Source of the DNA: Nannocystis bainbridge
GTDB lineage: Bacteria > Myxococcota_A > Polyangia > Nannocystales > Nannocystaceae
Reading direction: 5' to 3'
NCBI RefSeq assembly: GCF_028368995.1
Contig: NZ_JAQNDL010000001.1
Coordinates: 2,528,001 to 2,592,000 of the forward strand
Length of the DNA stretch: 64,000 bases
In this document: positions 1 through 64,000 of the stretch, piece after piece
Position numbering within the stretch: the stretch's first letter is position 1
Layout: every line of letters starts with the position of its first letter
Position numbers and translations under genes: made by a program
Notes under the pieces: generated by a model
Databases searched by the model: none
The model's input: the letters and a program-made list of their open reading frames with translations, nothing else
Told to the model about the DNA's origin: nothing

Positions 1-104
1 CGAACGCCCCCCTCCCCGCGCCGCTTACAGCCCGGCCCCTCCGTGAAGATCGTCACGCCTCCGGCCCCCGGGTCGCGAGCGCCCGCGCGCTACCCTTCGC
101 AGCC

Positions 105-1475
105 GTGCCGCTCCGCCGCTCCGCCCTCGCTGTCGCGCTCGCCTTCGGCCTGTCTCTCGGGACAGCTTGCAAGGGCCGCCCGTCCGCCGGGCCCGATCCC
201 GGCGCCGCGCAGGTCGCCATGGGCTCGTGGCCGGAGTGGCTCGCGCTGACCCCGCTGGTCGACGCCGCCCGCTCGCACGCCGGCCCCACCACCGTCACCG
301 CGCTCGAGAAGGCCAGCAAGCTGCTGCGCGACGGCAAGGCCCGCAGCGCCGACGACGTGCTCGCCGCCCTGGCCGACAGCGAGGGCCGCCACTGGATCAC
401 CGTCGCCCGCGCCGACCTGGCCGCGCTCTACTTCACCGTGTGCATCCGCGGCGTCGCCTGGCGGCTCGTCGACCTCGACATCAAGACCCCGCCGACGCGC
501 AAGAGCGACTACAGCGAGGACACCAAGCTCGGCCCCGGCGACATCGCGGTCGAGGCGATGCTGACCAACCTCGACGCGGCGCTCACGGCCAAGGAGCCGA
601 TCCTCCAGACCCAGGCGCGGATCGCCCGCGCGCGCGCGACCGCCTACGTGGCGCGCTGCCCGGCCTCGAAGGAGGTCGCCGAGATGGCCCAGGGCATCCT
701 CAAGGGCGACCTCGCGGCGCTCGCCGCCGAGAACCACCTCACCCCCGACCTCGCGTTCCTGTGGGCCGGCGTGCAGATGGGCGAGTACTCCGGCGCCGCC
801 GCCAAGCCGTTCCTGCTGCTCGCTCGCGAGGGCGGCTACGACGAGCCGACGATCGCCACCATGCTGGCCGTCATCGCCCTCGAGCAGCGCGAGTTCGCGG
901 CCGCCGACAAGCACGCCGCCGAGGCCGAGGCCAACTACAAGAAGCTCGGCGACGTCGACCAGCAGGCCCAGGCGCTGTTCCTCCGCGGCGAGGTCGCGCG
1001 CAACAAGGGCGACCTCAAGGCCGCGCGCGGCTTCTACGAGGCCGCGCGCAAGCTCGACGGCGCCCACCTGCCGTCGCTGCTCGGGCTCACGCGCATGACC
1101 CTCGCCGCCGACGGCCAGAGCGCGGCGATCCGCCAGCTCCAGGCCGCCTTCCCGTCGATCCTCCTCGAGGGCCCGCTCGTCACCGACAAGCTCGAGCGCG
1201 CGCTCGACAACCTCGAGGCCTACGTCACCCTGCCGGCCGAGAACGACCTCATCACCGTGTGCCGCGACGCCCTCCTCGTCGACGTCGAGCTCGAGAAGGA
1301 CCTCATGCGCCGCGGCCTGCGCTACTTCTTCGCCGCGACCATGGACGCCCGCCTGGCCGAGTACGACCACGCCCGCTCGCACGCGGTGCTCGCCCGCGAC
1401 GAGTTCGAGGGCGCCAAGATCCCGCCGCCGATCGACATCAACGCCTTCATCGAGCGGCTCGACCGCGTGCACTGA
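105..1475 (+). CDS. TPR-repeat lipoprotein
   Basis: GC3-rich codons; signal peptide with lipobox LGTA-C; C-terminal helical TPR-like repeats (QAQALFLRGEVARNKGDLKAARGFYEAA). Confidence 0.75.
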   Translation: MPLRRSALAVALAFGLSLGTACKGRPSAGPDPGAAQVAMGSWPEWLALTPLVDAARSHAGPTTVTALEKASKLLRDGKARSADDVLAALADSEGRHWITVARADLAALYFTVCIRGVAWRLVDLDIKTPPTRKSDYSEDTKLGPGDIAVEAMLTNLDAALTAKEPILQTQARIARARATAYVARCPASKEVAEMAQGILKGDLAALAAENHLTPDLAFLWAGVQMGEYSGAAAKPFLLLAREGGYDEPTIATMLAVIALEQREFAAADKHAAEAEANYKKLGDVDQQAQALFLRGEVARNKGDLKAARGFYEAARKLDGAHLPSLLGLTRMTLAADGQSAAIRQLQAAFPSILLEGPLVTDKLERALDNLEAYVTLPAENDLITVCRDALLVDVELEKDLMRRGLRYFFAATMDARLAEYDHARSHAVLARDEFEGAKIPPPIDINAFIERLDRVH

Positions 1476-1514
1476 CGGGAATGCGCCGCCGGGATCGTGT
1501 GTAACCCTCGGCAT

Positions 1515-2090
1515 ATGCGAACACCCGCGGCCGTCCTCTCGCTCACCCTCCTCGCCGCTTGCGGCGGAGATGACGACGAACCCTTCGTCCAGCCCGAGGT
1601 CCTCACCGACCAGAGCGGCGCGGTGTTCGGCTGGGAGTGCGACGAAGCCATGAAGTGCCGGCTGAGCCGGCTGGAGGACTCGCCGCCGGCCCCGGTCGAG
1701 GACTGCGGGCCGGAGCTCGAGCCCACCTTCAGCTATTCGTGGGGCCACCTGATCGAGCTGTCGGCGGTGTGCGCCGACTCGAAAGGCTGGGTCAGCTTCC
1801 CGCGGCTCGGCCGACTCGTCGTCTGCGAGGCCGACGGCGACTGCCCCGTCATCGGCAACGACGCCTACGAATGCAACGCCGGCTATTGCAAGAACTCCGC
1901 CCAGGCCGAGTTGTTCGACGACCTGCCCAATCGCTGGGCGATGGAGCAGATCTGCCTCGGCGACACCCCGCGTTACGAGCCCTACGAGGCCTCGCCCGAG
2001 CTCGCCGCCGCGATCGACGAGGCCTGCCCTGGCGGGTCCGACGACCCGTGCCTCAGCCTGCCCGCGGGCTGCCGCGACCCACGGGGCTGA
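1515..2090 (+). CDS. Cys-rich lipoprotein, unknown function
   Basis: ATG 1515, lipobox LLAA-C, many Cys; paralogue of the next gene (shared LTDQSGAVFGWxC, VCEADxDCP, CxSLPxGCxDxRG). Confidence 0.75.
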   Translation: MRTPAAVLSLTLLAACGGDDDEPFVQPEVLTDQSGAVFGWECDEAMKCRLSRLEDSPPAPVEDCGPELEPTFSYSWGHLIELSAVCADSKGWVSFPRLGRLVVCEADGDCPVIGNDAYECNAGYCKNSAQAELFDDLPNRWAMEQICLGDTPRYEPYEASPELAAAIDEACPGGSDDPCLSLPAGCRDPRG

Positions 2091-2163
2091 AGGCGCTCGC
2101 CCGCTGATTCCCGGCGCCCCGGCGCCCGCCTGCACCTCGCCGCGCCCGTGTTAGGATGCGGCC

Positions 2164-2757
2164 ATGCGACGTCTCGCGGTCCTCCCGCTGCTCGCGGCCG
2201 CCTGCATCATCGGCGAAGATCCGGTCGAGGAGCTCAACCCGAAGCGGCTCACCGATCAGAGCGGCGCCGTGTTCGGCTGGGACTGCACGCAATACACCGG
2301 CTGCGAGGTGCGGCGGATCTCCGGCTCCGCCCCCTTGCCCGCTTGCGACCGCGACTACGATCCCTGGTACGGCTACTCGTGGTCGCGCTTCATCTCGATC
2401 GACGGCGCCTGCGTGATCCCGGGCGGCTACGGCGCGTAGGAGTTCGTCGACGAGTGGAGCCGCATGATCGTGTGCGAGGCCGACACCGACTGTCCGCAGC
2501 TCAACTTCTTCGTCGAGCCCGACGCGTTCGAGTGCCGCGCCGGCTACTGTCAGAGCACCAACCTCGCCGCCTATCCGGTCAACGAGCTGCCGCGCCGCTT
2601 CGAGATGATCGACCTGTGCCTCGGCGACGTCGCCCGCGAGGACGGCTGGGACGAGGACGAGACCTTCTGGGCCGCCCTCGACGAGGCCTGCCCGGCCGAC
2701 GACCCGCGCGAGCCCTGCGTGTCGCTGCCGCCCGGCTGCCCCGACACCCGCGGGTGA
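2164..2757 (+). pseudogene. Cys-rich lipoprotein paralogue interrupted by in-frame TAG at 2437-2439
   Basis: ORFs 2164-2439 and 2464-2757 are in the same frame and together align end to end with 1515-2090; the TAG falls near where the paralogue has Trp (GWVSF vs GA*EFV). Confidence 0.7.
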
Positions 2758-2773
2758 GGACCGCCGGCGGGCG

Positions 2774-2843
2774 TGCCCGAACGAACATGCTCGAACGGAC
2801 ATGCCCCAGCGCGCATGTCCCGATGAACATGCTGCGAAGGACA
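2774..2843. repeat. Tiled array of five 14-bp TGYC-N6-RRCA palindromes
   Basis: tgcccgaacgaaca/tgctcgaacggaca/tgccccagcgcgca/tgtcccgatgaaca/tgctgcgaaggaca; CATG junctions at 2786, 2800, 2814, 2828; between convergent genes. Confidence 0.85.
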
Positions 2844-2862
2844 GGCTCGGCTCGCCCGCGGC

Positions 2863-3696
2863 TCAGGCGATGAGGCCCGAGCGCGCGTCTTCGGGCAGGT
2901 GCTCGAGCGCCGACGACAGCTGCTCGTGCACCGCCGCCGCGATCTTCTTGAGCAGCGCCTGCGCCTGATCCTTGTTGCCGCCGGCGTCGATGAACGCGTC
3001 GTACTCCACGCGGGCGAACTCCAGCATCACCACCGGACCTGGCTGAAGGGACAGCAGCGGCCACGAGTAGCGCTCGACCGAGTGCTCGGCGTTGGGCGAC
3101 AGCCGCCAGCGGTTGGCCAGCATGAAGCGGTCGTGGCCCTCGAGCGCCGCGGCCAGCGGCCCGCCGAGCTTGGCGATCACCGCGTCGCGGCTGGTCAGCA
3201 GCCGGTGCTGCAGCTTGAACGCCTCGAGCCGCTCGCGGCGGTCGTGCGGCGGGTAGCGCGGGTCGTCGCGGCGGAACGCCAGCCACGACAGGAACTCGTG
3301 GTTGTGGCGCCACGCCAGCCGCTGCGCCTCGATCTCGGCCACCAGCTTGGCGATGCGGTTCGAGTGGCGCCGCTTCAGCGACACGCCGGTCTCCGTCATC
3401 ATCTCGCGGATCTCCCGCGAGAACAGCGACAGCGAGGTGTGGCTGCGGGCCTCGTCGATCGCCTCGAGCGCCAGCCCGACGCCGAGGCCGACGTGGGCCG
3501 CGATCTGGATCGTCGTCACCACGATCCGCTCGTACAGGATCGGCATCACCTGCTTGAGCTCGTCCTGCGCGACCGTGCGCGCCTTCTCCAGCGCCTCCTG
3601 CTTGGCCGCGGTCAAGCTGCGGCGGAGCTCCGCCACAGTGGGGTCGTACGCCGGATTGTCCGCGTGCGCGAGGAAGACTTCCTTCGCAGGAGCCAT
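2863..3696 (-). CDS. hypothetical alpha-helical protein
   Basis: 277-aa ORF with typical codon bias and normal composition; no recognised motif. Confidence 0.75.
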   Translation of the reverse strand: MAPAKEVFLAHADNPAYDPTVAELRRSLTAAKQEALEKARTVAQDELKQVMPILYERIVVTTIQIAAHVGLGVGLALEAIDEARSHTSLSLFSREIREMMTETGVSLKRRHSNRIAKLVAEIEAQRLAWRHNHEFLSWLAFRRDDPRYPPHDRRERLEAFKLQHRLLTSRDAVIAKLGGPLAAALEGHDRFMLANRWRLSPNAEHSVERYSWPLLSLQPGPVVMLEFARVEYDAFIDAGGNKDQAQALLKKIAAAVHEQLSSALEHLPEDARSGLIA

Positions 3697-3929
3697 GGGG
3701 CGCTAACAGTAAGCAACATCGCCCCGCCTGGCTATTACTTGGCGAGATCCGGCACGGATCACGGGCTGACGATGTTGCGGGCGTCCGCGCGCGGGCTCGC
3801 CCGGCCCGGGCGCCTCCCGCGGCGCTTCCGACTGTGTAAGGATGCCGCGCTGCCCTGCGTTTCCGGGGCCAGCGCCGGGCGAGACCACCCCCACCCCAGG
3901 GACGTTCCCCGCCCCGCCGGAGCCACCCA

Positions 3930-6900
3930 ATGCCGCACGCGCGACGCCTCCTCTGTTCGACCCTGTCCCTCGCGCTCGTCACCGCCTGCAACCCGCCGGC
4001 GCCAGCCGCCACCGAGGGCCCTGTCGGCCCCGGAGGTACCCCCGTCGCCCCGGCAGACCCCAAGGGCGAGCCCGTCGCCGAGCTCGTCAACGTCTCCGGA
4101 CCGACCGGCGCCCGCACCGAGGACCTGCCCGAAGGGACATTCCTCGGCCCCGGCGCCAAGCTGCGCGCCGGCCAGGTCCTCGTCGTCCCGCGCGGCACCA
4201 TCGTCGAGCTCCGCCTCGACGGCGGCACTGTGCTGCGGATCAACGAGGACACGCGCCTCACCCTCCCCGACGGCCCCCACGCCCGCGCCGTCAGCCTCGA
4301 CCGCGGCGAGCTCGTCGCCATCGTCGCCGCCGACCAGCCCCCGCTGGCCCTGCGCGCCGGCGCCGACACCCTCGACGTCTCGTCCGGCGAGGCCCGCGTG
4401 CTCGCCCGCGGCGACCATCACAGCTACGACGTGGTCTATGGGTCCGCCCGCCTGCGCACCGCCGGCCAGGACGTCCCGCTCGGCCCTGGCGCCCACGTCG
4501 ACACCCCGCTCGCCCCGCAGCAGCCGGTCCAGCCCGAGATCAGCATGCGCCCGCTCGAGGACACCGCCTGGTCGCGCGCCTTCGAGGTCGCCGCGCGCAT
4601 GGCCGACTCCGTGCCCGCCGGCGTCGGCAGCTTGACCGCGCGCCGGGCCGGCACCCAGACCGAGCTTTACAAGCTCGCGCTCGTCGATCAAAAGGTGAAC
4701 GTCGCCATCTCCGGCCGGATCGCCCGCACCGAGATCGAGCAGACGTTTTACAACGAGGCCGCGGAGGTGCTCGAGGGCACCTACCGGTTCCCGCTGCCGG
4801 CCGACGCCTCGATCTCCGGCCTCCAGTTGCTCGTCGGCAACACCTGGATGACCGCCGAGATGCTGGAGAAGGAGCGCGCCCGCGAGATCTTCCGCCAGAT
4901 CGTCGACGCCACCATCCCGCGCGACCCGGCCCTGCTCGAGTGGGAGCGCGGCAACATCTTCAAGCTCAAGATCTTCCCGATCCCCGGCCGTGGCGAGCGC
5001 AAGATCCGTCTCAGCTACACCCAGGTGCTCCCGGTCGTCGGCGACGACCTGCGCTACCGCTACCCGATGACCGGCGCCAGCAGCGGCGCCAGCGGCACCG
5101 AGATCGAGAACTTCGCCTTCTCGATCGCCGTCGACAAGTCCGAGCTGCCCGCCACCGGCGAGCTCGTCACGCCGATGGCCGCGCTGCAGCGGCGCGACCT
5201 CGGCGATCGCGTCGAGCTGACCACCAAGTCGCAGCGGTTCCGCCCCGTCCACGACCTCGGCGTCGACATCCCGCTGCCCGCGGGCGAGCGTCGCGTCCAC
5301 ACCGAGACCCACCTCGACCGCGACGGCCAGGCCTACTTCATGCTGGCCTTCAAGCCCGACCTCAAGCTCGCCGCCAGCGATCGCCCGCGCCACGTCGCCT
5401 TCGTCCTCGACCGCAGCCACAGCACCACCCCCGACCTGTGGACCGTCGCGCGCAGCCTCGTGCAGTCGACCGCCGCCACCTTGCGCGACGGCGACCGCAT
5501 GACCGTGCTCGCCTGCGACGCCGCCTGCGACGTCGCCCCCGGCGGCCTCGGCCCGGCGACTGGCGCTCACCTCGCCGACGCCGAGCGCTTCCTCGACACC
5601 CAGACCCTCGCCGGCGCCAGCGACATCGGCGGCATGATGCGCGCCGCCGCCGGGGCCCTCGGCTCCGCCTCGGCTGACCCAAGGGCCAGCCAGGCCGAGC
5701 GCGTCATCATCTACCTCGGCGACGGCAGCCCCAGCGCCGGCGCCCTCGCCCCCGACGAGCTGCTCCGCGACGTCGAGCGCCCGCTGCAGGGCACCCGCGT
5801 CCAGGCCGTCGCGCTCGGCGCCCGCTCCGACCTCACCGTCCTGGCCGCGCTCGCGCGCAAGACCGGCGGCGACCTCCTGCGCGCCGACGCCAAGGACGAC
5901 CTCCGCGGCCTCGCGCGCGAGCTCGGCGTGCGCGCGGCCCTCCCGGTCGCCCGCAACGTCGACCTCTCTCTGCCGCAGGGCATGGTCTACGCCCACCCCG
6001 AGCAGATCGCCGGCATCCGCCCCGGTGAGACCATCACCCTCGTCGGCAAGCTCAGCCAGCCCGTCCACGGCCCGCTGACGATCCAGGCCACCGGTCCCGA
6101 CGGACATGTCGTTTCGGACAGCATCCAGGTCGACCTCGAGGCCGTGCCGGGCCCCGACGCCTCGCGCCGGGCCCACCTCCCGCGCACCTGGGCGCGCGAG
6201 GAGATCGAGGCCCTCACCGCCGATCGCGGTCACGCCGCGCGGGCCGAGATCATCGACCTCTCGCGCCAGTACACCGTGCTGTCGCGCTACACCGCGCTGC
6301 TCGTGCTCGAGAACGACGCCATGTTCCGCGAGTTCAACGTCGTGCGTCAGTCCGGGCGCACCACCGGCTGGAACGGCGCGATCGAGCCTGGCAAGGCCGA
6401 CCCCAAGGCTCCGGCCGGCGGCGTCCCGGTGACCACCGCGCCCGCCCCCGCCCCCGTGCAACCTGCTCCGAAGGACAGCTCGCGCGCCGAGGCCCCGCCC
6501 GCAGCCGAGCCCGCCCCGCCGCCGGCCCCCTCGCCGACGCCTGACACCGCCGCCGCCTCGCGCCCCGGCCGGGGCAAGGCCGCCGAGGAGGCTCTCGACG
6601 ACGCTCTGGCCGACGCCGGCGAGAGCCGCCGCACCCGCGACAACGCCGAGAGCCAGGTCAGCGAGGCCGAGGCCCCGATCGATCTCGAAGAGGACGCTCC
6701 CGCCACCGAGAAGGCCGCCTCCACCAGGCCTCCGGCCCCCGCCCCCTCCCCCGCCAAGAAGGAGGCCGCCAAGACCAAGGGCGACGCCGCCGACAGCTGG
6801 GACGGCGACATGATCGCCGGCGGCGCCCTCGGTAGCGGCAAGGGTTACGGCCCGCGCCCGCGTGCGCCCAAACCTGTCTGGAAGGTCAGCCCCGGCGTCG

Positions 6901-7769
6901 CGCCCACCGCCGCCACCCTCGCCAAGATCGACGCCTTGCGCCGCAGCGTCGACGCCGACCCGACCAGCCGCTCCGCTCACCGCAAGTTGGTCCAGGCGGC
7001 CATCCGCGCCGGGGCCACCGACGCCTTCACCTACGCCCGCGCCTGGGCCGAGTCCGACCCCGACCACGCGCCCGCGCTGATGGCCGTCGCCGACCTGCTG
7101 GCCGCTCGCTCCGACCCCGCGGCCGCCCGCGCCTACGCCTCCGCCGCCGAGGTCAAGCCGTTCGACCGCACCATCCACCAGCAGCTCGCCCAGGCCTTCG
7201 CCAGCAAGGGCGACCTCGCCCGCAGCTGCGCCCACCGCCGCGCCCTCGTCAGCATCGACCCGGCGCGCTCGACCTACCGCGTCGAGCTCGCACGCTGCCT
7301 CTCGGGACAGGGTCAAACGGACATGGCCCGAGAGACACTCAACGCCGCCACCGCGCGCTCGACCGACCTCACCCGCGCCCTGCGCGACCTCGACCTCGGG
7401 ACCCTGCGGCCGCACGCGCCCGACCTGCCGGGCGGCGGCGACCTGCGGGCCACCCTCACGTTCACCGGCGCCGGCGACGTCGACATCGCCGTCGTCGACG
7501 CCGCCGGCCGCCGCCTCAGCGCCCTCCGCCCCGCCGACATCCTCGTCGGCGAGGGTCCGGGCGCCGAGGAGCTGCACTACCGCACCGTGCGCAAGACCCT
7601 CGCCATCGAGGTCTCGCGGATCTCCGGCCAGGGCCCCGTCACCGGCCAGCTCACCGTGTGGACCCCGAGCGTCAGCCGCACCTACCCCTTCACCCTCGAC
7701 CAGGGCAGCTTGCGCCTCGCCACCGTCGGCTACAGCCTCGATCACGGCCGCGCGTACTACTCCGAATGA
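3930..7769 (+). CDS. FecR-like / VIT / vWA / TPR multidomain lipoprotein
   Basis: lipobox LVTA-C; FecR-like LRLDGGTVLRINEDT; VIT-like ARTEIEQTFYN..LEGTYRFPLP; vWA MIDAS FVLDRSHS and IYLGDG; Pro/Ala linker; TPR-like tail. Confidence 0.85.
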   Translation: MPHARRLLCSTLSLALVTACNPPAPAATEGPVGPGGTPVAPADPKGEPVAELVNVSGPTGARTEDLPEGTFLGPGAKLRAGQVLVVPRGTIVELRLDGGTVLRINEDTRLTLPDGPHARAVSLDRGELVAIVAADQPPLALRAGADTLDVSSGEARVLARGDHHSYDVVYGSARLRTAGQDVPLGPGAHVDTPLAPQQPVQPEISMRPLEDTAWSRAFEVAARMADSVPAGVGSLTARRAGTQTELYKLALVDQKVNVAISGRIARTEIEQTFYNEAAEVLEGTYRFPLPADASISGLQLLVGNTWMTAEMLEKERAREIFRQIVDATIPRDPALLEWERGNIFKLKIFPIPGRGERKIRLSYTQVLPVVGDDLRYRYPMTGASSGASGTEIENFAFSIAVDKSELPATGELVTPMAALQRRDLGDRVELTTKSQRFRPVHDLGVDIPLPAGERRVHTETHLDRDGQAYFMLAFKPDLKLAASDRPRHVAFVLDRSHSTTPDLWTVARSLVQSTAATLRDGDRMTVLACDAACDVAPGGLGPATGAHLADAERFLDTQTLAGASDIGGMMRAAAGALGSASADPRASQAERVIIYLGDGSPSAGALAPDELLRDVERPLQGTRVQAVALGARSDLTVLAALARKTGGDLLRADAKDDLRGLARELGVRAALPVARNVDLSLPQGMVYAHPEQIAGIRPGETITLVGKLSQPVHGPLTIQATGPDGHVVSDSIQVDLEAVPGPDASRRAHLPRTWAREEIEALTADRGHAARAEIIDLSRQYTVLSRYTALLVLENDAMFREFNVVRQSGRTTGWNGAIEPGKADPKAPAGGVPVTTAPAPAPVQPAPKDSSRAEAPPAAEPAPPPAPSPTPDTAAASRPGRGKAAEEALDDALADAGESRRTRDNAESQVSEAEAPIDLEEDAPATEKAASTRPPAPAPSPAKKEAAKTKGDAADSWDGDMIAGGALGSGKGYGPRPRAPKPVWKVSPGVAPTAATLAKIDALRRSVDADPTSRSAHRKLVQAAIRAGATDAFTYARAWAESDPDHAPALMAVADLLAARSDPAAARAYASAAEVKPFDRTIHQQLAQAFASKGDLARSCAHRRALVSIDPARSTYRVELARCLSGQGQTDMARETLNAATARSTDLTRALRDLDLGTLRPHAPDLPGGGDLRATLTFTGAGDVDIAVVDAAGRRLSALRPADILVGEGPGAEELHYRTVRKTLAIEVSRISGQGPVTGQLTVWTPSVSRTYPFTLDQGSLRLATVGYSLDHGRAYYSE

Positions 7770-8722
7770 CGCCCGCCCGCTCCCTCGTGCTCGCTCGCCT
7801 CGCCACCGTCCTCGTCCTCGCCGCCGGCCTCGCCGGTTGCAAGGCCGGGGCGCGCGCCGGCGCGGCGCCTGCCGTGGTGCTCGACCCTTCGGGCTCCGAG
7901 CCCACGGCGATCAGTGACCTGCCGATCTTGCGGCAGAAGGCGGCGATGGGCCTGGTCGACGTCGTGCGCGCCGAGCTCGTGCCGCGCCTCGCCGAGGCCG
8001 CCGACGCCGGCCCCGATCCCGGGCGCGACGCCCTCCGCGCCCTCGCCATCGAGCTCGCGCTGCGACAGGACGACCAGCCCGCCGCGCTCGAGCAACTGCA
8101 GCGGCTGGCCCGCGACCTCGACCGCCTCGGCCCGAGCGCCAGCGGGGCCGAGCGAGCCCGCTGGCACATCCTCCACGGCGCCCTGCTGAGCGCCCAGCAG
8201 CGCTACGCCGAGGCGCGCGGGCAGAACCTCGAGGCCCTCGGCGCCCTCGATCTCACGCGCGATCCCGGCCTCGCCGGCGACGCCTTCCGCGGCCTCGCCC
8301 GCCAGCAGCTCGGCCTCGGTCAGCCCGACAAGGCGCTCGAGTCGGTGCGCCGCGCCATGGCTGTCCACAAGGACAGCCTCGCCGTGTTCGAGGACGGCGT
8401 GCTCGCCGTCGACATCCTGATCGCCGTCGACCAGCCGATCGAGGCCGTCATCGCCGCCGGCAAGCTCTACGACGACGCGATCGCCGACGTCGGCCCCGAC
8501 ACCCTCGCCCACGCCGAGGCCCTCGCCGCCGCCGCGTCCGCCACCTTCGCCTCCGGCGACCTCGACGCCTCGATCAGCTTCCTCACCGACGCCCGCAAGA
8601 TCTGGCGCGAGCTCCAGGCCGCCCGCAGCGACCCCAGCCTGCCGCTCAGCGCCCGGCTCGAGCGCCGCCTCGGCGAGCTCGACGCTGTCACGCGCCGCGC
8701 CTCCACCGGCACGGCCCCGTAG
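7766..8722 (+). CDS. TPR-like lipoprotein, coupled to the VIT-vWA gene
   Basis: ATGA overlap at 7766-7769; lipobox LAG-C; helical repeats. Confidence 0.75.
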   Translation: MTPARSLVLARLATVLVLAAGLAGCKAGARAGAAPAVVLDPSGSEPTAISDLPILRQKAAMGLVDVVRAELVPRLAEAADAGPDPGRDALRALAIELALRQDDQPAALEQLQRLARDLDRLGPSASGAERARWHILHGALLSAQQRYAEARGQNLEALGALDLTRDPGLAGDAFRGLARQQLGLGQPDKALESVRRAMAVHKDSLAVFEDGVLAVDILIAVDQPIEAVIAAGKLYDDAIADVGPDTLAHAEALAAAASATFASGDLDASISFLTDARKIWRELQAARSDPSLPLSARLERRLGELDAVTRRASTGTAP

Positions 8723-8739
8723 CAGCGCACCTCGCCGCC

Positions 8740-9246
8740 TGTCCCGAAGGACAGCATGACGAGCACGAGCCTCACGCCCGCGCTCGCCTCACCTGTCCCC
8801 GCGGACATCCGCCGCTCCGCGACGAGCCCTGTCGCTCTGCGTGCTCCGGCCCAACGGCTCGCCTCGCTGTCCTCGAGGCCGCATGGGTCTCGGCTGGGCT
8901 CGCAACGCCGCTCGCGCTCTGTCTCCTTCGCCCCCCACGGGTGGGCCTCGCTTCGCTACCTGTCCTCGAGGCCAGCTCACCCTTCCGCATCTGTGTCGTC
9001 CGCGACTGGGCGCTCGCCCGCGACTTTTCCGCCTGTCTACAAGGACAGCCCAGATCGCCTCCGAATCACCTGTCCCTTCGGACATCTCATCTATTCCCCC
9101 CTCACCGGCCTCTGCAGCCGTCCTCGGCTCCACCGCCGCGCGCGCCGCGATCCGTCTCCCATTTCATCTGTCCCCGAGGACACATCATTTTTCTCCCGGT
9201 TCTCGGCTCCCCGCGGTCGCCGCCGCATCACATGTCCCGAGGGACA
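8740..9246. repeat. Cluster of six isolated perfect TGTC-N6-GACA sites in a long intergenic region
   Basis: sites start at 8740, 8794, 9034, 9071, 9169, 9233; degenerate copies near 8868 and 8961. Confidence 0.85.
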
Positions 9247-9510
9247 GCTCAGCCCGCGCCATTTTGACCCCGGGCGTGGCCGCGCGACCAGGCTTATTGG
9301 ACAGGCGTGTAACAACCGCAGGCGGTGACCGAGGTCACTCGTGTGGCTGCGTCCGCGTGACGCTTCGGTGACGAATTCGGGGCTACGCGGGCGACGTCGC
9401 GGGAATAAAGGCCGACCGTGGATCCTGGCCCTCAGGGGATCCCCCGACGAAGGAGCGCTTCGGCCGTGGACTTGAGCCTTGGTGCGCCTGCGGGTACCTT
9501 GCCGCGAATC

Positions 9511-10569
9511 ATGTCCGGAACCACCCGCCACGCAAGCGTCGAGCTCGAGGCTCCGCGGACTGGGCTTCTCGCCTTCCTCCGCGACTTCCACAACAAGACG
9601 ATCTTGTTCCGCGCCGGTGACTGGATCTTCGTCACCTACGGCATGATCGCCGGCCTCGCCTTCCTCGTCGGCGTCGCCACGGCGACCTGGTACATGGGCA
9701 TGGTCGGGGCCGACACGGCCCAGATCGCCGCGTTCTACCTGTTCTTCGCCATCCCCTCGATCCTCATGGTCTCGCGGCTCACGAGCATCCTGCTCGAGTG
9801 GCGCGAGCTGTTCCGCAAGCCGCTGCAGACCCTGCTCAAGCCGGGCTACATGCTGCACGGCGGCATCTTCGGCGGCATGATGGCGTTCGCGGGCTACTCG
9901 CTGTTCAACAACATCAGCCTGCTCGCCCTGCTCGACGCCGCCGGCTTCTGCATGCCGCTCGGCGAGGCGATCGCCCGGCTCGGCTGCTACGTCTACGGCT
10001 GCTGCTGGGGCCGCCCGACCGAGAGCCGGTTCGGCGTCGCCTACACCAGCCCGCACTCCAAGGTCCTGCGCTTCCGCCCCGAGCTGCAGGGCGTGAAGAT
10101 CCACCCGACCCAGCTCTACGCGCTGACGGCCCACCTGATCCAGTTCACGATCTTCTACGCGCTCCTGCCGGTGAAGGTGTTCGACGGCATGTTCGCCGCG
10201 CTCTACCTCATCACCCACCCGATCATCCGCTTCGCGCTCGAGCGGTTCCGCCAGGACGACCGCGGCCAGGTCGGTCGCTGGACGCACACCAACATCTACA
10301 GCCTGATGATGATCGCCTTTGGTGCGCTGGTCCTGGTGTTCGGCCTCGCCAGCGGCGCCAGCAACCTGCCGATCAACCTCCAGCTGCGCTTCGTCCACGT
10401 CGTCGCCAACCCGGCCTCGATCGCCTACTTCCTCTTCATCTTCCTCGCGGCTTGCGCGGCCTTCGGCGTCCACTACAAGTCGGTCGGCTCGTGGCTCAGC
10501 AAGCCCTCCGGCGGCATGAAGGTCGACATCACCGAGATGGGCATGGGCGCCACCGACCGCGATCGCTAG
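9511..10569 (+). CDS. lgt: prolipoprotein diacylglyceryl transferase family protein
   Basis: multi-TM; motifs LHGGIFGG, IARLGCYVYGCCWG, HPTQLY, RFALERFR. Confidence 0.8.
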   Translation: MSGTTRHASVELEAPRTGLLAFLRDFHNKTILFRAGDWIFVTYGMIAGLAFLVGVATATWYMGMVGADTAQIAAFYLFFAIPSILMVSRLTSILLEWRELFRKPLQTLLKPGYMLHGGIFGGMMAFAGYSLFNNISLLALLDAAGFCMPLGEAIARLGCYVYGCCWGRPTESRFGVAYTSPHSKVLRFRPELQGVKIHPTQLYALTAHLIQFTIFYALLPVKVFDGMFAALYLITHPIIRFALERFRQDDRGQVGRWTHTNIYSLMMIAFGALVLVFGLASGASNLPINLQLRFVHVVANPASIAYFLFIFLAACAAFGVHYKSVGSWLSKPSGGMKVDITEMGMGATDRDR

Positions 10570-10593
10570 CCTTCGCCCGTCGATTTCGCCGCC

Positions 10594-10630
10594 CGGCCCG
10601 CACCCGCAAGGGGCGGGCCGTCGTCGTTTC
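10594..10630 (+). terminator. GC hairpin after lgt, possible intrinsic terminator
   Basis: cggcccgc-a-ccc-GCAA-ggg-gcgggccg stem-loop; weak T tail. Confidence 0.45.
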
Positions 10631-10938
10631 TGCGGCCATTCCTTGCACTTGGCGCCAGCTCGGGCGTTCGCGCGCGGCTTGCTCCGCGGGCGCACGCGGG
10701 TCACCCTCGAGGTGTGCGCTCGTCGACACCTCCGCCTGGCCTGCGTCGCGCGGCGTCTCCATCCGACGAGCGTGCGGCGGCCGCCGCGGTCCGCGGCCGC
10801 CGATCTGCCGGCCGCGTGAGCCCGGACTGGCCCGTCGGCCCGACCGCGATCATGCCCCGATCGGGCCCGACGATCGCCGCCGCGCGACCGACGTGTAGGC
10901 CCACGTCCCAGCCCGCGCACTCATCTGTCCGTTCGACC

Positions 10939-12453
10939 ATGTCCCTTGGGTCTGCCATCGCCGCGCTCGCGCTGCTCGCCTGCCGCGAGCCCACGAGCCA
11001 CGACCCCGAGGTGCTGGCCCAAGCCTGCAGCGTCACCGAGCCCGCGCGCATCGTCGCCGCCCCGCCCGGCTTCGTCGCCGCCCCCGACGCCTGGTACGGC
11101 CTCCACGTCCTCGGCGACGACCTCCTCTTCACCTTCGATCGCCTCGACGATCCCCGGCGCACCTACTGGCGCCTCGATCGCTGCACCGGCGAGCTCGCCC
11201 CGTTCCCCTCGCTCGCGCCCGGCCTCCACAACCCCTACGCGATCACCACCGACGCCGGGCGCATCGCCTACGCCAACGACGCGCTCGGCACTCACTACCT
11301 CGTCGACCGTCTCGACATCGCCGGCGACGACGAGCCCCGGCCCGTGCCGGGCCTGCCCGAGCAGCTCGGCGGCCTGCAGTGGGGCCTCAGCGAGCTGCCG
11401 TTCGTCCTCCACGTCGAGCGCCACGCCAGCGAGCACGGCGCCTACGCGGCCGGCATCGGCGGCGCCACCCACACCCTCTACCGCCACGACGGCGACCCCG
11501 ACGTCCCCGCCGTCGCGCTCGGCGAGTTCGTCCAGCAGGTTCGCATCGACGGCGACGACACCCGGCGCCACGTCCTGCGCGACGACGGCGAGCTGCACCG
11601 CCTCGACCTCCTCACTGGCGACAGCGAGCGCCTTCTCACCGGCGTCCGTCACTTCCACCCGCTCGCGCAGCCCGACAGGATGATCTGGCAGGAGCTCGGC
11701 GACGACCTCGCCGAGACGATCTACGTCCACGACTTCGCCACCGGCGACGACCTCGCGCTCGCCGTCAACGACTTCACGCAAAAGTCGTGGTGGCGCGACC
11801 CGGAGGAGGGCGACCTCGGCGGCGTCCAGCCCAGCGCCGACGGCAGCCTGCTCGCCCTGCCGGGCCCCGGCCGCGTCCTCGTCGCCCTGGTGCGCACCGC
11901 CGACGCCGAGGCCTTCACCATCCCCGAGCACCGCCGGTTCCTCGGCTTCCGCGACCTCCAGGTCATCCTCCTCACCGAAGAAGCGCCCGAGCGCGTCCTG
12001 GCGCTGTGGGACCCGATCGGCGGCCGCTTGCGCGAGTGGTACCGCGGCCCGCAGGTCACCGTCGCCCTGCGCCGCGTCGACGGCGATCAGGTCGAGTACT
12101 TCGAGGCCGACCCCGGCGGCTCCGCCGTCGGCACGCTCTGGCGCGTCGACCTGACCACCGGCGCGCGCGAGCGGCTGCTGACCCGCTCGACCGCCGCCCC
12201 CGCCGCGCTCGCCGACGGCCGCTACTTCCTCGCCTTCGAGCGCCGTCAACTCGCCGGCCCGCCGCTGTCCGGCTCGAGCTACCTCGGCGCGGCCGCCCGC
12301 GACCTCAAGCTCGTCGATCCCGCGACCGGCCTCTACACCACGATCGCCGACGACGTCACCGCTTACGCGTCCCTCGCCGACGACGGCCTCGTCTACTTCG
12401 CCCCGCAAGGCCCCGAACCGGGCGTGTGGGTCCACCCGATCGCGTGGAACTGA
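10939..12453 (+). CDS. beta-propeller-like lipoprotein (paralogue 1 of 3)
   Basis: lipobox LLA-C; shares LLxxFD, DRC, DRLDxxGxDxPRP, HDGDPDVPA, LREWYRGP, GLYTT with the two following genes. Confidence 0.75.
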   Translation: MSLGSAIAALALLACREPTSHDPEVLAQACSVTEPARIVAAPPGFVAAPDAWYGLHVLGDDLLFTFDRLDDPRRTYWRLDRCTGELAPFPSLAPGLHNPYAITTDAGRIAYANDALGTHYLVDRLDIAGDDEPRPVPGLPEQLGGLQWGLSELPFVLHVERHASEHGAYAAGIGGATHTLYRHDGDPDVPAVALGEFVQQVRIDGDDTRRHVLRDDGELHRLDLLTGDSERLLTGVRHFHPLAQPDRMIWQELGDDLAETIYVHDFATGDDLALAVNDFTQKSWWRDPEEGDLGGVQPSADGSLLALPGPGRVLVALVRTADAEAFTIPEHRRFLGFRDLQVILLTEEAPERVLALWDPIGGRLREWYRGPQVTVALRRVDGDQVEYFEADPGGSAVGTLWRVDLTTGARERLLTRSTAAPAALADGRYFLAFERRQLAGPPLSGSSYLGAAARDLKLVDPATGLYTTIADDVTAYASLADDGLVYFAPQGPEPGVWVHPIAWN

Positions 12454-12512
12454 TCCGTCGCCCTCTTTCGAGTCACGACCCGAGAGTCACTCCCCCACCA
12501 CGCTTCAAGGCC

Positions 12513-14042
12513 ATGCCGCTCCGACCCGCTCACCTCGCCGCTCTCTCGCTGCTGCTCGCAGCCTGCGGCGAGGATGCGGTCGCGCCGGAGAGCTTCGCCG
12601 CCGCCTGCCCCTTGCGCGAGCCGGTGCGCCTGGCCGCTCCACCCGACGGCTGGCAGCCCGGGCCCGCGCGGGTCTACCCGTTCAAGCAGCTCGGCGATCA
12701 CCTGCTCTACAGCTTCGACGGCGCCGGCGACATCGACCCCGGCTACTGGCTCGTGCACCGCTGCGGCGGCGCCCCGCAGCGGTTCACCACCTTCACCCCC
12801 GGCACCGTCCTGCCGTTCGCGCTCGACACGGCCGACGGCGCCCTCGTCTACGCCGTCGATGCGCAGGGCCGCCACGTCCTGCTCGATCGCCTCGACGTGC
12901 CCGGCTTCGACGACCCGCGCCCGATCGCCGACCTGCCCGGCTACGACGCCCCCGGCGGCGTCCCGCACGAGGCCGGCTACGCCCTGTTCGCCCGCGTCAA
13001 TCGCCCCACCGGCGCCGGTCGTCAGGCCGCCGGCGTCGCCGGCGGCACCGCCGTCGTGCACACCCACGACGGCGATCCCGACGCGCCCGCGCTGCACCTC
13101 GGCGACGACATCGTCAGCCTCGCCCAGCACGGCGGCCAGCTGCTGGTCCTCGACGACGCCGGCGAGCTGCGCCGCGTCGATCCGTTCACTCGCGAGAGCG
13201 AGCCGCTGCAGGCCGGGGTCCGCTACTTCACCCTCGCCGCCGACGGCCGCCACCTGATCTGGCAGGCCCTCGGCGACGACGCTATCGAGCCGGTGTTCCT
13301 CCGCGACCTCGAGGCCAGCGCCCGCCTGGCCGTCGTCGATCCCGGCGTCGATCGCGAGATCGCCGTCAACGACTTCGCCGCCCGCTCGTGGAACCGCATG
13401 CCCGAGCAGGGCCTCGCCGTCGGTCGATGGATCTGGACCGCCGACAGCCAGACCGCCGCCCTCGTCGGCCCCGACGACACCTTCGTCGCCGCCGTGCGCA
13501 GCGACACCGGCGAGCCGCTCGCCCTGCCCGAGCACCGCCAGCAGCGCGGCGCCCTCGGCGACGACCTCGTGCTCGTCATGCCCGACACCGACACCCTCGC
13601 GCTCGCGCTGTGGCGCCCGCAGGACGGCGACCTGCGCGTGTGGTACCGCGGCCCGGCCGACGCCACCGTCGAGGCGCGCGCGCGCGTCGGCGATGCGCTC
13701 GAGTTCTTCCTCGCCGACCCGACCGACCCCGCGATCGGCAGCCTCCTGCGCGTCGACCTCGGCACCGGCGAGCTGACCGAAGTGGCCCCGCGGATCGGTC
13801 ACGAGTACCAGCAGCTCGACGCCCGCCGCTACTTCACCGCCGTGCACGCCGAGCCGGTGCAGGCCGGCGCCGACATCAAGTGGACCTGGGACCTGCTGGT
13901 GTTCGACGCCGACACCCGCGTCTACACCACCGTCGCCGAGCGCGTCGACGACTTCGTCCACGTGCCCGACCAGGGCGTCCTCTACCTCGACAGCCGCGGC
14001 GACCAGCCCGGGCTGTGGGCCGCGCCGCTGACCACGAACTGA
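12513..14042 (+). CDS. beta-propeller-like lipoprotein (paralogue 2 of 3)
   Basis: ATG 12513, lipobox LLAA-C, same motif set as neighbours. Confidence 0.75.
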   Translation: MPLRPAHLAALSLLLAACGEDAVAPESFAAACPLREPVRLAAPPDGWQPGPARVYPFKQLGDHLLYSFDGAGDIDPGYWLVHRCGGAPQRFTTFTPGTVLPFALDTADGALVYAVDAQGRHVLLDRLDVPGFDDPRPIADLPGYDAPGGVPHEAGYALFARVNRPTGAGRQAAGVAGGTAVVHTHDGDPDAPALHLGDDIVSLAQHGGQLLVLDDAGELRRVDPFTRESEPLQAGVRYFTLAADGRHLIWQALGDDAIEPVFLRDLEASARLAVVDPGVDREIAVNDFAARSWNRMPEQGLAVGRWIWTADSQTAALVGPDDTFVAAVRSDTGEPLALPEHRQQRGALGDDLVLVMPDTDTLALALWRPQDGDLRVWYRGPADATVEARARVGDALEFFLADPTDPAIGSLLRVDLGTGELTEVAPRIGHEYQQLDARRYFTAVHAEPVQAGADIKWTWDLLVFDADTRVYTTVAERVDDFVHVPDQGVLYLDSRGDQPGLWAAPLTTN

Positions 14043-14044
14043 CA

Positions 14045-14086
14045 TGCTCTTTCCGTCATGTCCTTAAAAACATGTCTCGATAGACA
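14045..14086. repeat. Three-unit 14-bp array spanning an intergenic gap and the next start codon
   Basis: tgctctttccgtca/tgtccttaaaaaca/tgtctcgatagaca. Confidence 0.8.
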
Positions 14087-15533
14087 CCTCATCCTCGCCG
14101 TCGCCGGCCTGCTCGCCTGCGACCCCGACGAGCCGGCCCCGGCCTCGACCTGTCCCGTCGAACAGGTGACGCGCATGGCCGCCCCCGGGCGCGACTGGAA
14201 CCTCGAAGCGGGCTCTCGCGTCTCGTTCTCGGCCTTCGGCGATCGCCTGCTCTACACCTTCGACGCCTACGACGACCCCGACCGGAGCTATTTCTTGCTC
14301 GACCGCTGCGGCGGCGTGCCCGAGCGGTTCAGCCTCCTCGACGGACCCGCGTCCCGATTCACCGGCATCGAGACCGACGCCGGCTGGGTGCTCTACGCCG
14401 AGCGGGACGAACGCTACTTCGTCCTCGACCGCCTGGACGTCCCCGGCTTCGACGAACCGCGCCCCGTCCTCGGCCTCCCCGACATTCGGCTTCATGGATG
14501 GGGCGACGCGCGCCGCCTGATCTTTACCAGCGACTCCGAAGGCCTCTCCAACCTCTCCGGGGTCGCCGGCCTCGGCGGCCGGACCTACGAGATGTACATC
14601 CACCACGGCGACCCGGACGTCCCCGCCGTCGAGCTCGGCAAGACCATCGTCAACCCCCAGTACGCCGACGATCACATCCTCGTCCTCTCCGACGACGGCA
14701 GCCTGCGTCGCGTCGACGACCGCATCGGCGAGTCCGCGCTGCTGCTCGGCGGCGTCCGCCGCCACTGGTTCCACGCCGCCACCCGCCGGCTGATCTGGCA
14801 GCAGATCGGCGACGACATCAGCGAGCCCGTGTTCCTCCGCGACCTCGCGGGTGGCGAGGATCTACCGATCGCCGTCAATACCTTCGCCCAGCTGTCGTGG
14901 AACCGCCTGGAGCTGCCGGATCAGGGCGCGACCGGCAACTGGCTGTTCAACGCCTCGGGCAGCCACGCCGCGCTCTTCGGCCCCGAGCGCTTCGTCGCCG
15001 CCGTCGTCCGCACCGCTGACGGCGCCGCGGTCGAGCCGCCCGCCGACTCGCGGCTGCTCGGCGCCCCCGCCGACGAGTTCAGCCTGCTGTTCGACGACGG
15101 CGACGAGGCCGCGCTGGCGCGCTGGAACCCGGACGTCGGCGCCCTGCGCGAGTGGTACCGCGGGCCCTCGGGCGCCCCGCTGCCGGTGGCCTTCGCGCTC
15201 GAAGACGACTTCATCGACTACCTCGTCCTCGACCCGGACGGCAACGCGGGCACGCTGTGGCGCTTCGACCACCGCACCGGCCAGGCCACCCTGATCGCCC
15301 CACGCATGGGCCCTGCCATCCGCCTCGACGACGACCGCTACCTCACCTTCCTCTCCACCTCAAAATACTACCGCCCCGCCGATATCGTCCTCTTCGACCC
15401 CGACTCCGGGCTCTACACCACCCTCGCCAAGGACATCGACAACTACCACTACTTCCCGGACCAGGGCCTCATCTACGCCGTCAGTCGCAGCGACGCGCCC
15501 GGCCTGTACGCCGCCCCGATCCCGTCGAAATAG
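14058..15533 (+). CDS. beta-propeller-like lipoprotein (paralogue 3 of 3)
   Basis: lipobox LLA-C; same motif set; N-terminus MSLKTCLDRH encoded by the repeat array. Confidence 0.75.
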   Translation: MSLKTCLDRHLILAVAGLLACDPDEPAPASTCPVEQVTRMAAPGRDWNLEAGSRVSFSAFGDRLLYTFDAYDDPDRSYFLLDRCGGVPERFSLLDGPASRFTGIETDAGWVLYAERDERYFVLDRLDVPGFDEPRPVLGLPDIRLHGWGDARRLIFTSDSEGLSNLSGVAGLGGRTYEMYIHHGDPDVPAVELGKTIVNPQYADDHILVLSDDGSLRRVDDRIGESALLLGGVRRHWFHAATRRLIWQQIGDDISEPVFLRDLAGGEDLPIAVNTFAQLSWNRLELPDQGATGNWLFNASGSHAALFGPERFVAAVVRTADGAAVEPPADSRLLGAPADEFSLLFDDGDEAALARWNPDVGALREWYRGPSGAPLPVAFALEDDFIDYLVLDPDGNAGTLWRFDHRTGQATLIAPRMGPAIRLDDDRYLTFLSTSKYYRPADIVLFDPDSGLYTTLAKDIDNYHYFPDQGLIYAVSRSDAPGLYAAPIPSK

Positions 15534-15600
15534 CTCTCGGGACATGTCCTCTCCGACATGCCCTTTCTTACATGTCTTTGAAGGCATGTCCGATCGGACA
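15531..15600. repeat. Five-unit 14-bp array beginning at a stop codon
   Basis: tagctctcgggaca/tgtcctctccgaca/tgccctttcttaca/tgtctttgaaggca/tgtccgatcggaca. Confidence 0.85.
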
Positions 15601-16076
15601 GTCATTCACAGCGTCGGCAGTGAGCGTCCTGCAGAGCGGCCCCTGCGAGCGCGTTCTCCCGCATCGTCGGCTCGCTCCGTCGACGCGGCACCTCGAGCGT
15701 CCAGCCCGGCCGCCGCTGCGAGCATCCCCTCGCGCGCGAGGAGCCGCGCTTCGAGAGCCTCCGGCCCGCACTTCTTCACCGCCGAGCCGCGCTTCGAGAG
15801 CCTCCGGCGCCCACTTCCTCAACGCGCGCGCGCCGGGCCGCACTGCGAACTTCCGGCGCGCAATTCCTCACCGCTCCCCGCCGGGCCGCCGCTTCGGGCG
15901 GCCTGTCGCTCCTGAGCTGACCACGCCTCGCGCGCGCCGCGGTGCGCAGGCGCACCGCCTCGGGCCTGCGCTCCACGCTGCAGCGCCGCGGTGACGGTGC
16001 GGGCGCGCCCCGTGCGCGACCTCGCTCGCTGCGGGGCTGGCGGTGATGCTTCACCTCTGCTACCTCCCCGCGGACC

Positions 16077-17759
<1,683 letters not shown>

Positions 17760-17761
17760 CC

Positions 17762-17824
17762 TGTCCTCCGGGACAGGCAGACGCGGACGCTGCGGCGCGC
17801 GGCCACAACCTGTCCTCCGGGACA
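17762..17824. repeat. Two identical isolated sites tgtcctccgggaca
   Basis: copies at 17762-17775 and 17811-17824, directly after the prfC stop. Confidence 0.8.
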
Positions 17825-17923
17825 TCTCACAGCGCCCGCAGCGCCGCCCACGCGTGCGCGCCCTCGCCCGCCCGCAGGCCCGCGTGACGCGCCGGTGATC
17901 CGCGAGCCCCCTCGCGGTCGCTC

Positions 17924-20668
17924 ATGAGGGTCATGCCCGTCCAGCCCGGGATCGACGGCGACGCCGACACTCTCGGCGCCGACCGGTTGTCCGCGCCGTC
18001 GCCGCCCGACCCGACGCGCGAGACCGACGGTGGCTCGTTCCTTAGCACCGAGGCCGCGGGCGAGCCCGGCGGCACCCGGCGCAGCCGCGGCCCCGCCACC
18101 GGCGACGAGATCGGCGACTTCACGCTCGAGCGGCGCCTCGGCGAGGGCGGCATGGGCGTGGTGTTCGCCGCGTGGAGCCACAAGCTGGCCCGCCGGGTCG
18201 CCATCAAGATCCCGACCCGCAGCCTCGACGAGGTCGCGCGCGCCCGCATCGTCCGCGAGGCCCAGAGCCTGGCCCAGGTCGACCACCCCCACGTGGTCCG
18301 CGTGTACGAGATCGGCGAGGAGGGCGAGAACCTCTTCATCGCCATGGAGCTGGTGGAGGGCGTCACCCTCCGCAGATGGCTGACGGAGGCGCCGCGCGGC
18401 TGGCGGGAGATCGTCCAGATGTACCTGCAGGCCGGCCACGGGCTGGCGGCGGCGCATCACCAGGGGCTGCTGCACCGCGACTTCAAGCCGAGCAACATCC
18501 TGGTCGACGGCGAGGGTCGCGTGCGCCTGATCGACTTCGGCCTCGCGCGCATGCGCGACTCGAGCCGCGACATCGCGGCGACGGTCGACGGCGACGAGCC
18601 CTCGGGCCCCGAGTTCGTGCTGACGAGCCGCGCCGGCACGCCGCGCTACATGGCGCCCGAGGTCTACGACACCGGCGCGACGGTCGACGCGCGCAGCGAC
18701 CAGTACTCGTTCTGCGTCGCGCTGTGGGAGGCCCTGTTCGGCGAGCTGCCCGACTGGCGCCGCTCGGCCCCGCAGCCGAAGACGGTGCCGCCGTGGCTGC
18801 TCGCGCTGCTCCGCCGCGGCCTGGCGCTCGACCGCGAGGGCCGGTTCCCGACCATGGACGCGCTGCTGGCCGAGCTGACCGCCGGCCTGCAGCCGCGCCG
18901 CCGCCGGCCGCTGGCGCTCGTGGCCCTCGCCGCGACCGTCGGGGCCGGGCTCGGCGCGGCGCTCCAGACCCTCGGCCCGGCCGAGGCCTGCGCCGAACCG
19001 GCCGCCCTCGCCGACGCGCTGTGGCCGGCCGACCAGCGCGCGGCCCTGCGAGAGTCTGGCCATTCGGTCATGTCCGTAGAGACATGGTTCTCGGAACATG
19101 TCCTCGAGTGGGCCGACGCCAGCGCCCAGGCCTGCCGGACCCGCGACGAGCTCGCCCGCGCCCGCGCGGCGACCTGCCTCGACGAGCGCGAGCAGGCGCT
19201 GCGCGCGGTCGCGTCCGCGCTGGTGGCCGCGCCCGCGGGCCCCGAGGGCGCACCGAAGCCCGGCTGGGACGGCCGCCTGGCCCTGTGGGACCGCGCGCTG
19301 CCGCCGGCCGCCGACTGCGTCGACCCGCGCCGCCTGGCCTTCACCGTCGATCCGCCGGTCCATGTCGACCTGTCCGAAACGACATGGCTCGAAGAACAGC
19401 TGCACCTGGGCGCCGCGCTCGCGCTCGCGGGCGACCCGGCGGCCGCGGCGGCGCGCCTGCACCCGGCCCGCGTGCGCGCCGAGCAGGCCGGTGATCGCTG
19501 GCGCCAGGCCCGGGCCGACCTCGCGCTCGGCGTCGCCGCCATGCACCGCGGCGACGAGACCGGCGCGCGCCGCCGCTTCGAGACCGCGGCCAGCGACGCC
19601 GGGGCCGTGGGCGACGATTTCCTGGCCGCCGACGCCTGGCGCTGGCTGGTGTTCGTCGACGCGGCCCGCGACCCCGACCCCGAGCACGCGCTGCTGCTGC
19701 TGCCGCACGCCGAGAGCGCGCTCTACCGCATCGGCCAGGCGACCGGGCCGCGCATGATCGACCTGCAGCTGTCGGCGGCGTGGGCCGAGCTGCGCCGCGG
19801 CGACCTCGACGCAGCCCACGCCCGCCTGGCCCGCGCGCTGCAACAAGGCAAGGCCGACGAGGCGCTGGCCGCACGGATCTTGCGACACCACGCAGAGCAG
19901 GCCCACCAGCGCGGGCAGTCGCTGCCGGCCGTCGATCTGGCCCGCCAGGCGCTGAGCCTGCAGCTGCGCCGCGAGGGCCCGGACTCGCGCGGCGTCGCCG
20001 ACACCCGCCAGAGCCTGGCCCGCTATCAGCTCGCCGCCGGTCAGTACGCCGAGGCCGAAGCCAACCTGCGCGCCGCCCTGGCCGTCGCCGCCGACGACCC
20101 CGACGCCCGCGAGCGCGCCAGCCTCGAGCTCGACCTCGCCGTCGTCCACTACACCCGCGACGACCTCGCCGCCGCGCGCGCGGCCGCCGATCGCGCCGCC
20201 TCGGCCTTCGCCGAGGTCGTCGATCCGCTGGCCGGTCGCGCCGACCGGATCGCGCTCGCCAAGCTCCGCGGTGACCTGTCCCTCGGGACAGACGATCGCG
20301 CCGCCGTGCGTCACTACGAGGTCGGCCTCGCGCTGGTCGCCGCCGGCCCCGCGCTGCCGGAGACGCGCGACAACGCGGTCGCCATGCGCGTCGGGCTCGC
20401 GGCCGCGCGCCGTCAGCTCGGCGACCTGCCGGGCGCCCTCGACGCCATGCGGCACGCGCTCGCCGACCTCGCGGGCGTCGCCGCGGACGTCGCCGCTTAC
20501 GCCCATGGCACCGCCGCCGAGCTCGATCTCGGGCGCGGCGCCAGGCGCGAGGCCGAGGCCCACTGTCGCCGCGCGCTCGCGCTGCTGCGCGACGACGACC
20601 CGATGGCCCGCGAGCTGCGCCAGCTGCTCGTACGGATCCGAGCCGCCGGCCCCGCGCGGCGAAAATAA
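17924..20668 (+). CDS. Ser/Thr protein kinase with TM segment and C-terminal TPRs
   Basis: LGEGGMGVV, VAIK, HRDFKPSN, DFGLA, GTPRYMAPE, DQYSF. Confidence 0.9.
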   Translation: MRVMPVQPGIDGDADTLGADRLSAPSPPDPTRETDGGSFLSTEAAGEPGGTRRSRGPATGDEIGDFTLERRLGEGGMGVVFAAWSHKLARRVAIKIPTRSLDEVARARIVREAQSLAQVDHPHVVRVYEIGEEGENLFIAMELVEGVTLRRWLTEAPRGWREIVQMYLQAGHGLAAAHHQGLLHRDFKPSNILVDGEGRVRLIDFGLARMRDSSRDIAATVDGDEPSGPEFVLTSRAGTPRYMAPEVYDTGATVDARSDQYSFCVALWEALFGELPDWRRSAPQPKTVPPWLLALLRRGLALDREGRFPTMDALLAELTAGLQPRRRRPLALVALAATVGAGLGAALQTLGPAEACAEPAALADALWPADQRAALRESGHSVMSVETWFSEHVLEWADASAQACRTRDELARARAATCLDEREQALRAVASALVAAPAGPEGAPKPGWDGRLALWDRALPPAADCVDPRRLAFTVDPPVHVDLSETTWLEEQLHLGAALALAGDPAAAAARLHPARVRAEQAGDRWRQARADLALGVAAMHRGDETGARRRFETAASDAGAVGDDFLAADAWRWLVFVDAARDPDPEHALLLLPHAESALYRIGQATGPRMIDLQLSAAWAELRRGDLDAAHARLARALQQGKADEALAARILRHHAEQAHQRGQSLPAVDLARQALSLQLRREGPDSRGVADTRQSLARYQLAAGQYAEAEANLRAALAVAADDPDARERASLELDLAVVHYTRDDLAAARAAADRAASAFAEVVDPLAGRADRIALAKLRGDLSLGTDDRAAVRHYEVGLALVAAGPALPETRDNAVAMRVGLAAARRQLGDLPGALDAMRHALADLAGVAADVAAYAHGTAAELDLGRGARREAEAHCRRALALLRDDDPMARELRQLLVRIRAAGPARRK

Positions 20669-20689
20669 ACCCGCCGATGTCGGATCTGC

Positions 20690-21208
20690 ATGATCCGATC
20701 GACCTCGTCGCGCCACCCATATGCGCCGATGTCGACCCGATTGAACCTCGTCCGCAGCACCCGTCCGCTGATCGCGTCGTTCGTCCCCGTGACGCTGCCG
20801 GACGGCCTCCTCACCGTGCGTTATGGCGCCAGCGGCAGCTCCCCGGTGTTCGAGTGCGTCGGCCAGCGCGTCACCGGCGGCCGCATCAACCTGTCCCGAG
20901 AGACATGGATCGCCTGGCAGGCCCGCGGGCTCGACCTGGCGATCGAGCCCGGCTCGCCGAGCCCGGCCCGCACCGTCCGGGTCACAGCCACCAGCGGCCG
21001 CCACCTGCTCAGCAGCGCCGGCCACCCGGTCCCGCTCGTCGCCACCGCGCAGCTCGGCGCTCGCCTGCTGTTCGATGGCGACGCCGGCATGAGCTTCAAG
21101 ATCGCGCTCGACGGCCTCGGCGCCGTCGAGATCGACCTCGGCGACATCAGCAGCCAGATCCGGCCCCCGCCGCCCAAGCTGCCGGTCGACGCGCCCAAGC
21201 CCAACTGA
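20690..21208 (+). CDS. hypothetical protein
   Basis: coding-like codon use; start may be 20729. Confidence 0.55.
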   Translation: MIRSTSSRHPYAPMSTRLNLVRSTRPLIASFVPVTLPDGLLTVRYGASGSSPVFECVGQRVTGGRINLSRETWIAWQARGLDLAIEPGSPSPARTVRVTATSGRHLLSSAGHPVPLVATAQLGARLLFDGDAGMSFKIALDGLGAVEIDLGDISSQIRPPPPKLPVDAPKPN

Positions 21209-21275
21209 GGGCGCAGACCTGTCTCAAACGCCACGTCTTGACGGCCGCCCGGACCGCGGGCTATTGCCGGGGTCG

Positions 21276-21785
21276 ATGTCCCGCCGCGCCCTCACCGTCG
21301 TCCTCTGCGTCCTCGGCGTGCTGGTGCTCGTCCCCTTCTGCGGCTCGTTCACGCCGCGCGAGCACATCGCCATGGAGACCGTGGTGCTGCCGGCCGCGCC
21401 CGCGGTCGTCTACGCCGCGGTGCGCGACATCGAGTCGCAGCCGAGCTGGCGCTCCGACCTCCAGCGCGTCGAGCTCCTGCCCGACCAGGGTGACAACCGC
21501 GTCTACCGCGAGATCGGCGACGACGGCGTGAACACCTTCGAGGTCGCCGAGGACATCGCCGACGAGCGCATCAGCATCGTGATCGCCGACGTCGGCCGCG
21601 CCTTCTCGGGCCGGTGGATCTTCCAGTTCGCCCCGGCCGAGGGCGGCGGCACGCGCCTCACCCTCACCGAAGTCGGCGACGTGCCCAACCCGGCCCTGCG
21701 CTTCGTCGTCGGCACCCTGTTCGGCTTCGAGGGCGCGACCCGGCGCTACCTCGGCGACCTCGAGAGCCACCTCCGCAAGTCCTGA
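21276..21785 (+). CDS. SRPBCC/START-like (polyketide cyclase) family protein
   Basis: N-terminal TM; VYAAVRDIESQPSWR, FSGRWIFQFAP..GGTRLTLTE. Confidence 0.75.
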   Translation: MSRRALTVVLCVLGVLVLVPFCGSFTPREHIAMETVVLPAAPAVVYAAVRDIESQPSWRSDLQRVELLPDQGDNRVYREIGDDGVNTFEVAEDIADERISIVIADVGRAFSGRWIFQFAPAEGGGTRLTLTEVGDVPNPALRFVVGTLFGFEGATRRYLGDLESHLRKS

Positions 21786-21792
21786 GGCGCGC

Positions 21793-22092
21793 TCACAGCA
21801 GCGCCAACCGCTCGACCGGCACGCCGCAGCGGCGCGCCGTCGCCACCTCGAGCCGCACCCATCGTGACAGTCGGCTGTGCGGCGTGGCCACGTAGAGCAG
21901 GCGGTCGGCCGAGCGGACCCATTCGGCGATCGTGCGCTGCGCCGAGGTCGACCACCGCTGCGGATAGTCGAGGAACACGAATTCGTCGCACGCGCGCAGC
22001 CGCTCGAGGTGCGCTAGCGACAGCGGCAGGTCGCGGACCGCGTAGCTGATGAACGTGCGCCGGCGGTCGAACCGGCGGAGCGGGTTAAGCAT
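21793..22092 (-). CDS. small stand-alone TIR domain protein
   Basis: TFISYA, VFLD, VRSADRLLYVATPHSRLSRWVRLEV (TIR_2-type SxWVxxE catalytic Glu), GVPV. Confidence 0.75.
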   Translation of the reverse strand: MLNPLRRFDRRRTFISYAVRDLPLSLAHLERLRACDEFVFLDYPQRWSTSAQRTIAEWVRSADRLLYVATPHSRLSRWVRLEVATARRCGVPVERLALL

Positions 22093-22558
22093 GGTGCGTC
22101 AGCGCCAGGGCCACGAGCACGGCCACGCCGATGTAGAAGTAGAACAGCTGCGACGTGTTGAGCAGGCTCGACAGCACCGAGCCGACGGCGTCCTTCTCGA
22201 TGCCGAGCGGCGACACCGAGTTGCCGAGCCCGCGCGCCAGCCGGGCCCTGACGAGCGCCGCCGCGATCCCGCGCCGGGTCTTGCGCTGGTAGTAGTAGTT
22301 CTGCGCGTCGGCCAGCCAGAAGAACGCCAGCAGCGCCAGGCCCAGCACCGCGCACTCGATGAAGCGCAGGTCCTTGTCGGCCAGCCACACCACCAGCGCC
22401 GCGCACAGGGCCACGCACAGCTTCTTCAGCTCGAGGCACTTGCCGGCGAACTGCAGCGTCGCCGCGTGCAGTTGGTCGACCTCTTTCCACGCCACTTGCT
22501 CCTCGAACCGCCGCCGCTCGGCGGCATTCTCCACGGCGCGGGACGGCTCGGGCTTCAT
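22085..22558 (-). CDS. small multi-pass membrane protein upstream of TIR
   Basis: three hydrophobic segments; LELKKLC..FFWLADAQNYYYQRKTR; ATG overlaps the protease stop and its stop overlaps the TIR start. Confidence 0.7.
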   Translation of the reverse strand: MKPEPSRAVENAAERRRFEEQVAWKEVDQLHAATLQFAGKCLELKKLCVALCAALVVWLADKDLRFIECAVLGLALLAFFWLADAQNYYYQRKTRRGIAAALVRARLARGLGNSVSPLGIEKDAVGSVLSSLLNTSQLFYFYIGVAVLVALALTHHA

Positions 22559-23517
22559 CGGCGAGGAGACCGAGTCTGCCGCCTGCGCCGCGCGAACACC
22601 AGCAGCGGCAGCGCCCACGCCAGCGCCTCGCCCTGGCCCTCGCGCGAGATCGCACAGCCCTCGGCGGGCTCGGACATCACCAGACAGTCACCGTCGGGGC
22701 AGTCGCTCGGCAGCAGGTCGGCACCTGTCTCTTCGCGCAGCCAGGTCAGGATCGGGTACGGCACCCCGTACACGCTGTCGCCGGTGCCGCACGGGCGGAC
22801 CCCGCGGGACGTCACGCCCGCCAGCCGGTACGCGCCGCTCGCCAGGCGCACGAACGCCGGCCCGCCCGAGTCGCCGCCGCACGCGTCCTGGCCCTCGCCG
22901 CCGGCCCGGAACTCGCGCCGGCTCTTGCTGAACGTGTCGATCGGCGTGGTCATGATCCGCTTGTGACCGACGTCGGCGGTGGTCTGCAGCGGGTCGTCCT
23001 CGGCGTCGCGCACGACCCCGAAGCCGACGACGTGGATCTCGTCGCCGACGTGCATCGTCTCGTCCCACTCCTCTTGCGTGGTGAGCGGCGGCACCAGGGG
23101 GACCCCATACACGTCCTGGGCCAGGATCACGTAGCCGAAGTCCCACGCGTCCGACTTGCAGTTCTCGACGCAGGCCGTCGGGTAGGTGCCGTAGCGCTCG
23201 ACCCCGGCGATGCGCCGCTCGTCCTGGGTGTAGATCGAGTCGCCGAAGACCACCGCCATCTCCTCGAGCTTCGGCTCGTGGGTGAGGCAGTGAGCCGCCG
23301 TCAGCACCACCCGCGGGGCCACCAGCGTGCCGGTGCACAGGCTCGCGGTCGTGATCGTGTCCTGGCTGAGGATCGCCACCACCGACGTCCACTCGTCGAC
23401 CGGCACCTCCTCGCCGCCGACGATCGGCACCGGCCGCGGCGCCCCCGCGCCGAGCGGCAGTCCGCACAGGACGGAGACCAGCGCCGCGGTCGAACCTGCG
23501 AACATGGGCGCCAGCAT
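22555..23517 (-). CDS. secreted trypsin-like (S1) serine protease with MYXO-CTERM-like tail
   Basis: IVGG, VLTAAHC, DFG, CGGDSGGP; tail GCAIS..WALPLLVFARRRR; start 23517 or 23505. Confidence 0.88.
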   Translation of the reverse strand: MLAPMFAGSTAALVSVLCGLPLGAGAPRPVPIVGGEEVPVDEWTSVVAILSQDTITTASLCTGTLVAPRVVLTAAHCLTHEPKLEEMAVVFGDSIYTQDERRIAGVERYGTYPTACVENCKSDAWDFGYVILAQDVYGVPLVPPLTTQEEWDETMHVGDEIHVVGFGVVRDAEDDPLQTTADVGHKRIMTTPIDTFSKSRREFRAGGEGQDACGGDSGGPAFVRLASGAYRLAGVTSRGVRPCGTGDSVYGVPYPILTWLREETGADLLPSDCPDGDCLVMSEPAEGCAISREGQGEALAWALPLLVFARRRRQTRSPRR

Positions 23518-23623
23518 ATCACTGCAACATCGTCCGCGCCCGCGCGCCGACGTCCGGGTTCCGACCGGCCCTTGCGGGCGGCCCCGCCCGCGGGTACTAG
23601 CCTTGACTCCAAGGAGCGTCCCC

Positions 23624-24112
23624 ATGACCGTCGCCGTCGGCAGCCCCGCCCCCACCTTCGATCTCTTCGACAACGCCAAGCAGCGCGTCACCCTCGCCGC
23701 CCAGCGCGGCAAGACCGTCGTGCTCGCGTTCTTCCCGGCCGCCTTCACCGCCGTCTGCGAGAAGGAGCTGTGCTCCTTCCGTGACTCGCTGACCGCCCTC
23801 AACGACCTCAACGCCGCCGTGTTCGGCGTCTCGGTCGACGCGCCGTTCTCCAACAAGGCGTTCGCCGAGCGCAACGGCCTCAACTTCCCGCTGCTGTCCG
23901 ACTACGCCCGCGAGGCCGTGCGCGCCTTCGGCGTCGCCCACGACGACTTCGCCGGCATGCCCGGCTACACCGCCGCCAAGCGCTCGGTGTTCGTGATCGA
24001 CCCCGAGGGCGTGGTCCGCTACGCGTGGGTCGCCCCCAACCCCGGCGTCGAGCCCAACTACGACGAGGTCAAGGCCGCCGTCTCGCAGATCGGCGCAGGC
24101 TCGGCTTCCTGA
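23624..24112 (+). CDS. peroxiredoxin (AhpC/TSA, AhpE/BCP-like)
   Basis: RBS aaggag; FFPAAFTAVCEKELC; FPLLSD; KRSVFVID. Confidence 0.9.
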   Translation: MTVAVGSPAPTFDLFDNAKQRVTLAAQRGKTVVLAFFPAAFTAVCEKELCSFRDSLTALNDLNAAVFGVSVDAPFSNKAFAERNGLNFPLLSDYAREAVRAFGVAHDDFAGMPGYTAAKRSVFVIDPEGVVRYAWVAPNPGVEPNYDEVKAAVSQIGAGSAS

Positions 24113-24166
24113 GCGCTCGCCCGGCTCGCCGGCCGCCACCCGCCCGCGGGCGGCGATCGACCTCGC

Positions 24167-24194
24167 AGCCCGCGGCCGCGCCGCGGGCTTTTTT
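24167..24194 (+). terminator. Rho-independent terminator
   Basis: agcccgcgg-ccgcg-ccgcgggct followed by a T run. Confidence 0.85.
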
Positions 24195-24197
24195 ATG

Positions 24198-24239
24198 TGG
24201 CACTTCAGACATGTCGCTTTGGACATGTCCATTCAAACA
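24198..24239. repeat. Three-unit 14-bp array immediately after the terminator
   Basis: tggcacttcagaca/tgtcgctttggaca/tgtccattcaaaca. Confidence 0.8.
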
Positions 24240-24352
24240 TGTCATGCCGCTCGCTCGCGGCGTGGGCGGTCGCCCGACCCGCGTCGGTGAACGCGCGCGA
24301 CCACACGCGAGTCGCACGCCAGCCCGCGCGCGGCTCGGAGTAAAGTGCCGGG

Positions 24353-26044
24353 ATGAGCGCCCGTATCGTCGCCGCCCGGCCGTGCGCGCCGCAGTCCGCC
24401 GCAGCGCCCCCGTCGCGCCGTGAAGCCGACCCGCCGGGCGCCCCGCAGCCCGCCCTGCCCCGCACGCGCACGCGGCCGCGCCGGCGAGCGAGCCCACCGA
24501 GCAGCTCGCCGGCCGTCTTGCTGGCCGCCCTCGCGCTCGCGCCCGCCTGCTTCAGCGACGACGGCTACCACCCGGCCGGCGCCACCGCGCTCACCACCGA
24601 CGCCGACGCCACCAGCACCACGACCACCACCGGCACCACCGGCCCCGAGCCGCCCGCGACCACCACCAGCACCACCGGCGAGCCGGCGCCGGTGTGCGGC
24701 GACGGCGTCGTCGACCCCGACGAGGACTGCGACGACGGCAATCGCGACGACGGCGACGCCTGCCTCGCGACCTGCGTCGCGGCCGGCTGCGGCGACGGCG
24801 AGGTGTGGCTCGGCGTCGAGGCCTGCGACCAGGGCGCGGCCAACCATCCGACCGCGCCCGACACCTGCAGGCCGACCTGCGAGCTGCCCGCGTGCGGCGA
24901 CGGCGGCCTCTACGTCGGCCCGCTCGGCCCCGACATCGAGGTGCCCACCGGCGAGGAGGCGATCGGCGACGGCGACGACGCCCCGCGGATCCTCGGCGCC
25001 GCCGCCGACGGCAGCTTCGTCGTCGCCTGGCGCGTCACCAACATCGTCGCCAGGGTCCAGGCCCGCCGCGTCGATCCGTCCGGCGAGCCGCTCGGCGAGG
25101 TGATCGAGCTGGTCGAGCAGCCGTTCCTGCAGGTCCGCGACCCCGTCGTCGCGGCCCTGCCGAACGGCGACTTCGCGGTCGCCTGGCAGTCGCAGTTCGA
25201 GGATCCGCAGCTGCTGGTCCGCGGCGTCGCGGCCGACGAGCTCGCGCCCGCCTTCAAGCTCACCAACCGCGTCGCCGCCTCGCCCGCGCTCGCCCTCGAT
25301 CCGTCCGGCGCCCTGATCGCGGCCTACCGCGCCGGCGGCACCAAGCAGACGACCCAGATCTACCTGCGCCGCTTCCCGCTGTTCACCGAGTCCGGGAGCC
25401 CGGACGAGCAGGCGATCAGCGAGCACACCGCGGGCGCCGCCGGCTCGCCGACGATCGCGGTCCACCCCGACGGCAGCTTCCTGGTGGCCTGGAGCGACCC
25501 CGAGGGCGCGATCGTCTATCGCCGCTTCACCCCCGACCTGGTCGCCGGGCCGCTGGTCCCCACCGGCCTCCACGTCGGCGGCGGCACCAGCAACAGCGCC
25601 CTGCCGTGGATCGGCGCCGCCTTCCAGCCGACCACCGGGACCGCCGTGATCGCCGGCCGCGACCCCGACGACAGGCTCGTGCTGCAGCAGTTCGACCCCG
25701 GCGACCTCGCCCGCGGCCGCGTCCAGGTCGACGACCTGGACGCTTTGTACATCCCCTTCGTCGACGTCGCCAGCGACCCGTGGGGCAACCTCGCCGTCGC
25801 CTGGTCGACCTGCGGCGGGCCCGAGGAGGTCGAGCCGAATTGCGCCGACCTGGCCTCGGTGTCCTCGTTCCGGTGGTTCTACGCCGACCTGACCCCGCAG
25901 GGCCCGGCCGCCGTGGTCACCACCCGCGAGGGCATGCCCCACCCGCTGTCGCTCGCCGTCGCCGCCACCGGCGCCGCCGCGGTCGCCCGCGTCGAGGACA
26001 ACAAGGTCCTCCTCAACATGTCCCCGGTGCAATGTCCTCCATGA
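24353..26044 (+). CDS. myxobacterial Cys-rich (DUF4215-type) lipoprotein, paralogue 1
   Basis: LAPA-C lipobox, Thr-rich linker, CGDGVVDPDEDCDDGN repeats; true start uncertain. Confidence 0.8.
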   Translation: MSARIVAARPCAPQSAAAPPSRREADPPGAPQPALPRTRTRPRRRASPPSSSPAVLLAALALAPACFSDDGYHPAGATALTTDADATSTTTTTGTTGPEPPATTTSTTGEPAPVCGDGVVDPDEDCDDGNRDDGDACLATCVAAGCGDGEVWLGVEACDQGAANHPTAPDTCRPTCELPACGDGGLYVGPLGPDIEVPTGEEAIGDGDDAPRILGAAADGSFVVAWRVTNIVARVQARRVDPSGEPLGEVIELVEQPFLQVRDPVVAALPNGDFAVAWQSQFEDPQLLVRGVAADELAPAFKLTNRVAASPALALDPSGALIAAYRAGGTKQTTQIYLRRFPLFTESGSPDEQAISEHTAGAAGSPTIAVHPDGSFLVAWSDPEGAIVYRRFTPDLVAGPLVPTGLHVGGGTSNSALPWIGAAFQPTTGTAVIAGRDPDDRLVLQQFDPGDLARGRVQVDDLDALYIPFVDVASDPWGNLAVAWSTCGGPEEVEPNCADLASVSSFRWFYADLTPQGPAAVVTTREGMPHPLSLAVAATGAAAVARVEDNKVLLNMSPVQCPP

Positions 26045-26102
26045 CATGTTCTCGTGGACATGTCGCATGGAACATGCGCCGATAGACATGTCTTAAAGGG
26101 CA
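26005..26102. repeat. Seven-unit 14-bp array crossing a stop codon
   Basis: ggtcctcctcaaca/tgtccccggtgcaa/tgtcctccatgaca/tgttctcgtggaca/tgtcgcatggaaca/tgcgccgatagaca/tgtcttaaagggca. Confidence 0.85.
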
Positions 26103-26257
26103 TAACGTGGCGCTCGCTGCTGACTTCGACGCCCCACGGCCCCGCCTGACCTCACGAGCCGCCGAGCCTGCGGCCCACATGCCCCAAAGAACATGTCCCT
26201 CTCGCCACACGTGCGCGCCCGCAGACACGCGGGGCGGACCGCGGTAGACTGATTCGC

Positions 26258-27817
26258 ATGTCGACCCGGGCGATCGCCGGAGCTGGAGCGCTGGTCCTCG
26301 CCTGCGCCGCCGCGGCCTGCTTCAGCGACGGCGGCCTGCACACCAGCGGCTCCCCGTCGACGACCTCGACCTCGAGCACCTCGACCGCCACCACCGCGGA
26401 CGAGCCCACCTCGAGCACCACGACCACGACTTCCACCGGCGAGCCCCTGCCCATCTGCGGCGACGGCCAGCTCGATCCGGGCGAGCCGTGCGACGACGGT
26501 AACCGCGACGACGGCGACGCCTGCCGCAACGACTGCACCCTCGCCGCTTGCGGCGACGGCGTGGTCCAGCGCGGCGTCGAGCAGTGCGACGACGGGCCCG
26601 ACAACCACCCGGGCGAGCCGGACGCCTGTCGACCCGACTGTCACAAGCCCGCCTGCGGCGACGGGGCGCTGTACGTCGGCCCGCTCGGCCCGCCGGTGAT
26701 CGCCGCCAGCGAAGGTAGCGTCGCCCAGAGCGACGACGCCCCGCGGGCCATCGGCGTCGACGCCGGCGGCACCTTCTCGGTCGCGTGGCGCGTCGAAGGG
26801 CCGATCGATCGCCTCGACGTCCAGACCGTCGGCGCCGACGGCAGCCTCGTCGGCGAGCCGCTCGACCTCGCCGATCCGCCGACCCAGCTCGTCCGCGATC
26901 CGGTGATCGCCGTGGCCCCGGGCGGCGATCTGGCGCTCGCGTGGGAGATCGGCGCCAACGCGGGCGACATCCTCGTGCGCGGCGTCGTCGCCGGCGTCGC
27001 CGAGCCCGGCCTCAACGCGCTCGACGTCACCGGCCCGGCGCAGGTGTCGCCGGCGATCGCCCTCGACGACGTCGGCCGGCTGACCCTCGCCTACGTCGAC
27101 GAATTCGAGTCCGACCTCGCCCACATCTTCGTGCGCCGGCTCGCCAACTTCGATCCCACCGCCCCGCCCGAGCTTCCGATCAGCGAGCACGCGCTCGGCG
27201 TCCCCGGGGCGCCCAGCGTCGCCGCCTGGCCCGACGGCGGCTTCGTGGTCGCCTGGGGCGATCCCGGCGGCGCCATCGTCTACCGCCGCTTCGCCGTCGA
27301 CGGCACCTCTGGCCCCGTCGTCGCCAGCGACCTCCGGACCGGCGGGATCGCCCTCGCGGGCAGCGCCAGCCCGTGGAGCGGCCTCGCGGTGACACCCGAT
27401 CTGCAGATCGTGATCGGCGGTGTCGGCGTCGACGCTCGCGTCTCCTTGCAGACCTTCGACCTCGCCGACGTCCCCGGCGCGATCGTCCCGGTCGCCGACA
27501 CGCCGCGGATGCACGCCCCGTTCATCGACCTCGGCAGCGACGCGTCGGGCAACCTCGCCGTCGCCTGGGCCGAGTGCGGCGACGCCGAAGCGCCTGCCGC
27601 GGAGGACTGCAGCGGCCTCGCCTCCGATCTGCGGCTGCGATGGTTCCGCGCCGACCTCACCCCGCACACCGCGGTGACCGCCGTGCACACCGCTGAGACC
27701 GGCGGCCCGCCCGCGATCGGCCTCGCGGTCGCGCCCTCGGGGATCACCGGCGTCACCTACCTCGACGGCGGCGCCGTCGTCGTCCGCGTCGCCGGCTTGC
27801 AATGTCCGGCCCCGTGA
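26258..27817 (+). CDS. myxobacterial Cys-rich (DUF4215-type) lipoprotein, paralogue 2
   Basis: [24 protein letters not shown]; colinear with 24353-26044. Confidence 0.82.
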
Positions 27818-27842
27818 TACCGTCCCGCCTCCACGCCGATCG

Positions 27843-28859
27843 ATGCACGCGGGCCGTCATTATCCCCTCAAACACGTCCTCCTGTGGACCCGGCGCGAGA
27901 CCTTCGCCTTCGCCGTCATCGCCACCGTACCGACCATCTTCTACAGCGCCGGCTGGCACTGGCTCACCATCCCCTGGCTGCCGATCGCCCTCATCGGCAC
28001 CGCCGTCGCCTTCATCACCGGCTTCAAGAACAACGCCTCTTACGGGCGGCTGTGGGAGGCCCGGCAGATCTGGGGCGGCATCGTCAACACCAGCCGCTCG
28101 TTCACCATCATGGCCTGCGACTACCTGCTCCAAGAGCCAGGTGATGCAGATCCCTCCCTCGACCTCCGGGCCGTGCGCGACGGCCTCGTCGCCCGCCACA
28201 TCGCCTGGCTGACCGCCCTGCGGTTTCAGCTGCGCGAGCCGCGGGCATGGGAGAACATCGGCCTGATCCACAACGCCGAGTACCGTCGGCACTACCAGAT
28301 CCCCGAGCGCGACAGCGACTACCTCGGCATCGAGCTCGGCAAGCTGCTGACCCCGACCGACTGCGCCGCGATCCTCGGGACCAAGAACCCGGCCGCGCAG
28401 CTGCTGGCGCAGCAGTCGCACGCGCTCCGGGCCCTGCGCGAGCGCGGCCTCCTGTCCGACTACCGCCACGTCGCCCTCACCGAGGCGCTGGTCGAGCTCT
28501 ACGAGCACCAGGGCAAGTGCGAGCGGATCAAGAACTTCCCATACCCGCGCCAGTTCGCCACCCTGAACCTGCTGTTCGTGTGGCTGTTCATCATCCTGGT
28601 CCCGCTCGGCCTGCTGCAGGAGTTCCAGAAGCTCGGCGACGAATTCGTGTGGCTGACGATCCCGGCCGGCGTCGTCGTCGCGTGGGTGTTCCACACCATG
28701 GACAAGATCGGCGAGAGCTCGGAGAACCCGTTCGAGGGCGGCCCCAACGATGTCCCGATCACCGCCATCGCCCGCGCCATCGAGGTCGACCTGCGCGAGA
28801 TGCTGGGTCAGAAGGACATCCCGCCGCTGCTGCAGCCCCGCGGTGAGATCTTGATGTAA
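27843..28859 (+). CDS. bestrophin-like (YneE/UPF0187) ion channel protein
   Basis: GFKNNASYGRLWEARQIWG, CERIKNFPYP, ENPFEG..NDVPIT. Confidence 0.88.
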   Translation: MHAGRHYPLKHVLLWTRRETFAFAVIATVPTIFYSAGWHWLTIPWLPIALIGTAVAFITGFKNNASYGRLWEARQIWGGIVNTSRSFTIMACDYLLQEPGDADPSLDLRAVRDGLVARHIAWLTALRFQLREPRAWENIGLIHNAEYRRHYQIPERDSDYLGIELGKLLTPTDCAAILGTKNPAAQLLAQQSHALRALRERGLLSDYRHVALTEALVELYEHQGKCERIKNFPYPRQFATLNLLFVWLFIILVPLGLLQEFQKLGDEFVWLTIPAGVVVAWVFHTMDKIGESSENPFEGGPNDVPITAIARAIEVDLREMLGQKDIPPLLQPRGEILM

Positions 28860-28897
28860 TTTTTACAATGGTAGGACCTGTCCCGAAGGACCTATCT

Positions 28898-29374
28898 TTA
28901 CACCAGCAGATCTGGGTCGTCGGGGAACAGGCGCGCGGCGATGGCGGCGGCCCGCGACGACTCGCGCGGCAGGTCGAACACCATCACCTCGGCCTCGCTG
29001 ACCGCGATCGACCACACCAGGCGCTCGTCCCCGCAATAGGCGCGGAGCAGCTCCTCGTGGCGGCTGCCGGCCAGGTCGGCCAGGCTGGGCTCGGCGGCCT
29101 TGCTGAGGCGGTCGACCAGATAGGCGCGCACGCTCGACCAGATGCCCTTGTAACCGCGCTCGGCGGCGTCGAGCAGGCGCGCCTCGGTGGTCCCGAGCGC
29201 CAGCGCCAGCCGCTCACGGAAATCGACCGGGGCGTCGGCCGGCGGCGGTGTCACGACCTCGACATCGATCGGCACCTCGAAATCGCTGTCCTGCTGGGCC
29301 AGCCGGCGTAGCAAGATCGGCGCCGAAGGGGTGCGTTCGCGTCGCATGGGGGGTTGGCGGTGCATCGGTTCCAT
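28898..29374 (-). CDS. hypothetical protein
   Basis: GGAGAGG upstream of ATG 29374; coding-like composition. Confidence 0.6.
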   Translation of the reverse strand: MEPMHRQPPMRRERTPSAPILLRRLAQQDSDFEVPIDVEVVTPPPADAPVDFRERLALALGTTEARLLDAAERGYKGIWSSVRAYLVDRLSKAAEPSLADLAGSRHEELLRAYCGDERLVWSIAVSEAEVMVFDLPRESSRAAAIAARLFPDDPDLLV

Positions 29375-29696
29375 CGCTGCTTCCTCTCCGGTCCGCGGAC
29401 GACTGTCCCGCGCGGGCTGCATGTCCATGCAATGATCCATTTCCCGGTGCGAGCAATGAGCAATCAGCGCGTTCGCGCGACCCGGCGCGCCCGCGATCGC
29501 GGCCGCCCGCGGCCGTTCGCCGGCGATCGCCGTTCGCACGCCGCTCCTGCCCGGTGCGAGTCGCGCACGCCGGAGCACCGGTGTGACGCGTCGCGCCTGG
29601 CCCGCCGCACGCGAAGGCCGCGAAGCCCGGGTCACCCCCGTGCATTCGCGGCCAATCGTCGGACCGTATGCGACGTTTCTCTGCGCCCCGCCGCGA

Positions 29697-30749
29697 TCAC
29701 AGCCGGCGACGCGGACGATCCTTGCGCAGCCGCGGCCCGGAGGCGCGACGAGCCAGCTCGTCCATGAAGCCGACATCGTCGAGGTCCGGCACGCGCGTGC
29801 GGATCTGCGACATCAGCTCCTCGACGTCGGGCTTGTCGCTGCCGCGGTGGAGCTCGTCGACCAGGCTGAGCAAGAGCCGCTCGGAGCGGGCGCGGTCGGC
29901 CTCGATCCGGCGCCGCAGCACCGACGAGCGGACCACCAGGGCGATCACGATCGCCAGCGCGAAGCCCAGCACCCAGGCGATGATCTGGCTGATCTGGATG
30001 CCCTTGTGCAGCGTGTGCTCGAGCCGGTTCCACAGCGAATCCTCGAACTGACCGAGATCGCGCCGGACCTGGAGCTCGGACAGCGCGTCGGCGGCGCCGA
30101 GCACGAGCTGCTTGCTCGCCTCACGCGACACGATGCTCACCACCGGCACCAGCTCGTCGCGCAGCGCCGCGCGCAGGGCCGGGGCCAGGTCCGCGCGCAC
30201 CATCTTCGCCATGCCCGGGCCCAGGTCCTGCTCCATCACCTTGCGCAGCGCCGGGCCGAGGTCGTCCGACAGGCCCTTGCCAGCCGACTGCGTCAGCGCC
30301 GTGACCGTCGAGCGCGTCAACGCGTCGACCATCGCGCTCGCCTCCTGGCGCGTCTTCGGCGACAGCGCGGTGTCGATGTTCTCGCGGATCGTCGCCGCCA
30401 GCGCCGGGCTGATCTGCTCGCGCAGGCTGGTGCTCGCGGCCTTGGCCATCGCGTCGAGGTAGCGGCTGCTCGCCTGGCGCAGCGCCGCCTGCCGCTGCTC
30501 GTCGGTGAGCCCGTCCAGCGCCCCACCGACCAGCGTCGCCGTCAGCTCGCGGCTCGCGGCCTGGAGCTGCGGGTCCTTCAGCAGCTTCTGGATCCGCGCC
30601 TGCGAGTCCGGGTCCTCGAGGAACCCCACTGTCTCGTCCAGCGTCGCCGGTACTGCCGTGCGGACCACTCCTTCGGCGGTGATACAGCCGGGAGCCGCGG
30701 AGACCAGGAGAGCGATCAGAGAGACGCCGCGCAGGTTGATGGGTCGCAT
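29697..30749 (-). CDS. helical lipoprotein-like protein with C-terminal TM
   Basis: signal ending AAPG-C; amphipathic helical repeats; TM IIAWVLGFALAIVIALVV. Confidence 0.7.
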   Translation of the reverse strand: MRPINLRGVSLIALLVSAAPGCITAEGVVRTAVPATLDETVGFLEDPDSQARIQKLLKDPQLQAASRELTATLVGGALDGLTDEQRQAALRQASSRYLDAMAKAASTSLREQISPALAATIRENIDTALSPKTRQEASAMVDALTRSTVTALTQSAGKGLSDDLGPALRKVMEQDLGPGMAKMVRADLAPALRAALRDELVPVVSIVSREASKQLVLGAADALSELQVRRDLGQFEDSLWNRLEHTLHKGIQISQIIAWVLGFALAIVIALVVRSSVLRRRIEADRARSERLLLSLVDELHRGSDKPDVEELMSQIRTRVPDLDDVGFMDELARRASGPRLRKDRPRRRL

Positions 30750-31030
30750 GCGAGAGCCATGGACAGCTTCGCGTCGCGAGCCAGCGCCCGATGCATCGGA
30801 CCCGCTGCAGGCCCGAGGCCACGCCCGGCGAAACCCCGGAAAGCGGGCCGCGAGCGCCCGATCCGGCCGTCACCAGCGAGCGCGCGTCGTGGCCTCAAGA
30901 TCCCATAAGAAGCCTGCTTGGCGGAAGATGCGCGGCAGTTTTCATCGCGAATCGACCTCGTCGCTTGACACGGTCCGCACCTCGATCACGGTTCCGTTGG
31001 GAGCCGCAAGGCCCCGAATGGAGGTCCACC

Positions 31031-31183
31031 GTGCTTTACTGGTCCATCGTCTTCTTCATCGTCGCCCTCGTCGCCGCCATCTTCGGCTTCGGTGGCCTGG
31101 CCGCCGAGACCGCCTACATCGCCAAGATCCTGGCGTTCATCGGCCTCATCCTCGCCGTCGTCACCTTCGTGATGCGCCGCTGA
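31031..31183 (+). CDS. DUF1328 (YtjA-like) small membrane protein
   Basis: GGAGG RBS; MLYWSIVFFIVALVAAIFGFGGLA...IAKIL. Confidence 0.88.
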   Translation: MLYWSIVFFIVALVAAIFGFGGLAAETAYIAKILAFIGLILAVVTFVMRR

Positions 31184-31204
31184 TTCGAGCGCGACTGTTC
31201 AACC

Positions 31205-31364
31205 TGTCCCGCGGGACAGCTCGCCTCGCCGACCCCGCGAGGCTCGAGTTGTCCCGCAGGCCCCCTCGCCGCGGAGCCGTGACTCACGACTCCGCGCTCG
31301 TCATTTCCGGCGCGCCGCCGCGCCGTCGCTACCACCGGTCCCAGAGGACATGTCCCGCAGGACA
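31205..31364. repeat. 14-bp palindrome sites between convergent genes
   Basis: single site 31205-31218; tandem pair ggtcccagaggaca/tgtcccgcaggaca at 31337-31364. Confidence 0.75.
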
Positions 31365-31372
31365 GGCTCGCC

Positions 31373-31827
31373 TCAGGGCCCGACGGGATAGCGGCTGGCG
31401 ACGGCGATCCGGTTCCACAGGTTCATCTGGATCGCCAGCCACTCGACCGCCGCGATCTCCTCCGAAGACAGCACCTCGGCGGCCTCGGCGTAGATCGTCT
31501 CGGGGATCTGGTCGTGGGCGACGAGCGTGACCGCCTCGGTCAGCTCGAGTGCCGCGCGCTCCTTGTCGGTGAAGTACTGGGTCTCGCGCCAGGCCGGCAG
31601 CACGCTGAGGCGGTCGCTGGTCTCGCCGGTGGCCAGCGCGTCGCGGCTGTGCATGCGCACGCAAAAGGCGCAGTGGTTGAGCTGCGACGCCCGCAGGCGC
31701 AGCAGGTGGACGAAGCCGTCGGCCAGGCCGGCGGCCTTGGCCCGCTGGGTCACCTGCGCGTCGAGGGCCACCACCGCCCGGTAGAGCTCCGGCGCGGCCT
31801 TGCCGAGGTTGACACGATCGTCCTGGT

Positions 31828-31831
<4 letters not shown>
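31373..31831 (-). CDS. carboxymuconolactone decarboxylase / AhpD family protein
   Basis: LRASQLNHCAFCVRMH, WRET..FTDKERAAL, NLWNRI; overlaps the glnS stop. Confidence 0.88.
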
Positions 31832-33537
<1,706 letters not shown>

Positions 33538-33646
33538 GGCGACCCGATCCGTACTCCAGATGGGCCCGCAGGGTCAAACGGCGGCCCGCGGCGGCATTGT
33601 GGCGGGAAATTTGCCCCGCCCGCGCGGGCCGTGTTTCCCTCGCCCC

Positions 33647-34273
33647 GTGAGCCCCGGATCTCCGCGCTGGACCGCCGTTCGGGCCTTCCTCGGTCGGCAC
33701 GCCTACGTCGCCCTGGCGGCCGGCGCGCTGCTCGTGCTCACCCGCACCGTCGACTTCGCCCCGCCGCCGCTCGTCCGCCCCGACCCGTCCGCGCACGGTG
33801 GCGCCGGCGGGCCGGTCGAGGTCCAGGAGTTCTCGCCCGAGCTGCGCAACCCCCGGGTCATGCAGCTGCGCCTGGTCCTGCGCCGCTACGACGACCCCAA
33901 GCTGCCGGTCAAGGCCGACGACCACGCCCTCGACGACCGCGGCGACGTGCTGTCCTCGCCGCTCGTCACCGCCGTGGTCGGCACCGAGGCCGCTGTCGAC
34001 CAGAAGGTCGGCCTCGAGGGCGGCGACCTGCAGGTCCGCCTCGGCCTGCGCGCGACCCCGCGGCTGGGCCCCGGCGGCGCGACCACGCTCGAGCACACGC
34101 TCGAGGTCCACAGCGAGCGCGCCGGCTGGCGCGGCCACCCCGAGCGCCCGGTGTTCGTCGCCGGCGGCGTGGCCTCCGAGCTCGAGAACCGCAGCCAGCG
34201 CTGGGTGTTCGCCGTCGACGACCACCTGTTCAGCCTCGACCTCGAAGCCGTGCGCCCCGGCGGCCCGGTCTGA
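33647..34273 (+). CDS. hypothetical membrane-anchored protein
   Basis: GTG 33647, N-terminal hydrophobic helix, GC3-rich codons. Confidence 0.6.
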   Translation: MSPGSPRWTAVRAFLGRHAYVALAAGALLVLTRTVDFAPPPLVRPDPSAHGGAGGPVEVQEFSPELRNPRVMQLRLVLRRYDDPKLPVKADDHALDDRGDVLSSPLVTAVVGTEAAVDQKVGLEGGDLQVRLGLRATPRLGPGGATTLEHTLEVHSERAGWRGHPERPVFVAGGVASELENRSQRWVFAVDDHLFSLDLEAVRPGGPV

Positions 34274-34365
34274 GCGCGGGGCCGACGCACGGCGCCGGGG
34301 CGTAAGAGCCCCCCTGGACTCGCCGTCCGCGGCTCACGAGCGCCGCACGCGGCCGTTCTCTTGCA

Positions 34366-34449
34366 TGGTCGAAGCGACATGCGCTTTCCAACATGCCCTC
34401 GGAGACATGCCCTCTCGGACATGCTCTTCGGGACATTCCCGCGAGGACA
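34366..34449. repeat. Six-unit 14-bp array between convergent genes
   Basis: tggtcgaagcgaca/tgcgctttccaaca/tgccctcggagaca/tgccctctcggaca/tgctcttcgggaca/ttcccgcgaggaca. Confidence 0.85.
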
Positions 34450-34455
34450 TGTCCG

Positions 34456-35028
34456 TCAGCGCCGGTACGGGTCGGCGACGCGGGCCAGCAGGGTCGCCTC
34501 GAAGGTGCGCAGCGCGAGCATCGTCCGCCGCAGCTCGGCGAACACGTGCGCCAGGTCGGGGCCGTCCGGGTACAGCACCTCTTCCCACAGGTCGTCGCTG
34601 CGGTCGAACACCCCGCGGCGGAACAGCGCCGCGTAGAAGGGGGCCGGCCCGAGCCCGAGCCCGAGCAGGACCAGGCGATCGCGCTCGTCGAGCCGGCGGA
34701 ACAGCAGCAGCCACTCCCACAGCGCGCGCCGGGCCTCGCCGATCGCGCGGTCGTAGGCGTCGCAGCGGGCCCGCCGACCCCACGGCGTCTCCGGGGCCAG
34801 CGGGTTGTCCCAGTCGGCCAGCGGGGTCGCCAGCGCGTGCCGCACGACGCGCGCCTGGCGGGCCAGCTCGCCGAGCCCGCGGCTCAGGTGGGCCGTGCTC
34901 GGATCGTCGTCGCCGTCGCTGAGGGCCAGCAGCTCGCGCAGCCGGGCGTCCCGCTCGCGCTCCCGCGACCACCAGCGCGCCGCTGCCGCGGCCGTGACCC
35001 CTGCGCCGACGGTGATCGCCCAGCTCAT
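34456..35028 (-). CDS. hypothetical protein with N-terminal TM
   Basis: ATG 35028; MSWAITVGAGVTAAAAARWW; coding-like codons. Confidence 0.6.
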   Translation of the reverse strand: MSWAITVGAGVTAAAAARWWSRERERDARLRELLALSDGDDDPSTAHLSRGLGELARQARVVRHALATPLADWDNPLAPETPWGRRARCDAYDRAIGEARRALWEWLLLFRRLDERDRLVLLGLGLGPAPFYAALFRRGVFDRSDDLWEEVLYPDGPDLAHVFAELRRTMLALRTFEATLLARVADPYRR

Positions 35029-35269
35029 GCCTTTTAAAAGATGATCGACGCCGGGCGCGAACTCAAGGGCGCCGGGGGGCGCACATTCGCCCGCGACATG
35101 TTCTTTAGGACATGTACGAACATTGCCCGCCCGCCGCGCGACGCCGACGCGGTCGCGCCCTCGCGGCGCTCGCCCGCGCTGCAGCGCAGAGCTCGCCCCG
35201 GCGGCCGCGCGTCCGGCCGGTTCGGTCCCGATCGATCCCGCTGCGCGACTCCCGTCTCGCTGGCTCACC

Positions 35270-35900
35270 CGCATCACCTCCGCCTCGCCTCGTCTCGCGC
35301 CGGTTGCTCGGTCGCCTGGTCTCCTCGTTCTCCGTCGTGTCCGTCTCGCGTCGGTTGACCCGTCGCTCGTCGCCTCCTCGCTCCTCGCATCCGCCTCGCG
35401 TAGACGCTCCGTCGTCGCGCCTCCTCGCCCTTCGTCGCGTCCGTTTCACGTCGTTGCCCCGTCGCCTCGTCTCTCCTTCGTCGCCCCGTCCTTCCGTCGC
35501 GTCCGTTTCGCGTCCTTGCCCCTTCGTCTCGCCCCGTCCGTCCGTCGCGTCCGTTTCACGTGGGTCGCTCTGTCGCCACGCCTCGTCGCCTCGTCGCCTC
35601 GTTCGTCGCCCCGTCCTTCCGTCGCGTCCGTTCACGTGGGTCGCTCTGTCGCCGCGCCTCACCGCCCCGTCTTTCCTTCGCCTCGTCTCGCTCGGCAGCG
35701 TCACCTCGTTCGCGTCCTTCGGCTCCGACACTTCCGCTTCGCCCCGTCGCATCGCTCTCTGCTTCGACGCGACCGTTGCCTCTCTTCCCGCCGCATCTCG
35801 TTCTGCTCCGTCGCTCCGCGTCACTTCCCCCTGCTCTGCCGTCGCCTTCGCTCGTCGCTCGTCCCTTCGCTCCCCTCCACCGCGGCCCGCCTGGCCGCTT
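35270..35900. repeat. A-depleted low-complexity tract with imperfect internal repeats
   Basis: plus strand is almost only C/G/T; four copies of (cc)gtcgcgtccgtt(t)c near 35433, 35494, 35542 and 35619. Confidence 0.7.
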
Positions 35901-36294
35901 CACGCCTGTTCCGTCTCACCGTGAGGCTGCACAGGCGCGGGATCCGGGTGACCCGCGAGGCCCCAGGGCTCGGGGCCCGACCTCCCCGCCTTTCGCGTCA
36001 GCCTCCACGATCAGGCATATGCTGTTGCAACGACCTCGGTTCACGCAGCGGTCAAGCCCTCCCCGATCCGCTCTCGCCGACCTCGCAAGGCCCGCCGCCC
36101 TGCCTCCTGGCTGTTCTCGTGGCGCTCTCACGAGGGTTTTCACTGACGCGCGCCGACGCGGTCGAAACCATTGCGTCACGCGATCACGTGACCGGACGGT
36201 CGACCGGACAGCGAGGCCGAAAGACGTCTCGTGTTGGCTCCACCGTCATCGCAGGCGCAAAGCTCGCGACGCTGCTACCGTGGGCAATAGCTGG

Positions 36295-37506
36295 ATGACT
36301 GCGAGCCACGACGTCCGTCCCTTCCTCGACCTCCACGGAGCCGAATACTCGCGTGACCCGCACGGGGCGATCCGGGCCGCGCGCGAGCAGAGCTGGTGCG
36401 CGGACACGGTGATGGGTCCGGCGATCCTGCGCTACCGCGAGGTCCAGGCCGCGCTGGCCCAGCGCTCGCTGCGGACCCCCGGACCTGACTTTTTGGCCAT
36501 GCAGGGCATCCACGACGGCCCGCTGGTCGAGATCATGTCGGGCTTCTTGCTCAACACCGACGGCCCCGTGCACGATCGGCTGCGCCGGCTCATCAGTCGC
36601 TCGTTCACCGTGCGCCGGGTCGAGGCCGTGCGCCCGCAGATCGTCGCCATCGCCGGCGAGCTCGCCGACGCTCTGGTCGCCAAGGATCGCTGCGACCTCG
36701 TGGCCGAGTTCGCCGACCCGTTCGCGCGCCGCGTGCTGTGTGCGTTCGTCGGCATCCCCGCCGACGCCCAGGCCCGCGTGCGCCGCTGGACCGCCGACCT
36801 CGGGCTGATGTTCGGCCTCAGCGTCGCCAAGCACCGGGCCCAGATCGAGGCCTCGATGATCGAGCTGCGCGGGTTCATCGACGGGCTGATCGCGCTGCGC
36901 CGGCGCGACCCGGTCGACGACCTGCTCAGCGAACTGGTCGCGGCCGAGGCCAACGGCGACATGCTGACCGACACCGAGCTGCGGGCGATGATCGTCACCT
37001 TCATGTCGGCCGGCAGCGACACGGTGCTGAACCAGCTCGGCCACGCCTTCGCGGCCTTCGTCGAGCACCCGGACCAGTGGCGCCTGCTCGCCGCGGACCC
37101 GTCGCTGGCGGCCAACGCCGCCGAGGAGGTGGTCCGCTTCTCGCCGGCCGCGCTGCTCGGGGTGCCGCGCATCGCCACCGCCGACGTCGAGGTCGCCGGC
37201 CACGTGTTCCCGCGCGGCAGCTTCATCCTCCCGCTCACTGGCGCGGCCAACCGCGACCCGCGGGTCTTCACCGACCCCGACCGCTTCGACATCACCCGCC
37301 AGCGCGACGTCCACCTCACCTTCGGCGGCGGGATCCACTACTGCCTCGGCGCCGCGCTGGCCCGCACCCAATTGCAGGTCACCCTGCCGATGCTGGCCAC
37401 CCGCCTCGGCGAGCTCCACCCCGACGGCCCGATCCCCTGGCTGCCGCCCACCGAGGCCGTGTACGGCCCCCTGAGCGTGCCCGTGGCCTACCGCGCCCGC
37501 GGCTGA
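36295..37506 (+). CDS. cytochrome P450
   Basis: DGPVHDRLRR, AGSDTV (I-helix), EEVVR, ANRDP, HLTFGGGIHYCLG. Confidence 0.94.
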   Translation: MTASHDVRPFLDLHGAEYSRDPHGAIRAAREQSWCADTVMGPAILRYREVQAALAQRSLRTPGPDFLAMQGIHDGPLVEIMSGFLLNTDGPVHDRLRRLISRSFTVRRVEAVRPQIVAIAGELADALVAKDRCDLVAEFADPFARRVLCAFVGIPADAQARVRRWTADLGLMFGLSVAKHRAQIEASMIELRGFIDGLIALRRRDPVDDLLSELVAAEANGDMLTDTELRAMIVTFMSAGSDTVLNQLGHAFAAFVEHPDQWRLLAADPSLAANAAEEVVRFSPAALLGVPRIATADVEVAGHVFPRGSFILPLTGAANRDPRVFTDPDRFDITRQRDVHLTFGGGIHYCLGAALARTQLQVTLPMLATRLGELHPDGPIPWLPPTEAVYGPLSVPVAYRARG

Positions 37507-38087
37507 GGCCCGCGGCCGGACACGGCGCCGCCGGTGCGGAGGTTCGCCTCGGCGAGCGCCGCTCGTGCGATAAGAAAGGGCCGTTCGTGCTCGGCAACGA
37601 CGCCGCCGCTCATCCCCTCGAGCCCGAGCTCGACGTGTCCGGCGACCCGTTCGCGGCCAATCCATCGACCTGTCCCTTCAGACAGTTTATTATGCGCCCG
37701 GTCTCGCCGCCGCGGGTCCGCCCGACGCGCCGGGCTCGGCCTTTGTCCGCGCGCGATCGCCTGCTCGCCCCGCCATCCTCGCCGACGGCTCGCGCGCTCG
37801 CCGGGTCGCCCGATCTGGCGCTCCTGACGTATGTGCATAGCCGGCGGCTCGAGCCCGCCGGGTCGGCGCCACCGGCGGACTGCAGACAATCGCGGCCCGC
37901 GGCGCGGCGACCGGAGCGGGGCCGGTTTCGCCTGCGAAGGGCCGCCGGTGGGGAAATTCGGGCCGTCGGCGCCATCACGCTCGGGTCCGCTGCATTGGTG
38001 CCAGTCGTGGCTCCGGGCCATAAGCCCAGCGACCCCTCGGCGCGCCCCGGACCGGCCGGCGCGGCGCCAGGTTCAAGGAGATTCGCC

Positions 38088-38612
38088 ATGCTCGCACGTT
38101 CATGTCTGACCTTGCTGCTCTGCTGCACCTCGACCCTCGCGGCGGCGAAGGAGCCCGCGCAGGTCGCGGCCGCGCAGGGCCCTCTGCGCCCGTTGGCGGC
38201 GCGCAATGTGGAGCCCGCGAACCAGCCGGCGCCGCTGATCCCTCCTGGCCGCGAGCCCGACCTCGTCCCGCCCGACTACAAGCGCGACTGGCAGACCGAG
38301 CAGCGCTTCTTGCAGGCCGGCACGGGCGCCTCGTGGGCCCTCGCGGGCCTCGGCACGATCGGCCTGGCCGTCCCGCTGGGCATGCTCAATCGCTGCAACC
38401 AGGCCTCCGACGCCGGGGCCATGATCGACTGCAGCCAGCAGCGCCGCACCGCCGGCATCATGGCCCCGATCCTCGGCGTGCTCACCATCGCCGCGATCAT
38501 CCCCGCGGTGATGTTCACGCGCCGCCTCGTCAAGCACGACGACAAGAAGCCTGGCAAGCAGCGCCGCACCGCCTTCGGCGTCAACGCGGGCGGCCTCGCG
38601 CTGCAGTTCTGA
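38088..38612 (+). CDS. hypothetical exported/membrane protein
   Basis: aaggag RBS; signal peptide; two hydrophobic segments; ends GGLALQF. Confidence 0.65.
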   Translation: MLARSCLTLLLCCTSTLAAAKEPAQVAAAQGPLRPLAARNVEPANQPAPLIPPGREPDLVPPDYKRDWQTEQRFLQAGTGASWALAGLGTIGLAVPLGMLNRCNQASDAGAMIDCSQQRRTAGIMAPILGVLTIAAIIPAVMFTRRLVKHDDKKPGKQRRTAFGVNAGGLALQF

Positions 38613-38654
38613 GCGCGCTCGCTCGCCGGCCGGCCCCCGCGTATCCTCGCGGCC

Positions 38655-39140
38655 ATGCCCGCCCGCCTGCGCACCGCCGGTCCGTCCGACGCCGCCGACA
38701 TTCACCGCCTGATCGTCGACCTCGCCACCTACGAGCGCGAGCCGGACGCCGTGGTCGTCACCGTCGACGGGCTGCGGGACCAGCTCGCCGCCGAGCGTCC
38801 GCCCTTCGAGTGCATCCTCGCCGAGGACGACGACGAGGCGGTGGTCGGCTTCGCCCTGTTCTTCCACAACTACTCGACCTGGCGCGGCCGCCCCGGCCTC
38901 TACCTCGAGGACCTGTTCGTCGATCCCACGCGGCGCGGCCGCGGGATCGGCAAGCAGCTGCTCGTGCGCCTGGCCCAGCTCGCCGTCGAGCGCGGCTGCG
39001 CCCGCATGGACTGGGCCGTGCTCGACTGGAACGCCCCGGCGATCGCGTTCTACGAGGCGCTCGGCGCCCGCGCGGTGGCCGACTGGACCATCTTCCGCCT
39101 CACCGGACCTGCGCTCTCGGACCTGGCCCGGACGACATGA
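38655..39140 (+). CDS. GNAT acetyltransferase (SSAT/diamine type)
   Basis: LATYER, NYSTWRGRPGLYLEDLFV, RGRGIGK, VLDWNAPAIAFY. Confidence 0.9.
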   Translation: MPARLRTAGPSDAADIHRLIVDLATYEREPDAVVVTVDGLRDQLAAERPPFECILAEDDDEAVVGFALFFHNYSTWRGRPGLYLEDLFVDPTRRGRGIGKQLLVRLAQLAVERGCARMDWAVLDWNAPAIAFYEALGARAVADWTIFRLTGPALSDLARTT

Positions 39141-39239
39141 CCTTTCGGTCATTGTGATGACCACCGCTCCGCGCGGACGAATCACCGCACGCCGGATTCA
39201 TGCCCCGTCGCTACCGGCCGGCGCCGGATCAGCGCGCGG

Positions 39240-39569
39240 TCACAGGCGCGACAGCTGATTGACGCGAGCCACCAGCGACGAGCTGCCCATCACCACCAGG
39301 CGGCCCGCGGAGGCCAGCGCCTCGGCGCTGCTCGGATCGCCGGTGACGAGGCTCTTGAAGTCGGCGCTGTCGATCGCCAGCTCGCACTGGGCGCCCGGCC
39401 AATAGCCGGCCCACACGCCCGTCTTGGCCCGGGTGACCTCGACCCACCATTCGCCCCCGCCGGGTCCGGAGATGCGGAATTGATAGGTCCCGCCGATCTC
39501 GGCCGCGCCCGCCGGATTACGGCGGAGGGCCGCCGGCAGGTCCTCGTTGAAAAAGCGCTGGACGTTCAT
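39240..39569 (-). CDS. SCP2 sterol-carrier domain protein
   Basis: YQFRISGPGGGEWWV, LAIDSADF..L, GRLVVMG. Confidence 0.75.
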   Translation of the reverse strand: MNVQRFFNEDLPAALRRNPAGAAEIGGTYQFRISGPGGGEWWVEVTRAKTGVWAGYWPGAQCELAIDSADFKSLVTGDPSSAEALASAGRLVVMGSSSLVARVNQLSRL

Positions 39570-39845
39570 CCGCGGGTGCCCGAGGCCACGCTGCCACGCT
39601 GTTCTGCTGGAGTCAACGCTCGCGCACCGCCGCAAGAATCGCAGGAGTTCCCCTCGTGACGCGCCTTATTTGGCCATCTCAGTGAGTCCGCGCTCGGCCG
39701 GCGCACCAATGGTGGGATCCATGCCCACTGCGACATAACACGCGGTCGTGCGCGTGCTGCGATTCACGGCTTCGCTGCGCGCTGCGAGGCCCGCGCTCAC
39801 GCGAATGGTCGTTCGCGTCGGCGCGGGCCGCGACCTGCCGGTCCG

Positions 39846-42185
39846 TCAGTAGCGCGCCTTGGACAGCTGCACGAGCGTCTCGCGCAGCGTCTCGCGGGTG
39901 TGGCGTTCGCGCCTGAACCCGCCGTCGTGGCTGCCGAGCAAGATCTCGAGCGCCCGGCGGGCGACCTGCTCTTCTTGCGGGACGAGCGGGTTGTCGGCGC
40001 GGCGGTCGTCGGCGAGGAGCTCGAGCATGCGCTGGATCCCGCGGGCCACCACGCCCTTTTGCTGGCGGTAGTAGTCGTCGCGCAGGCGGTAGAAGTAGTC
40101 GGCGAAGATCTCGGCGTAGGCCGGCTCCTCGTCGGGGTGGCTGAGCGCCCAGGCGCCGATCCGCGACAGCAGGTCGGTGCGGAAGTGCGGGCCCGCCTTG
40201 GGGTCCATCGTCTTCTCGAGGCCCTGCATGAACTTCTCGTCGGGGTCGCGCAGGTTGCCGGTGACGGGGTCGAACATCTTCTCGCGCTTGACCGCGTGCT
40301 TGACGTGGACCACGTATTTCTTGAACACCTCGAGGTAGCGGGCCTCGTCGACCAGGCCCATCGCCTCGCGGACCTCCCAGTCGGACGCGCTGAGCCAGTA
40401 GTTCCAGGCCGCCGCGGTGATGCTGCCCTCGCCGTCGAGCAGGTGGAACCCGCTCGCCGCCTTGGGCAGCAGCATCCAGCGGTGGTTGAGCGCGTCGGCC
40501 ATGAACTTGCGCAGCTCCTTGAACAGCCGCGGCACGGTCACGCAGGTGGTGCCCGGCTCGCTGGCGGCCGCCAGCAGCACGCGCTTGAGGTCGCGGACCG
40601 AGGCGCCGAAGCTGCCCTCGTAATCGCCGAGCAGGTGCTCGGCCCCCTCGGCGCGCACGACCGCCTGGGGGAACCGCTCGAGGTGCATCTGCGGGACCGC
40701 CAGCAGCAGCTCGCGGGCCTCGTCGCTGGTCAGGCCGGCGGGCACGCGGCCGTAGGCGTAGAGGTCGGCCTTGTCGAGCGGTCCGAGGCGCGACAGCACC
40801 GCCTGCAGCTTGGGCGAGTAGTCGGCCGGGTTGGGCGGGCGCAGCCGCGTCATCACGCCCCACAGCGCGAGGATCCGCGGCACGTGCGGGGCGATGTGGA
40901 TGCCCCGCAGCACGTCGCCGACCTGCTCCTGGTAGACCTTGCGCTCGACCCGGTAGTCGAGCAGGTACGGCACCGGGATCAGCTCGAGGCGCCCGCGCAG
41001 GCTCTGGTACTCGCCCGATCGCAGGGCGCGGAACTCGAGCAGGTTGAGGTCGTTGGCCGAGCCGGCGAACACCACGTCGAGCGCCAGCACCACGTGCTCG
41101 AGCGCGACCTGGCCCGACTCGGTGGCCGTCAGCAGGTACTTGTAATGCTCGTACGGCCGCTTCAGCAGGTCGCTGAAGTTGATGAGCCCGCGGTTGGCGT
41201 CGACCAGGTCGCCCTGGCAGGCGAACAGCACCTGGCCGCCGATGGCCGGCGGCAAGCTGGCGTAGGCGCGGTCGCCGGTGACGGGGAAGCTGCGCGCGTC
41301 GGCGGTCTGCTTGGGCTCGACGGTGACGAGCCCGCTGCGGTACTGCCGGCTGAGGAACAGCCGCTCGACCTGCACGTGCTGGTACACCTTGCGCAGGTCG
41401 CCCTGGTAGATGTTGAGCAGGGCGTCGAAGATCCGGCGGTTGCGCTGCGACAGGTCGCCGCGCAGCGCCGCCTCGCTGATGACGAAGTGCTCGAGCCCGC
41501 TGTTCTTCGGGTCACGGGCCTGCGCCCCCCGCAGCTGCGACTGCAGCAGCGCCGCCCGCTCGGGCACCGGGATCAGGTAGAGCGGCGGGTCCTTGTTCTC
41601 GTCGCTCAGCTTGGCGTCGATCGCCTCGGCCCCGAGCTTGGCGAACGTCGCCTCGCCGATCGAATCGCTCCACGACCCGCTGCCGAAGCCGATGCCGCCG
41701 CTCTTCGAGCTCTTGCTCGGGAACACCCACGAGAAGCGATAGAGCGCCCCGCCGTCGGTCTCGGAGTAGGCCTCGAGCCCGCGCATCGCCGCGTCGAGGA
41801 AGGTCGTCTTGGCCGAGCCGTTGGGCCCGTGCAGCAGCAACAGCTTGTTGACGCGGCCGATCCGGACGAAGCCGTCGAGGGCCTCGTAAAAGGCGTTCTG
41901 GGCCGGCTCCTGGCCGACCAGGCGGCCGGTGCCGCCGTCGAACTCGCAGTCGAACAGCTTGAACCGCGCGACCTTGCCGCTGGGGATCCGGACATCGCGG
42001 CGGCCGTAGAACTCGAAGCAGTCGCGCAGGTACTGCGCGGCGTTGCGGGCGTGGACGTGCGGCTGATCGCACAGCAGCTCGAACCACTCCTCGAAGCTGA
42101 GCACCCGACGGGTGCTCTCGAACTCCTGGGCGACCGCGGCCGCCAGCGCCTCGATCCTCGTCTTGGCGCTCACTGGCTCGTCCAT
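39846..42185 (-). CDS. PrkA/YeaG-family AAA serine kinase
   Basis: Walker A LLHGPNGSAKT, GDLVDANRG, FSDLLKRP, PYLLDY, IAPHV. Confidence 0.85.
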   Translation of the reverse strand: MDEPVSAKTRIEALAAAVAQEFESTRRVLSFEEWFELLCDQPHVHARNAAQYLRDCFEFYGRRDVRIPSGKVARFKLFDCEFDGGTGRLVGQEPAQNAFYEALDGFVRIGRVNKLLLLHGPNGSAKTTFLDAAMRGLEAYSETDGGALYRFSWVFPSKSSKSGGIGFGSGSWSDSIGEATFAKLGAEAIDAKLSDENKDPPLYLIPVPERAALLQSQLRGAQARDPKNSGLEHFVISEAALRGDLSQRNRRIFDALLNIYQGDLRKVYQHVQVERLFLSRQYRSGLVTVEPKQTADARSFPVTGDRAYASLPPAIGGQVLFACQGDLVDANRGLINFSDLLKRPYEHYKYLLTATESGQVALEHVVLALDVVFAGSANDLNLLEFRALRSGEYQSLRGRLELIPVPYLLDYRVERKVYQEQVGDVLRGIHIAPHVPRILALWGVMTRLRPPNPADYSPKLQAVLSRLGPLDKADLYAYGRVPAGLTSDEARELLLAVPQMHLERFPQAVVRAEGAEHLLGDYEGSFGASVRDLKRVLLAAASEPGTTCVTVPRLFKELRKFMADALNHRWMLLPKAASGFHLLDGEGSITAAAWNYWLSASDWEVREAMGLVDEARYLEVFKKYVVHVKHAVKREKMFDPVTGNLRDPDEKFMQGLEKTMDPKAGPHFRTDLLSRIGAWALSHPDEEPAYAEIFADYFYRLRDDYYRQQKGVVARGIQRMLELLADDRRADNPLVPQEEQVARRALEILLGSHDGGFRRERHTRETLRETLVQLSKARY

Positions 42186-42315
42186 CGCTGCCTCCGTTCG
42201 CGTCACTTCGCGGTGACGAGAAGCTCCATGGTAATCGAGCTCGCCGCGCTCGGCAAAAAGCCAGGCGGCCCGGGGCGCGAGGCCGACCTCGCGAACGTTG
42301 TTCGCGAGGCCCGCG

Positions 42316-42855
42316 CTACTTCACGGCGACCTTGAAGTCGACCTTCTGCGTGACCGGCGAGCAGGCCTCGTCCTGGCACACGGCGAACTTGAACTCGCCC
42401 GTGAACGCCTTGTCCCCGGCGGAAGTCGGGGTGAACTTCACGGCGAATTCCGCGCTCTTCTCGTCGAGCTTGGCGGCGTCGGCCTTGGCCAGCTCGGGCT
42501 TGGGCAGCGTGACGCCGTCGGGCGCCGACAGCGCGAGCTTGGTCGGGAAGTCGAGGTTGATGTGCCAGGGGCCCTGCGGCACGGCCGCGACGGTGATCAC
42601 GCCCTCGCGGCCGACGGCGGCGTCGGCCGGCGGGGTGATGCGGAGGGCGAAGCGGTCGTCGCCGGGACCGTCGACGAGCTTGACCTTGTCGCCAGGCGGG
42701 GTGGCATCGGCGGTGTCGGCCGGCTTCGGGGCCTCGGCGACCGGCTTGGTCTCCGGGCTCTTGGCTTCAGGGGTCGCCGGCTTCTTCTGGTCGCCTCCGC
42801 AGGCGGCAGCGAGACCGAGCACCAGCAGCGCGTAACGCGGCGAACGAATGGTCAT
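42316..42855 (-). CDS. lipoprotein with DsbD-N-like beta-sandwich
   Basis: lipobox LAAA-C; WHINLDFP; FAVCQDEAC. Confidence 0.7.
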   Translation of the reverse strand: MTIRSPRYALLVLGLAAACGGDQKKPATPEAKSPETKPVAEAPKPADTADATPPGDKVKLVDGPGDDRFALRITPPADAAVGREGVITVAAVPQGPWHINLDFPTKLALSAPDGVTLPKPELAKADAAKLDEKSAEFAVKFTPTSAGDKAFTGEFKFAVCQDEACSPVTQKVDFKVAVK

Positions 42856-42865
42856 GGCGCGCGAA

Positions 42866-45586
42866 TCATAGCCGATCGAAGCGCAGGTCAACCTCGCGGG
42901 TCACGTGGCCGCGGCGGACGTCGGTCTGTAAAGTCACGGGTGCGAGCAGCTCCGCGAGCCCCGGCGGTGGGATCGCCTCGACCGTGACGTCGCCCTCCGG
43001 CAAGCCCTCCACCGACCAGCGCCCTTCGGTGTCGCTGGTGGTCTCGGCCAGCACGGTGTTGCCGTCGCGCGTGCGCACCGAGAGGCGCGCGCCGGCGACC
43101 GGCTCGCCGCGCTCGTCGGTGACCTCGCCGTCGAGGCCCGCAGCCTCGTCGAGGTCGACCACCAGCGTGGCCGGGGCGCCGCCCGCAGGCCGCGCGACCG
43201 AGTTGCCCACGCCGACCCAGCCGGGCGCCTCGACGCGCACGCGCACCCGCTCGCGCGCCAGCCGGGCGGCCCGCACCTCGCCGGCCTCGTCGGCGGCCCA
43301 CACCTGGCCGTCGACCTCGACGCGCGCGCCGGCGATCGGGTCGCCGCTGCCGGCGGCGCGCACGACGACCTCGAGCGACCAGCCGCGCGCGAGCGTGAGC
43401 TCGACCGGCGCGTCGCCGCGGCTGGCCTTGGCGATCTTCAGGCGCTTGCTGGCGGGCGCGTATTCGGGGTGGTCGAGCTCGAGCGTGGCTGTCCCCGGGA
43501 CCAGGTGCGCCAGCTCGAACAGCCCGCGCGCGTCGGTCCACGTCACCTCGGTCGGGGCCAGCTCGCCCGCGGGCAGCAGCGTCACCCGCACGCCGGCGAT
43601 CGGCTGGTCGTTGCCATCGCGAACCCGGCCCTCGAGCCCGCCCTCGGCCGGTTGCAGGACCTGCTCGATCGCCGTCGCTCGCCCCTCGAGATCGACCTCG
43701 AGCACCGCCGGCACCATGCCCGCCGCGCGGATGATGATCCGCTGCTTGCCGCGGCGATGGCCCGCGCTCCACACGCCGAAGCCGTCGCTCGTCACCACCG
43801 AGCCGTCGGCCAGCTCGATGCGCGCGCCGGCGATCGGCTGGCGGTTGCCGTCGAGCACGCGCCCGCCGAGCGGCACGCCCTGGCCCAGCGTCAGCACCAC
43901 CCCGTCCTCGCGCTCGCCCGGCGTGAGGTCGACGACCACCGTCGCCGAGCCCGCGTGGTCGCCATGGACCGCGCGCAGGCGGTAGCGCCCGGGCATCAAC
44001 GTCTCGAGCGAGAAGTCGCCGCGCTCGTCGGTCTCGGCCCAGGTGCCGACCGTCTCGTCGTCGCCGACCAGCGGGATCGGGGGCACCGCCCCGCGCGTGA
44101 CCCCGAGGCTGCCGCCCCGCTGCAGCGCGGTGAACGTGCGCGCGCGGATCATCGCCTCGCCGGGGCTGTAGAGCGTGTCGGCGTCGACGAAGATCCTGGC
44201 CTCGGGGACAGGTCGCCCGTCGTCGTCGATCACCGTGCCGGCGATCCGGCCCGGGCGCACCAGCGTCAACGTCTGCCGCGCCGGCGCCTCCTTGCCGACG
44301 TCGACGGACAGTGACTCCGAGGGCAAGTAACCGTCGGCGTCGGCGCGCACCACGTAGGGGCCGGGCACCACCGGACCGAGGTCGGCCTGCCCGCGGTCGT
44401 CGGCCTCGGCGATCTGCTGCAACAGACCGACGCTGGCGTAGCCGAGGGTCACGCGGGCGCGCGGCACCGGCGAGCCGTCGGGGCTGACGACCTCCACCGG
44501 CACGCGCTGGGCGGCGATCAGCGCCAGGCTGACGTGCGCGCCGGGGCTCAGGTTCTCGAGCGGGATCGAGGCGTACTCCTGCTCGCCGGGCCGCTCGGCC
44601 CGCACCTGCGCGACCAGCCCGTAGACCCCGTCGACCAGGTCGCCGAACAAAAACTCGCCGCCCGCGCCGGCCGGCTGCACGAGCGGCGGCCACAGCGACG
44701 AGCCCTCGAGCCGCACCTGCGCGCGGCTCACCAGCGCCGGGTCGCCGACCACCGCCCCGCCGAGGTCCTGCAGCGAGTCGACCACGATCACCACCCCGGC
44801 CTCGGGCGCGAACGCCTCGATCACCGACAGCGCGAACCCTTGCCCGGTCGCGCGCAGGCGCAGCGGCCCGGCCGGCACCGTGTCGAGCACGAACGCCCCG
44901 GCCGCGTCGCTGTCGATCCGCCACGGCTCCGGCTCGCCGAGGCCCGGCAGCGGCGTCGCCTCGATGCGCACCCCGACCACCGGCTCGCCGCGCCGATCGA
45001 TCACCTGTCCCTTGAGCCAGGAAGCCGGCCCGAGCGCCAGCGTCGGCAGCACCGCCTCCGTGCCCGCCTGCGCCGGCGCCGTCAGCACCCCGCGCAGGTG
45101 GCCTGGCACCAGCACCTCGATCGTCACCGCCGCCGCCGGTCCGGCCGGCAGCGCCAGGTCGAGCGCGAACTGGCCCTCGGCGTCGCAGCGCGCCTCGGCC
45201 AGCAGGAACCCGCCGCGCCACGCCCGCGCCTTGCACTCGCGCGGCGGCGCCAGCGGCACCGGCGGCCCCTCGGCGCCTGGCTCTTTGTCCAGGGCGCTTG
45301 GGTCATAGCCTTCAGGACCGGTCTCATCGGACATGTCCTTCGCGCCAGGAGCTTCGACCGGCGCCGGCGAGGCCACCCCGACCTCGACCATCACCTTGCC
45401 GCGCACGCGCGCCGGCGGGGCGGTCTCGTCCGGCGCCGCGGTCGCCTCGGCGGGCGGCTCGCCCGTCCCGCCCGCGACCTCGCCGACCTGCCCCGCCTCG
45501 CGCCCGCAGCCGCGCAGGAGCAGCCCGCCGGTGGCCGCGAGGGCGACGACCAGGCCGACGAGCAGCGCCTGGGTTCGTCGCTGCAT
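42866..45586 (-). CDS. carboxypeptidase-regulatory-like repeat surface protein
   Basis: repeated GxVxDxxGxPVxGARV..TDxxGxF..L..G.Y modules; N-terminal TM. Confidence 0.85.
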   Translation of the reverse strand: MQRRTQALLVGLVVALAATGGLLLRGCGREAGQVGEVAGGTGEPPAEATAAPDETAPPARVRGKVMVEVGVASPAPVEAPGAKDMSDETGPEGYDPSALDKEPGAEGPPVPLAPPRECKARAWRGGFLLAEARCDAEGQFALDLALPAGPAAAVTIEVLVPGHLRGVLTAPAQAGTEAVLPTLALGPASWLKGQVIDRRGEPVVGVRIEATPLPGLGEPEPWRIDSDAAGAFVLDTVPAGPLRLRATGQGFALSVIEAFAPEAGVVIVVDSLQDLGGAVVGDPALVSRAQVRLEGSSLWPPLVQPAGAGGEFLFGDLVDGVYGLVAQVRAERPGEQEYASIPLENLSPGAHVSLALIAAQRVPVEVVSPDGSPVPRARVTLGYASVGLLQQIAEADDRGQADLGPVVPGPYVVRADADGYLPSESLSVDVGKEAPARQTLTLVRPGRIAGTVIDDDGRPVPEARIFVDADTLYSPGEAMIRARTFTALQRGGSLGVTRGAVPPIPLVGDDETVGTWAETDERGDFSLETLMPGRYRLRAVHGDHAGSATVVVDLTPGEREDGVVLTLGQGVPLGGRVLDGNRQPIAGARIELADGSVVTSDGFGVWSAGHRRGKQRIIIRAAGMVPAVLEVDLEGRATAIEQVLQPAEGGLEGRVRDGNDQPIAGVRVTLLPAGELAPTEVTWTDARGLFELAHLVPGTATLELDHPEYAPASKRLKIAKASRGDAPVELTLARGWSLEVVVRAAGSGDPIAGARVEVDGQVWAADEAGEVRAARLARERVRVRVEAPGWVGVGNSVARPAGGAPATLVVDLDEAAGLDGEVTDERGEPVAGARLSVRTRDGNTVLAETTSDTEGRWSVEGLPEGDVTVEAIPPPGLAELLAPVTLQTDVRRGHVTREVDLRFDRL

Positions 45587-45981
45587 CAGCCGACGGCGAT
45601 CGCGTCGATCTCGACCAGCACGTCCTTCGGCAGCGTCGCCACCGCCACGGTCGAGCGGGCCGGGCGGTGGTCGCCGAAGTGGCGCCCGTAGATCTCGTTG
45701 ACCGCCGCGAAGTCCTTCATGTCCTTGAGGAAGATCCCGCAGCGCACGACGCTGGCGAAGTCCATGCCCGCGGCGCGGAGGATCGCGGCGAGGTTCAGCA
45801 TCACCCGCTCGGTCTGCGCCTTGATGTCGCCGTCGACGATCTGCATCGTCTGCGGGTCGAGCGGGATCTGGCCGGCGGTGTAGAGCGTGCGACCGCCGCT
45901 GACGACGATCCCCTGGCTGTACGGGCCGATCGCGGCCGGTGCGTCGGGGGTGGAGATGACCGTGCGGACGACGTCAGACAT
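45586..45981 (-). CDS. ridA: RidA family reactive intermediate deaminase
   Basis: APAAIGPYSQ, GQIPLDP, FAAVNEIY, PARSTVAVATLPKDVLVEIDAIA. Confidence 0.92.
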   Translation of the reverse strand: MSDVVRTVISTPDAPAAIGPYSQGIVVSGGRTLYTAGQIPLDPQTMQIVDGDIKAQTERVMLNLAAILRAAGMDFASVVRCGIFLKDMKDFAAVNEIYGRHFGDHRPARSTVAVATLPKDVLVEIDAIAVG

Positions 45982-46114
45982 GGCGGTTAGGGTCGCCGAT
46001 GCCCGGGGCTGGGGCAAGGGCGTTGCGAGCCGCGGCGCCGACCCAATACGAGGAGCGCGCCGGACCGAAGTCTGGCGCGCTCGACTCACGCTTGCTGCTG
46101 GGGCAGCCGGAGGC

Positions 46115-46390
46115 TCAGGCCGCCGGAGCGTTCTTCTTGTTGAACGCGAGACGCACGCGCGACGCGTAGCGCGACGCGGTGTTGCGGTGGATCACGCCCT
46201 TGCTGGCGGCCTTGCCGATCGCCTGCAGCGCGAGCGGCAGGTTCTCCTGGGCGCCTTCGAGGTCACCACCCTCGAGGGCCTTGCGCAGCCGCTTCATGTA
46301 CGTCCGCATGGTGGACAGGTGAAATACATTACGCTCGCGCCGCTTGAGACGTTGACGGTTGCGCTTCTCTGCCGACTTGTGATTCGCCAC
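46115..46390 (-). CDS. rpsT: 30S ribosomal protein S20
   Basis: MANHKSAEKRNRQ...KAASKGVIHRNTASR. Confidence 0.96.
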   Translation of the reverse strand: MANHKSAEKRNRQRLKRRERNVFHLSTMRTYMKRLRKALEGGDLEGAQENLPLALQAIGKAASKGVIHRNTASRYASRVRLAFNKKNAPAA

Positions 46391-46565
46391 GGCTCTGGTC
46401 TTCCTGGAGGGGAGGGAGCTTATGGACCGGGGGCGCGGCCCTTGTCAAGGCGACGACCGGCTGCCACTGTAGGCCGCACGCGCCGCGGTGTGCGGGTCCT
46501 CCGTGCCTTTGAGCCCGAGTTTTGCTCGTGCACGGGCGTCCCGACGCGTGTAGACCCTCACAGCC

Positions 46566-47420
46566 ATGCCGACCTGCCCTTCGCTGCGCCCGTGGAGCCT
46601 GCTCGCCGCCTTTTTGGTCGGCTGCGTGTTCGTCCCGCCCCCGCCGCTGCCGGAGGAGATCGCTGCGATGGAGGCCGCCAAGGCCGCCCGCAAGTCGGGC
46701 CGCCCGTCGGCGCCGGGGGAGACCGAGGGCGAAGGAGGCGGCGGCGCCGAGATCGCCTTCAAGAAGGGCGACCCGGCCCCCGAGGGCCTCTCGCCGGCGC
46801 AGCTGCGGGCCTACAACGTCGCCCAGGGCGACCCGGAATCCGGCGAGTTCACCCTCGAAGAGGCCCTCGCCGGCCTGCCCGGCCGCCCCGACGACGCGCT
46901 GTGGGCCCTCCTCAAGACCCCGCGCGGCGTCCTCGAGTGTGAGCTGCACGTCGAGACCACGCCGAAGACCATCGCCAACTTCGTCGGCCTCGCCCGCGGT
47001 CTGCGCCCCTGGTACGACAAGGCCTCGGACGCGTGGGTCAAGCGGCCCTACTACGACAACTCGACCTTCCACCGCGTGATCCCCGGCTTCATGGTCCAGG
47101 CCGGCGACCCGACCGGCACCGGCCTCGGCAACCCCGGCTACCTGATCGAGGACGAGATCGATCCGGAGCTGATCCACGACGCGCCCGGCGTGCTCAGCAT
47201 GGCCAACCGCGGCCCCAACACCGGCAGCGCCCAGTTCTTCATCACCCTCAACCCGACCCCGCACCTCGACGGCAAGCACACCGTGTTCGGCCACTGCAAC
47301 GACGCCGCCATGCGCCTGGCCGACGACATCGCCCTGGTCCCGCGCGACGCCAACGACAAGCCGCGCGACCCCGAGCTGCTGAACGCGATCGAGATCGTCC
47401 GCCGCCCGCGCGCCCGCTGA
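46566..47420 (+). CDS. cyclophilin-type peptidyl-prolyl isomerase, lipoprotein
   Basis: LVG-C lipobox; [43 protein letters not shown]. Confidence 0.92.
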
Positions 47421-47428
47421 CGCGCGGC

Positions 47429-47521
47429 TGTCCGCAAAGACATCCGACATGTCCCCCCAGACATGTCGTGACTCGGTGCATCAGGCGGTGACATGCCCCT
47501 GAAGACATGTCTCCGAAGCCA
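47429..47521. repeat. 14-bp palindrome cluster with phase slips
   Basis: units at 47429, 47450, 47494, 47508. Confidence 0.75.
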
Positions 47522-47623
47522 GGCGACCGCGCCGGCCGCCCGCCGCCCGGCTCTCGCGGACCGCCGCTGCGCCGTCCCCTGACCGGCGCCGCCGGCCCGC
47601 GACATCCTCTGCTATGGTGGGGC

Positions 47624-47929
47624 GTGCTCGTCGTCCATGTCCACGTCCACGTCGTGCCCGACCAGGTCGAGGCGTTCCGGGCCGCCACCGTCGCCAACGC
47701 GCGCGAGAGCGTGCGCGAGCCCGGCATCGCCCGCTTCGACGTCCTGCAGCAGGAGGGCGACGCGACCCGCTTCGTCCTCGTCGAGGTCTACCGCGACGAG
47801 GCCGCGCCCGCGCGCCACAAGGAGACCGCGCACTACCAGACCTGGCGCGACGCCGTCGCGCCGATGATGGCCAGCCCGCGCACCAGCGTCCGCTTCGCCA
47901 ACACCTTCCCGGCGGACGACGCGTGGTGA
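47624..47929 (+). CDS. antibiotic biosynthesis monooxygenase / LsrG-like protein
   Basis: [32 protein letters not shown]. Confidence 0.85.
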
Positions 47930-49086
47930 TCCCGTTCGAGCTCGCGACCGCCGCGCGCATCGTGTTCGGCGTCGGCGTCGCCGCCCAGGTCGGCCCGATC
48001 GCCGCCGAGCACGGGCGCCGCGCCCTCGTCGTCACCGGCCGCGACCCGGCCCGCGCCGAACCTGTCCTCGAGGCCATGCACGCCGCCGGCCTCGAGCTGT
48101 CCGTGTTCACCGTCGCCGGCGAGCCGACGGTCGCCGACGCCGAGCGCGGGGTCGTCGCCGCCCGCGCCTGCGCCTGCGACGTGGTGGTGGCGATCGGCGG
48201 CGGCAGCCCGCTCGACGCCGGCAAGGCGATCGCCGCCCTCGTGCGCAACCCCGGCCCGCCGCTCGACTACCTCGAGGTCGTCGGCCGCGGCCGCCCGCTC
48301 GTCCACGACCCGGTGCCCTTCGTCGCCGTGCCGACCACCGCCGGCACCGGCTCCGAGGTCACGCGCAACGCCGTGCTCGCGGCCGAGGACCAGCGCGTCA
48401 AGGTCAGCCTGCGCAGCCCGAAGATGCTGCCGCGCGCCGCGATCGTCGACCCCGCGCTGACGCTGTCGCTGCCGCCGGCCGTGACCGCCGATTGCGGCCT
48501 CGACGCCCTCACCCAGTTGATCGAGCCGTTCTTGTCGCGCAGGGCCAACCCGATCACCGACGCCCTGTGCCGCGACGGCATCGCTCGGGCCGCCCGGGCC
48601 CTGCCGCGTGCGTTCGCCGACGGCAGCGACCTCGAAGCCCGCAGCGACATGGCCCTCGCCAGCCTGCTCGGCGGCCTCGCCCTCGCCAACGCCGGCCTCG
48701 GGGCCGTGCACGGCTTCGCCGGCCCGATCGGCGGCGCCTTCCCCGACGCCCCGCACGGGGCCGTGTGCGCCCGCCTGCTGCCCGAGGCGCTGCGGATCAA
48801 CGCCCGCGCCCTGCGAGCCCGCGAGCCCACGAGCCCGGCCCTGGCCCGCTTCGACGAGGTCGCCCGCCTCGTCACCGGCGACCCCGCCGCCACGCTCGAC
48901 CACGCGGTCGACCACCTGCGCGCCCTGGTCGCGTCGCTGCAGATCCGCCCGCTCGCCGCGTTCGGCCTGCGCGCCGCCGACCTGCCCGCGCTCGTCGAGC
49001 GCGCCCGCCAGGCCAGCAGCATGAAGGCCAACCCGCTCGACCTCACCGACACCGAGCTGCACGAGGCCCTGGCAGCCGCGCTTTAA
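47926..49086 (+). CDS. iron-containing alcohol dehydrogenase
   Basis: [40 protein letters not shown]; GTGA overlap. Confidence 0.92.
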
Positions 49087-49160
49087 GACATGCCCCTAAC
49101 AGCATGCTCTTGAGGACATGCCCCATACGACATGCCCTTATCGACATGTCTTGACGAGCA
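49077..49160. repeat. 14-bp array (six slots) crossing the ADH stop, between convergent genes
   Basis: CATG at 49089, 49103, 49117, 49131, 49145, 49159. Confidence 0.88.
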
Positions 49161-49236
49161 TGTTGATGATCTGACCGACGAGCCAGCGACGAGCGACTCC
49201 GTCCTGGTCTCACGGGCCTGTCGCCTTGCCGGGCGC

Positions 49237-50166
49237 TCACTCGCACGGGTCTTCTTCACCGGCCGGCCCGCGCGGCGCGTGCAGCATCGACGACGGGATC
49301 GGCTTCGGCGGATCGTCGGCGTCGAAGCTGGCCAGCACCTGGACATGGGCGTCGCCGGAGAACTCGCTGTAGTCGACGCGCACATGATGGACCCCGGCCG
49401 CGAGCTGGGCCTCGCCGCCGCGCGACTGCGTCTTGCCGCGGGTGCGGTTGAGCACGATCAGGTCGCCGTCGACGTAGACCCGCGAGCCGTCGTCGGAGAT
49501 CGACTGGAAGATCGCCTTCGTCGGCGCGTCGAGGTGCAGGCAGCTGTCCCAGCGGACCGAGAACTGATCGGCCGGCACCTCGGCCATCGGCGCGTCGCGG
49601 CCCCAGTCGAAATCGACCGCGCGGTCGTAGCGGATCTGCCACTTCCCGCTGTGGTCGGCGCGGGCGTAGTAGGTCCCGCGCCACGGCTGCAGCGTCAGCG
49701 TCCACCACGGCCGCACCGCGATCAGCAGCACCACCGCCGCCGCCGCCGCGATCGCGGCCTTCCTGGTCCAGCCGGGCCGCCGCGCCCCCTCGCCGCGGGC
49801 CAGCGCGATCAGCCGCCCGAGCCGCCACGTGTGCGCCTCGACCTCCGCCCGCCCCAGCGGGAACTCGCGCGGCTCCCACGACGGCCGCGCCCGCTCGGCC
49901 TGCAGCGCCGGCAAAACCCGCCCCAGCTCCGTCACCGCTCGCGGACCGACGCCCGCCTGCAGCCGCGCCGGCAACCACCCGGGCAGATCGGCGATGTCCG
50001 CAGGAACATGTCCCTCGGGACAGACGCCGCGCGCCAGCGCCTCCCAGGCGCCGACGAGGTGGTGCGCCGCGCTGCGCGGCTCGCACGACGGGTCGACGGT
50101 CACCGCGCGCGCGGCCCGGTGGGCCGCCTCTGCCACGGTCAGAGCACGCTCGGTCTCGTTCATCAT
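49237..50166 (-). CDS. membrane-anchored PA14 domain protein
   Basis: VDFDWG, DQFSVRW, SDDGSRVYVDG, HHVRVDY. Confidence 0.82.
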   Translation of the reverse strand: MMNETERALTVAEAAHRAARAVTVDPSCEPRSAAHHLVGAWEALARGVCPEGHVPADIADLPGWLPARLQAGVGPRAVTELGRVLPALQAERARPSWEPREFPLGRAEVEAHTWRLGRLIALARGEGARRPGWTRKAAIAAAAAVVLLIAVRPWWTLTLQPWRGTYYARADHSGKWQIRYDRAVDFDWGRDAPMAEVPADQFSVRWDSCLHLDAPTKAIFQSISDDGSRVYVDGDLIVLNRTRGKTQSRGGEAQLAAGVHHVRVDYSEFSGDAHVQVLASFDADDPPKPIPSSMLHAPRGPAGEEDPCE

Positions 50167-52088
50167 CCGCTCACCTCCTGATCCTTCTCGCTGGTCCTCG
50201 GCGCGGCCTGACGCGCGGGCAGTCGCCGGCGCGCCCCCTTCTCGGTGCGGTGCGAGATCGGCCGGTCGCGCAGGTCCTTCACCACATTGAGCGCCCCGCC
50301 CTCGCGCTCGACCGCGAACAGCTGCGGCGCGTCGGGGAAGCGCGTGTCACAGCGGTCGCGCAGGTAGCCGACGCTGAAGTCGGAGTACTCCCCGCCGGGC
50401 CGGGTCCTGAACGAGCGGAAGTTGGCCGGCACGTGCAGCCGCATCGCCTTGCCCGAGAGACAGCCCGTAAAGTAGTACACCGAGTCGAGGTACGTCGCGC
50501 GCTCGTGGTCCCACAGCCACCGCTGCAGCTTCACCATCGCCTCGGGGTTGGTGTTGCCGTAATAGTCGGTGTCGTAGTGACCGATCGCCCCGGCCACCCC
50601 GCCGATCAGGCGATTGAAGTAGACCACCTGATGCGGGTGCAGCCGGATCGACTGCGCCAGCAGATCGGCCAGCAGCGCGCCTGTCAGCGCCCACGCGACC
50701 GCCCGCGCCCAGGATCGACGCAGCTGCACGATCAGCGCCTCGGTCGTCACCGCCGCCAGCGCCACCATCGGCGGGACCACGAACAGGAAGTGGCGATAGC
50801 CGTCGTACAGCGGCGAGCCCTTGTACACCGCGTAGATCGGCGGCACGAAGATCGCCATCCCCACCACCAGCAGCGCCAGCGCCGGTCGCACGTGCTCGGG
50901 CCGTGCGCCGCGGCGCATCAGCGCCACCACACCCCACAGCGTACCGATCGCCAGCATCCCCAGCACCAGCTCCGGCGTCTGAAACCCGAAGTAATGCGGC
51001 AGGTACTCCCAGCCGATCTCGTAGTTCCACACGTAACCGTCGGCGAACGGCATCTTGCGCTGGTGCGCGTCGAAGCTGCTCATGCGCCGCAGCGCCACGA
51101 ACGGCCGCGTCAGCGGGTCCAGCTGCGCCCACGGCCAGCCGATCAGCATCACCGCCCACGCCCCCGCGGTCACGCCCACGCCGATCGCCGCGACGCGTCG
51201 CACGTGGGCCGCCAGCGCCGCCCAGCTGCGCCGCAGCCACGCCGTGTGCGCGGCGAACAGACCCAGCGCCAGCGCGAGGAAGCAGAACAGGATCAGCCCG
51301 GCGATCCGCACGCTGAGCGCCAGGCCGATCGCCACCGCCAGCTTGGCCAGCGTCGCCCGTGACGGCCGCGGCAGCTCGGCGATCGTCACCACCATATAAT
51401 AAAGGCTCCACGCGTAGGCGACCGCGAACGGGCTGTCCTTCGGGTTGTTGAACATGTGGCCCCACCACACCGGGTGGAGCGTCAACATCACCAGCGTCAG
51501 CAGGCCCACGCGCGGGCCCCCGAGCGCACGCCCGAGCTTCCACGCGCCCATCAGCCCGAGCACGCCGACGAGCCCGCCGAGCAGGTGGATCGCGGTGAAA
51601 CCCTCCATCGGCGCCGCGATCGCGCGGAACATCGCCCCCAGCAGGTCGTAGCCGCCGCCGTAGAGATAGTTGATGCGGTACGTCAGCGCGCCGGTGTCGT
51701 TGAAACCCGACGTGTACCACTGGGCGATCCGCGACCCGTACGCGAGGTGCCACGCCTCGTCCCACGTGACCCCGTACTGGCGGAACGTCGCCAGCACCGT
51801 GACCAGCGTGCCCGCGAGCCACACCCACGCGACGCGGTCGTACGCCCGCGCGGACGCGGCCGGGTTCGACGGTAACAGGCGCGACAGCAACGACGATGAT
51901 GCGTGGGACAAGCGGCCCGACCTCGAAAGCGCCCCCAGTGTGGCGAGCGCCGCGGCCGGTTCAAGCGATCGAACAATTGTTCGCGAGCTCGCGACCTCCG
52001 GGTCACGCGCGAGGCCGTCGGTCGCGACGGCGACGCAGCGCTGTGACAGGTCCCGCGCGCCCAGTGCTCCCGCGATCTTCCATCCCAC
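50163..52088 (-). CDS. GT-C glycosyltransferase (PMT/ArnT-like) membrane protein
   Basis: YGVTWDE, FNNPKDSPFA, LYDGYRHFLF, YFNRLIGG..YDTDYYG; many TMs; real start probably downstream of 52088. Confidence 0.78.
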   Translation of the reverse strand: MGWKIAGALGARDLSQRCVAVATDGLARDPEVASSRTIVRSLEPAAALATLGALSRSGRLSHASSSLLSRLLPSNPAASARAYDRVAWVWLAGTLVTVLATFRQYGVTWDEAWHLAYGSRIAQWYTSGFNDTGALTYRINYLYGGGYDLLGAMFRAIAAPMEGFTAIHLLGGLVGVLGLMGAWKLGRALGGPRVGLLTLVMLTLHPVWWGHMFNNPKDSPFAVAYAWSLYYMVVTIAELPRPSRATLAKLAVAIGLALSVRIAGLILFCFLALALGLFAAHTAWLRRSWAALAAHVRRVAAIGVGVTAGAWAVMLIGWPWAQLDPLTRPFVALRRMSSFDAHQRKMPFADGYVWNYEIGWEYLPHYFGFQTPELVLGMLAIGTLWGVVALMRRGARPEHVRPALALLVVGMAIFVPPIYAVYKGSPLYDGYRHFLFVVPPMVALAAVTTEALIVQLRRSWARAVAWALTGALLADLLAQSIRLHPHQVVYFNRLIGGVAGAIGHYDTDYYGNTNPEAMVKLQRWLWDHERATYLDSVYYFTGCLSGKAMRLHVPANFRSFRTRPGGEYSDFSVGYLRDRCDTRFPDAPQLFAVEREGGALNVVKDLRDRPISHRTEKGARRRLPARQAAPRTSEKDQEVSG

Positions 52089-52352
52089 CCCTCCGGCGCT
52101 CCCCCGCCCCCACGCATCACTCGCGCCCCCGGCGCGCGGAAAGCTTCCGCATCACCCGATCCTCCGCGCCCACCACCACCTGTCTCAAGAGACATCCTCA
52201 TCCACATCTCCGCCCCCGAAGCCCCGCCGCCTCGCACTCCCTGTCCTTCAGGACATCTCGCTGACCTGCGAGTCCTCCCGGCCTCACCCTGCTCTCTGCC
52301 CGCAAACGCCCCCTCGGACCCTCGCGCCGCGCGTGTTAGGCTCGCCGCCGCC

Positions 52353-53222
52353 GTGACCGCCCCGACCGAAGCGCCGCCGGCCCTCGCCTCGACCGCCTGG
52401 CTCGCCCCCGGCCCGCTCCCGGCCCGCCGCGGCCTCGCCTTGCTCGCCTGGGGCCTCGCGCAGCCGCTGATCGGCCTGCGCGTCGTCGTGCGCGAGCCGG
52501 CCCTGCTGCGCGCCGCCGCCAGGCCCGTGCTGCTGTTCGCCGGCTTCTGCGTGCTCGTCGCCTTCATCGCCGAGGACGACGCCGCCGGACGGCTCGAGGT
52601 CTTCCTCACCACCCTCGTCACCCTCGCCCCGGCTCCGGTCATCCTGTTCGGCAAGACCTACCGCCGCCTCGCCGCCGCCGCCCGCGTCCCGCTCGGCCTG
52701 TCCCCTAGGACAGCCGAGATGCCACGGCTGTGGACCGCCATCGGCGACGCCGCCCGCCAGGCCGTCCTGCTCGCCATCGGCCTCGTCCCCGTCTGGCTCG
52801 CCTTCGAGCTCGTGCAGGCGTTCTGGCCCGACGCCGCGGACGGCTTCGTGTGGATCGCCTGGGCCGTCGGCGGCTTCTGGGCCCTGCACTGGATCGTCGT
52901 CGAGGCGCTCGACAACGGCCACACCGTCGACCCCGCCGCCGCCAAGGAGACGGCGCTGGTGCCCGTCGACCCGTGGTTCGTGCGCCTGTGGCAGTTCCCG
53001 CTGCTGCGCCGCTGCTCCGGCCTGCTGCGCCGGCTCAGTCGGCCCTGGCGGCGCGAGCTCGAGCTCGTCGCCCGCTACCCCGAGCTCGCGCTCGGCCTCG
53101 GCCTCGGCGTCGCCGCCATGATCGCCGTGCCGTTCGTCGCCCTGGTTTTCCGTCCGGCCGCGGTCGTCGCCGCGGTCCACGTGCTCGGCCGCGTCGAGCA
53201 GGCCGCCGCCCCGCCGCAGTGA
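52353..53222 (+). CDS. EI24/CysZ-like membrane protein
   Basis: multi-TM; VPFVALVFRPAAVVAA tail. Confidence 0.55.
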   Translation: MTAPTEAPPALASTAWLAPGPLPARRGLALLAWGLAQPLIGLRVVVREPALLRAAARPVLLFAGFCVLVAFIAEDDAAGRLEVFLTTLVTLAPAPVILFGKTYRRLAAAARVPLGLSPRTAEMPRLWTAIGDAARQAVLLAIGLVPVWLAFELVQAFWPDAADGFVWIAWAVGGFWALHWIVVEALDNGHTVDPAAAKETALVPVDPWFVRLWQFPLLRRCSGLLRRLSRPWRRELELVARYPELALGLGLGVAAMIAVPFVALVFRPAAVVAAVHVLGRVEQAAAPPQ

Positions 53223-53236
53223 GGCGCTTGCGAGCA

Positions 53237-53278
53237 TGTCCCCGGGGGCATGTCCCCGAGAACATGCCCCGAAGGTCA
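53237..53278. repeat. Three-unit 14-bp array between convergent genes
   Basis: tgtccccgggggca/tgtccccgagaaca/tgccccgaaggtca. Confidence 0.82.
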
Positions 53279-53289
53279 TGCGCGCCGCG

Positions 53290-53751
53290 TCAATCGGCGT
53301 GCTCGACCATGAACTCGAACGCCGCCGTGCACGGGAACTTCACCTTCGCCACGGCCGCCACCAGCGAGCACTGCGAGCCGTTGCAGACCACCCGCGCGTC
53401 GCGTCGCCCGCTGCCGACGGTCTCCGACGTGAAGCTGCCGACCTCGGTCGTCGTCACGTCGAGGGTCACGTCGGTCATGCTGATCTTCGCCCGCAGCAGG
53501 TGCTCCGGGCAGTCGAACTCCTTGCCCGACAGCTCGCACGCGAACACCCCCGTGGTGTTGTCCGCGAGGATGGTGAACGTGCCGCCGTTCTCGTTGGTGA
53601 GCACGAAGTCGCCGGACAGCATGTCGGTGATCGACCCGCAGCTCTCGTCGATCGTCTCGCCGGGGAGGAAGTTCCACCGCCCGTCGCGCGGCTCGAACTC
53701 GTTCCCGCAGCCGACCAGCAGCGACACCCCCAGAAACCACGCGCGCTTCAT
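53290..53751 (-). CDS. small Cys-containing lipoprotein
   Basis: MKRAWFLGVSLLVG-C lipobox. Confidence 0.72.
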   Translation of the reverse strand: MKRAWFLGVSLLVGCGNEFEPRDGRWNFLPGETIDESCGSITDMLSGDFVLTNENGGTFTILADNTTGVFACELSGKEFDCPEHLLRAKISMTDVTLDVTTTEVGSFTSETVGSGRRDARVVCNGSQCSLVAAVAKVKFPCTAAFEFMVEHAD

Positions 53752-53771
53752 GCCGCGCAGCCTAGCAGGCC

Positions 53772-54572
53772 TCAGCCCGGCTTGCGCATGAACACCAGGT
53801 ATTGGTACGGCAAAAGCTCGCGGTCGGTCCGCTCGTGGGTGAGCCCGAGCTTGGTCAGGTGCGCCGCCACCAGAGTGTCGTCGACCCGCATCGCCGCCGG
53901 CGGCCCCGGGGCGTCATCCGGCGCGTCTTTCTTGAAATCGACGACCACCAACAGCCCGCCGGGCTTCAGCGCCTCGCGGACCTTGCCGAAGAAGCGCGTC
54001 GGCTCGTCGATGTGATGATAGGTGTCGACCATCAGCGCCACGTCGAGGCCGGCAGGCAGCTTCGGATCGGCCACGTCGCCCTGGGCCGTGGTCACGTTGG
54101 CGAGCCCCTCCTTGGCCGCGCGCTCGCCGATCCATCGCACCATGCCGGGCTCGAGGTCGTTGGCGATCACACGCCCCTGGGGCACCGCCGCGGCCAGCCG
54201 CACCGTGAAGTAACCGGTGCCCGCGCCGAGGTCGGCCACCGTCATCGCCGGCGTCAACTGCAGCGCCGCGACCACCTCGTCCGGCTTCTGCCAGGCCGCG
54301 CGCTCGGGGCTGTCGAACTGGGCCGTCCACTCGGCCGGATCGGTGAAGCGATGGCCCTTGTGGTGCCCGCGCCCGCGGTGGTCGGAGTAGGCCTGCGCCT
54401 CCTCCTCGTGCTCCTGGGCGTGGAAGGCCCGCTCCTTGCTGGCCTCGTGGTCATGTCCCTCAGGACCTGCCTTCTCGGACATGTTCTTCGGGTCCTGTCC
54501 CGGGGACCCGGCGGGCGGCTTCCCGCACCCGACCAGGGCCCCGGCGATCGCGGCGATCACGGCGGTTCGCAT
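53772..54572 (-). CDS. class I SAM-dependent methyltransferase with lipoprotein signal
   Basis: MRTAVIAAIAGALVG-C; WQKPDEV; VADLGAGTGYF; DTYHHI; LKPGG. Confidence 0.85.
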   Translation of the reverse strand: MRTAVIAAIAGALVGCGKPPAGSPGQDPKNMSEKAGPEGHDHEASKERAFHAQEHEEEAQAYSDHRGRGHHKGHRFTDPAEWTAQFDSPERAAWQKPDEVVAALQLTPAMTVADLGAGTGYFTVRLAAAVPQGRVIANDLEPGMVRWIGERAAKEGLANVTTAQGDVADPKLPAGLDVALMVDTYHHIDEPTRFFGKVREALKPGGLLVVVDFKKDAPDDAPGPPAAMRVDDTLVAAHLTKLGLTHERTDRELLPYQYLVFMRKPG

Positions 54573-54586
54573 GCCCGACCATACCC

Positions 54587-55261
54587 TCAGCGCAGCAGCG
54601 CGGAAAGCCGGGCGCGCACCCCGGGCCACGGCGTCCACGCCGGGTCGGGCGGGTCGCCGCCGGCCAGGACGCCGAAGAAGCGCATGCCGCAGGTCTCGGC
54701 GAACTTCTGGTCGGCGAACGCCCGGTCGCCGACCATGACCATGCGCTCGCCCGCCAGCCCCATGCCCGCCAGGGTGCGCGCCGCCATCCGCGCCGCCGGC
54801 TTCATCGCCCCGTGCTCCTCGGTCACCAGCGAGAAGTGGAACAGCGACGGATCGATGCCGAGCGCGCGCAGACGGTCGTGAGCGCCGCGATAGTCGCTGA
54901 CGAGCCCGAGCCGCAGGCCGCCGGCGCGCAGCCGCAGCAGCAGCTCGGCCGCGCCGGGGTAGGCCCGCCCGGCCCGCTCGACGGCCCGCAGCACCTGCGG
55001 CTCGTAGCTGTCGGCGATCCACCGGCGCCAGACGTCCTGCTTGCCCGGGTCGCCCGCGAGCCGCTGCAACGTCTCGCGCGCCAGCGTCCCGGCGTCGTCG
55101 AAGTCGACCCCCGCGAGCCCTGTGCGCACCCGCGTGTACCGCCACAGCCGCGGCAGCGCCGGCAGCATGCGCGTCATCACGAACCGCTCGACCGGCCGCT
55201 TGTCGTAGAGCGTGCCGTCGAGGTCGAACACGACCCCGGCGATCGCACCGTCACTCGCCAT
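54587..55261 (-). CDS. HAD-family hydrolase
   Basis: FDLDGTL, LVSD, KP, MVGDRAFAD. Confidence 0.87.
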   Translation of the reverse strand: MASDGAIAGVVFDLDGTLYDKRPVERFVMTRMLPALPRLWRYTRVRTGLAGVDFDDAGTLARETLQRLAGDPGKQDVWRRWIADSYEPQVLRAVERAGRAYPGAAELLLRLRAGGLRLGLVSDYRGAHDRLRALGIDPSLFHFSLVTEEHGAMKPAARMAARTLAGMGLAGERMVMVGDRAFADQKFAETCGMRFFGVLAGGDPPDPAWTPWPGVRARLSALLR

Positions 55262-55285
55262 GATGCCCCCTCGCCCGCCCGCTCA

Positions 55286-55425
55286 TGCCCCCGAGGACCT
55301 GTCCTCCGGGACACCCTCTCGAGGAGACCGCGGCCGCTCGTCGTTCGCCGCAATCTGTCCCCGAGGACATGCTCTTACGCACCGGTCCTTTCGCGCAGGT
55401 CCCGAAGGACATGCCCTCTCGACCA
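55286..55425. repeat. Ten-slot in-phase 14-bp array with a degenerate middle
   Basis: good units at 55286, 55300, 55356, 55398, 55412; all starts congruent mod 14. Confidence 0.75.
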
Positions 55426-55438
55426 GCCGCGCCAGCCA

Positions 55439-56431
55439 TCAGAACACCTCGCGCACCAGCTGGAGCACGCGCCCGCCGCGGCTCGCGCGCGCCGGCGTGC
55501 GCGCGCCCGCGTCGGTGCCCGGCAGGTCGGCGATCAGGCGGTGCAGCCCCGGATCGTGGGCCTCGCCCTGCGGACGCAGCGCCCCGCGGACGAACGCCAG
55601 CAGCGCCGCGCCCGTCCACACGACCTTCTCGAGCGCCGGCACCACCGTGCGCCCGGCCAGCGCGTCGCCGCCGTGACGCCGCAGCCGCAGCCCGATCGCC
55701 CGGTACACCCGGCTGGCCACCACGATCGCCAGCCGCGTGCGCCACGGGATGAACCGCAGCCCCGCGTCGGCGCTGGCATAGTAGCGCTCGGCCAGCGCCA
55801 GCACGTCGAGCACCACCGAGGCCACCGCCTCGCGCCCGGCCGTCCCGTCCAGCAGCGCCGCCGGGCTGGTGCCGGCGAAATCGAGCCGCGTCTCCGGCAG
55901 GTACACCCGCCCGCGCCCGGCGTCCTCGGCGACGTCGCGGGCGATGTTGGTCAGCTGCATGGCGATCCCGAGGTCGAGCGCGAACGGCGTGGCCTGCGGA
56001 TCGCGGGCGCCGATCACCCCGCACATCATCAGCCCGACGGTCCCCGCGACCTGGTAGCAGTAGCGCAGCAGCGCCGCGTCGTCGGGCAGCGCCACCGGCC
56101 CGGCGTCGGCGCGCACGCCCGCGATCAGCTCGTGGGCCACGCGCAGCGGCACGCCCCAGCCGGCCAGCAGATCGCGGTAGCACGCGACGAGCGGCCGCGC
56201 CGGCGCGGCCCCCGAGAGCTCGGCCTCGATCGCCCCGACGTCCGCCAGCCCCTCGCCCGGCGCCTGCGCCTCGTCGACCACGTCGTCGACCAGCCGGCAG
56301 AACGCGTACACCACCGCCGCCTCGTCGAGCCGCTCCGCCGGCAGGAACCAGCCCGCCAGGTCGAACGTCCGCGCGTGCCGGGCCAGCGTCGCCCGGCTCT
56401 CGGCCACCACCCGCGCGCGGTCGTAGCTCAT
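55439..56431 (-). CDS. crtB: phytoene synthase
   Basis: YAFCRLVDDVVD, YCYQVAGTVG, LGIAMQLTNIARDVAEDA.RGRVYLP. Confidence 0.93.
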   Translation of the reverse strand: MSYDRARVVAESRATLARHARTFDLAGWFLPAERLDEAAVVYAFCRLVDDVVDEAQAPGEGLADVGAIEAELSGAAPARPLVACYRDLLAGWGVPLRVAHELIAGVRADAGPVALPDDAALLRYCYQVAGTVGLMMCGVIGARDPQATPFALDLGIAMQLTNIARDVAEDAGRGRVYLPETRLDFAGTSPAALLDGTAGREAVASVVLDVLALAERYYASADAGLRFIPWRTRLAIVVASRVYRAIGLRLRRHGGDALAGRTVVPALEKVVWTGAALLAFVRGALRPQGEAHDPGLHRLIADLPGTDAGARTPARASRGGRVLQLVREVF

Positions 56432-57954
56432 CGGCCCGCTCCTCGCATGTCTCTTGCGACATGTCCCTTGCGACCTGGCTCCGGCATCACCCGCTCGAGC
56501 ACCTTGGCCGAGCACAGCACCCCCGGCATGCCCGCCCCCGGGTGGGTCCCGGCGCCGACGAAATACAGCCCGCGCACGTCCTCGGAGGTGTTGTGATAGC
56601 GGAAGTAGGCCGACTGGGTCAGCCGCGGCTCAGGCCCGAACGCCGCCCCGCCGTACGACTGCAGCGTCGTCTCGAAGTAGCGCGGCGTCACGTGCTTGCG
56701 GGTGACGATGTGCTCGCGCAGGCCCGGCACGTGCTGCTCGGACAGGAAATCGACGATCTTGCCGAAGTAGTCCGCGCCGAGCCGGTCCCAGTCGAGCCCC
56801 TCGGCCTGGGTGTTCGGCACCGGCGAAAGCACGTAGAACGCCTCGCAGCCGGGCGGCGCGAGGTTGGGGTCGGTCCGCGTCGGCGCGTGCAGGTACAGCG
56901 AGAAGTCCTCGGCCAGGATCTTGCGCTCGAAGATGTCCTCGAGCAGCTCGCGGTAGCGCGGCCCGAGGATGATGGTGTGGTGCGCCAGCTCGGGCCAGGT
57001 GCGGTCGGTGCCGAAGTAGCCGACGAACAGCCCCATCGAAAGCTTCTTGCGCTTGACCAGGAAGTCGTTGTTCCACCGACGGTGCCGCGGGGCCACGAGC
57101 CGGGTGTAGACGGTCGCCGGGTCGGCGTTGCTGACGACCGCTCCGCAGGCGATCCGCTCGCCCGCCGCCGTGCGCACCGCCGTCGCCCGCCCGCCCTCGA
57201 CCTCGATCTCCGCCACCGACGCGCCGAGCCGCACCTCGACCCCGAGCTCGTCCAACAGGCGCACCATCGCCTTGACGATCGCCGTCGTCCCACCGAGCGC
57301 GAACTCGACGCCCCACTTGCGCTCGAGCCAGTGGATCAGCGCGTAGATCGCCGGCGCGCGGAACGGGTTGCCGCCGATCAGCAGCGGCTGGAACGTGAAC
57401 ACCTGCCGCAGCCGCTCGTCGGCGATCGACCGGCTGACCCACTCGTACATCGAGCGCCAGCAGCCGAGCCGGGCCAGGTCAGGCACGATCTTCAGCATGT
57501 CGCCGAAGCGATCGAAGGGCCGGTCGACCAGCTCGGTGTAGCCGATGTCGAAGATCTCGCGGGCCTGGGCGGCGAGCCGGCGATAGCCGTCGACGTCGCG
57601 CGGCGAGAATTGCTCGATCTGCGCCAGCAGCCGCGCCTCGTCGCCCACGTAGTCGAACGCCGAACCATCGGGGAACAGCACGCGATAGAACGGATCGACC
57701 GGGACGAATTGCACGTAGTCCCGCCGCTCGCGCCCGACCAGCGCGAACAGCTCGTCGAAGAGGTGACTCGCGGTGACCACCGTCGGCCCGGCGTCGAACG
57801 AGAACCCGTCCTGCTCGAACACCGCGGCGCGCCCGCCCGGCTGGTCCATCGCCTCGAGCACCAGGACCTCGTGGCCGCGGGCCCGCAGGCGGATCGCCGC
57901 CGCCAGCCCCCCGAGCCCCGAACCGATCACGATCACCCTGTCCTGCTCGCTCAT
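56428..57954 (-). CDS. crtI: phytoene desaturase
   Basis: VIGSGLGG, FDAGPTV, EDFSLYLHAP, LYFVGAGTHPGAGMPGVL. Confidence 0.94.
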   Translation of the reverse strand: MSEQDRVIVIGSGLGGLAAAIRLRARGHEVLVLEAMDQPGGRAAVFEQDGFSFDAGPTVVTASHLFDELFALVGRERRDYVQFVPVDPFYRVLFPDGSAFDYVGDEARLLAQIEQFSPRDVDGYRRLAAQAREIFDIGYTELVDRPFDRFGDMLKIVPDLARLGCWRSMYEWVSRSIADERLRQVFTFQPLLIGGNPFRAPAIYALIHWLERKWGVEFALGGTTAIVKAMVRLLDELGVEVRLGASVAEIEVEGGRATAVRTAAGERIACGAVVSNADPATVYTRLVAPRHRRWNNDFLVKRKKLSMGLFVGYFGTDRTWPELAHHTIILGPRYRELLEDIFERKILAEDFSLYLHAPTRTDPNLAPPGCEAFYVLSPVPNTQAEGLDWDRLGADYFGKIVDFLSEQHVPGLREHIVTRKHVTPRYFETTLQSYGGAAFGPEPRLTQSAYFRYHNTSEDVRGLYFVGAGTHPGAGMPGVLCSAKVLERVMPEPGRKGHVARDMRGAGR

Positions 57955-58022
57955 GCCGCTGCGCGAGTGTATCGCCGCAGGCCGCCGGAACACGCCCGCG
58001 GCACCCGTGGTATCCTCACTTC

Positions 58023-58604
58023 GTGACCGCCGCCACCTATGCCGACCTCGTCGCCCACCCCGACGACGTCAAGTCAGAGGTCCTCGGTGGCGAGCTCGTG
58101 ACCCAGCCGAGCGCGACCTTTGGTCACTGTTACGTGCGGAGCGGGCTCGGTCGACTGCTCGGCGGACCTTTCGACTTCGACGACGACGGTCCGGGAGGCT
58201 GGTACATCGTCACCACCGACCTCGACGTCCGCTTCACGGACCACGACATCGTCCGGGCCGACGGCATCGGCTGGCTCCGCCCTCGCCTCGACGGTCGGTA
58301 CGATTCGCTCCCGATCGACGTGGTCCCCGACTGGATCTGCGAGGTCCTATCCCCCTCCTCGACCAAGCGCGACCGCCTGCACAAATTTCAGCTCTACGCC
58401 CGCCACGGCGTCCCTCACTACTGGCTCGTCGATCCCGAGGCGCGCCTGCTCGAAGCCTATGCGCTCGTCGGCGGCGGGTGGAAGAGCATCGGCGTTTACG
58501 ACGAGACCGCCCGCGTCCGCATCGCCCCGTTCGAGGCTATCGAGCTGCCGGTCGGTCACCTCTTCCTGCCCGAGCCGGAAAACCCGGCACCCGCGGCGAC
58601 CTGA
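58023..58604 (+). CDS. Uma2 family (PD-(D/E)XK-like) endonuclease domain protein
   Basis: VPDWICEVLSPSS, DRLHKFQLYARHGVPHYWLVDP. Confidence 0.88.
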   Translation: MTAATYADLVAHPDDVKSEVLGGELVTQPSATFGHCYVRSGLGRLLGGPFDFDDDGPGGWYIVTTDLDVRFTDHDIVRADGIGWLRPRLDGRYDSLPIDVVPDWICEVLSPSSTKRDRLHKFQLYARHGVPHYWLVDPEARLLEAYALVGGGWKSIGVYDETARVRIAPFEAIELPVGHLFLPEPENPAPAAT

Positions 58605-58755
58605 CCGCTCGCACACGCAAGCGCTGCGCGTGGCTCTCGACCTGTCCCCGAGGACATCCGGCGAGTCACTCTCCCCGCGCCGGAAGATTCGGCACTCGCC
58701 GCGACCCTTCGCAAGCTCCGCCCACGCGTGTCCGCGAGGACATTGGTCGCGTGAC

Positions 58756-63432
<4,677 letters not shown>

Positions 63433-63507
63433 GGGCCCGCGAGTGTACGCGCCCGCCCGCCGCCGCGCACGCTCACCGCGGACGGTCCAGCCCGGTAGCT
63501 GCGGCTC

Positions 63508-64000
63508 TCACGGCGTGAGCACCCCGGTCATCGCCCGCGAGCGCCAGATGTCATGCGAATCGGCGTGGGCCTCGCTGATGCCGCGGCCGCGCTCCGCGGT
63601 GACCTGCACATAATAATGCCCGCCCGGCTCGAGGAACCCGTCGGGGATCGTCACCTCGGTGAACTCGGTGCGGATGCTGCCGAGCGAGCGGCGCAGGATC
63701 GGCCCGTCGATCCCCTCGATGTCGTCGATCGTCCGAATCGTGATCGTGTAGACATCGGGCGCCCCGAATTTCGGCGGCTTGAAGCTGATCGTCGGATTGA
63801 CGCCGACCCCCGCCAGCGAAGCATCGGGCGCCACCGCCGTGCCGTTGACCGCGAGGTCGCGGACCAGCCCGAGCTTCGGCACGATCGGCGCCTGCGTCAA
63901 TTCGTCGAGTCGGCCCTGCACGCTCAGGTCGGCCGCCACGTAGTCGTAGACCCCGCCGCCGCCCGGGTCCTTGACGAACACGTAGCGCGTGCACTGCACC
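63508..64000 (-). CDS. C-terminal part of a hypothetical protein (fibronectin-like tail), truncated by the window edge
   Basis: open frame to the window end; PTISFKPP..YTITI..VTIPDGFLEPGGHYYVQV. Confidence 0.6.
   Translation of the reverse strand, partial: VQCTRYVFVKDPGGGGVYDYVAADLSVQGRLDELTQAPIVPKLGLVRDLAVNGTAVAPDASLAGVGVNPTISFKPPKFGAPDVYTITIRTIDDIEGIDGPILRRSLGSIRTEFTEVTIPDGFLEPGGHYYVQVTAERGRGISEAHADSHDIWRSRAMTGVLTP

What the first reader, a model, noticed from the sequence alone, without database searches (positions are those of the whole stretch)
2774..55425. The palindrome tiles into gap-free arrays with exact 14-bp period, mostly after stop codons and between convergent genes
Seen: arrays at 2774-2843, 14045-14086, 15531-15600, 24198-24239, 26005-26102, 31337-31364, 34366-34449, 49077-49160, 53237-53278 and 55286-55425. 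CATG junctions recur every 14 nt while the N6 cores vary freely. Five of these sit between convergent gene ends. Inference: 14 bp is about 480 degrees of B-DNA, so successive dimers would rotate about 120 degrees and three units (42 bp) make about four turns. That geometry suits cooperative filament-like coating, possibly as a transcription roadblock or a supercoil/domain barrier. Conserved phase with variable cores argues for selection on binding rather than simple microsatellite drift.
Basis: partly seen in the sequence, partly recalled or inferred. Interest (0 to 1): 0.88.

Follow-up and report, generated by a model that had tools for sequence, protein, structure and literature searches.

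The report
Phase-locked 14-bp palindrome arrays in Nannocystis
A soil myxobacterial genus carries thousands of copies of a 14-base palindrome, tiled head to tail in strict register just behind gene ends, and the way it is conserved suggests that something in the cell reads it, although what reads it is unknown.

Summary
In the 11.05-Mb genome, CATG-to-CATG distances peak at 14, 28, 42, 56, 70 and 84 bp (3736 pairs at 14 against about 100 background), with no side peaks at 13 or 15.

- **Unit:** TGYCC-N4-GGRCA. Abutting copies create GGRCATGYCC junctions.
- **Census:** about 1951 arrays and 7536 units, plus 1757 isolated copies, half of them inside genes.
- **Position:** arrays start a median 16-23 bp after stop codons. 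659 of 1431 convergent gaps hold one; promoter-side gaps almost never do.
- **Distribution:** found in all 10 other genomes of the genus (Nannocystis), and in none of 20 neighbouring genera. In 300 other Myxococcota genomes only unrelated simple repeats matched.
- **Conservation:** orthologous arrays keep place and register. In the closest species pair, CATG is 93-96% identical and the N4 core 62-69%.
- **Not a REP element:** no REP-type transposase, few identical neighbouring units, and only weak hairpin covariation (none across N4, modest between adjacent junctions).

Best reading (confidence 0.4): operator-like arrays read on double-stranded DNA by an unidentified dimeric protein. Rivals are a REP-like 3'-UTR RNA hairpin element and selfish palindromic DNA. 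No protein, RNA end or binding was shown.

The parts
2774..2843 (.). Array of 5 units (4 CATG junctions at 2786, 2800, 2814, 2828). It fills the convergent gap between a + gene ending at 2757 and a - gene ending at 2863.
   Evidence: In three congeners the same gap holds a different inverted-repeat element instead.
14043..14086 (.). Array of 3 units that starts at the stop codon of the + gene ending at 14042. Same-direction gap.
15531..15600 (.). Array of 5 units that overlaps the stop codon (15531-15533) of the + gene. Same-direction gap.
   Evidence: An array of 4 CATG is also present in G007 at the orthologous gap.
24198..24241 (.). Array of 3 units downstream of the + gene ending at 24112.
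   Evidence: Chains of 4, 2 and 3 CATG lie at the orthologous gap in G005, G010 and G007.
26005..26102 (.). Array of 7 units whose first units lie in the last codons of the + gene (stop at 26042-26044).
   Evidence: The coding part is conserved in 4 species and the downstream units are degenerate in the others.
31337..31364 (.). Two units with one CATG, directly downstream of the stop of the - gene 31373-31831.
   Evidence: The motif is kept in G005 and G007.
34364..34451 (.). Array of 6 units in the convergent gap 34274-34455.
   Evidence: Alignment to the Nannocystis exedens locus L005 shows the same register, a one-unit (14-bp) indel and diverged cores. Chains of 4, 2 and 5 CATG lie here in G005, G010 and G007.
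47448..47509 (.). Two short chains (2 CATG each) downstream of the + gene ending at 47420.
49077..49162 (.). Array of 6 units that begins at the stop codon (49084-49086). Convergent gap.
   Evidence: All five congeners aligned carry an in-register array starting at the stop codon, with different cores.
53235..53280 (.). Array of 3 units (4 CATG) that nearly fills the 67-bp convergent gap 53223-53289.
   Evidence: One short-read contig of run X1 spans it without gaps.
55284..55425 (.). In-register stretch of 10 unit lengths with two non-motif units in the middle. It lies downstream of the stop of the - gene 55439-56431.
62514..62588 (-). Array lying in frame inside the Lhr-type helicase gene (58756-63432, - strand), between its helicase domains. 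It is translated as a low-complexity linker.
   Evidence: The frame is open in 4 species, and the window has about 25 more codons than the others.
8740..9246 (.). Five isolated TGYCC-N4-GGRCA palindromes (8740, 8794, 9071, 9169, 9233), not in 14-bp register, in a 788-bp same-direction gap.

Best explanation
The arrays are a family of interspersed palindromic repeats restricted, among the genomes searched, to one genus (Nannocystis). They occupy the genomic niche of REP/BIME elements: just behind stop codons, above all between convergent genes. They are built differently, from 14-bp units TGYCC-N4-GGRCA tiled without gaps, so that CA|TG junctions recur every 14 bp.

**Shown here**
- The motif, its exact spacing and its CATG core are maintained at the same sites across species, while the cores and, largely, the arms turn over.

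**Inferred**
- The unit is read on double-stranded DNA by a two-fold symmetric (dimeric) sequence-specific protein.
- Single sites are scattered through the genome, including inside genes.
- Arrays of typically 5-6 units (70-84 bp) give multivalent, register-dependent binding at gene 3' ends.

**Most speculative**
- There the coat acts in both directions on RNA polymerase that is no longer followed by ribosomes, or on local supercoiling.
For: 1. **Strict register.** The lag-14 count is 3736, with no excess at 13 or 15. 125 of 283 neighbouring chains are in phase. TGYCC-N4-GGRCA occurs 871 times in coding and 886 times in intergenic sequence, against 9-80 and 6-20 for every other spacing from N0 to N10. 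A hairpin loop should tolerate changes of one base in length; a rigid reader would not.
2. **Core conserved far more than the arms.** In G005 versus G007, CATG is 93-96% identical (coding flanks 95-96%), CC/GG 62-72%, N4 62-69% and other intergenic DNA 85% (Fisher p = 1.7e-6 and 7.4e-7). In the window versus 3 species, CATG is 77%, the arms about 50% and N4 33%. Stem pairs of a hairpin should be constrained alike.
3. **Little sign of base-pair selection.** Watson-Crick frequency across N4 equals the expectation from independence. Covariation between adjacent junctions is only modest.
4. **Units are not copies.** Identical neighbours make up 1.2% and the commonest 10-mer occurs 9 times in 2471 units. 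No Y1/RAYT transposase was found in 0 of 11 genus genomes. Point 5 argues further that the shared word reflects a shared reader rather than copying.
5. **Isolated sites inside genes are kept.** In 15 of 15 ortholog comparisons (5 sites x 3 species) the motif is retained, twice with a changed N4. Their frame use favours the cheapest codons, as for a DNA-level word.
6. **Composition.** The motif preferences within N4 are mirror-symmetric. The residual strand skews in N4 follow the replication strand, not the transcription direction. N4 stays 44-61% A+T in a genome with 28.5% A+T.
7. **Size.** The array size distribution is not geometric. It peaks at 5-6 units and drops sharply after 7-8.
Against: - No protein candidate was found. 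Neighbours of the rare promoter-side arrays carry no DNA-binding Pfam domain. A D12-class methyltransferase is present but is not restricted to the genus.
- Arrays fold better than shuffles as RNA (z from -1.3 to -5.1 in 10 folds).
- In one gap the array is replaced in sister species by an unrelated inverted repeat, as expected if any hairpin will do.
- N4(i) is the exact reverse complement of N4(i+2) in 95 cases, against 25 +/- 5 expected.
- In same-direction gaps the arms carry a transcription-direction component of T/G enrichment that N4 lacks. From the counts, worked out by hand, this is about z = 4.8 and z = 3.6. It would fit G-U tolerance in RNA.
- In-frame arrays inside two genes argue against a strong obligatory roadblock. 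They fit insertion wherever it is tolerated.
- Gene calls come from my own codon-bias caller, not from a curated annotation.
Confidence: 0.4

Rival explanations
1. RNA-level 3'-UTR element that works like REP. Transcribed arrays fold into stacked hairpins, with neighbouring GGRCAUGYCC junctions pairing across an N4 loop. These act in both directions as partial terminators and/or as barriers to 3' exonucleases, and ribosomes melt them when they lie inside genes.
For: - Arrays begin a median 16-23 bp after stops and about 215 bp before the next start.
- They are rare in divergent gaps.
- Predicted folds are more stable than shuffles: 6 of 10 folds had 0 of 200 shuffles as stable.
- There is modest covariation between adjacent junctions (z up to 7.1) and complementary N4 pairs at lag 2 (95 against 25).
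- One orthologous gap holds a different hairpin repeat in other species.
- The arms, but not N4, carry a transcription-direction T/G skew (counts).
- Canonical hairpin-plus-T-tract terminators are few in a 14-kb sample: 6 against 2.3 in shuffles.
- E. coli REPs are reported to be dual terminator/stabiliser 3'-UTR elements (abstract of bioRxiv 10.64898/2026.03.23.713779).
Against: - CATG is far more conserved than the equally paired arms.
- No loop-length variation is seen.
- There is no pairing excess across N4.
- Among degenerate junctions, wobble-compatible variants are not favoured on the sense strand once the replication strand is accounted for.
- N4 loop sequences follow the replication strand, not the transcription direction, and no T-rich tract follows the arrays.
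- 871 isolated copies inside genes, with the same strict spacing, have no obvious RNA role.
- A GC-rich genome would form stronger stems without A/T.
- No Rfam family matches the window.
Confidence: 0.3
2. Selfish or mutationally driven palindromic DNA with no host function. Units are added by local direct or inverted duplication (hairpin-primed template switching or slippage), or by an unknown enzyme. They persist wherever they do little harm: 3' gaps, convergent gaps and disordered protein linkers.
For: - The distribution fits tolerance. Density of chains of at least 4 CATG is 0.93 per kb in convergent gaps, against 0.015 per kb in divergent gaps.
- Arrays are rarer beside genes with atypical codon usage: 10% in the lowest quintile, against 29-36% in the others.
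- Arrays lie in frame inside genes, and 291 of 1951 extended arrays lie inside called coding sequence.
- Whole-unit indels occur between species.
- There is an excess of identical or reverse-complementary N4 at short lags and there are arrays of near-identical units.
- Copy number varies widely within the genus: 409-869 pattern hits in six genomes, 1-13 in five.
Against: - CATG and the register persist while neutral positions saturate.
- Most units are as different from their neighbours as from random units.
- No RAYT transposase, no conserved flanks or terminal repeats, and none in 2.9 million viral contigs.
- A 14-bp insertion cannot create the isolated in-gene copies, and these are conserved in 15 of 15 comparisons.
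Confidence: 0.2
3. A genome-wide 'signature word' kept up by a biased DNA process, for example an uptake signal for natural transformation, or sites of a CATG-directed methylation or repair system. On this reading the arrays are simply the places where many copies are tolerated.
For: - Density is about 0.84 per kb (7536 + 1757 copies in 11.05 Mb).
- The word is present in both coding and non-coding DNA, with codon-frame preferences.
- It is restricted to one genus among the genomes searched.
Against: - The known uptake signals I recall are not palindromes and do not tile.
- CATG is neither depleted nor strongly enriched in coding DNA (observed/expected 1.13).
- The one methyltransferase family tested is shared with genera that lack arrays.
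- None of this explains a strict 14-bp register.
Confidence: 0.07

Closest known systems
REP/BIME elements of enterobacteria and pseudomonads
   Same: - High-copy extragenic palindromes at gene 3' ends and between convergent genes, clustered and specific to a taxon.
- Reported as gyrase cleavage hot spots (BIME-2; passages of PMC6379681) and as dual terminator/stabiliser 3'-UTR elements (abstract of bioRxiv 10.64898/2026.03.23.713779).
   Different: - Units are 14 bp rather than 20-40 bp, and tile without gaps in exact register.
- No GTAG or CGTC end tag.
- No RAYT transposase in 0 of 11 genus genomes.
- The stems are not the conserved part; a 4-bp junction is.
- Many copies lie inside genes.
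- The REP surveys PMC3733652 and PMC12306157 do not mention myxobacteria or CATG (term searches).
Rickettsia palindromic elements (recalled; no paper read here)
   Same: Palindromic repeats that can sit in frame inside protein-coding genes and are translated as surface or linker peptides. Here this is seen in an Lhr helicase and a Ser/Thr kinase.
   Different: As I recall, RPEs are 100-150 bp single elements, not tiled 14-bp units. Most copies here are extragenic, behind stop codons.
Tandem operator arrays bound by small dimeric repressors: MetJ met-boxes, omega heptads, ParR centromere repeats (recalled)
   Same: Short symmetric or repeated boxes abut without spacers, so that dimers bind side by side and touch each other. 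The register matters and the cores can vary.
   Different: Those arrays number one to a few per replicon and lie in promoters or centromeres. Here there are about 1951 arrays at gene 3' ends, and no protein is known.
Highly iterated palindrome HIP1 of cyanobacteria, and uptake signal sequences DUS/USS (recalled)
   Same: A short word at roughly one copy per kb, in coding and non-coding DNA, specific to a lineage and conserved beyond expectation. DUS pairs often sit behind genes.
   Different: Those words do not form phased tandem arrays. HIP1 is contiguous (no N4 spacer), and DUS/USS are not palindromic.

Membership tests
REP/BIME (RAYT-associated extragenic palindromes) | High-copy imperfect palindromes in extragenic DNA, at 3' ends and between convergent genes | tested here: met
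   Of 801 chains of at least 3 CATG, 433 are convergent, 290 same-direction, 29 divergent and 49 coding. The gap from the stop codon is a median 16-23 bp.
REP/BIME (RAYT-associated extragenic palindromes) | A conserved GTAG or CGTC tetranucleotide at one end of a 20-40 bp unit | tested here: not met
   Unit and flank logos show only CATG-YCC-N4-GGR. Nothing is conserved beyond half a unit.
REP/BIME (RAYT-associated extragenic palindromes) | A cognate Y1 (IS200/IS605-like) RAYT transposase in the genome | tested here: not met
   PF01797 was found in 0 of 11 genomes of the genus. It was found in 8 of the 20 other genomes searched and in 6 of 14 control genomes.
REP/BIME (RAYT-associated extragenic palindromes) | A stem kept by compensatory change | tested here: inconclusive
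   No pairing excess across N4. There is a small excess between adjacent junctions (z 3-7) and at N4 lag 2 (95 against 25).
Simple tandem repeat (mini- or microsatellite by slippage) | Near-identical units, with copy number as the main variable | tested here: not met
   Identical adjacent units make up 1.2%, and the distance distribution is almost the same as for random unit pairs. Whole-unit indels between species do occur.
CRISPR array | Repeats of 24-48 bp separated by unique spacers of similar length, at one or a few loci | tested here: not met
   The period is 14 bp with only 4 variable bases, and there are about 1951 loci.
Intrinsic (hairpin plus U-tract) terminator | A G+C-rich stem followed by a T-rich tract on the sense strand | tested here: not met
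   The 30 nt downstream of arrays in same-direction gaps hold 13-14% T. Arrays are 56% G+C, against 68-72% for other 3' gaps.
Tandem operator array of a dimeric DNA-binding protein | Two-fold symmetric boxes at a fixed centre-to-centre distance, with spacing under constraint | tested here: met
   N4 spacing is 10-100 times commoner than N0-N10 alternatives. There are no side peaks at 13 or 15. The register is kept across species.
Tandem operator array of a dimeric DNA-binding protein | A cognate protein that binds in a register-dependent way | not testable with these tools
   No candidate emerged.
Highly iterated palindrome or uptake-signal type genome word | Over-representation in coding as well as non-coding DNA, specific to a lineage | tested here: met
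   There are 871 isolated copies in coding sequence, spread evenly along genes. The family is in 10 of 10 congeners and 0 of 20 genomes of neighbouring genera, and only unrelated simple repeats matched in 11 of 300 other Myxococcota.

The most novel reading that the evidence does not exclude
Nannocystis uses a general, protein-based gene-end system. A DNA-binding dimer restricted to the genus coats phased CATG arrays (three dimers per four helical turns). From either side it stops RNA polymerase that has lost its trailing ribosome at the stop codon. This would replace intrinsic terminators in a 72% G+C genome and insulate convergent genes from each other and from transcription-driven supercoiling. 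Translated arrays inside genes are read through, because ribosome-coupled polymerase displaces the coat.
Probability: 0.2. Interest if true: 0.9.

Novelty: new variant of a known kind. Interest (0 to 1): 0.72.

Why it matters
About 1% of an 11-Mb genome is given over to one phase-locked word, and it sits behind roughly a tenth of all genes and in nearly half of the convergent gaps. None of my literature searches found it described.

- **If a protein reads it,** this would be the first genome-wide operator-array system at gene ends. It would give a direct handle on how high-G+C bacteria that lack U-tract terminators end and insulate transcription.
- **If it acts as RNA,** it is a REP-like system with no RAYT transposase and with a conserved 4-base core that pairing alone does not explain.
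- **If it is selfish,** it needs a new way of spreading, and it shows palindromic DNA being written into protein linkers.

Either way, the arrays mark gene ends in Nannocystis genomes and will confuse gene callers and assemblers. The 13- and 15-bp phase mutants give a simple, decisive experiment.

Tried and rejected
- **RNA evidence:** no RNA holder was listed for the 9.9-kb stretch. Laying four soil-metagenome DNA runs gave only short, low-depth contigs, a few of which span arrays without gaps. That says nothing about function, and these runs may be the source sample.
- **Strand skew, read too early:** a first pass suggested G-U-friendly skew on the sense strand. Splitting by replication strand showed that most of it follows the leading strand. 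N4 'tetraloop' preferences (UUCG, GNRA) do the same, and so do the degenerate junction variants. I withdrew the strong RNA claim. Only a residual transcription-direction component in the arms remains.
- **Array polarity:** ACATGC and GCATGT junctions are mixed within arrays as chance predicts (302 arrays against 290 +/- 11).
- **Restriction pressure on CATG:** rejected. Observed/expected is 1.13 in coding DNA, and outside arrays GCATGC is at 1.01 and ACATGT at 1.61, so neither is depleted.
- **Reader protein via self-regulation:** 15 genes beside arrays in divergent gaps gave no DNA-binding domain.
- **A CATG methyltransferase as a marker for the genus:** the D12 family is also present in sister genera.
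- **Other databases:** Rfam gave 0 matches in the window. Viral contigs gave 0 matches to a three-junction pattern.
- **p53 coincidence:** GGACATGTCC in the literature returns only p53 response-element papers. I treated this as coincidence.
- **Abundant small proteins:** a ranking of small proteins by codon bias was not followed up, because there was no way to validate a hit.
- **Transposon excision footprints (4-bp CATG target duplication):** considered and set aside, because footprints would not keep CATG conserved.
- **Failed search:** one literature search failed on term syntax and was not repeated.

Full report
**1. The observation**

Nine of them hold two or more CATG junctions at exact multiples of 14 bp. 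Two details differ. Interval 31337-31364 has a single CATG. Interval 55286-55425 stays in register over 140 bp but has two middle units that do not resemble the motif.

A three-CATG pattern at 14-bp spacing occurs 18 times in the window, against 0.00 in 100 shuffles. Tandem Repeats Finder also reports period-14 and period-28 arrays at these places.

The window lies in an 11,048,555-bp assembly of five contigs with 71-72% G+C. Across it, the 39,940 CATG sites give lag counts of 3736 at 14, 2073 at 28, 1586 at 42, 751 at 56, 383 at 70 and 390 at 84. Background is about 100, or about 290 at multiples of three. Lags 13 (72) and 15 (262) show no excess.

**2. Anatomy**

Chains of CATG at exactly 14 bp number 2066 (two or more), 801 (three or more) and 473 (four or more). 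The longest has 12.

The unit logo is CATG-Y-C-C-N4-G-G-R. That is equivalent to the 14-bp palindrome TGYCC-N4-GGRCA tiled so that CA|TG junctions form the 10-bp palindrome GGRCATGYCC. C/G at the arm positions is 68-76%. N4 is diverse: the commonest 4-mer makes up 3%. It is nevertheless 44-61% A+T per position, with mirrored base exclusions. Arrays are 56% G+C, against 68-72% for other 3' gaps.

I then extended chains with a position-weight matrix, using a threshold at the 98th percentile of intergenic background. This gives 1951 arrays, 7536 units and 105,504 bp. The size distribution is not geometric: 193, 313, 259, 110, 32 and 6 arrays have 4, 5, 6, 7, 8 and 9 units.

A further 1757 isolated TGYCC-N4-GGRCA copies lie outside chains. 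The spacing is specific. N4 gives 871 coding and 886 intergenic copies, whereas every other spacing from N0 to N10 gives 9-80 and 6-20. GGRCA-N0-TGYCC is likewise enriched (329 and 284, against 20-47 and 14-17).

**3. Position**

No annotation was available, so I called genes with a codon-usage log-likelihood caller of my own. It gave 7916 genes and 82% coding density. All context counts depend on it.

- Chains of four or more CATG: 301 convergent, 151 same-direction, 9 divergent and 12 coding. The genome has 1431, 4331 and 1457 gaps of the three kinds.
- 659 of the 1431 convergent gaps hold a chain of at least two, and 297 hold a chain of at least four.
- Arrays begin a median 16-23 bp after the stop codon that faces them, but about 215 bp before the next start codon.
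- The exact distance from the stop to the first CATG peaks at +9 (63 of 786) and -5 (18). At these distances the TG of a TGA stop falls on the TG of a junction.
- 782 of the 7916 genes are followed by a chain of at least three.
- Arrays are rarer beside genes with atypical codon usage: 10% of convergent gaps in the lowest quintile, against 29-36% in the others.

In the window, 4 of the 10 listed arrays are in convergent gaps by my calls, not 5. The other six lie downstream of a stop codon in same-direction gaps.

**4. Which organisms have it**

The glutaminyl-tRNA synthetase in the window is 93% identical to that of a record titled Nannocystis exedens DSM 71. The next best hit is 64%. This places the window's genome close to Nannocystis.

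- The four-CATG pattern is present in all 10 other genomes of the same GTDB genus. Five large ones have 409-527 hits (G000 has 869) and five others have 1-13.
- It is absent from the 20 genomes of other genera of the family and class that were searched.
- The five low-count genomes carry the same motif in shorter arrays.
- Among 300 further Myxococcota genomes, 11 have 1-5 hits. Nearly all of those listed are short tandem repeats of unrelated sequence.
- No match was found in the viral contig collection.

**5. Evolution**

Synteny with G005, G007 and G010 holds across most of the window. Arrays lie at the same gaps and in the same register, often starting at the stop codon. Their cores differ, and there are whole-unit indels.

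Identity among aligned positions:

| Comparison | Coding flanks | CATG | Y/R | CC/GG | N4 | Other intergenic |
|---|---|---|---|---|---|---|
| Window vs three species | 88% | 77% | 49% | 51% | 33% | 68% |
| G005 vs G007, both directions | 95-96% | 93-96% | 77-86% | 62-72% | 62-69% | 85% |

For the closest pair, mismatches are 5 of 114 at CATG against 22 of 72 at N4, and 7 of 101 against 26 of 68 in the other direction. Fisher p is 1.7e-6 and 7.4e-7. These samples come from a single 64-kb region.

Units within an array are almost as different as random pairs: 1.2% of neighbours are identical. There is a small excess of identical N4 at short lags, and of exactly reverse-complementary N4 two units apart (95 against 25 +/- 5). 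Local direct and inverted duplication therefore contributes to growth.

In one convergent gap (2758-2862) the window has an array where three congeners carry an unrelated inverted-repeat element.

**6. Tests of structure and strand**

- Pairing across N4 is no more frequent than independence predicts.
- Pairing between adjacent junctions shows a small excess (z 3.2-7.1 at four positions).
- RNA folds of ten array strands give z from -1.3 to -5.1, with adjacent junctions paired. A palindromic consensus produces this by itself.
- An apparent sense-strand enrichment of T and G in the arms turned out to follow mainly the replication strand. The genome has a very strong G-C skew and no gene-strand bias.
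- From the counts I worked out by hand a residual transcription-direction component in the arms (about z 4.8 for T/A and 3.6 for G/C) and none in N4.
- Loop sequences and degenerate junction variants follow the replication strand.
- No T-rich tract follows arrays.
- Rfam has no match in the window.

**7. Arrays and single copies inside genes**

The array at 62514-62588 lies in frame in the Lhr-type helicase gene, between its helicase domains. The frame is open in all four species, and the window's version is about 25 codons longer.

A second array lies in frame in a 1210-residue Ser/Thr kinase, well beyond its kinase domain. I did not check other species for this one.

My caller places 291 of the 1951 extended arrays at least 45 nt inside coding sequence. 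This figure needs a curated annotation.

The 871 isolated coding copies are spread evenly along genes and prefer the reading frames with the cheapest codons (476, 327 and 68). About a third have a motif-like neighbour in register. In the window, five such sites with alignable orthologs keep the full motif in 15 of 15 comparisons, twice with a changed N4.

**8. What it is not**

- **Not a REP of the known kinds.** There is no GTAG or CGTC tag and no Y1/RAYT transposase in 0 of 11 genus genomes.
- **Not a CRISPR array, a simple satellite or an intrinsic terminator.** See the membership rows.
- **CATG is not under restriction-type avoidance.** Observed/expected is 1.13 in coding DNA.
- **A D12-class methyltransferase is present but is shared with genera that lack arrays**.

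**9. Mechanism**

The features hardest to explain without a sequence-specific reader are these:
- the strict 14-bp register;
- the strict N4 spacing even for isolated copies inside genes;
- a 4-bp core conserved like coding sequence, while the arms that would pair with equal weight in a hairpin drift;
- a shared word among units that are not copies of one another.

I therefore favour, at confidence 0.4, reading on double-stranded DNA by a symmetric dimer. On this view arrays give multivalent, register-dependent binding at gene ends. A role in stopping ribosome-free polymerase from both sides, or in local topology, is inference only.

A REP-like RNA role (0.3) fits the position, the folding, the replacement by another hairpin element and the residual arm skew. 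It does not fit the core-versus-arm contrast or the absence of loop-length variation.

Selfish or mutationally driven DNA (0.2) fits the tolerance-shaped distribution, the in-frame arrays and the wide differences in copy number within the genus. It does not fit the persistence of CATG and register, or the conserved single copies in genes.

A uptake-signal or methylation-linked 'signature word' gets 0.07.

**10. Literature**

Searches for Nannocystis with genome and repeat, and for Nannocystis with palindrome and intergenic, found no description of this family. Neither did searches for 14-bp tandem palindromic convergent intergenic repeats, for Myxococcota intergenic repetitive palindromic terminators, or for CATG methyltransferase in myxobacteria.

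What I read:
- The N. exedens genome announcement (PMC5658511, passages) mentions only large repetitive regions that blocked closure.
- Two REP surveys (PMC3733652 and PMC12306157, term searches) mention neither myxobacteria nor CATG.
- PMC6379681 (passages) reports gyrase cleavage hot spots in BIME-2.
- The abstract of bioRxiv 10.64898/2026.03.23.713779 reports REPs as dual terminator/stabiliser elements.

I did not open any supplementary files. My statements about Rickettsia palindromic elements, MetJ, omega and ParR arrays, HIP1 and DUS/USS are recalled from memory, not taken from any call.

**11. Verdict**

I rate it as a new variant of a known kind (interspersed extragenic palindromes), with an architecture I did not find described.

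Noticed in passing
window 62514-62588 (- strand gene 58756-63432): A 14-bp array lies in frame inside an Lhr-type helicase gene. It is translated as a Gly/Met/Ser/Glu-rich linker, is present in four species, and differs in unit number between them.
   Followed up: yes
L127 3440-3560 (G000 contig C1, about 23451-23548): A second in-frame array lies in a 1210-residue Ser/Thr kinase, downstream of its kinase domain. Orthologs were not checked.
   Followed up: partly
Orthologs of window gap 2758-2862 in G005, G007, G010 (loci L095-L106): Where the window has a CATG array, three congeners carry a different inverted repeat built on GAGTGACTCG / CGAGTCACT-like arms. This suggests a second family of 3'-gap palindromes in the genus.
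   Followed up: no
G000 contig C3, 1471159 to 1501880: The cumulative G-C skew peaks at C3:1471159, probably the replication terminus. Two extreme arrays lie within about 16-30 kb of it: the longest chain in the genome (12 CATG, C3:1487048-1487205, filling a convergent gap) and the densest cluster (about 20 junctions in 330 bp at C3:1501549-1501880, with a 64-bp higher-order repeat).
   Followed up: partly
Whole genome G000: G-C skew is unusually strong (about +/-0.07-0.13 per 100 kb) with almost no gene-strand bias. N4 cores and array arms carry this replication-strand skew clearly.
   Followed up: partly
Whole genome G000, coding regions: CTAG is strongly depleted (observed/expected 0.10), while AATT (4.73) and TATA (2.44) exceed a Markov expectation.
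   Followed up: no
window 35429-35671: A C/T-rich tandem repeat with periods of 62 and 76 bp (TRF scores 205 and 244), unrelated to the CATG family, in the long divergent gap 35029-36279.
   Followed up: no
window 15741-15896: A tandem repeat with period 43-49 bp (TRF scores 137-142) in the gap between the array at 15531-15600 and the release-factor-3 gene.
   Followed up: no
window 8740-9246: Five isolated copies of the palindrome, not in 14-bp register, scattered over a 788-bp same-direction gap upstream of the lgt gene.
   Followed up: no
Genus genomes G002, G004, G006, G008, G009: Five genomes of the same GTDB genus hold the same motif, but 30-800 times fewer four-CATG patterns than the six large genomes. 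G009 is a 40-contig assembly, so this is unlikely to be only an assembly effect.
   Followed up: partly

What the first reader, a model, noticed from the sequence alone, without database searches (positions are those of the whole stretch)
45292..54509. Unrelated proteins share one peptide because they carry the same DNA array
Seen: the surface protein (array 45292-45347) reads KDMSDETGPEGYD, the methyltransferase linker (54454-54509) reads KNMSEKAGPEGHD, Lhr reads KGMLKETAPEGHV, the PA14 protein (49995-50022) reads VCPEGHVPADI and the VIT protein (6093-6120) reads TGPDGHVVSDS. The DM/NM, TC/TG and GH triplets are the three frames of GACATG. Inference: a DNA-level motif is imprinting the proteome, mainly in disordered linkers.
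Basis: partly seen in the sequence, partly recalled or inferred. Interest (0 to 1): 0.7.

Follow-up and report, generated by a model that had tools for sequence, protein, structure and literature searches.

The report
DNA repeat array translated inside genes
A short palindromic DNA repeat that mostly sits just behind genes in this myxobacterial genome also lies inside many unrelated genes, where it is simply translated, so those proteins share a peptide that the DNA dictates.

Summary
Observation confirmed. All five sites are copies of one DNA element, the 14-bp box TGTCC-N4-GGACA. Stacked head to tail it reads as the palindrome GGACATGTCC plus a 4-nt spacer. The genome holds 1987 exact boxes and 4366 arrays of 2 or more units. 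It was found only in the window's genus, most likely Nannocystis.

Because 14 is not a multiple of 3, successive boxes are read in all three frames. This gives the periodic peptide GHV..DMS..TCP.

The peptide follows the DNA, not the reverse:
- The rare codon pairs GGA-CAT and ACA-TGT are about 20-fold over-used.
- All 17 peptide-pattern hits keep the motif.
- Third-codon A/T bases in box cores match a sister species at 147/176 sites, against 1627/4769 elsewhere.

It is 10 times denser there and sits a median 21 nt after stop codons.

"Mainly disordered linkers" is only partly true. It holds for the five sites and the Lhr linker, but only weakly genome-wide.

This scan had already noted the gene-end element on other windows of this genome (e1-6871448, e1-6871219). 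What the motif does is unknown.

The parts
45301..45338 (.). 3-unit box array inside the CarboxypepD_reg-repeat surface protein gene (42866-45586, minus). Translated as KDMSDETGPEGYD, residues 83-95, after the signal peptide and before the first domain hit.
   Evidence: present at the same site in 4 of 4 sister genomes
54449..54500 (.). 4-unit array inside the lipoprotein-type methyltransferase gene (53772-54572, minus). Translated as ..KNMSEKAGPEGHD, residues 25-41, between the signal peptide and the methyltransferase domain.
62504..62597 (.). 7-unit array inside Lhr (58756-63432, minus), residues about 279-310. It lies in the linker between the DEAD (26-214) and Helicase_C (346-447) lobes.
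   Evidence: pLDDT below 50 over residues 260-335; fold z -3.6
49990..50027 (.). 3-unit array inside the PA14-domain protein gene (49237-50166, minus). Translated as VCPEGHVPADI, residues 47-59; the PA14 domain is at 164-277.
6088..6125 (.). Weak 3-unit array (6, 9, 6 of 10) inside the VIT/VWA protein gene (3930-7769, plus). Translated as TGPDGHVVSDS, residues 720-732, after the VWA_3 stretch.
   Evidence: kept in 3 of 3 sister genomes that could be anchored
19066..19103 (.). 3-unit array inside the Ser/Thr kinase gene (17933-20668, plus), read as SVMSVETWFSEHVL. The cores and the rare codons ACA and CAT are kept in all 4 sister genomes while one spacer varies.
59413..59450 (.). A further array in Lhr (..RHVLSDMSEG..), between the WH3_Lhr and WH4_Lhr stretches.
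60157..60194 (.). A further array in Lhr (..IEHVLKNMAAEG..).
49086..49165 (.). Typical intergenic 6-unit array. It starts at the stop of the Fe-ADH gene (47923-49086, plus), between convergent genes.
   Evidence: z -5.3, 0 of 200 shuffles fold as well
53232..53283 (.). Intergenic 4-unit array between convergent genes.
   Evidence: z -5.6
26014..26107 (.). 7-unit array over the 3' end of gene 24518-26044 and the region beyond it.
   Evidence: z -4.1
34375..34454 (.). Intergenic 6-unit array between convergent genes.
   Evidence: z -3.3
15540..15591 (.). Intergenic 4-unit array 7 nt after the stop of gene 14166-15533.
   Evidence: z -4.4
2769..2848 (.). Intergenic 6-unit array between convergent genes. 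The box array is absent from the orthologous spacer of 3 sister genomes.

Best explanation
The shared peptides are a by-product of a genus-specific DNA element.

Anatomy. The basic unit is the 14-bp interrupted palindrome TGTCC-N4-GGACA. Units abut head to tail in strict register, so an array reads (GGACATGTCC-N4)n.

Main location. The element sits mostly just behind stop codons, above all between convergent genes. There an array can fold into a long composite hairpin. It probably acts as a two-way gene-end signal, or as the site of an unknown two-fold-symmetric reader. This step is inferred.

Coding copies. About 1,500 arrays lie inside open reading frames. Since 14 is not a multiple of 3, successive boxes are read in the three frames in turn. 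Every 42 nt therefore yields the 14-residue periodic peptide G-H-V-x-x-D-M-S-x-x-T-C-P-x.

What is conserved. Inside genes it is the nucleotides, not the residues. The motif is spelled with otherwise rare codons. Conservation between species follows the 14-nt unit rather than the codon. Residues encoded by spacers drift freely.

Protein-level filter. Selection on the protein decides where arrays survive. Coding arrays are shorter, they avoid the Cys-encoding frame, they are depleted from recognised domains, and the long ones sit in linkers such as the Lhr inter-lobe loop.

Shown: the anatomy, the counts, the translation, the codon evidence, cross-species conservation and the gene-end location. 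Inferred: that the motif has a function and what it is, and how copies arise.
For: Element and phasing:
- 956 exact GGACATGTCC and 1987 exact TGTCC-N4-GGACA, against 0-16 at spacings N0-N8 other than 4. Gaps peak at 14, 28 and 42 bp.

Genus restriction:
- The two-box pattern occurs in 10 of 11 genomes of the window's genus, own genome included. It occurs in 0 of 10 genomes of ten other genera. The reversed control pattern scores 0 everywhere.
- In genome contigs, 64 of 78 loci are titled Nannocystis, 9 Nannocystaceae, 2 Myxococcales MAGs and 3 other.

Gene-end location:
- 4.66 units per kb in intergenic DNA against 0.48 in coding DNA.
- Intergenic regions carrying an array of 3 or more units: convergent 588/1445, tandem 573/4415, divergent 79/1470.
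- In tandem regions the array lies a median 21 nt from the upstream stop and 160 nt from the next start.

Hairpin capacity:
- For 5 of 8 intergenic window arrays, 0 of 200 shuffles fold as well.

Translation is obligatory:
- Domain homology continues in the same frame on both sides of the array.
- All 13 Lhr linkers that could be extracted from the 14 loci are multiples of 3 in length, 27-444 nt.

DNA drives the peptide:
- GGA-CAT 284 observed against 14.8 expected, ACA-TGT 113 against 5.2, KDMS 47 against 4 expected and 3 for the reversed peptide.
- 17 of 17 peptide-pattern hits keep the motif.

Nucleotide-level conservation inside genes:
- Third-position A/T bases in cores are identical in G010 at 147/176 sites. 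Elsewhere in the same 474-kb region the figure is 1627/4769, and in spacers 38/62 (Fisher P = 5e-40).
- 66 of the 70 contributing arrays keep at least half of such sites.
- The same pattern holds with four sister genomes in the window: 175/202 against 1092/3043.
- Per-position identity in CDS is 0.83-0.98 for the core and 0.75-0.83 for spacers, against a background of 0.93, 0.94 and 0.86 for codon positions 1, 2 and 3.

Protein filter:
- The share of arrays lying in coding DNA falls from 45% at 2 units to 5% at 6 units and 11% at 7 or more.
- Exact boxes in CDS by frame: 64 in the Cys frame, then 269 and 440.
- 6-8 of 30 arrays lie inside Pfam stretches against about 13 expected.
- The Lhr linker has pLDDT below 50 between lobes at 85-97.
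Against: - The function of the motif is not shown. No RNA data were available.
- Adjacent units are barely more complementary to each other than random units are (6.61 against 6.41 of 10). Selection on pairing alone therefore does not explain the motif.
- The test for G-U against A-C asymmetry was inconclusive. The arbitrary-strand controls deviated as much as the test set did.
- There is no U-tract after the arrays (position tables), so they are not classical intrinsic terminators.
- Gene calls come from my own crude codon-model finder. The exact coding, intergenic and edge numbers could shift. Still, 12 of 12 window genes and 30 of 40 sampled genes had Pfam families in the called frame.
- The 3-unit coding arrays show no linker-like composition.
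- The sister-genome comparisons use close relatives that are not independent of one another.
Confidence: 0.85

Rival explanations
1. The element is a selfish or neutral repeat, like a REP, REPIN or MITE. It spreads into safe places such as gene ends and tolerant linkers, has no function of its own, and its coding copies are mere passengers.
For: - High copy number and the safe-haven ranking convergent > tandem > divergent.
- The Lhr linker looks like an insertion: 72-444 nt in the ten genomes of the genus, against 27-45 nt in three genomes of other genera.
- Intergenic arrays turn over in unit number, and some are absent from orthologous spacers.
Against: - No Y1 (RAYT-type) transposase in the 90.5%-complete genome, while 6 of 14 control genomes score.
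- Coding arrays sit at the same sites in all sister genomes that could be anchored.
- Their rare third-position A/T bases are kept at 84% against 34% elsewhere. A neutral passenger would not show this.
- No conserved element ends or flanks appear in the position tables.
- Unit counts in CDS show no preference for multiples of three.
Confidence: 0.15
2. The motif accumulates by a DNA-uptake-like molecular drive. The cell's DNA uptake or recombination machinery would prefer fragments that carry the box, as with the DUS and USS of Neisseria and Pasteurellaceae. Gene-end pairs and coding copies would both follow from that bias.
For: - Genus-specific over-represented 10-mer.
- Copies in both coding and non-coding DNA, with encoded peptides enriched and a reading-frame bias toward the frames that use common codons. 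The abstract of PMC2817400 reports the same for uptake sequences.
- Conservation inside genes.
Against: - The motif is palindromic and stacked in strict 14-bp register. Known uptake sequences are neither (recalled).
- The coding share is low. USS sit 34.5-65% in ORFs (table headings seen in the outline of PMC2817400), whereas here the density is 10 times lower in coding DNA.
- Nothing is known here about competence in this genus.
Confidence: 0.08
3. The peptide itself is a functional protein motif, for example a metal-binding, processing or secretion-linked segment. The DNA likeness would then be only its consequence.
For: - Two of the five proteins carry the peptide right after a lipoprotein-type signal peptide.
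- The residues H, C, M and D can bind metals (general knowledge).
Against: - The same DNA is 10 times denser outside genes.
- It is read in all three frames and on both strands.
- It is spelled with codons used at 2-10% elsewhere: GGA 2.6%, CAT 9.6%, ACA 2.1%, TGT 9.6%.
- Conservation follows the 14-nt unit, and the spacer-encoded residues drift.
Confidence: 0.02

Closest known systems
DNA uptake sequences (USS/DUS) and their imprint on proteomes (Findlay and Redfield 2009, PMC2817400; abstract read)
   Same: Both are short, clade-specific motifs present in hundreds to thousands of copies in coding and non-coding DNA. Both raise the frequency of the peptides they encode and show reading-frame biases linked to codon preference. 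Both sit preferentially at less conserved positions.
   Different: Here the motif is a palindrome stacked in 14-bp register, so all three frames are used within one array. It is 10 times rarer per kb in genes than outside. It forces rare codons. No link to DNA uptake is known. The enrichment is stronger for some peptides: KDMS 47 against 4 expected, compared with 'approximately doubled' tripeptides in the abstract.
Rickettsia palindromic elements (RPEs), as reviewed in PMC10969869 (one passage read)
   Same: Both are palindromic repeat elements found in frame inside many unrelated protein-coding genes, so unrelated proteins share an element-encoded peptide.
   Different: According to that passage RPEs are about 150-bp elements with one conserved peptide ORF, inserted 44 times in R. 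conorii. Here the unit is 14 bp, arrays have 2-12 units and are read in three frames, 1573 arrays lie in 1144 genes, and most copies are intergenic.
REP / BIME / REPIN elements with RAYT transposases
   Same: Both are high-copy extragenic palindromes clustered behind genes, able to form hairpins and often arranged in composite arrays.
   Different: No RAYT-type Y1 transposase was found. There is no conserved flanking tetranucleotide. The unit is much shorter and keeps a fixed 14-bp register. Copies are conserved inside genes.
TRIT, the conserved palindromic terminator motif of Mycobacterium (PMC3152330; passages read)
   Same: Both are genus-restricted, sequence-conserved palindromic motifs tightly associated with gene termini and mostly bidirectional. 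The TRIT authors also suspected an extra factor that binds the motif.
   Different: TRIT has 147 copies in M. tuberculosis and is one longer hairpin. Here there are thousands of 14-bp boxes in phased arrays, and about a third of the arrays of 2 or more units lie wholly inside genes. No sequence likeness was tested.

Membership tests
REP/REPIN-RAYT system | High-copy extragenic palindromic units | tested here: met
   4.66 units per kb in intergenic DNA against 0.48 in coding DNA; 1910 arrays of 3 or more units
REP/REPIN-RAYT system | A cognate RAYT (IS200/IS605-like Y1 transposase, Pfam PF01797) in the genome | tested here: not met
   0 matches in the own genome (90.5% complete). The same search scores in 6 of 14 control genomes.
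REP/REPIN-RAYT system | Conserved tetranucleotide (GTAG-like) next to an imperfect 20-40-nt palindrome (feature recalled) | tested here: not met
   The position tables around 956 and 1987 exact copies show no conserved flank beyond the neighbouring boxes
Rickettsia palindromic elements | In-frame presence in many unrelated ORFs, giving a shared peptide | tested here: met
   483 arrays of 3 or more units in 425 genes; the host proteins belong to unrelated Pfam families
Rickettsia palindromic elements | A discrete element of about 100-150 bp with one element-encoded ORF (PMC10969869 passage) | tested here: not met
   The unit is 14 bp, arrays have 2-12 units, and all three frames are used: phases 134, 75 and 114
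DNA uptake sequences | Clade-specific over-represented short motif with enriched encoded peptides | tested here: met
DNA uptake sequences | Preferential uptake of motif-bearing DNA by competent cells | not testable with these tools
   Needs an uptake assay
Classical intrinsic (Rho-independent) terminators | GC-rich hairpin followed by a U-tract | tested here: not met
   The hairpin potential is there, but there is no T-run after the arrays in the position tables. The consensus scan of 44000-63999 found 8 terminator-like sites against 3.7 +/- 2.0 in shuffles, and one of the 8 lies wholly within an array.
Any Rfam family | Match at the gathering score | tested here: not met
   0 matches in the whole window

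The most novel reading that the evidence does not exclude
The box is a working cis-element even inside genes. One possibility is the binding array of an unknown two-fold-symmetric protein. At a 14-bp pitch, three dimers span 42 bp, which is four helical turns and also 14 codons. Another possibility is an mRNA hairpin plus rare-codon pause signal. Either way, a nucleotide-level function would override codon preference and dictate part of the protein sequence in about one gene in seven of this genus.
Probability: 0.35. Interest if true: 0.8.

Novelty: new variant of a known kind. Interest (0 to 1): 0.6.

Why it matters
It is a clean, large-scale case of a DNA motif dictating protein sequence. 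In 1144 of 8080 predicted genes a nucleotide motif, not the protein, sets a stretch of amino acids. The motif is held there against a very strong GC3 codon bias across species.

It matters in three ways:
- Annotation and homology searching: shared peptides in this genus need not mean shared ancestry or function.
- Protein evolution: a ready source of linker sequence.
- The open problem of how GC-rich bacteria that lack U-tract terminators mark gene ends.

The reader of the motif is unknown and could now be sought directly by pull-down with box arrays. I found no description of the element in print. Searches returned nothing relevant in the listings; of the 47 papers holding the 10-mer, I saw 20, all about eukaryotes or p53. 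The basic gene-end element had already been noted by this scan on other windows of the same genome.

Tried and rejected
- RNA evidence: no RNA holder listed. No reads were laid.
- Exact three-unit pattern in genome contigs: 0 loci. It also has 0 exact copies in the own genome, so this says nothing.
- Pairing covariation between neighbouring units: only 6.61 against 6.41 of 10 Watson-Crick pairs, too weak to call.
- G-U against A-C asymmetry on the sense strand: 54.6% in tandem spacers, but the arbitrary-strand controls gave 46.8% and 42.9%, so it is inconclusive.
- Spacer strand bias: weak in gene-end arrays (GAAG 93 against CTTC 74) and in coding arrays (351 purine-rich against 269 pyrimidine-rich spacers).
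- Hydrophobicity and composition of flanks as a disorder proxy: no difference for 3-unit arrays, and a small difference at 4 or more units.
- Flank conservation: only slightly lower, 0.89-0.91 against 0.92-0.93.
- Rfam: nothing.
- RAYT: nothing.
- Preference for 3-unit (42-nt) arrays in CDS: not seen.
- A first attempt to extract the Lhr linkers by longest ORF failed. It was redone with anchored tblastn.
- A second structure prediction, for the kinase inter-domain region, was not run. Only 5 close orthologues were at hand, so low confidence would have been uninterpretable.

Full report
**Observation**

The two stretches named in the finding read as described.

Aligning the sites shows a shared core around ACATGT. 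Loose searches with either half of the motif find 7 matches each in the window. Shuffles give 0.84 and 0.11 on average, and none of the 100 shuffles reached 7.

**What the repeat is**

The window lies in an 11.05-Mb genome of 71.5% G+C.

- GGACATGTCC occurs 956 times. The 29 other palindromes of identical composition occur 0-139 times.
- Around exact copies the same word recurs at +/-14, 28 and 42 nt.
- Gaps between hits matching at least 8 of 10 peak at 14 (2654), 28 (579) and 42 (161), against 2-49 for all other gaps up to 60.
- The more basic word is the interrupted palindrome TGTCC-N4-GGACA. It has 1987 exact copies, against 0-16 for any other spacing from 0 to 8. Abutting boxes create the GGACA|TGTCC junction.
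- My catalogue holds 4366 arrays of 2 or more units and 1910 of 3 or more, up to 12 units long. About 40 arrays lie in this window.

**Distribution across organisms**

- An exact two-unit pattern in the species-level genome collection returned 78 loci. Of these, 64 are titled Nannocystis, 9 Nannocystaceae, 2 Myxococcales MAGs and 3 others.
- Among 21 related genomes the two-box pattern occurs in 10 of 11 genomes of the window's genus. The miss is G004, which is 64% complete. It occurs in 0 of 10 genomes of ten other genera, and the reversed control pattern scores 0 everywhere.

**Where it sits**

These figures use my own codon-model gene finder: 8080 genes, 83% coding. It is supported by Pfam families in the called frame for 12 of 12 window genes and 30 of 40 sampled genes.

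- Units are 10 times denser outside genes, 4.66 against 0.48 per kb.
- Arrays of 3 or more units occupy 588 of 1445 convergent, 573 of 4415 tandem and 79 of 1470 divergent intergenic regions.
- In tandem regions they lie a median 21 nt from the upstream stop and 160 nt from the next start.
- For five of eight intergenic window arrays, none of 200 dinucleotide shuffles fold as well; three do not stand out.
- No T-run follows the arrays. Rfam finds nothing in the window.
- The element is therefore primarily a gene-end palindrome array.

**The coding copies are real and translated**

- At period 14 there are 487 arrays of 3 or more units within predicted CDS. Control periods 11, 13, 16 and 17 give 2-8. 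Periods 12, 15 and 18, which share codon periodicity, give 39-61.
- For 2-unit arrays the counts are 1095 against 109-207.
- By a slightly different containment rule, 1573 arrays of 2 or more units lie wholly inside 1144 of 8080 genes, and 483 arrays of 3 or more units lie in 425 genes.
- Of those 483, 323 have a strong GC3 coding signal in the same frame on both sides.
- In the window the frame runs through the array with domain homology on both sides. For example, the DEAD and Helicase_C stretches of Lhr flank it.

**Why the proteins share a peptide**

Three units span 42 nt, which is 14 codons. The cycle reads G-H-V-x-x-D-M-S-x-x-T-C-P-x, whichever frame it starts in. The listed coding arrays read like this or its degenerate forms.

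The imprint on the proteome is measurable:

| Peptide | Observed | Expected from composition | Reversed peptide |
|---|---|---|---|
| DMS | 414 | 152 | 88 |
| KDMS | 47 | 4 | 3 |
| EDMS | 68 | 9 | 8 |

CP.GH occurs 31 times against 3 for the reversed pattern.

**Is the DNA or the peptide primary?**

*Codon usage.* The motif needs codons that are rare here: GGA is 2.6% of Gly codons, CAT 9.6% of His, ACA 2.1% of Thr and TGT 9.6% of Cys. Yet GGA-CAT occurs 284 times against 14.8 expected, and ACA-TGT 113 against 5.2.

All 17 keep 22-26 of the 30 core bases. The same peptides recoded with genomic codon usage give 19.9 +/- 1.4. The stated refutation condition is therefore not met.

*Cross-species conservation.*
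- In four syntenic sister genomes every coding array of the window that could be anchored is present at the same site.
- Third-codon A/T bases within box cores are identical in 175 of 202 comparisons. Elsewhere in the same genes the figure is 1092 of 3043.
- Over a 474-kb syntenic block against a single sister genome (G010; 78% aligned) the figures are 147/176 for cores, 1627/4769 elsewhere and 38/62 in spacers (Fisher P = 5e-40).
- Seventy arrays contribute. Of these, 66 keep at least half of such sites, 47 keep all and 2 keep none.
- Per-position identity follows the 14-nt unit, not the codon:

| Region | Core | Spacers |
|---|---|---|
| Inside CDS | 0.83-0.98 | 0.75-0.83 |
| Intergenic arrays | 0.69-0.93 | 0.51-0.60 |

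  Background identity for codon positions 1, 2 and 3 is 0.93, 0.94 and 0.86.
- The nucleotide motif is thus retained inside genes against the GC3 bias, while the residues between cores drift.

**The Lhr case**

- Between the two helicase lobes, ten genomes of the genus carry a linker of 72-444 nt with 0-7 recognisable units. Three genomes of other genera have 27-45 nt and no unit.
- All 13 extracted linkers are multiples of 3 in length. One of the 14 loci gave no downstream anchor.
- An AlphaFold2 model built on the 14-sequence alignment has pLDDT below 50 and no secondary structure over residues 260-335, between lobes at about 85-97.
- A paralogous Lhr-like gene elsewhere in the genome carries a 5-unit array at the equivalent place, residue 243.

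**Are the copies mainly in disordered linkers?**

*For the claim:*
- All five cited sites lie outside Pfam stretches.
- The Lhr segment is predicted to be disordered.
- The share of arrays lying in coding DNA falls from 45% at 2 units to 5% at 6 units and 11% at 7 or more.
- Exact boxes in CDS avoid the Cys frame: 64, 269 and 440 by phase.
- I took a random sample of 40 array-bearing genes from the 323 high-confidence arrays, leaving out the window and genes longer than 1300 aa. Ten had no Pfam family. Of the other 30, 15 arrays lie clearly outside domain stretches, 6 lie inside a best stretch, 2 more are probably inside and 7 are at edges or uncertain. About 13 would be expected inside from 45% coverage. 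The binomial P for 7 or fewer is 0.013 (I did the tallying by hand from the table, which lists only the best stretch of each family).

*Against the claim:*
- Flanks of 3-unit arrays have the same hydrophobic fraction as random positions of the same proteins, 0.31 against 0.31. Arrays of 4 or more units differ only slightly, 0.26-0.29 against 0.29-0.31.
- Flank conservation at codon positions 1 and 2 is only a little lower, 0.89-0.91 against 0.92-0.93.

The bias toward tolerant regions is real but modest.

**Mechanism and rivals**

*Passenger (REP/MITE-like) reading.* The gene-end distribution and the Lhr insertion fit it. Three things speak against it: no RAYT-type transposase was found, the sites are shared across species, and the rare third-position bases are conserved.

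*Uptake-sequence-like drive.* This would explain the conservation in genes and the frame bias, as described for USS in the abstract of PMC2817400. It would not explain the palindromy or the strict 14-bp stacking.

*Functional peptide.* Excluded by the codon, frame and intergenic evidence.

*What reads the motif.* This remains open. Units match a common consensus rather than each other. That points to a sequence-specific reader, as the authors of TRIT suspected for their mycobacterial gene-end motif (PMC3152330, passages read).

**Relation to what is known**

- Element-encoded peptides shared by unrelated proteins are known from Rickettsia palindromic elements (passage of the review PMC10969869).
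- Motif-driven peptide enrichment is known from uptake sequences.
- New here are the 14-bp register that cycles through three frames, the scale, and the retention of rare codons.
- Literature searches for the motif or for repeats in this genus found nothing relevant in the listings I saw.
- Two earlier notes of this scan (e1-6871448, e1-6871219) had already described the gene-end arrays on other windows of this genome. One of them stated that the box is kept by selection inside genes, which I tested and confirm.

Noticed in passing
G000:C1 about 1405591-1406817 (own genome, outside the window): A paralogous Lhr-like gene (1458 aa) carries its own 5-unit array, read GHVLEAMPDQTCPEAHVLADSP, at residue 243. 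This is the same inter-lobe linker position as in the window's Lhr. It could be recurrent occupation of one permissive site or an old shared insertion.
   Followed up: partly
G001 spacer orthologous to window 24207-24244 (loci L103-L106): The orthologous intergenic region of G001 holds a different tandem repeat of roughly 70 nt in about 6-7 copies, alongside a few degenerate boxes.
   Followed up: no
Spacers of G010, G005 and G007 orthologous to window 2769-2848: Where the window has a 6-unit box array, three sister genomes have no array. They carry instead a different GC-rich spacer with recurring CGCGAGTC-like words. Intergenic arrays therefore turn over between species, and a second repeat family may exist.
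   Followed up: no
window 53772-54572 (minus): The methyltransferase has a lipoprotein-type signal peptide (..ALVGC) and a His/Glu-rich stretch between the array and the catalytic domain. An exported or membrane-anchored SAM methyltransferase would be unusual.
   Followed up: no
window 55439-57954 (minus): Adjacent phytoene/squalene synthase (SQS_PSY) and amine-oxidase-type desaturase genes form a carotenoid-type pair. Box arrays lie at 55281-55416 just downstream and at 56443-56480 over their junction.
   Followed up: no
window 62504-62400 region of Lhr (residues about 311-335): Right after the array-encoded segment the Lhr linker continues with a basic tail (..PRKRGRAAAARPGKRRPAGGG..). Sister genomes have it in similar form. 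Its origin is unexplained.
   Followed up: no
genome-wide: Identity between units is slightly higher at lag 3 (6.76 of 10) than at lags 1 and 2 (6.63, 6.59) or for random pairs (6.42). This hints at a weak 42-bp super-period, which equals 14 codons and about 4 helical turns.
   Followed up: no
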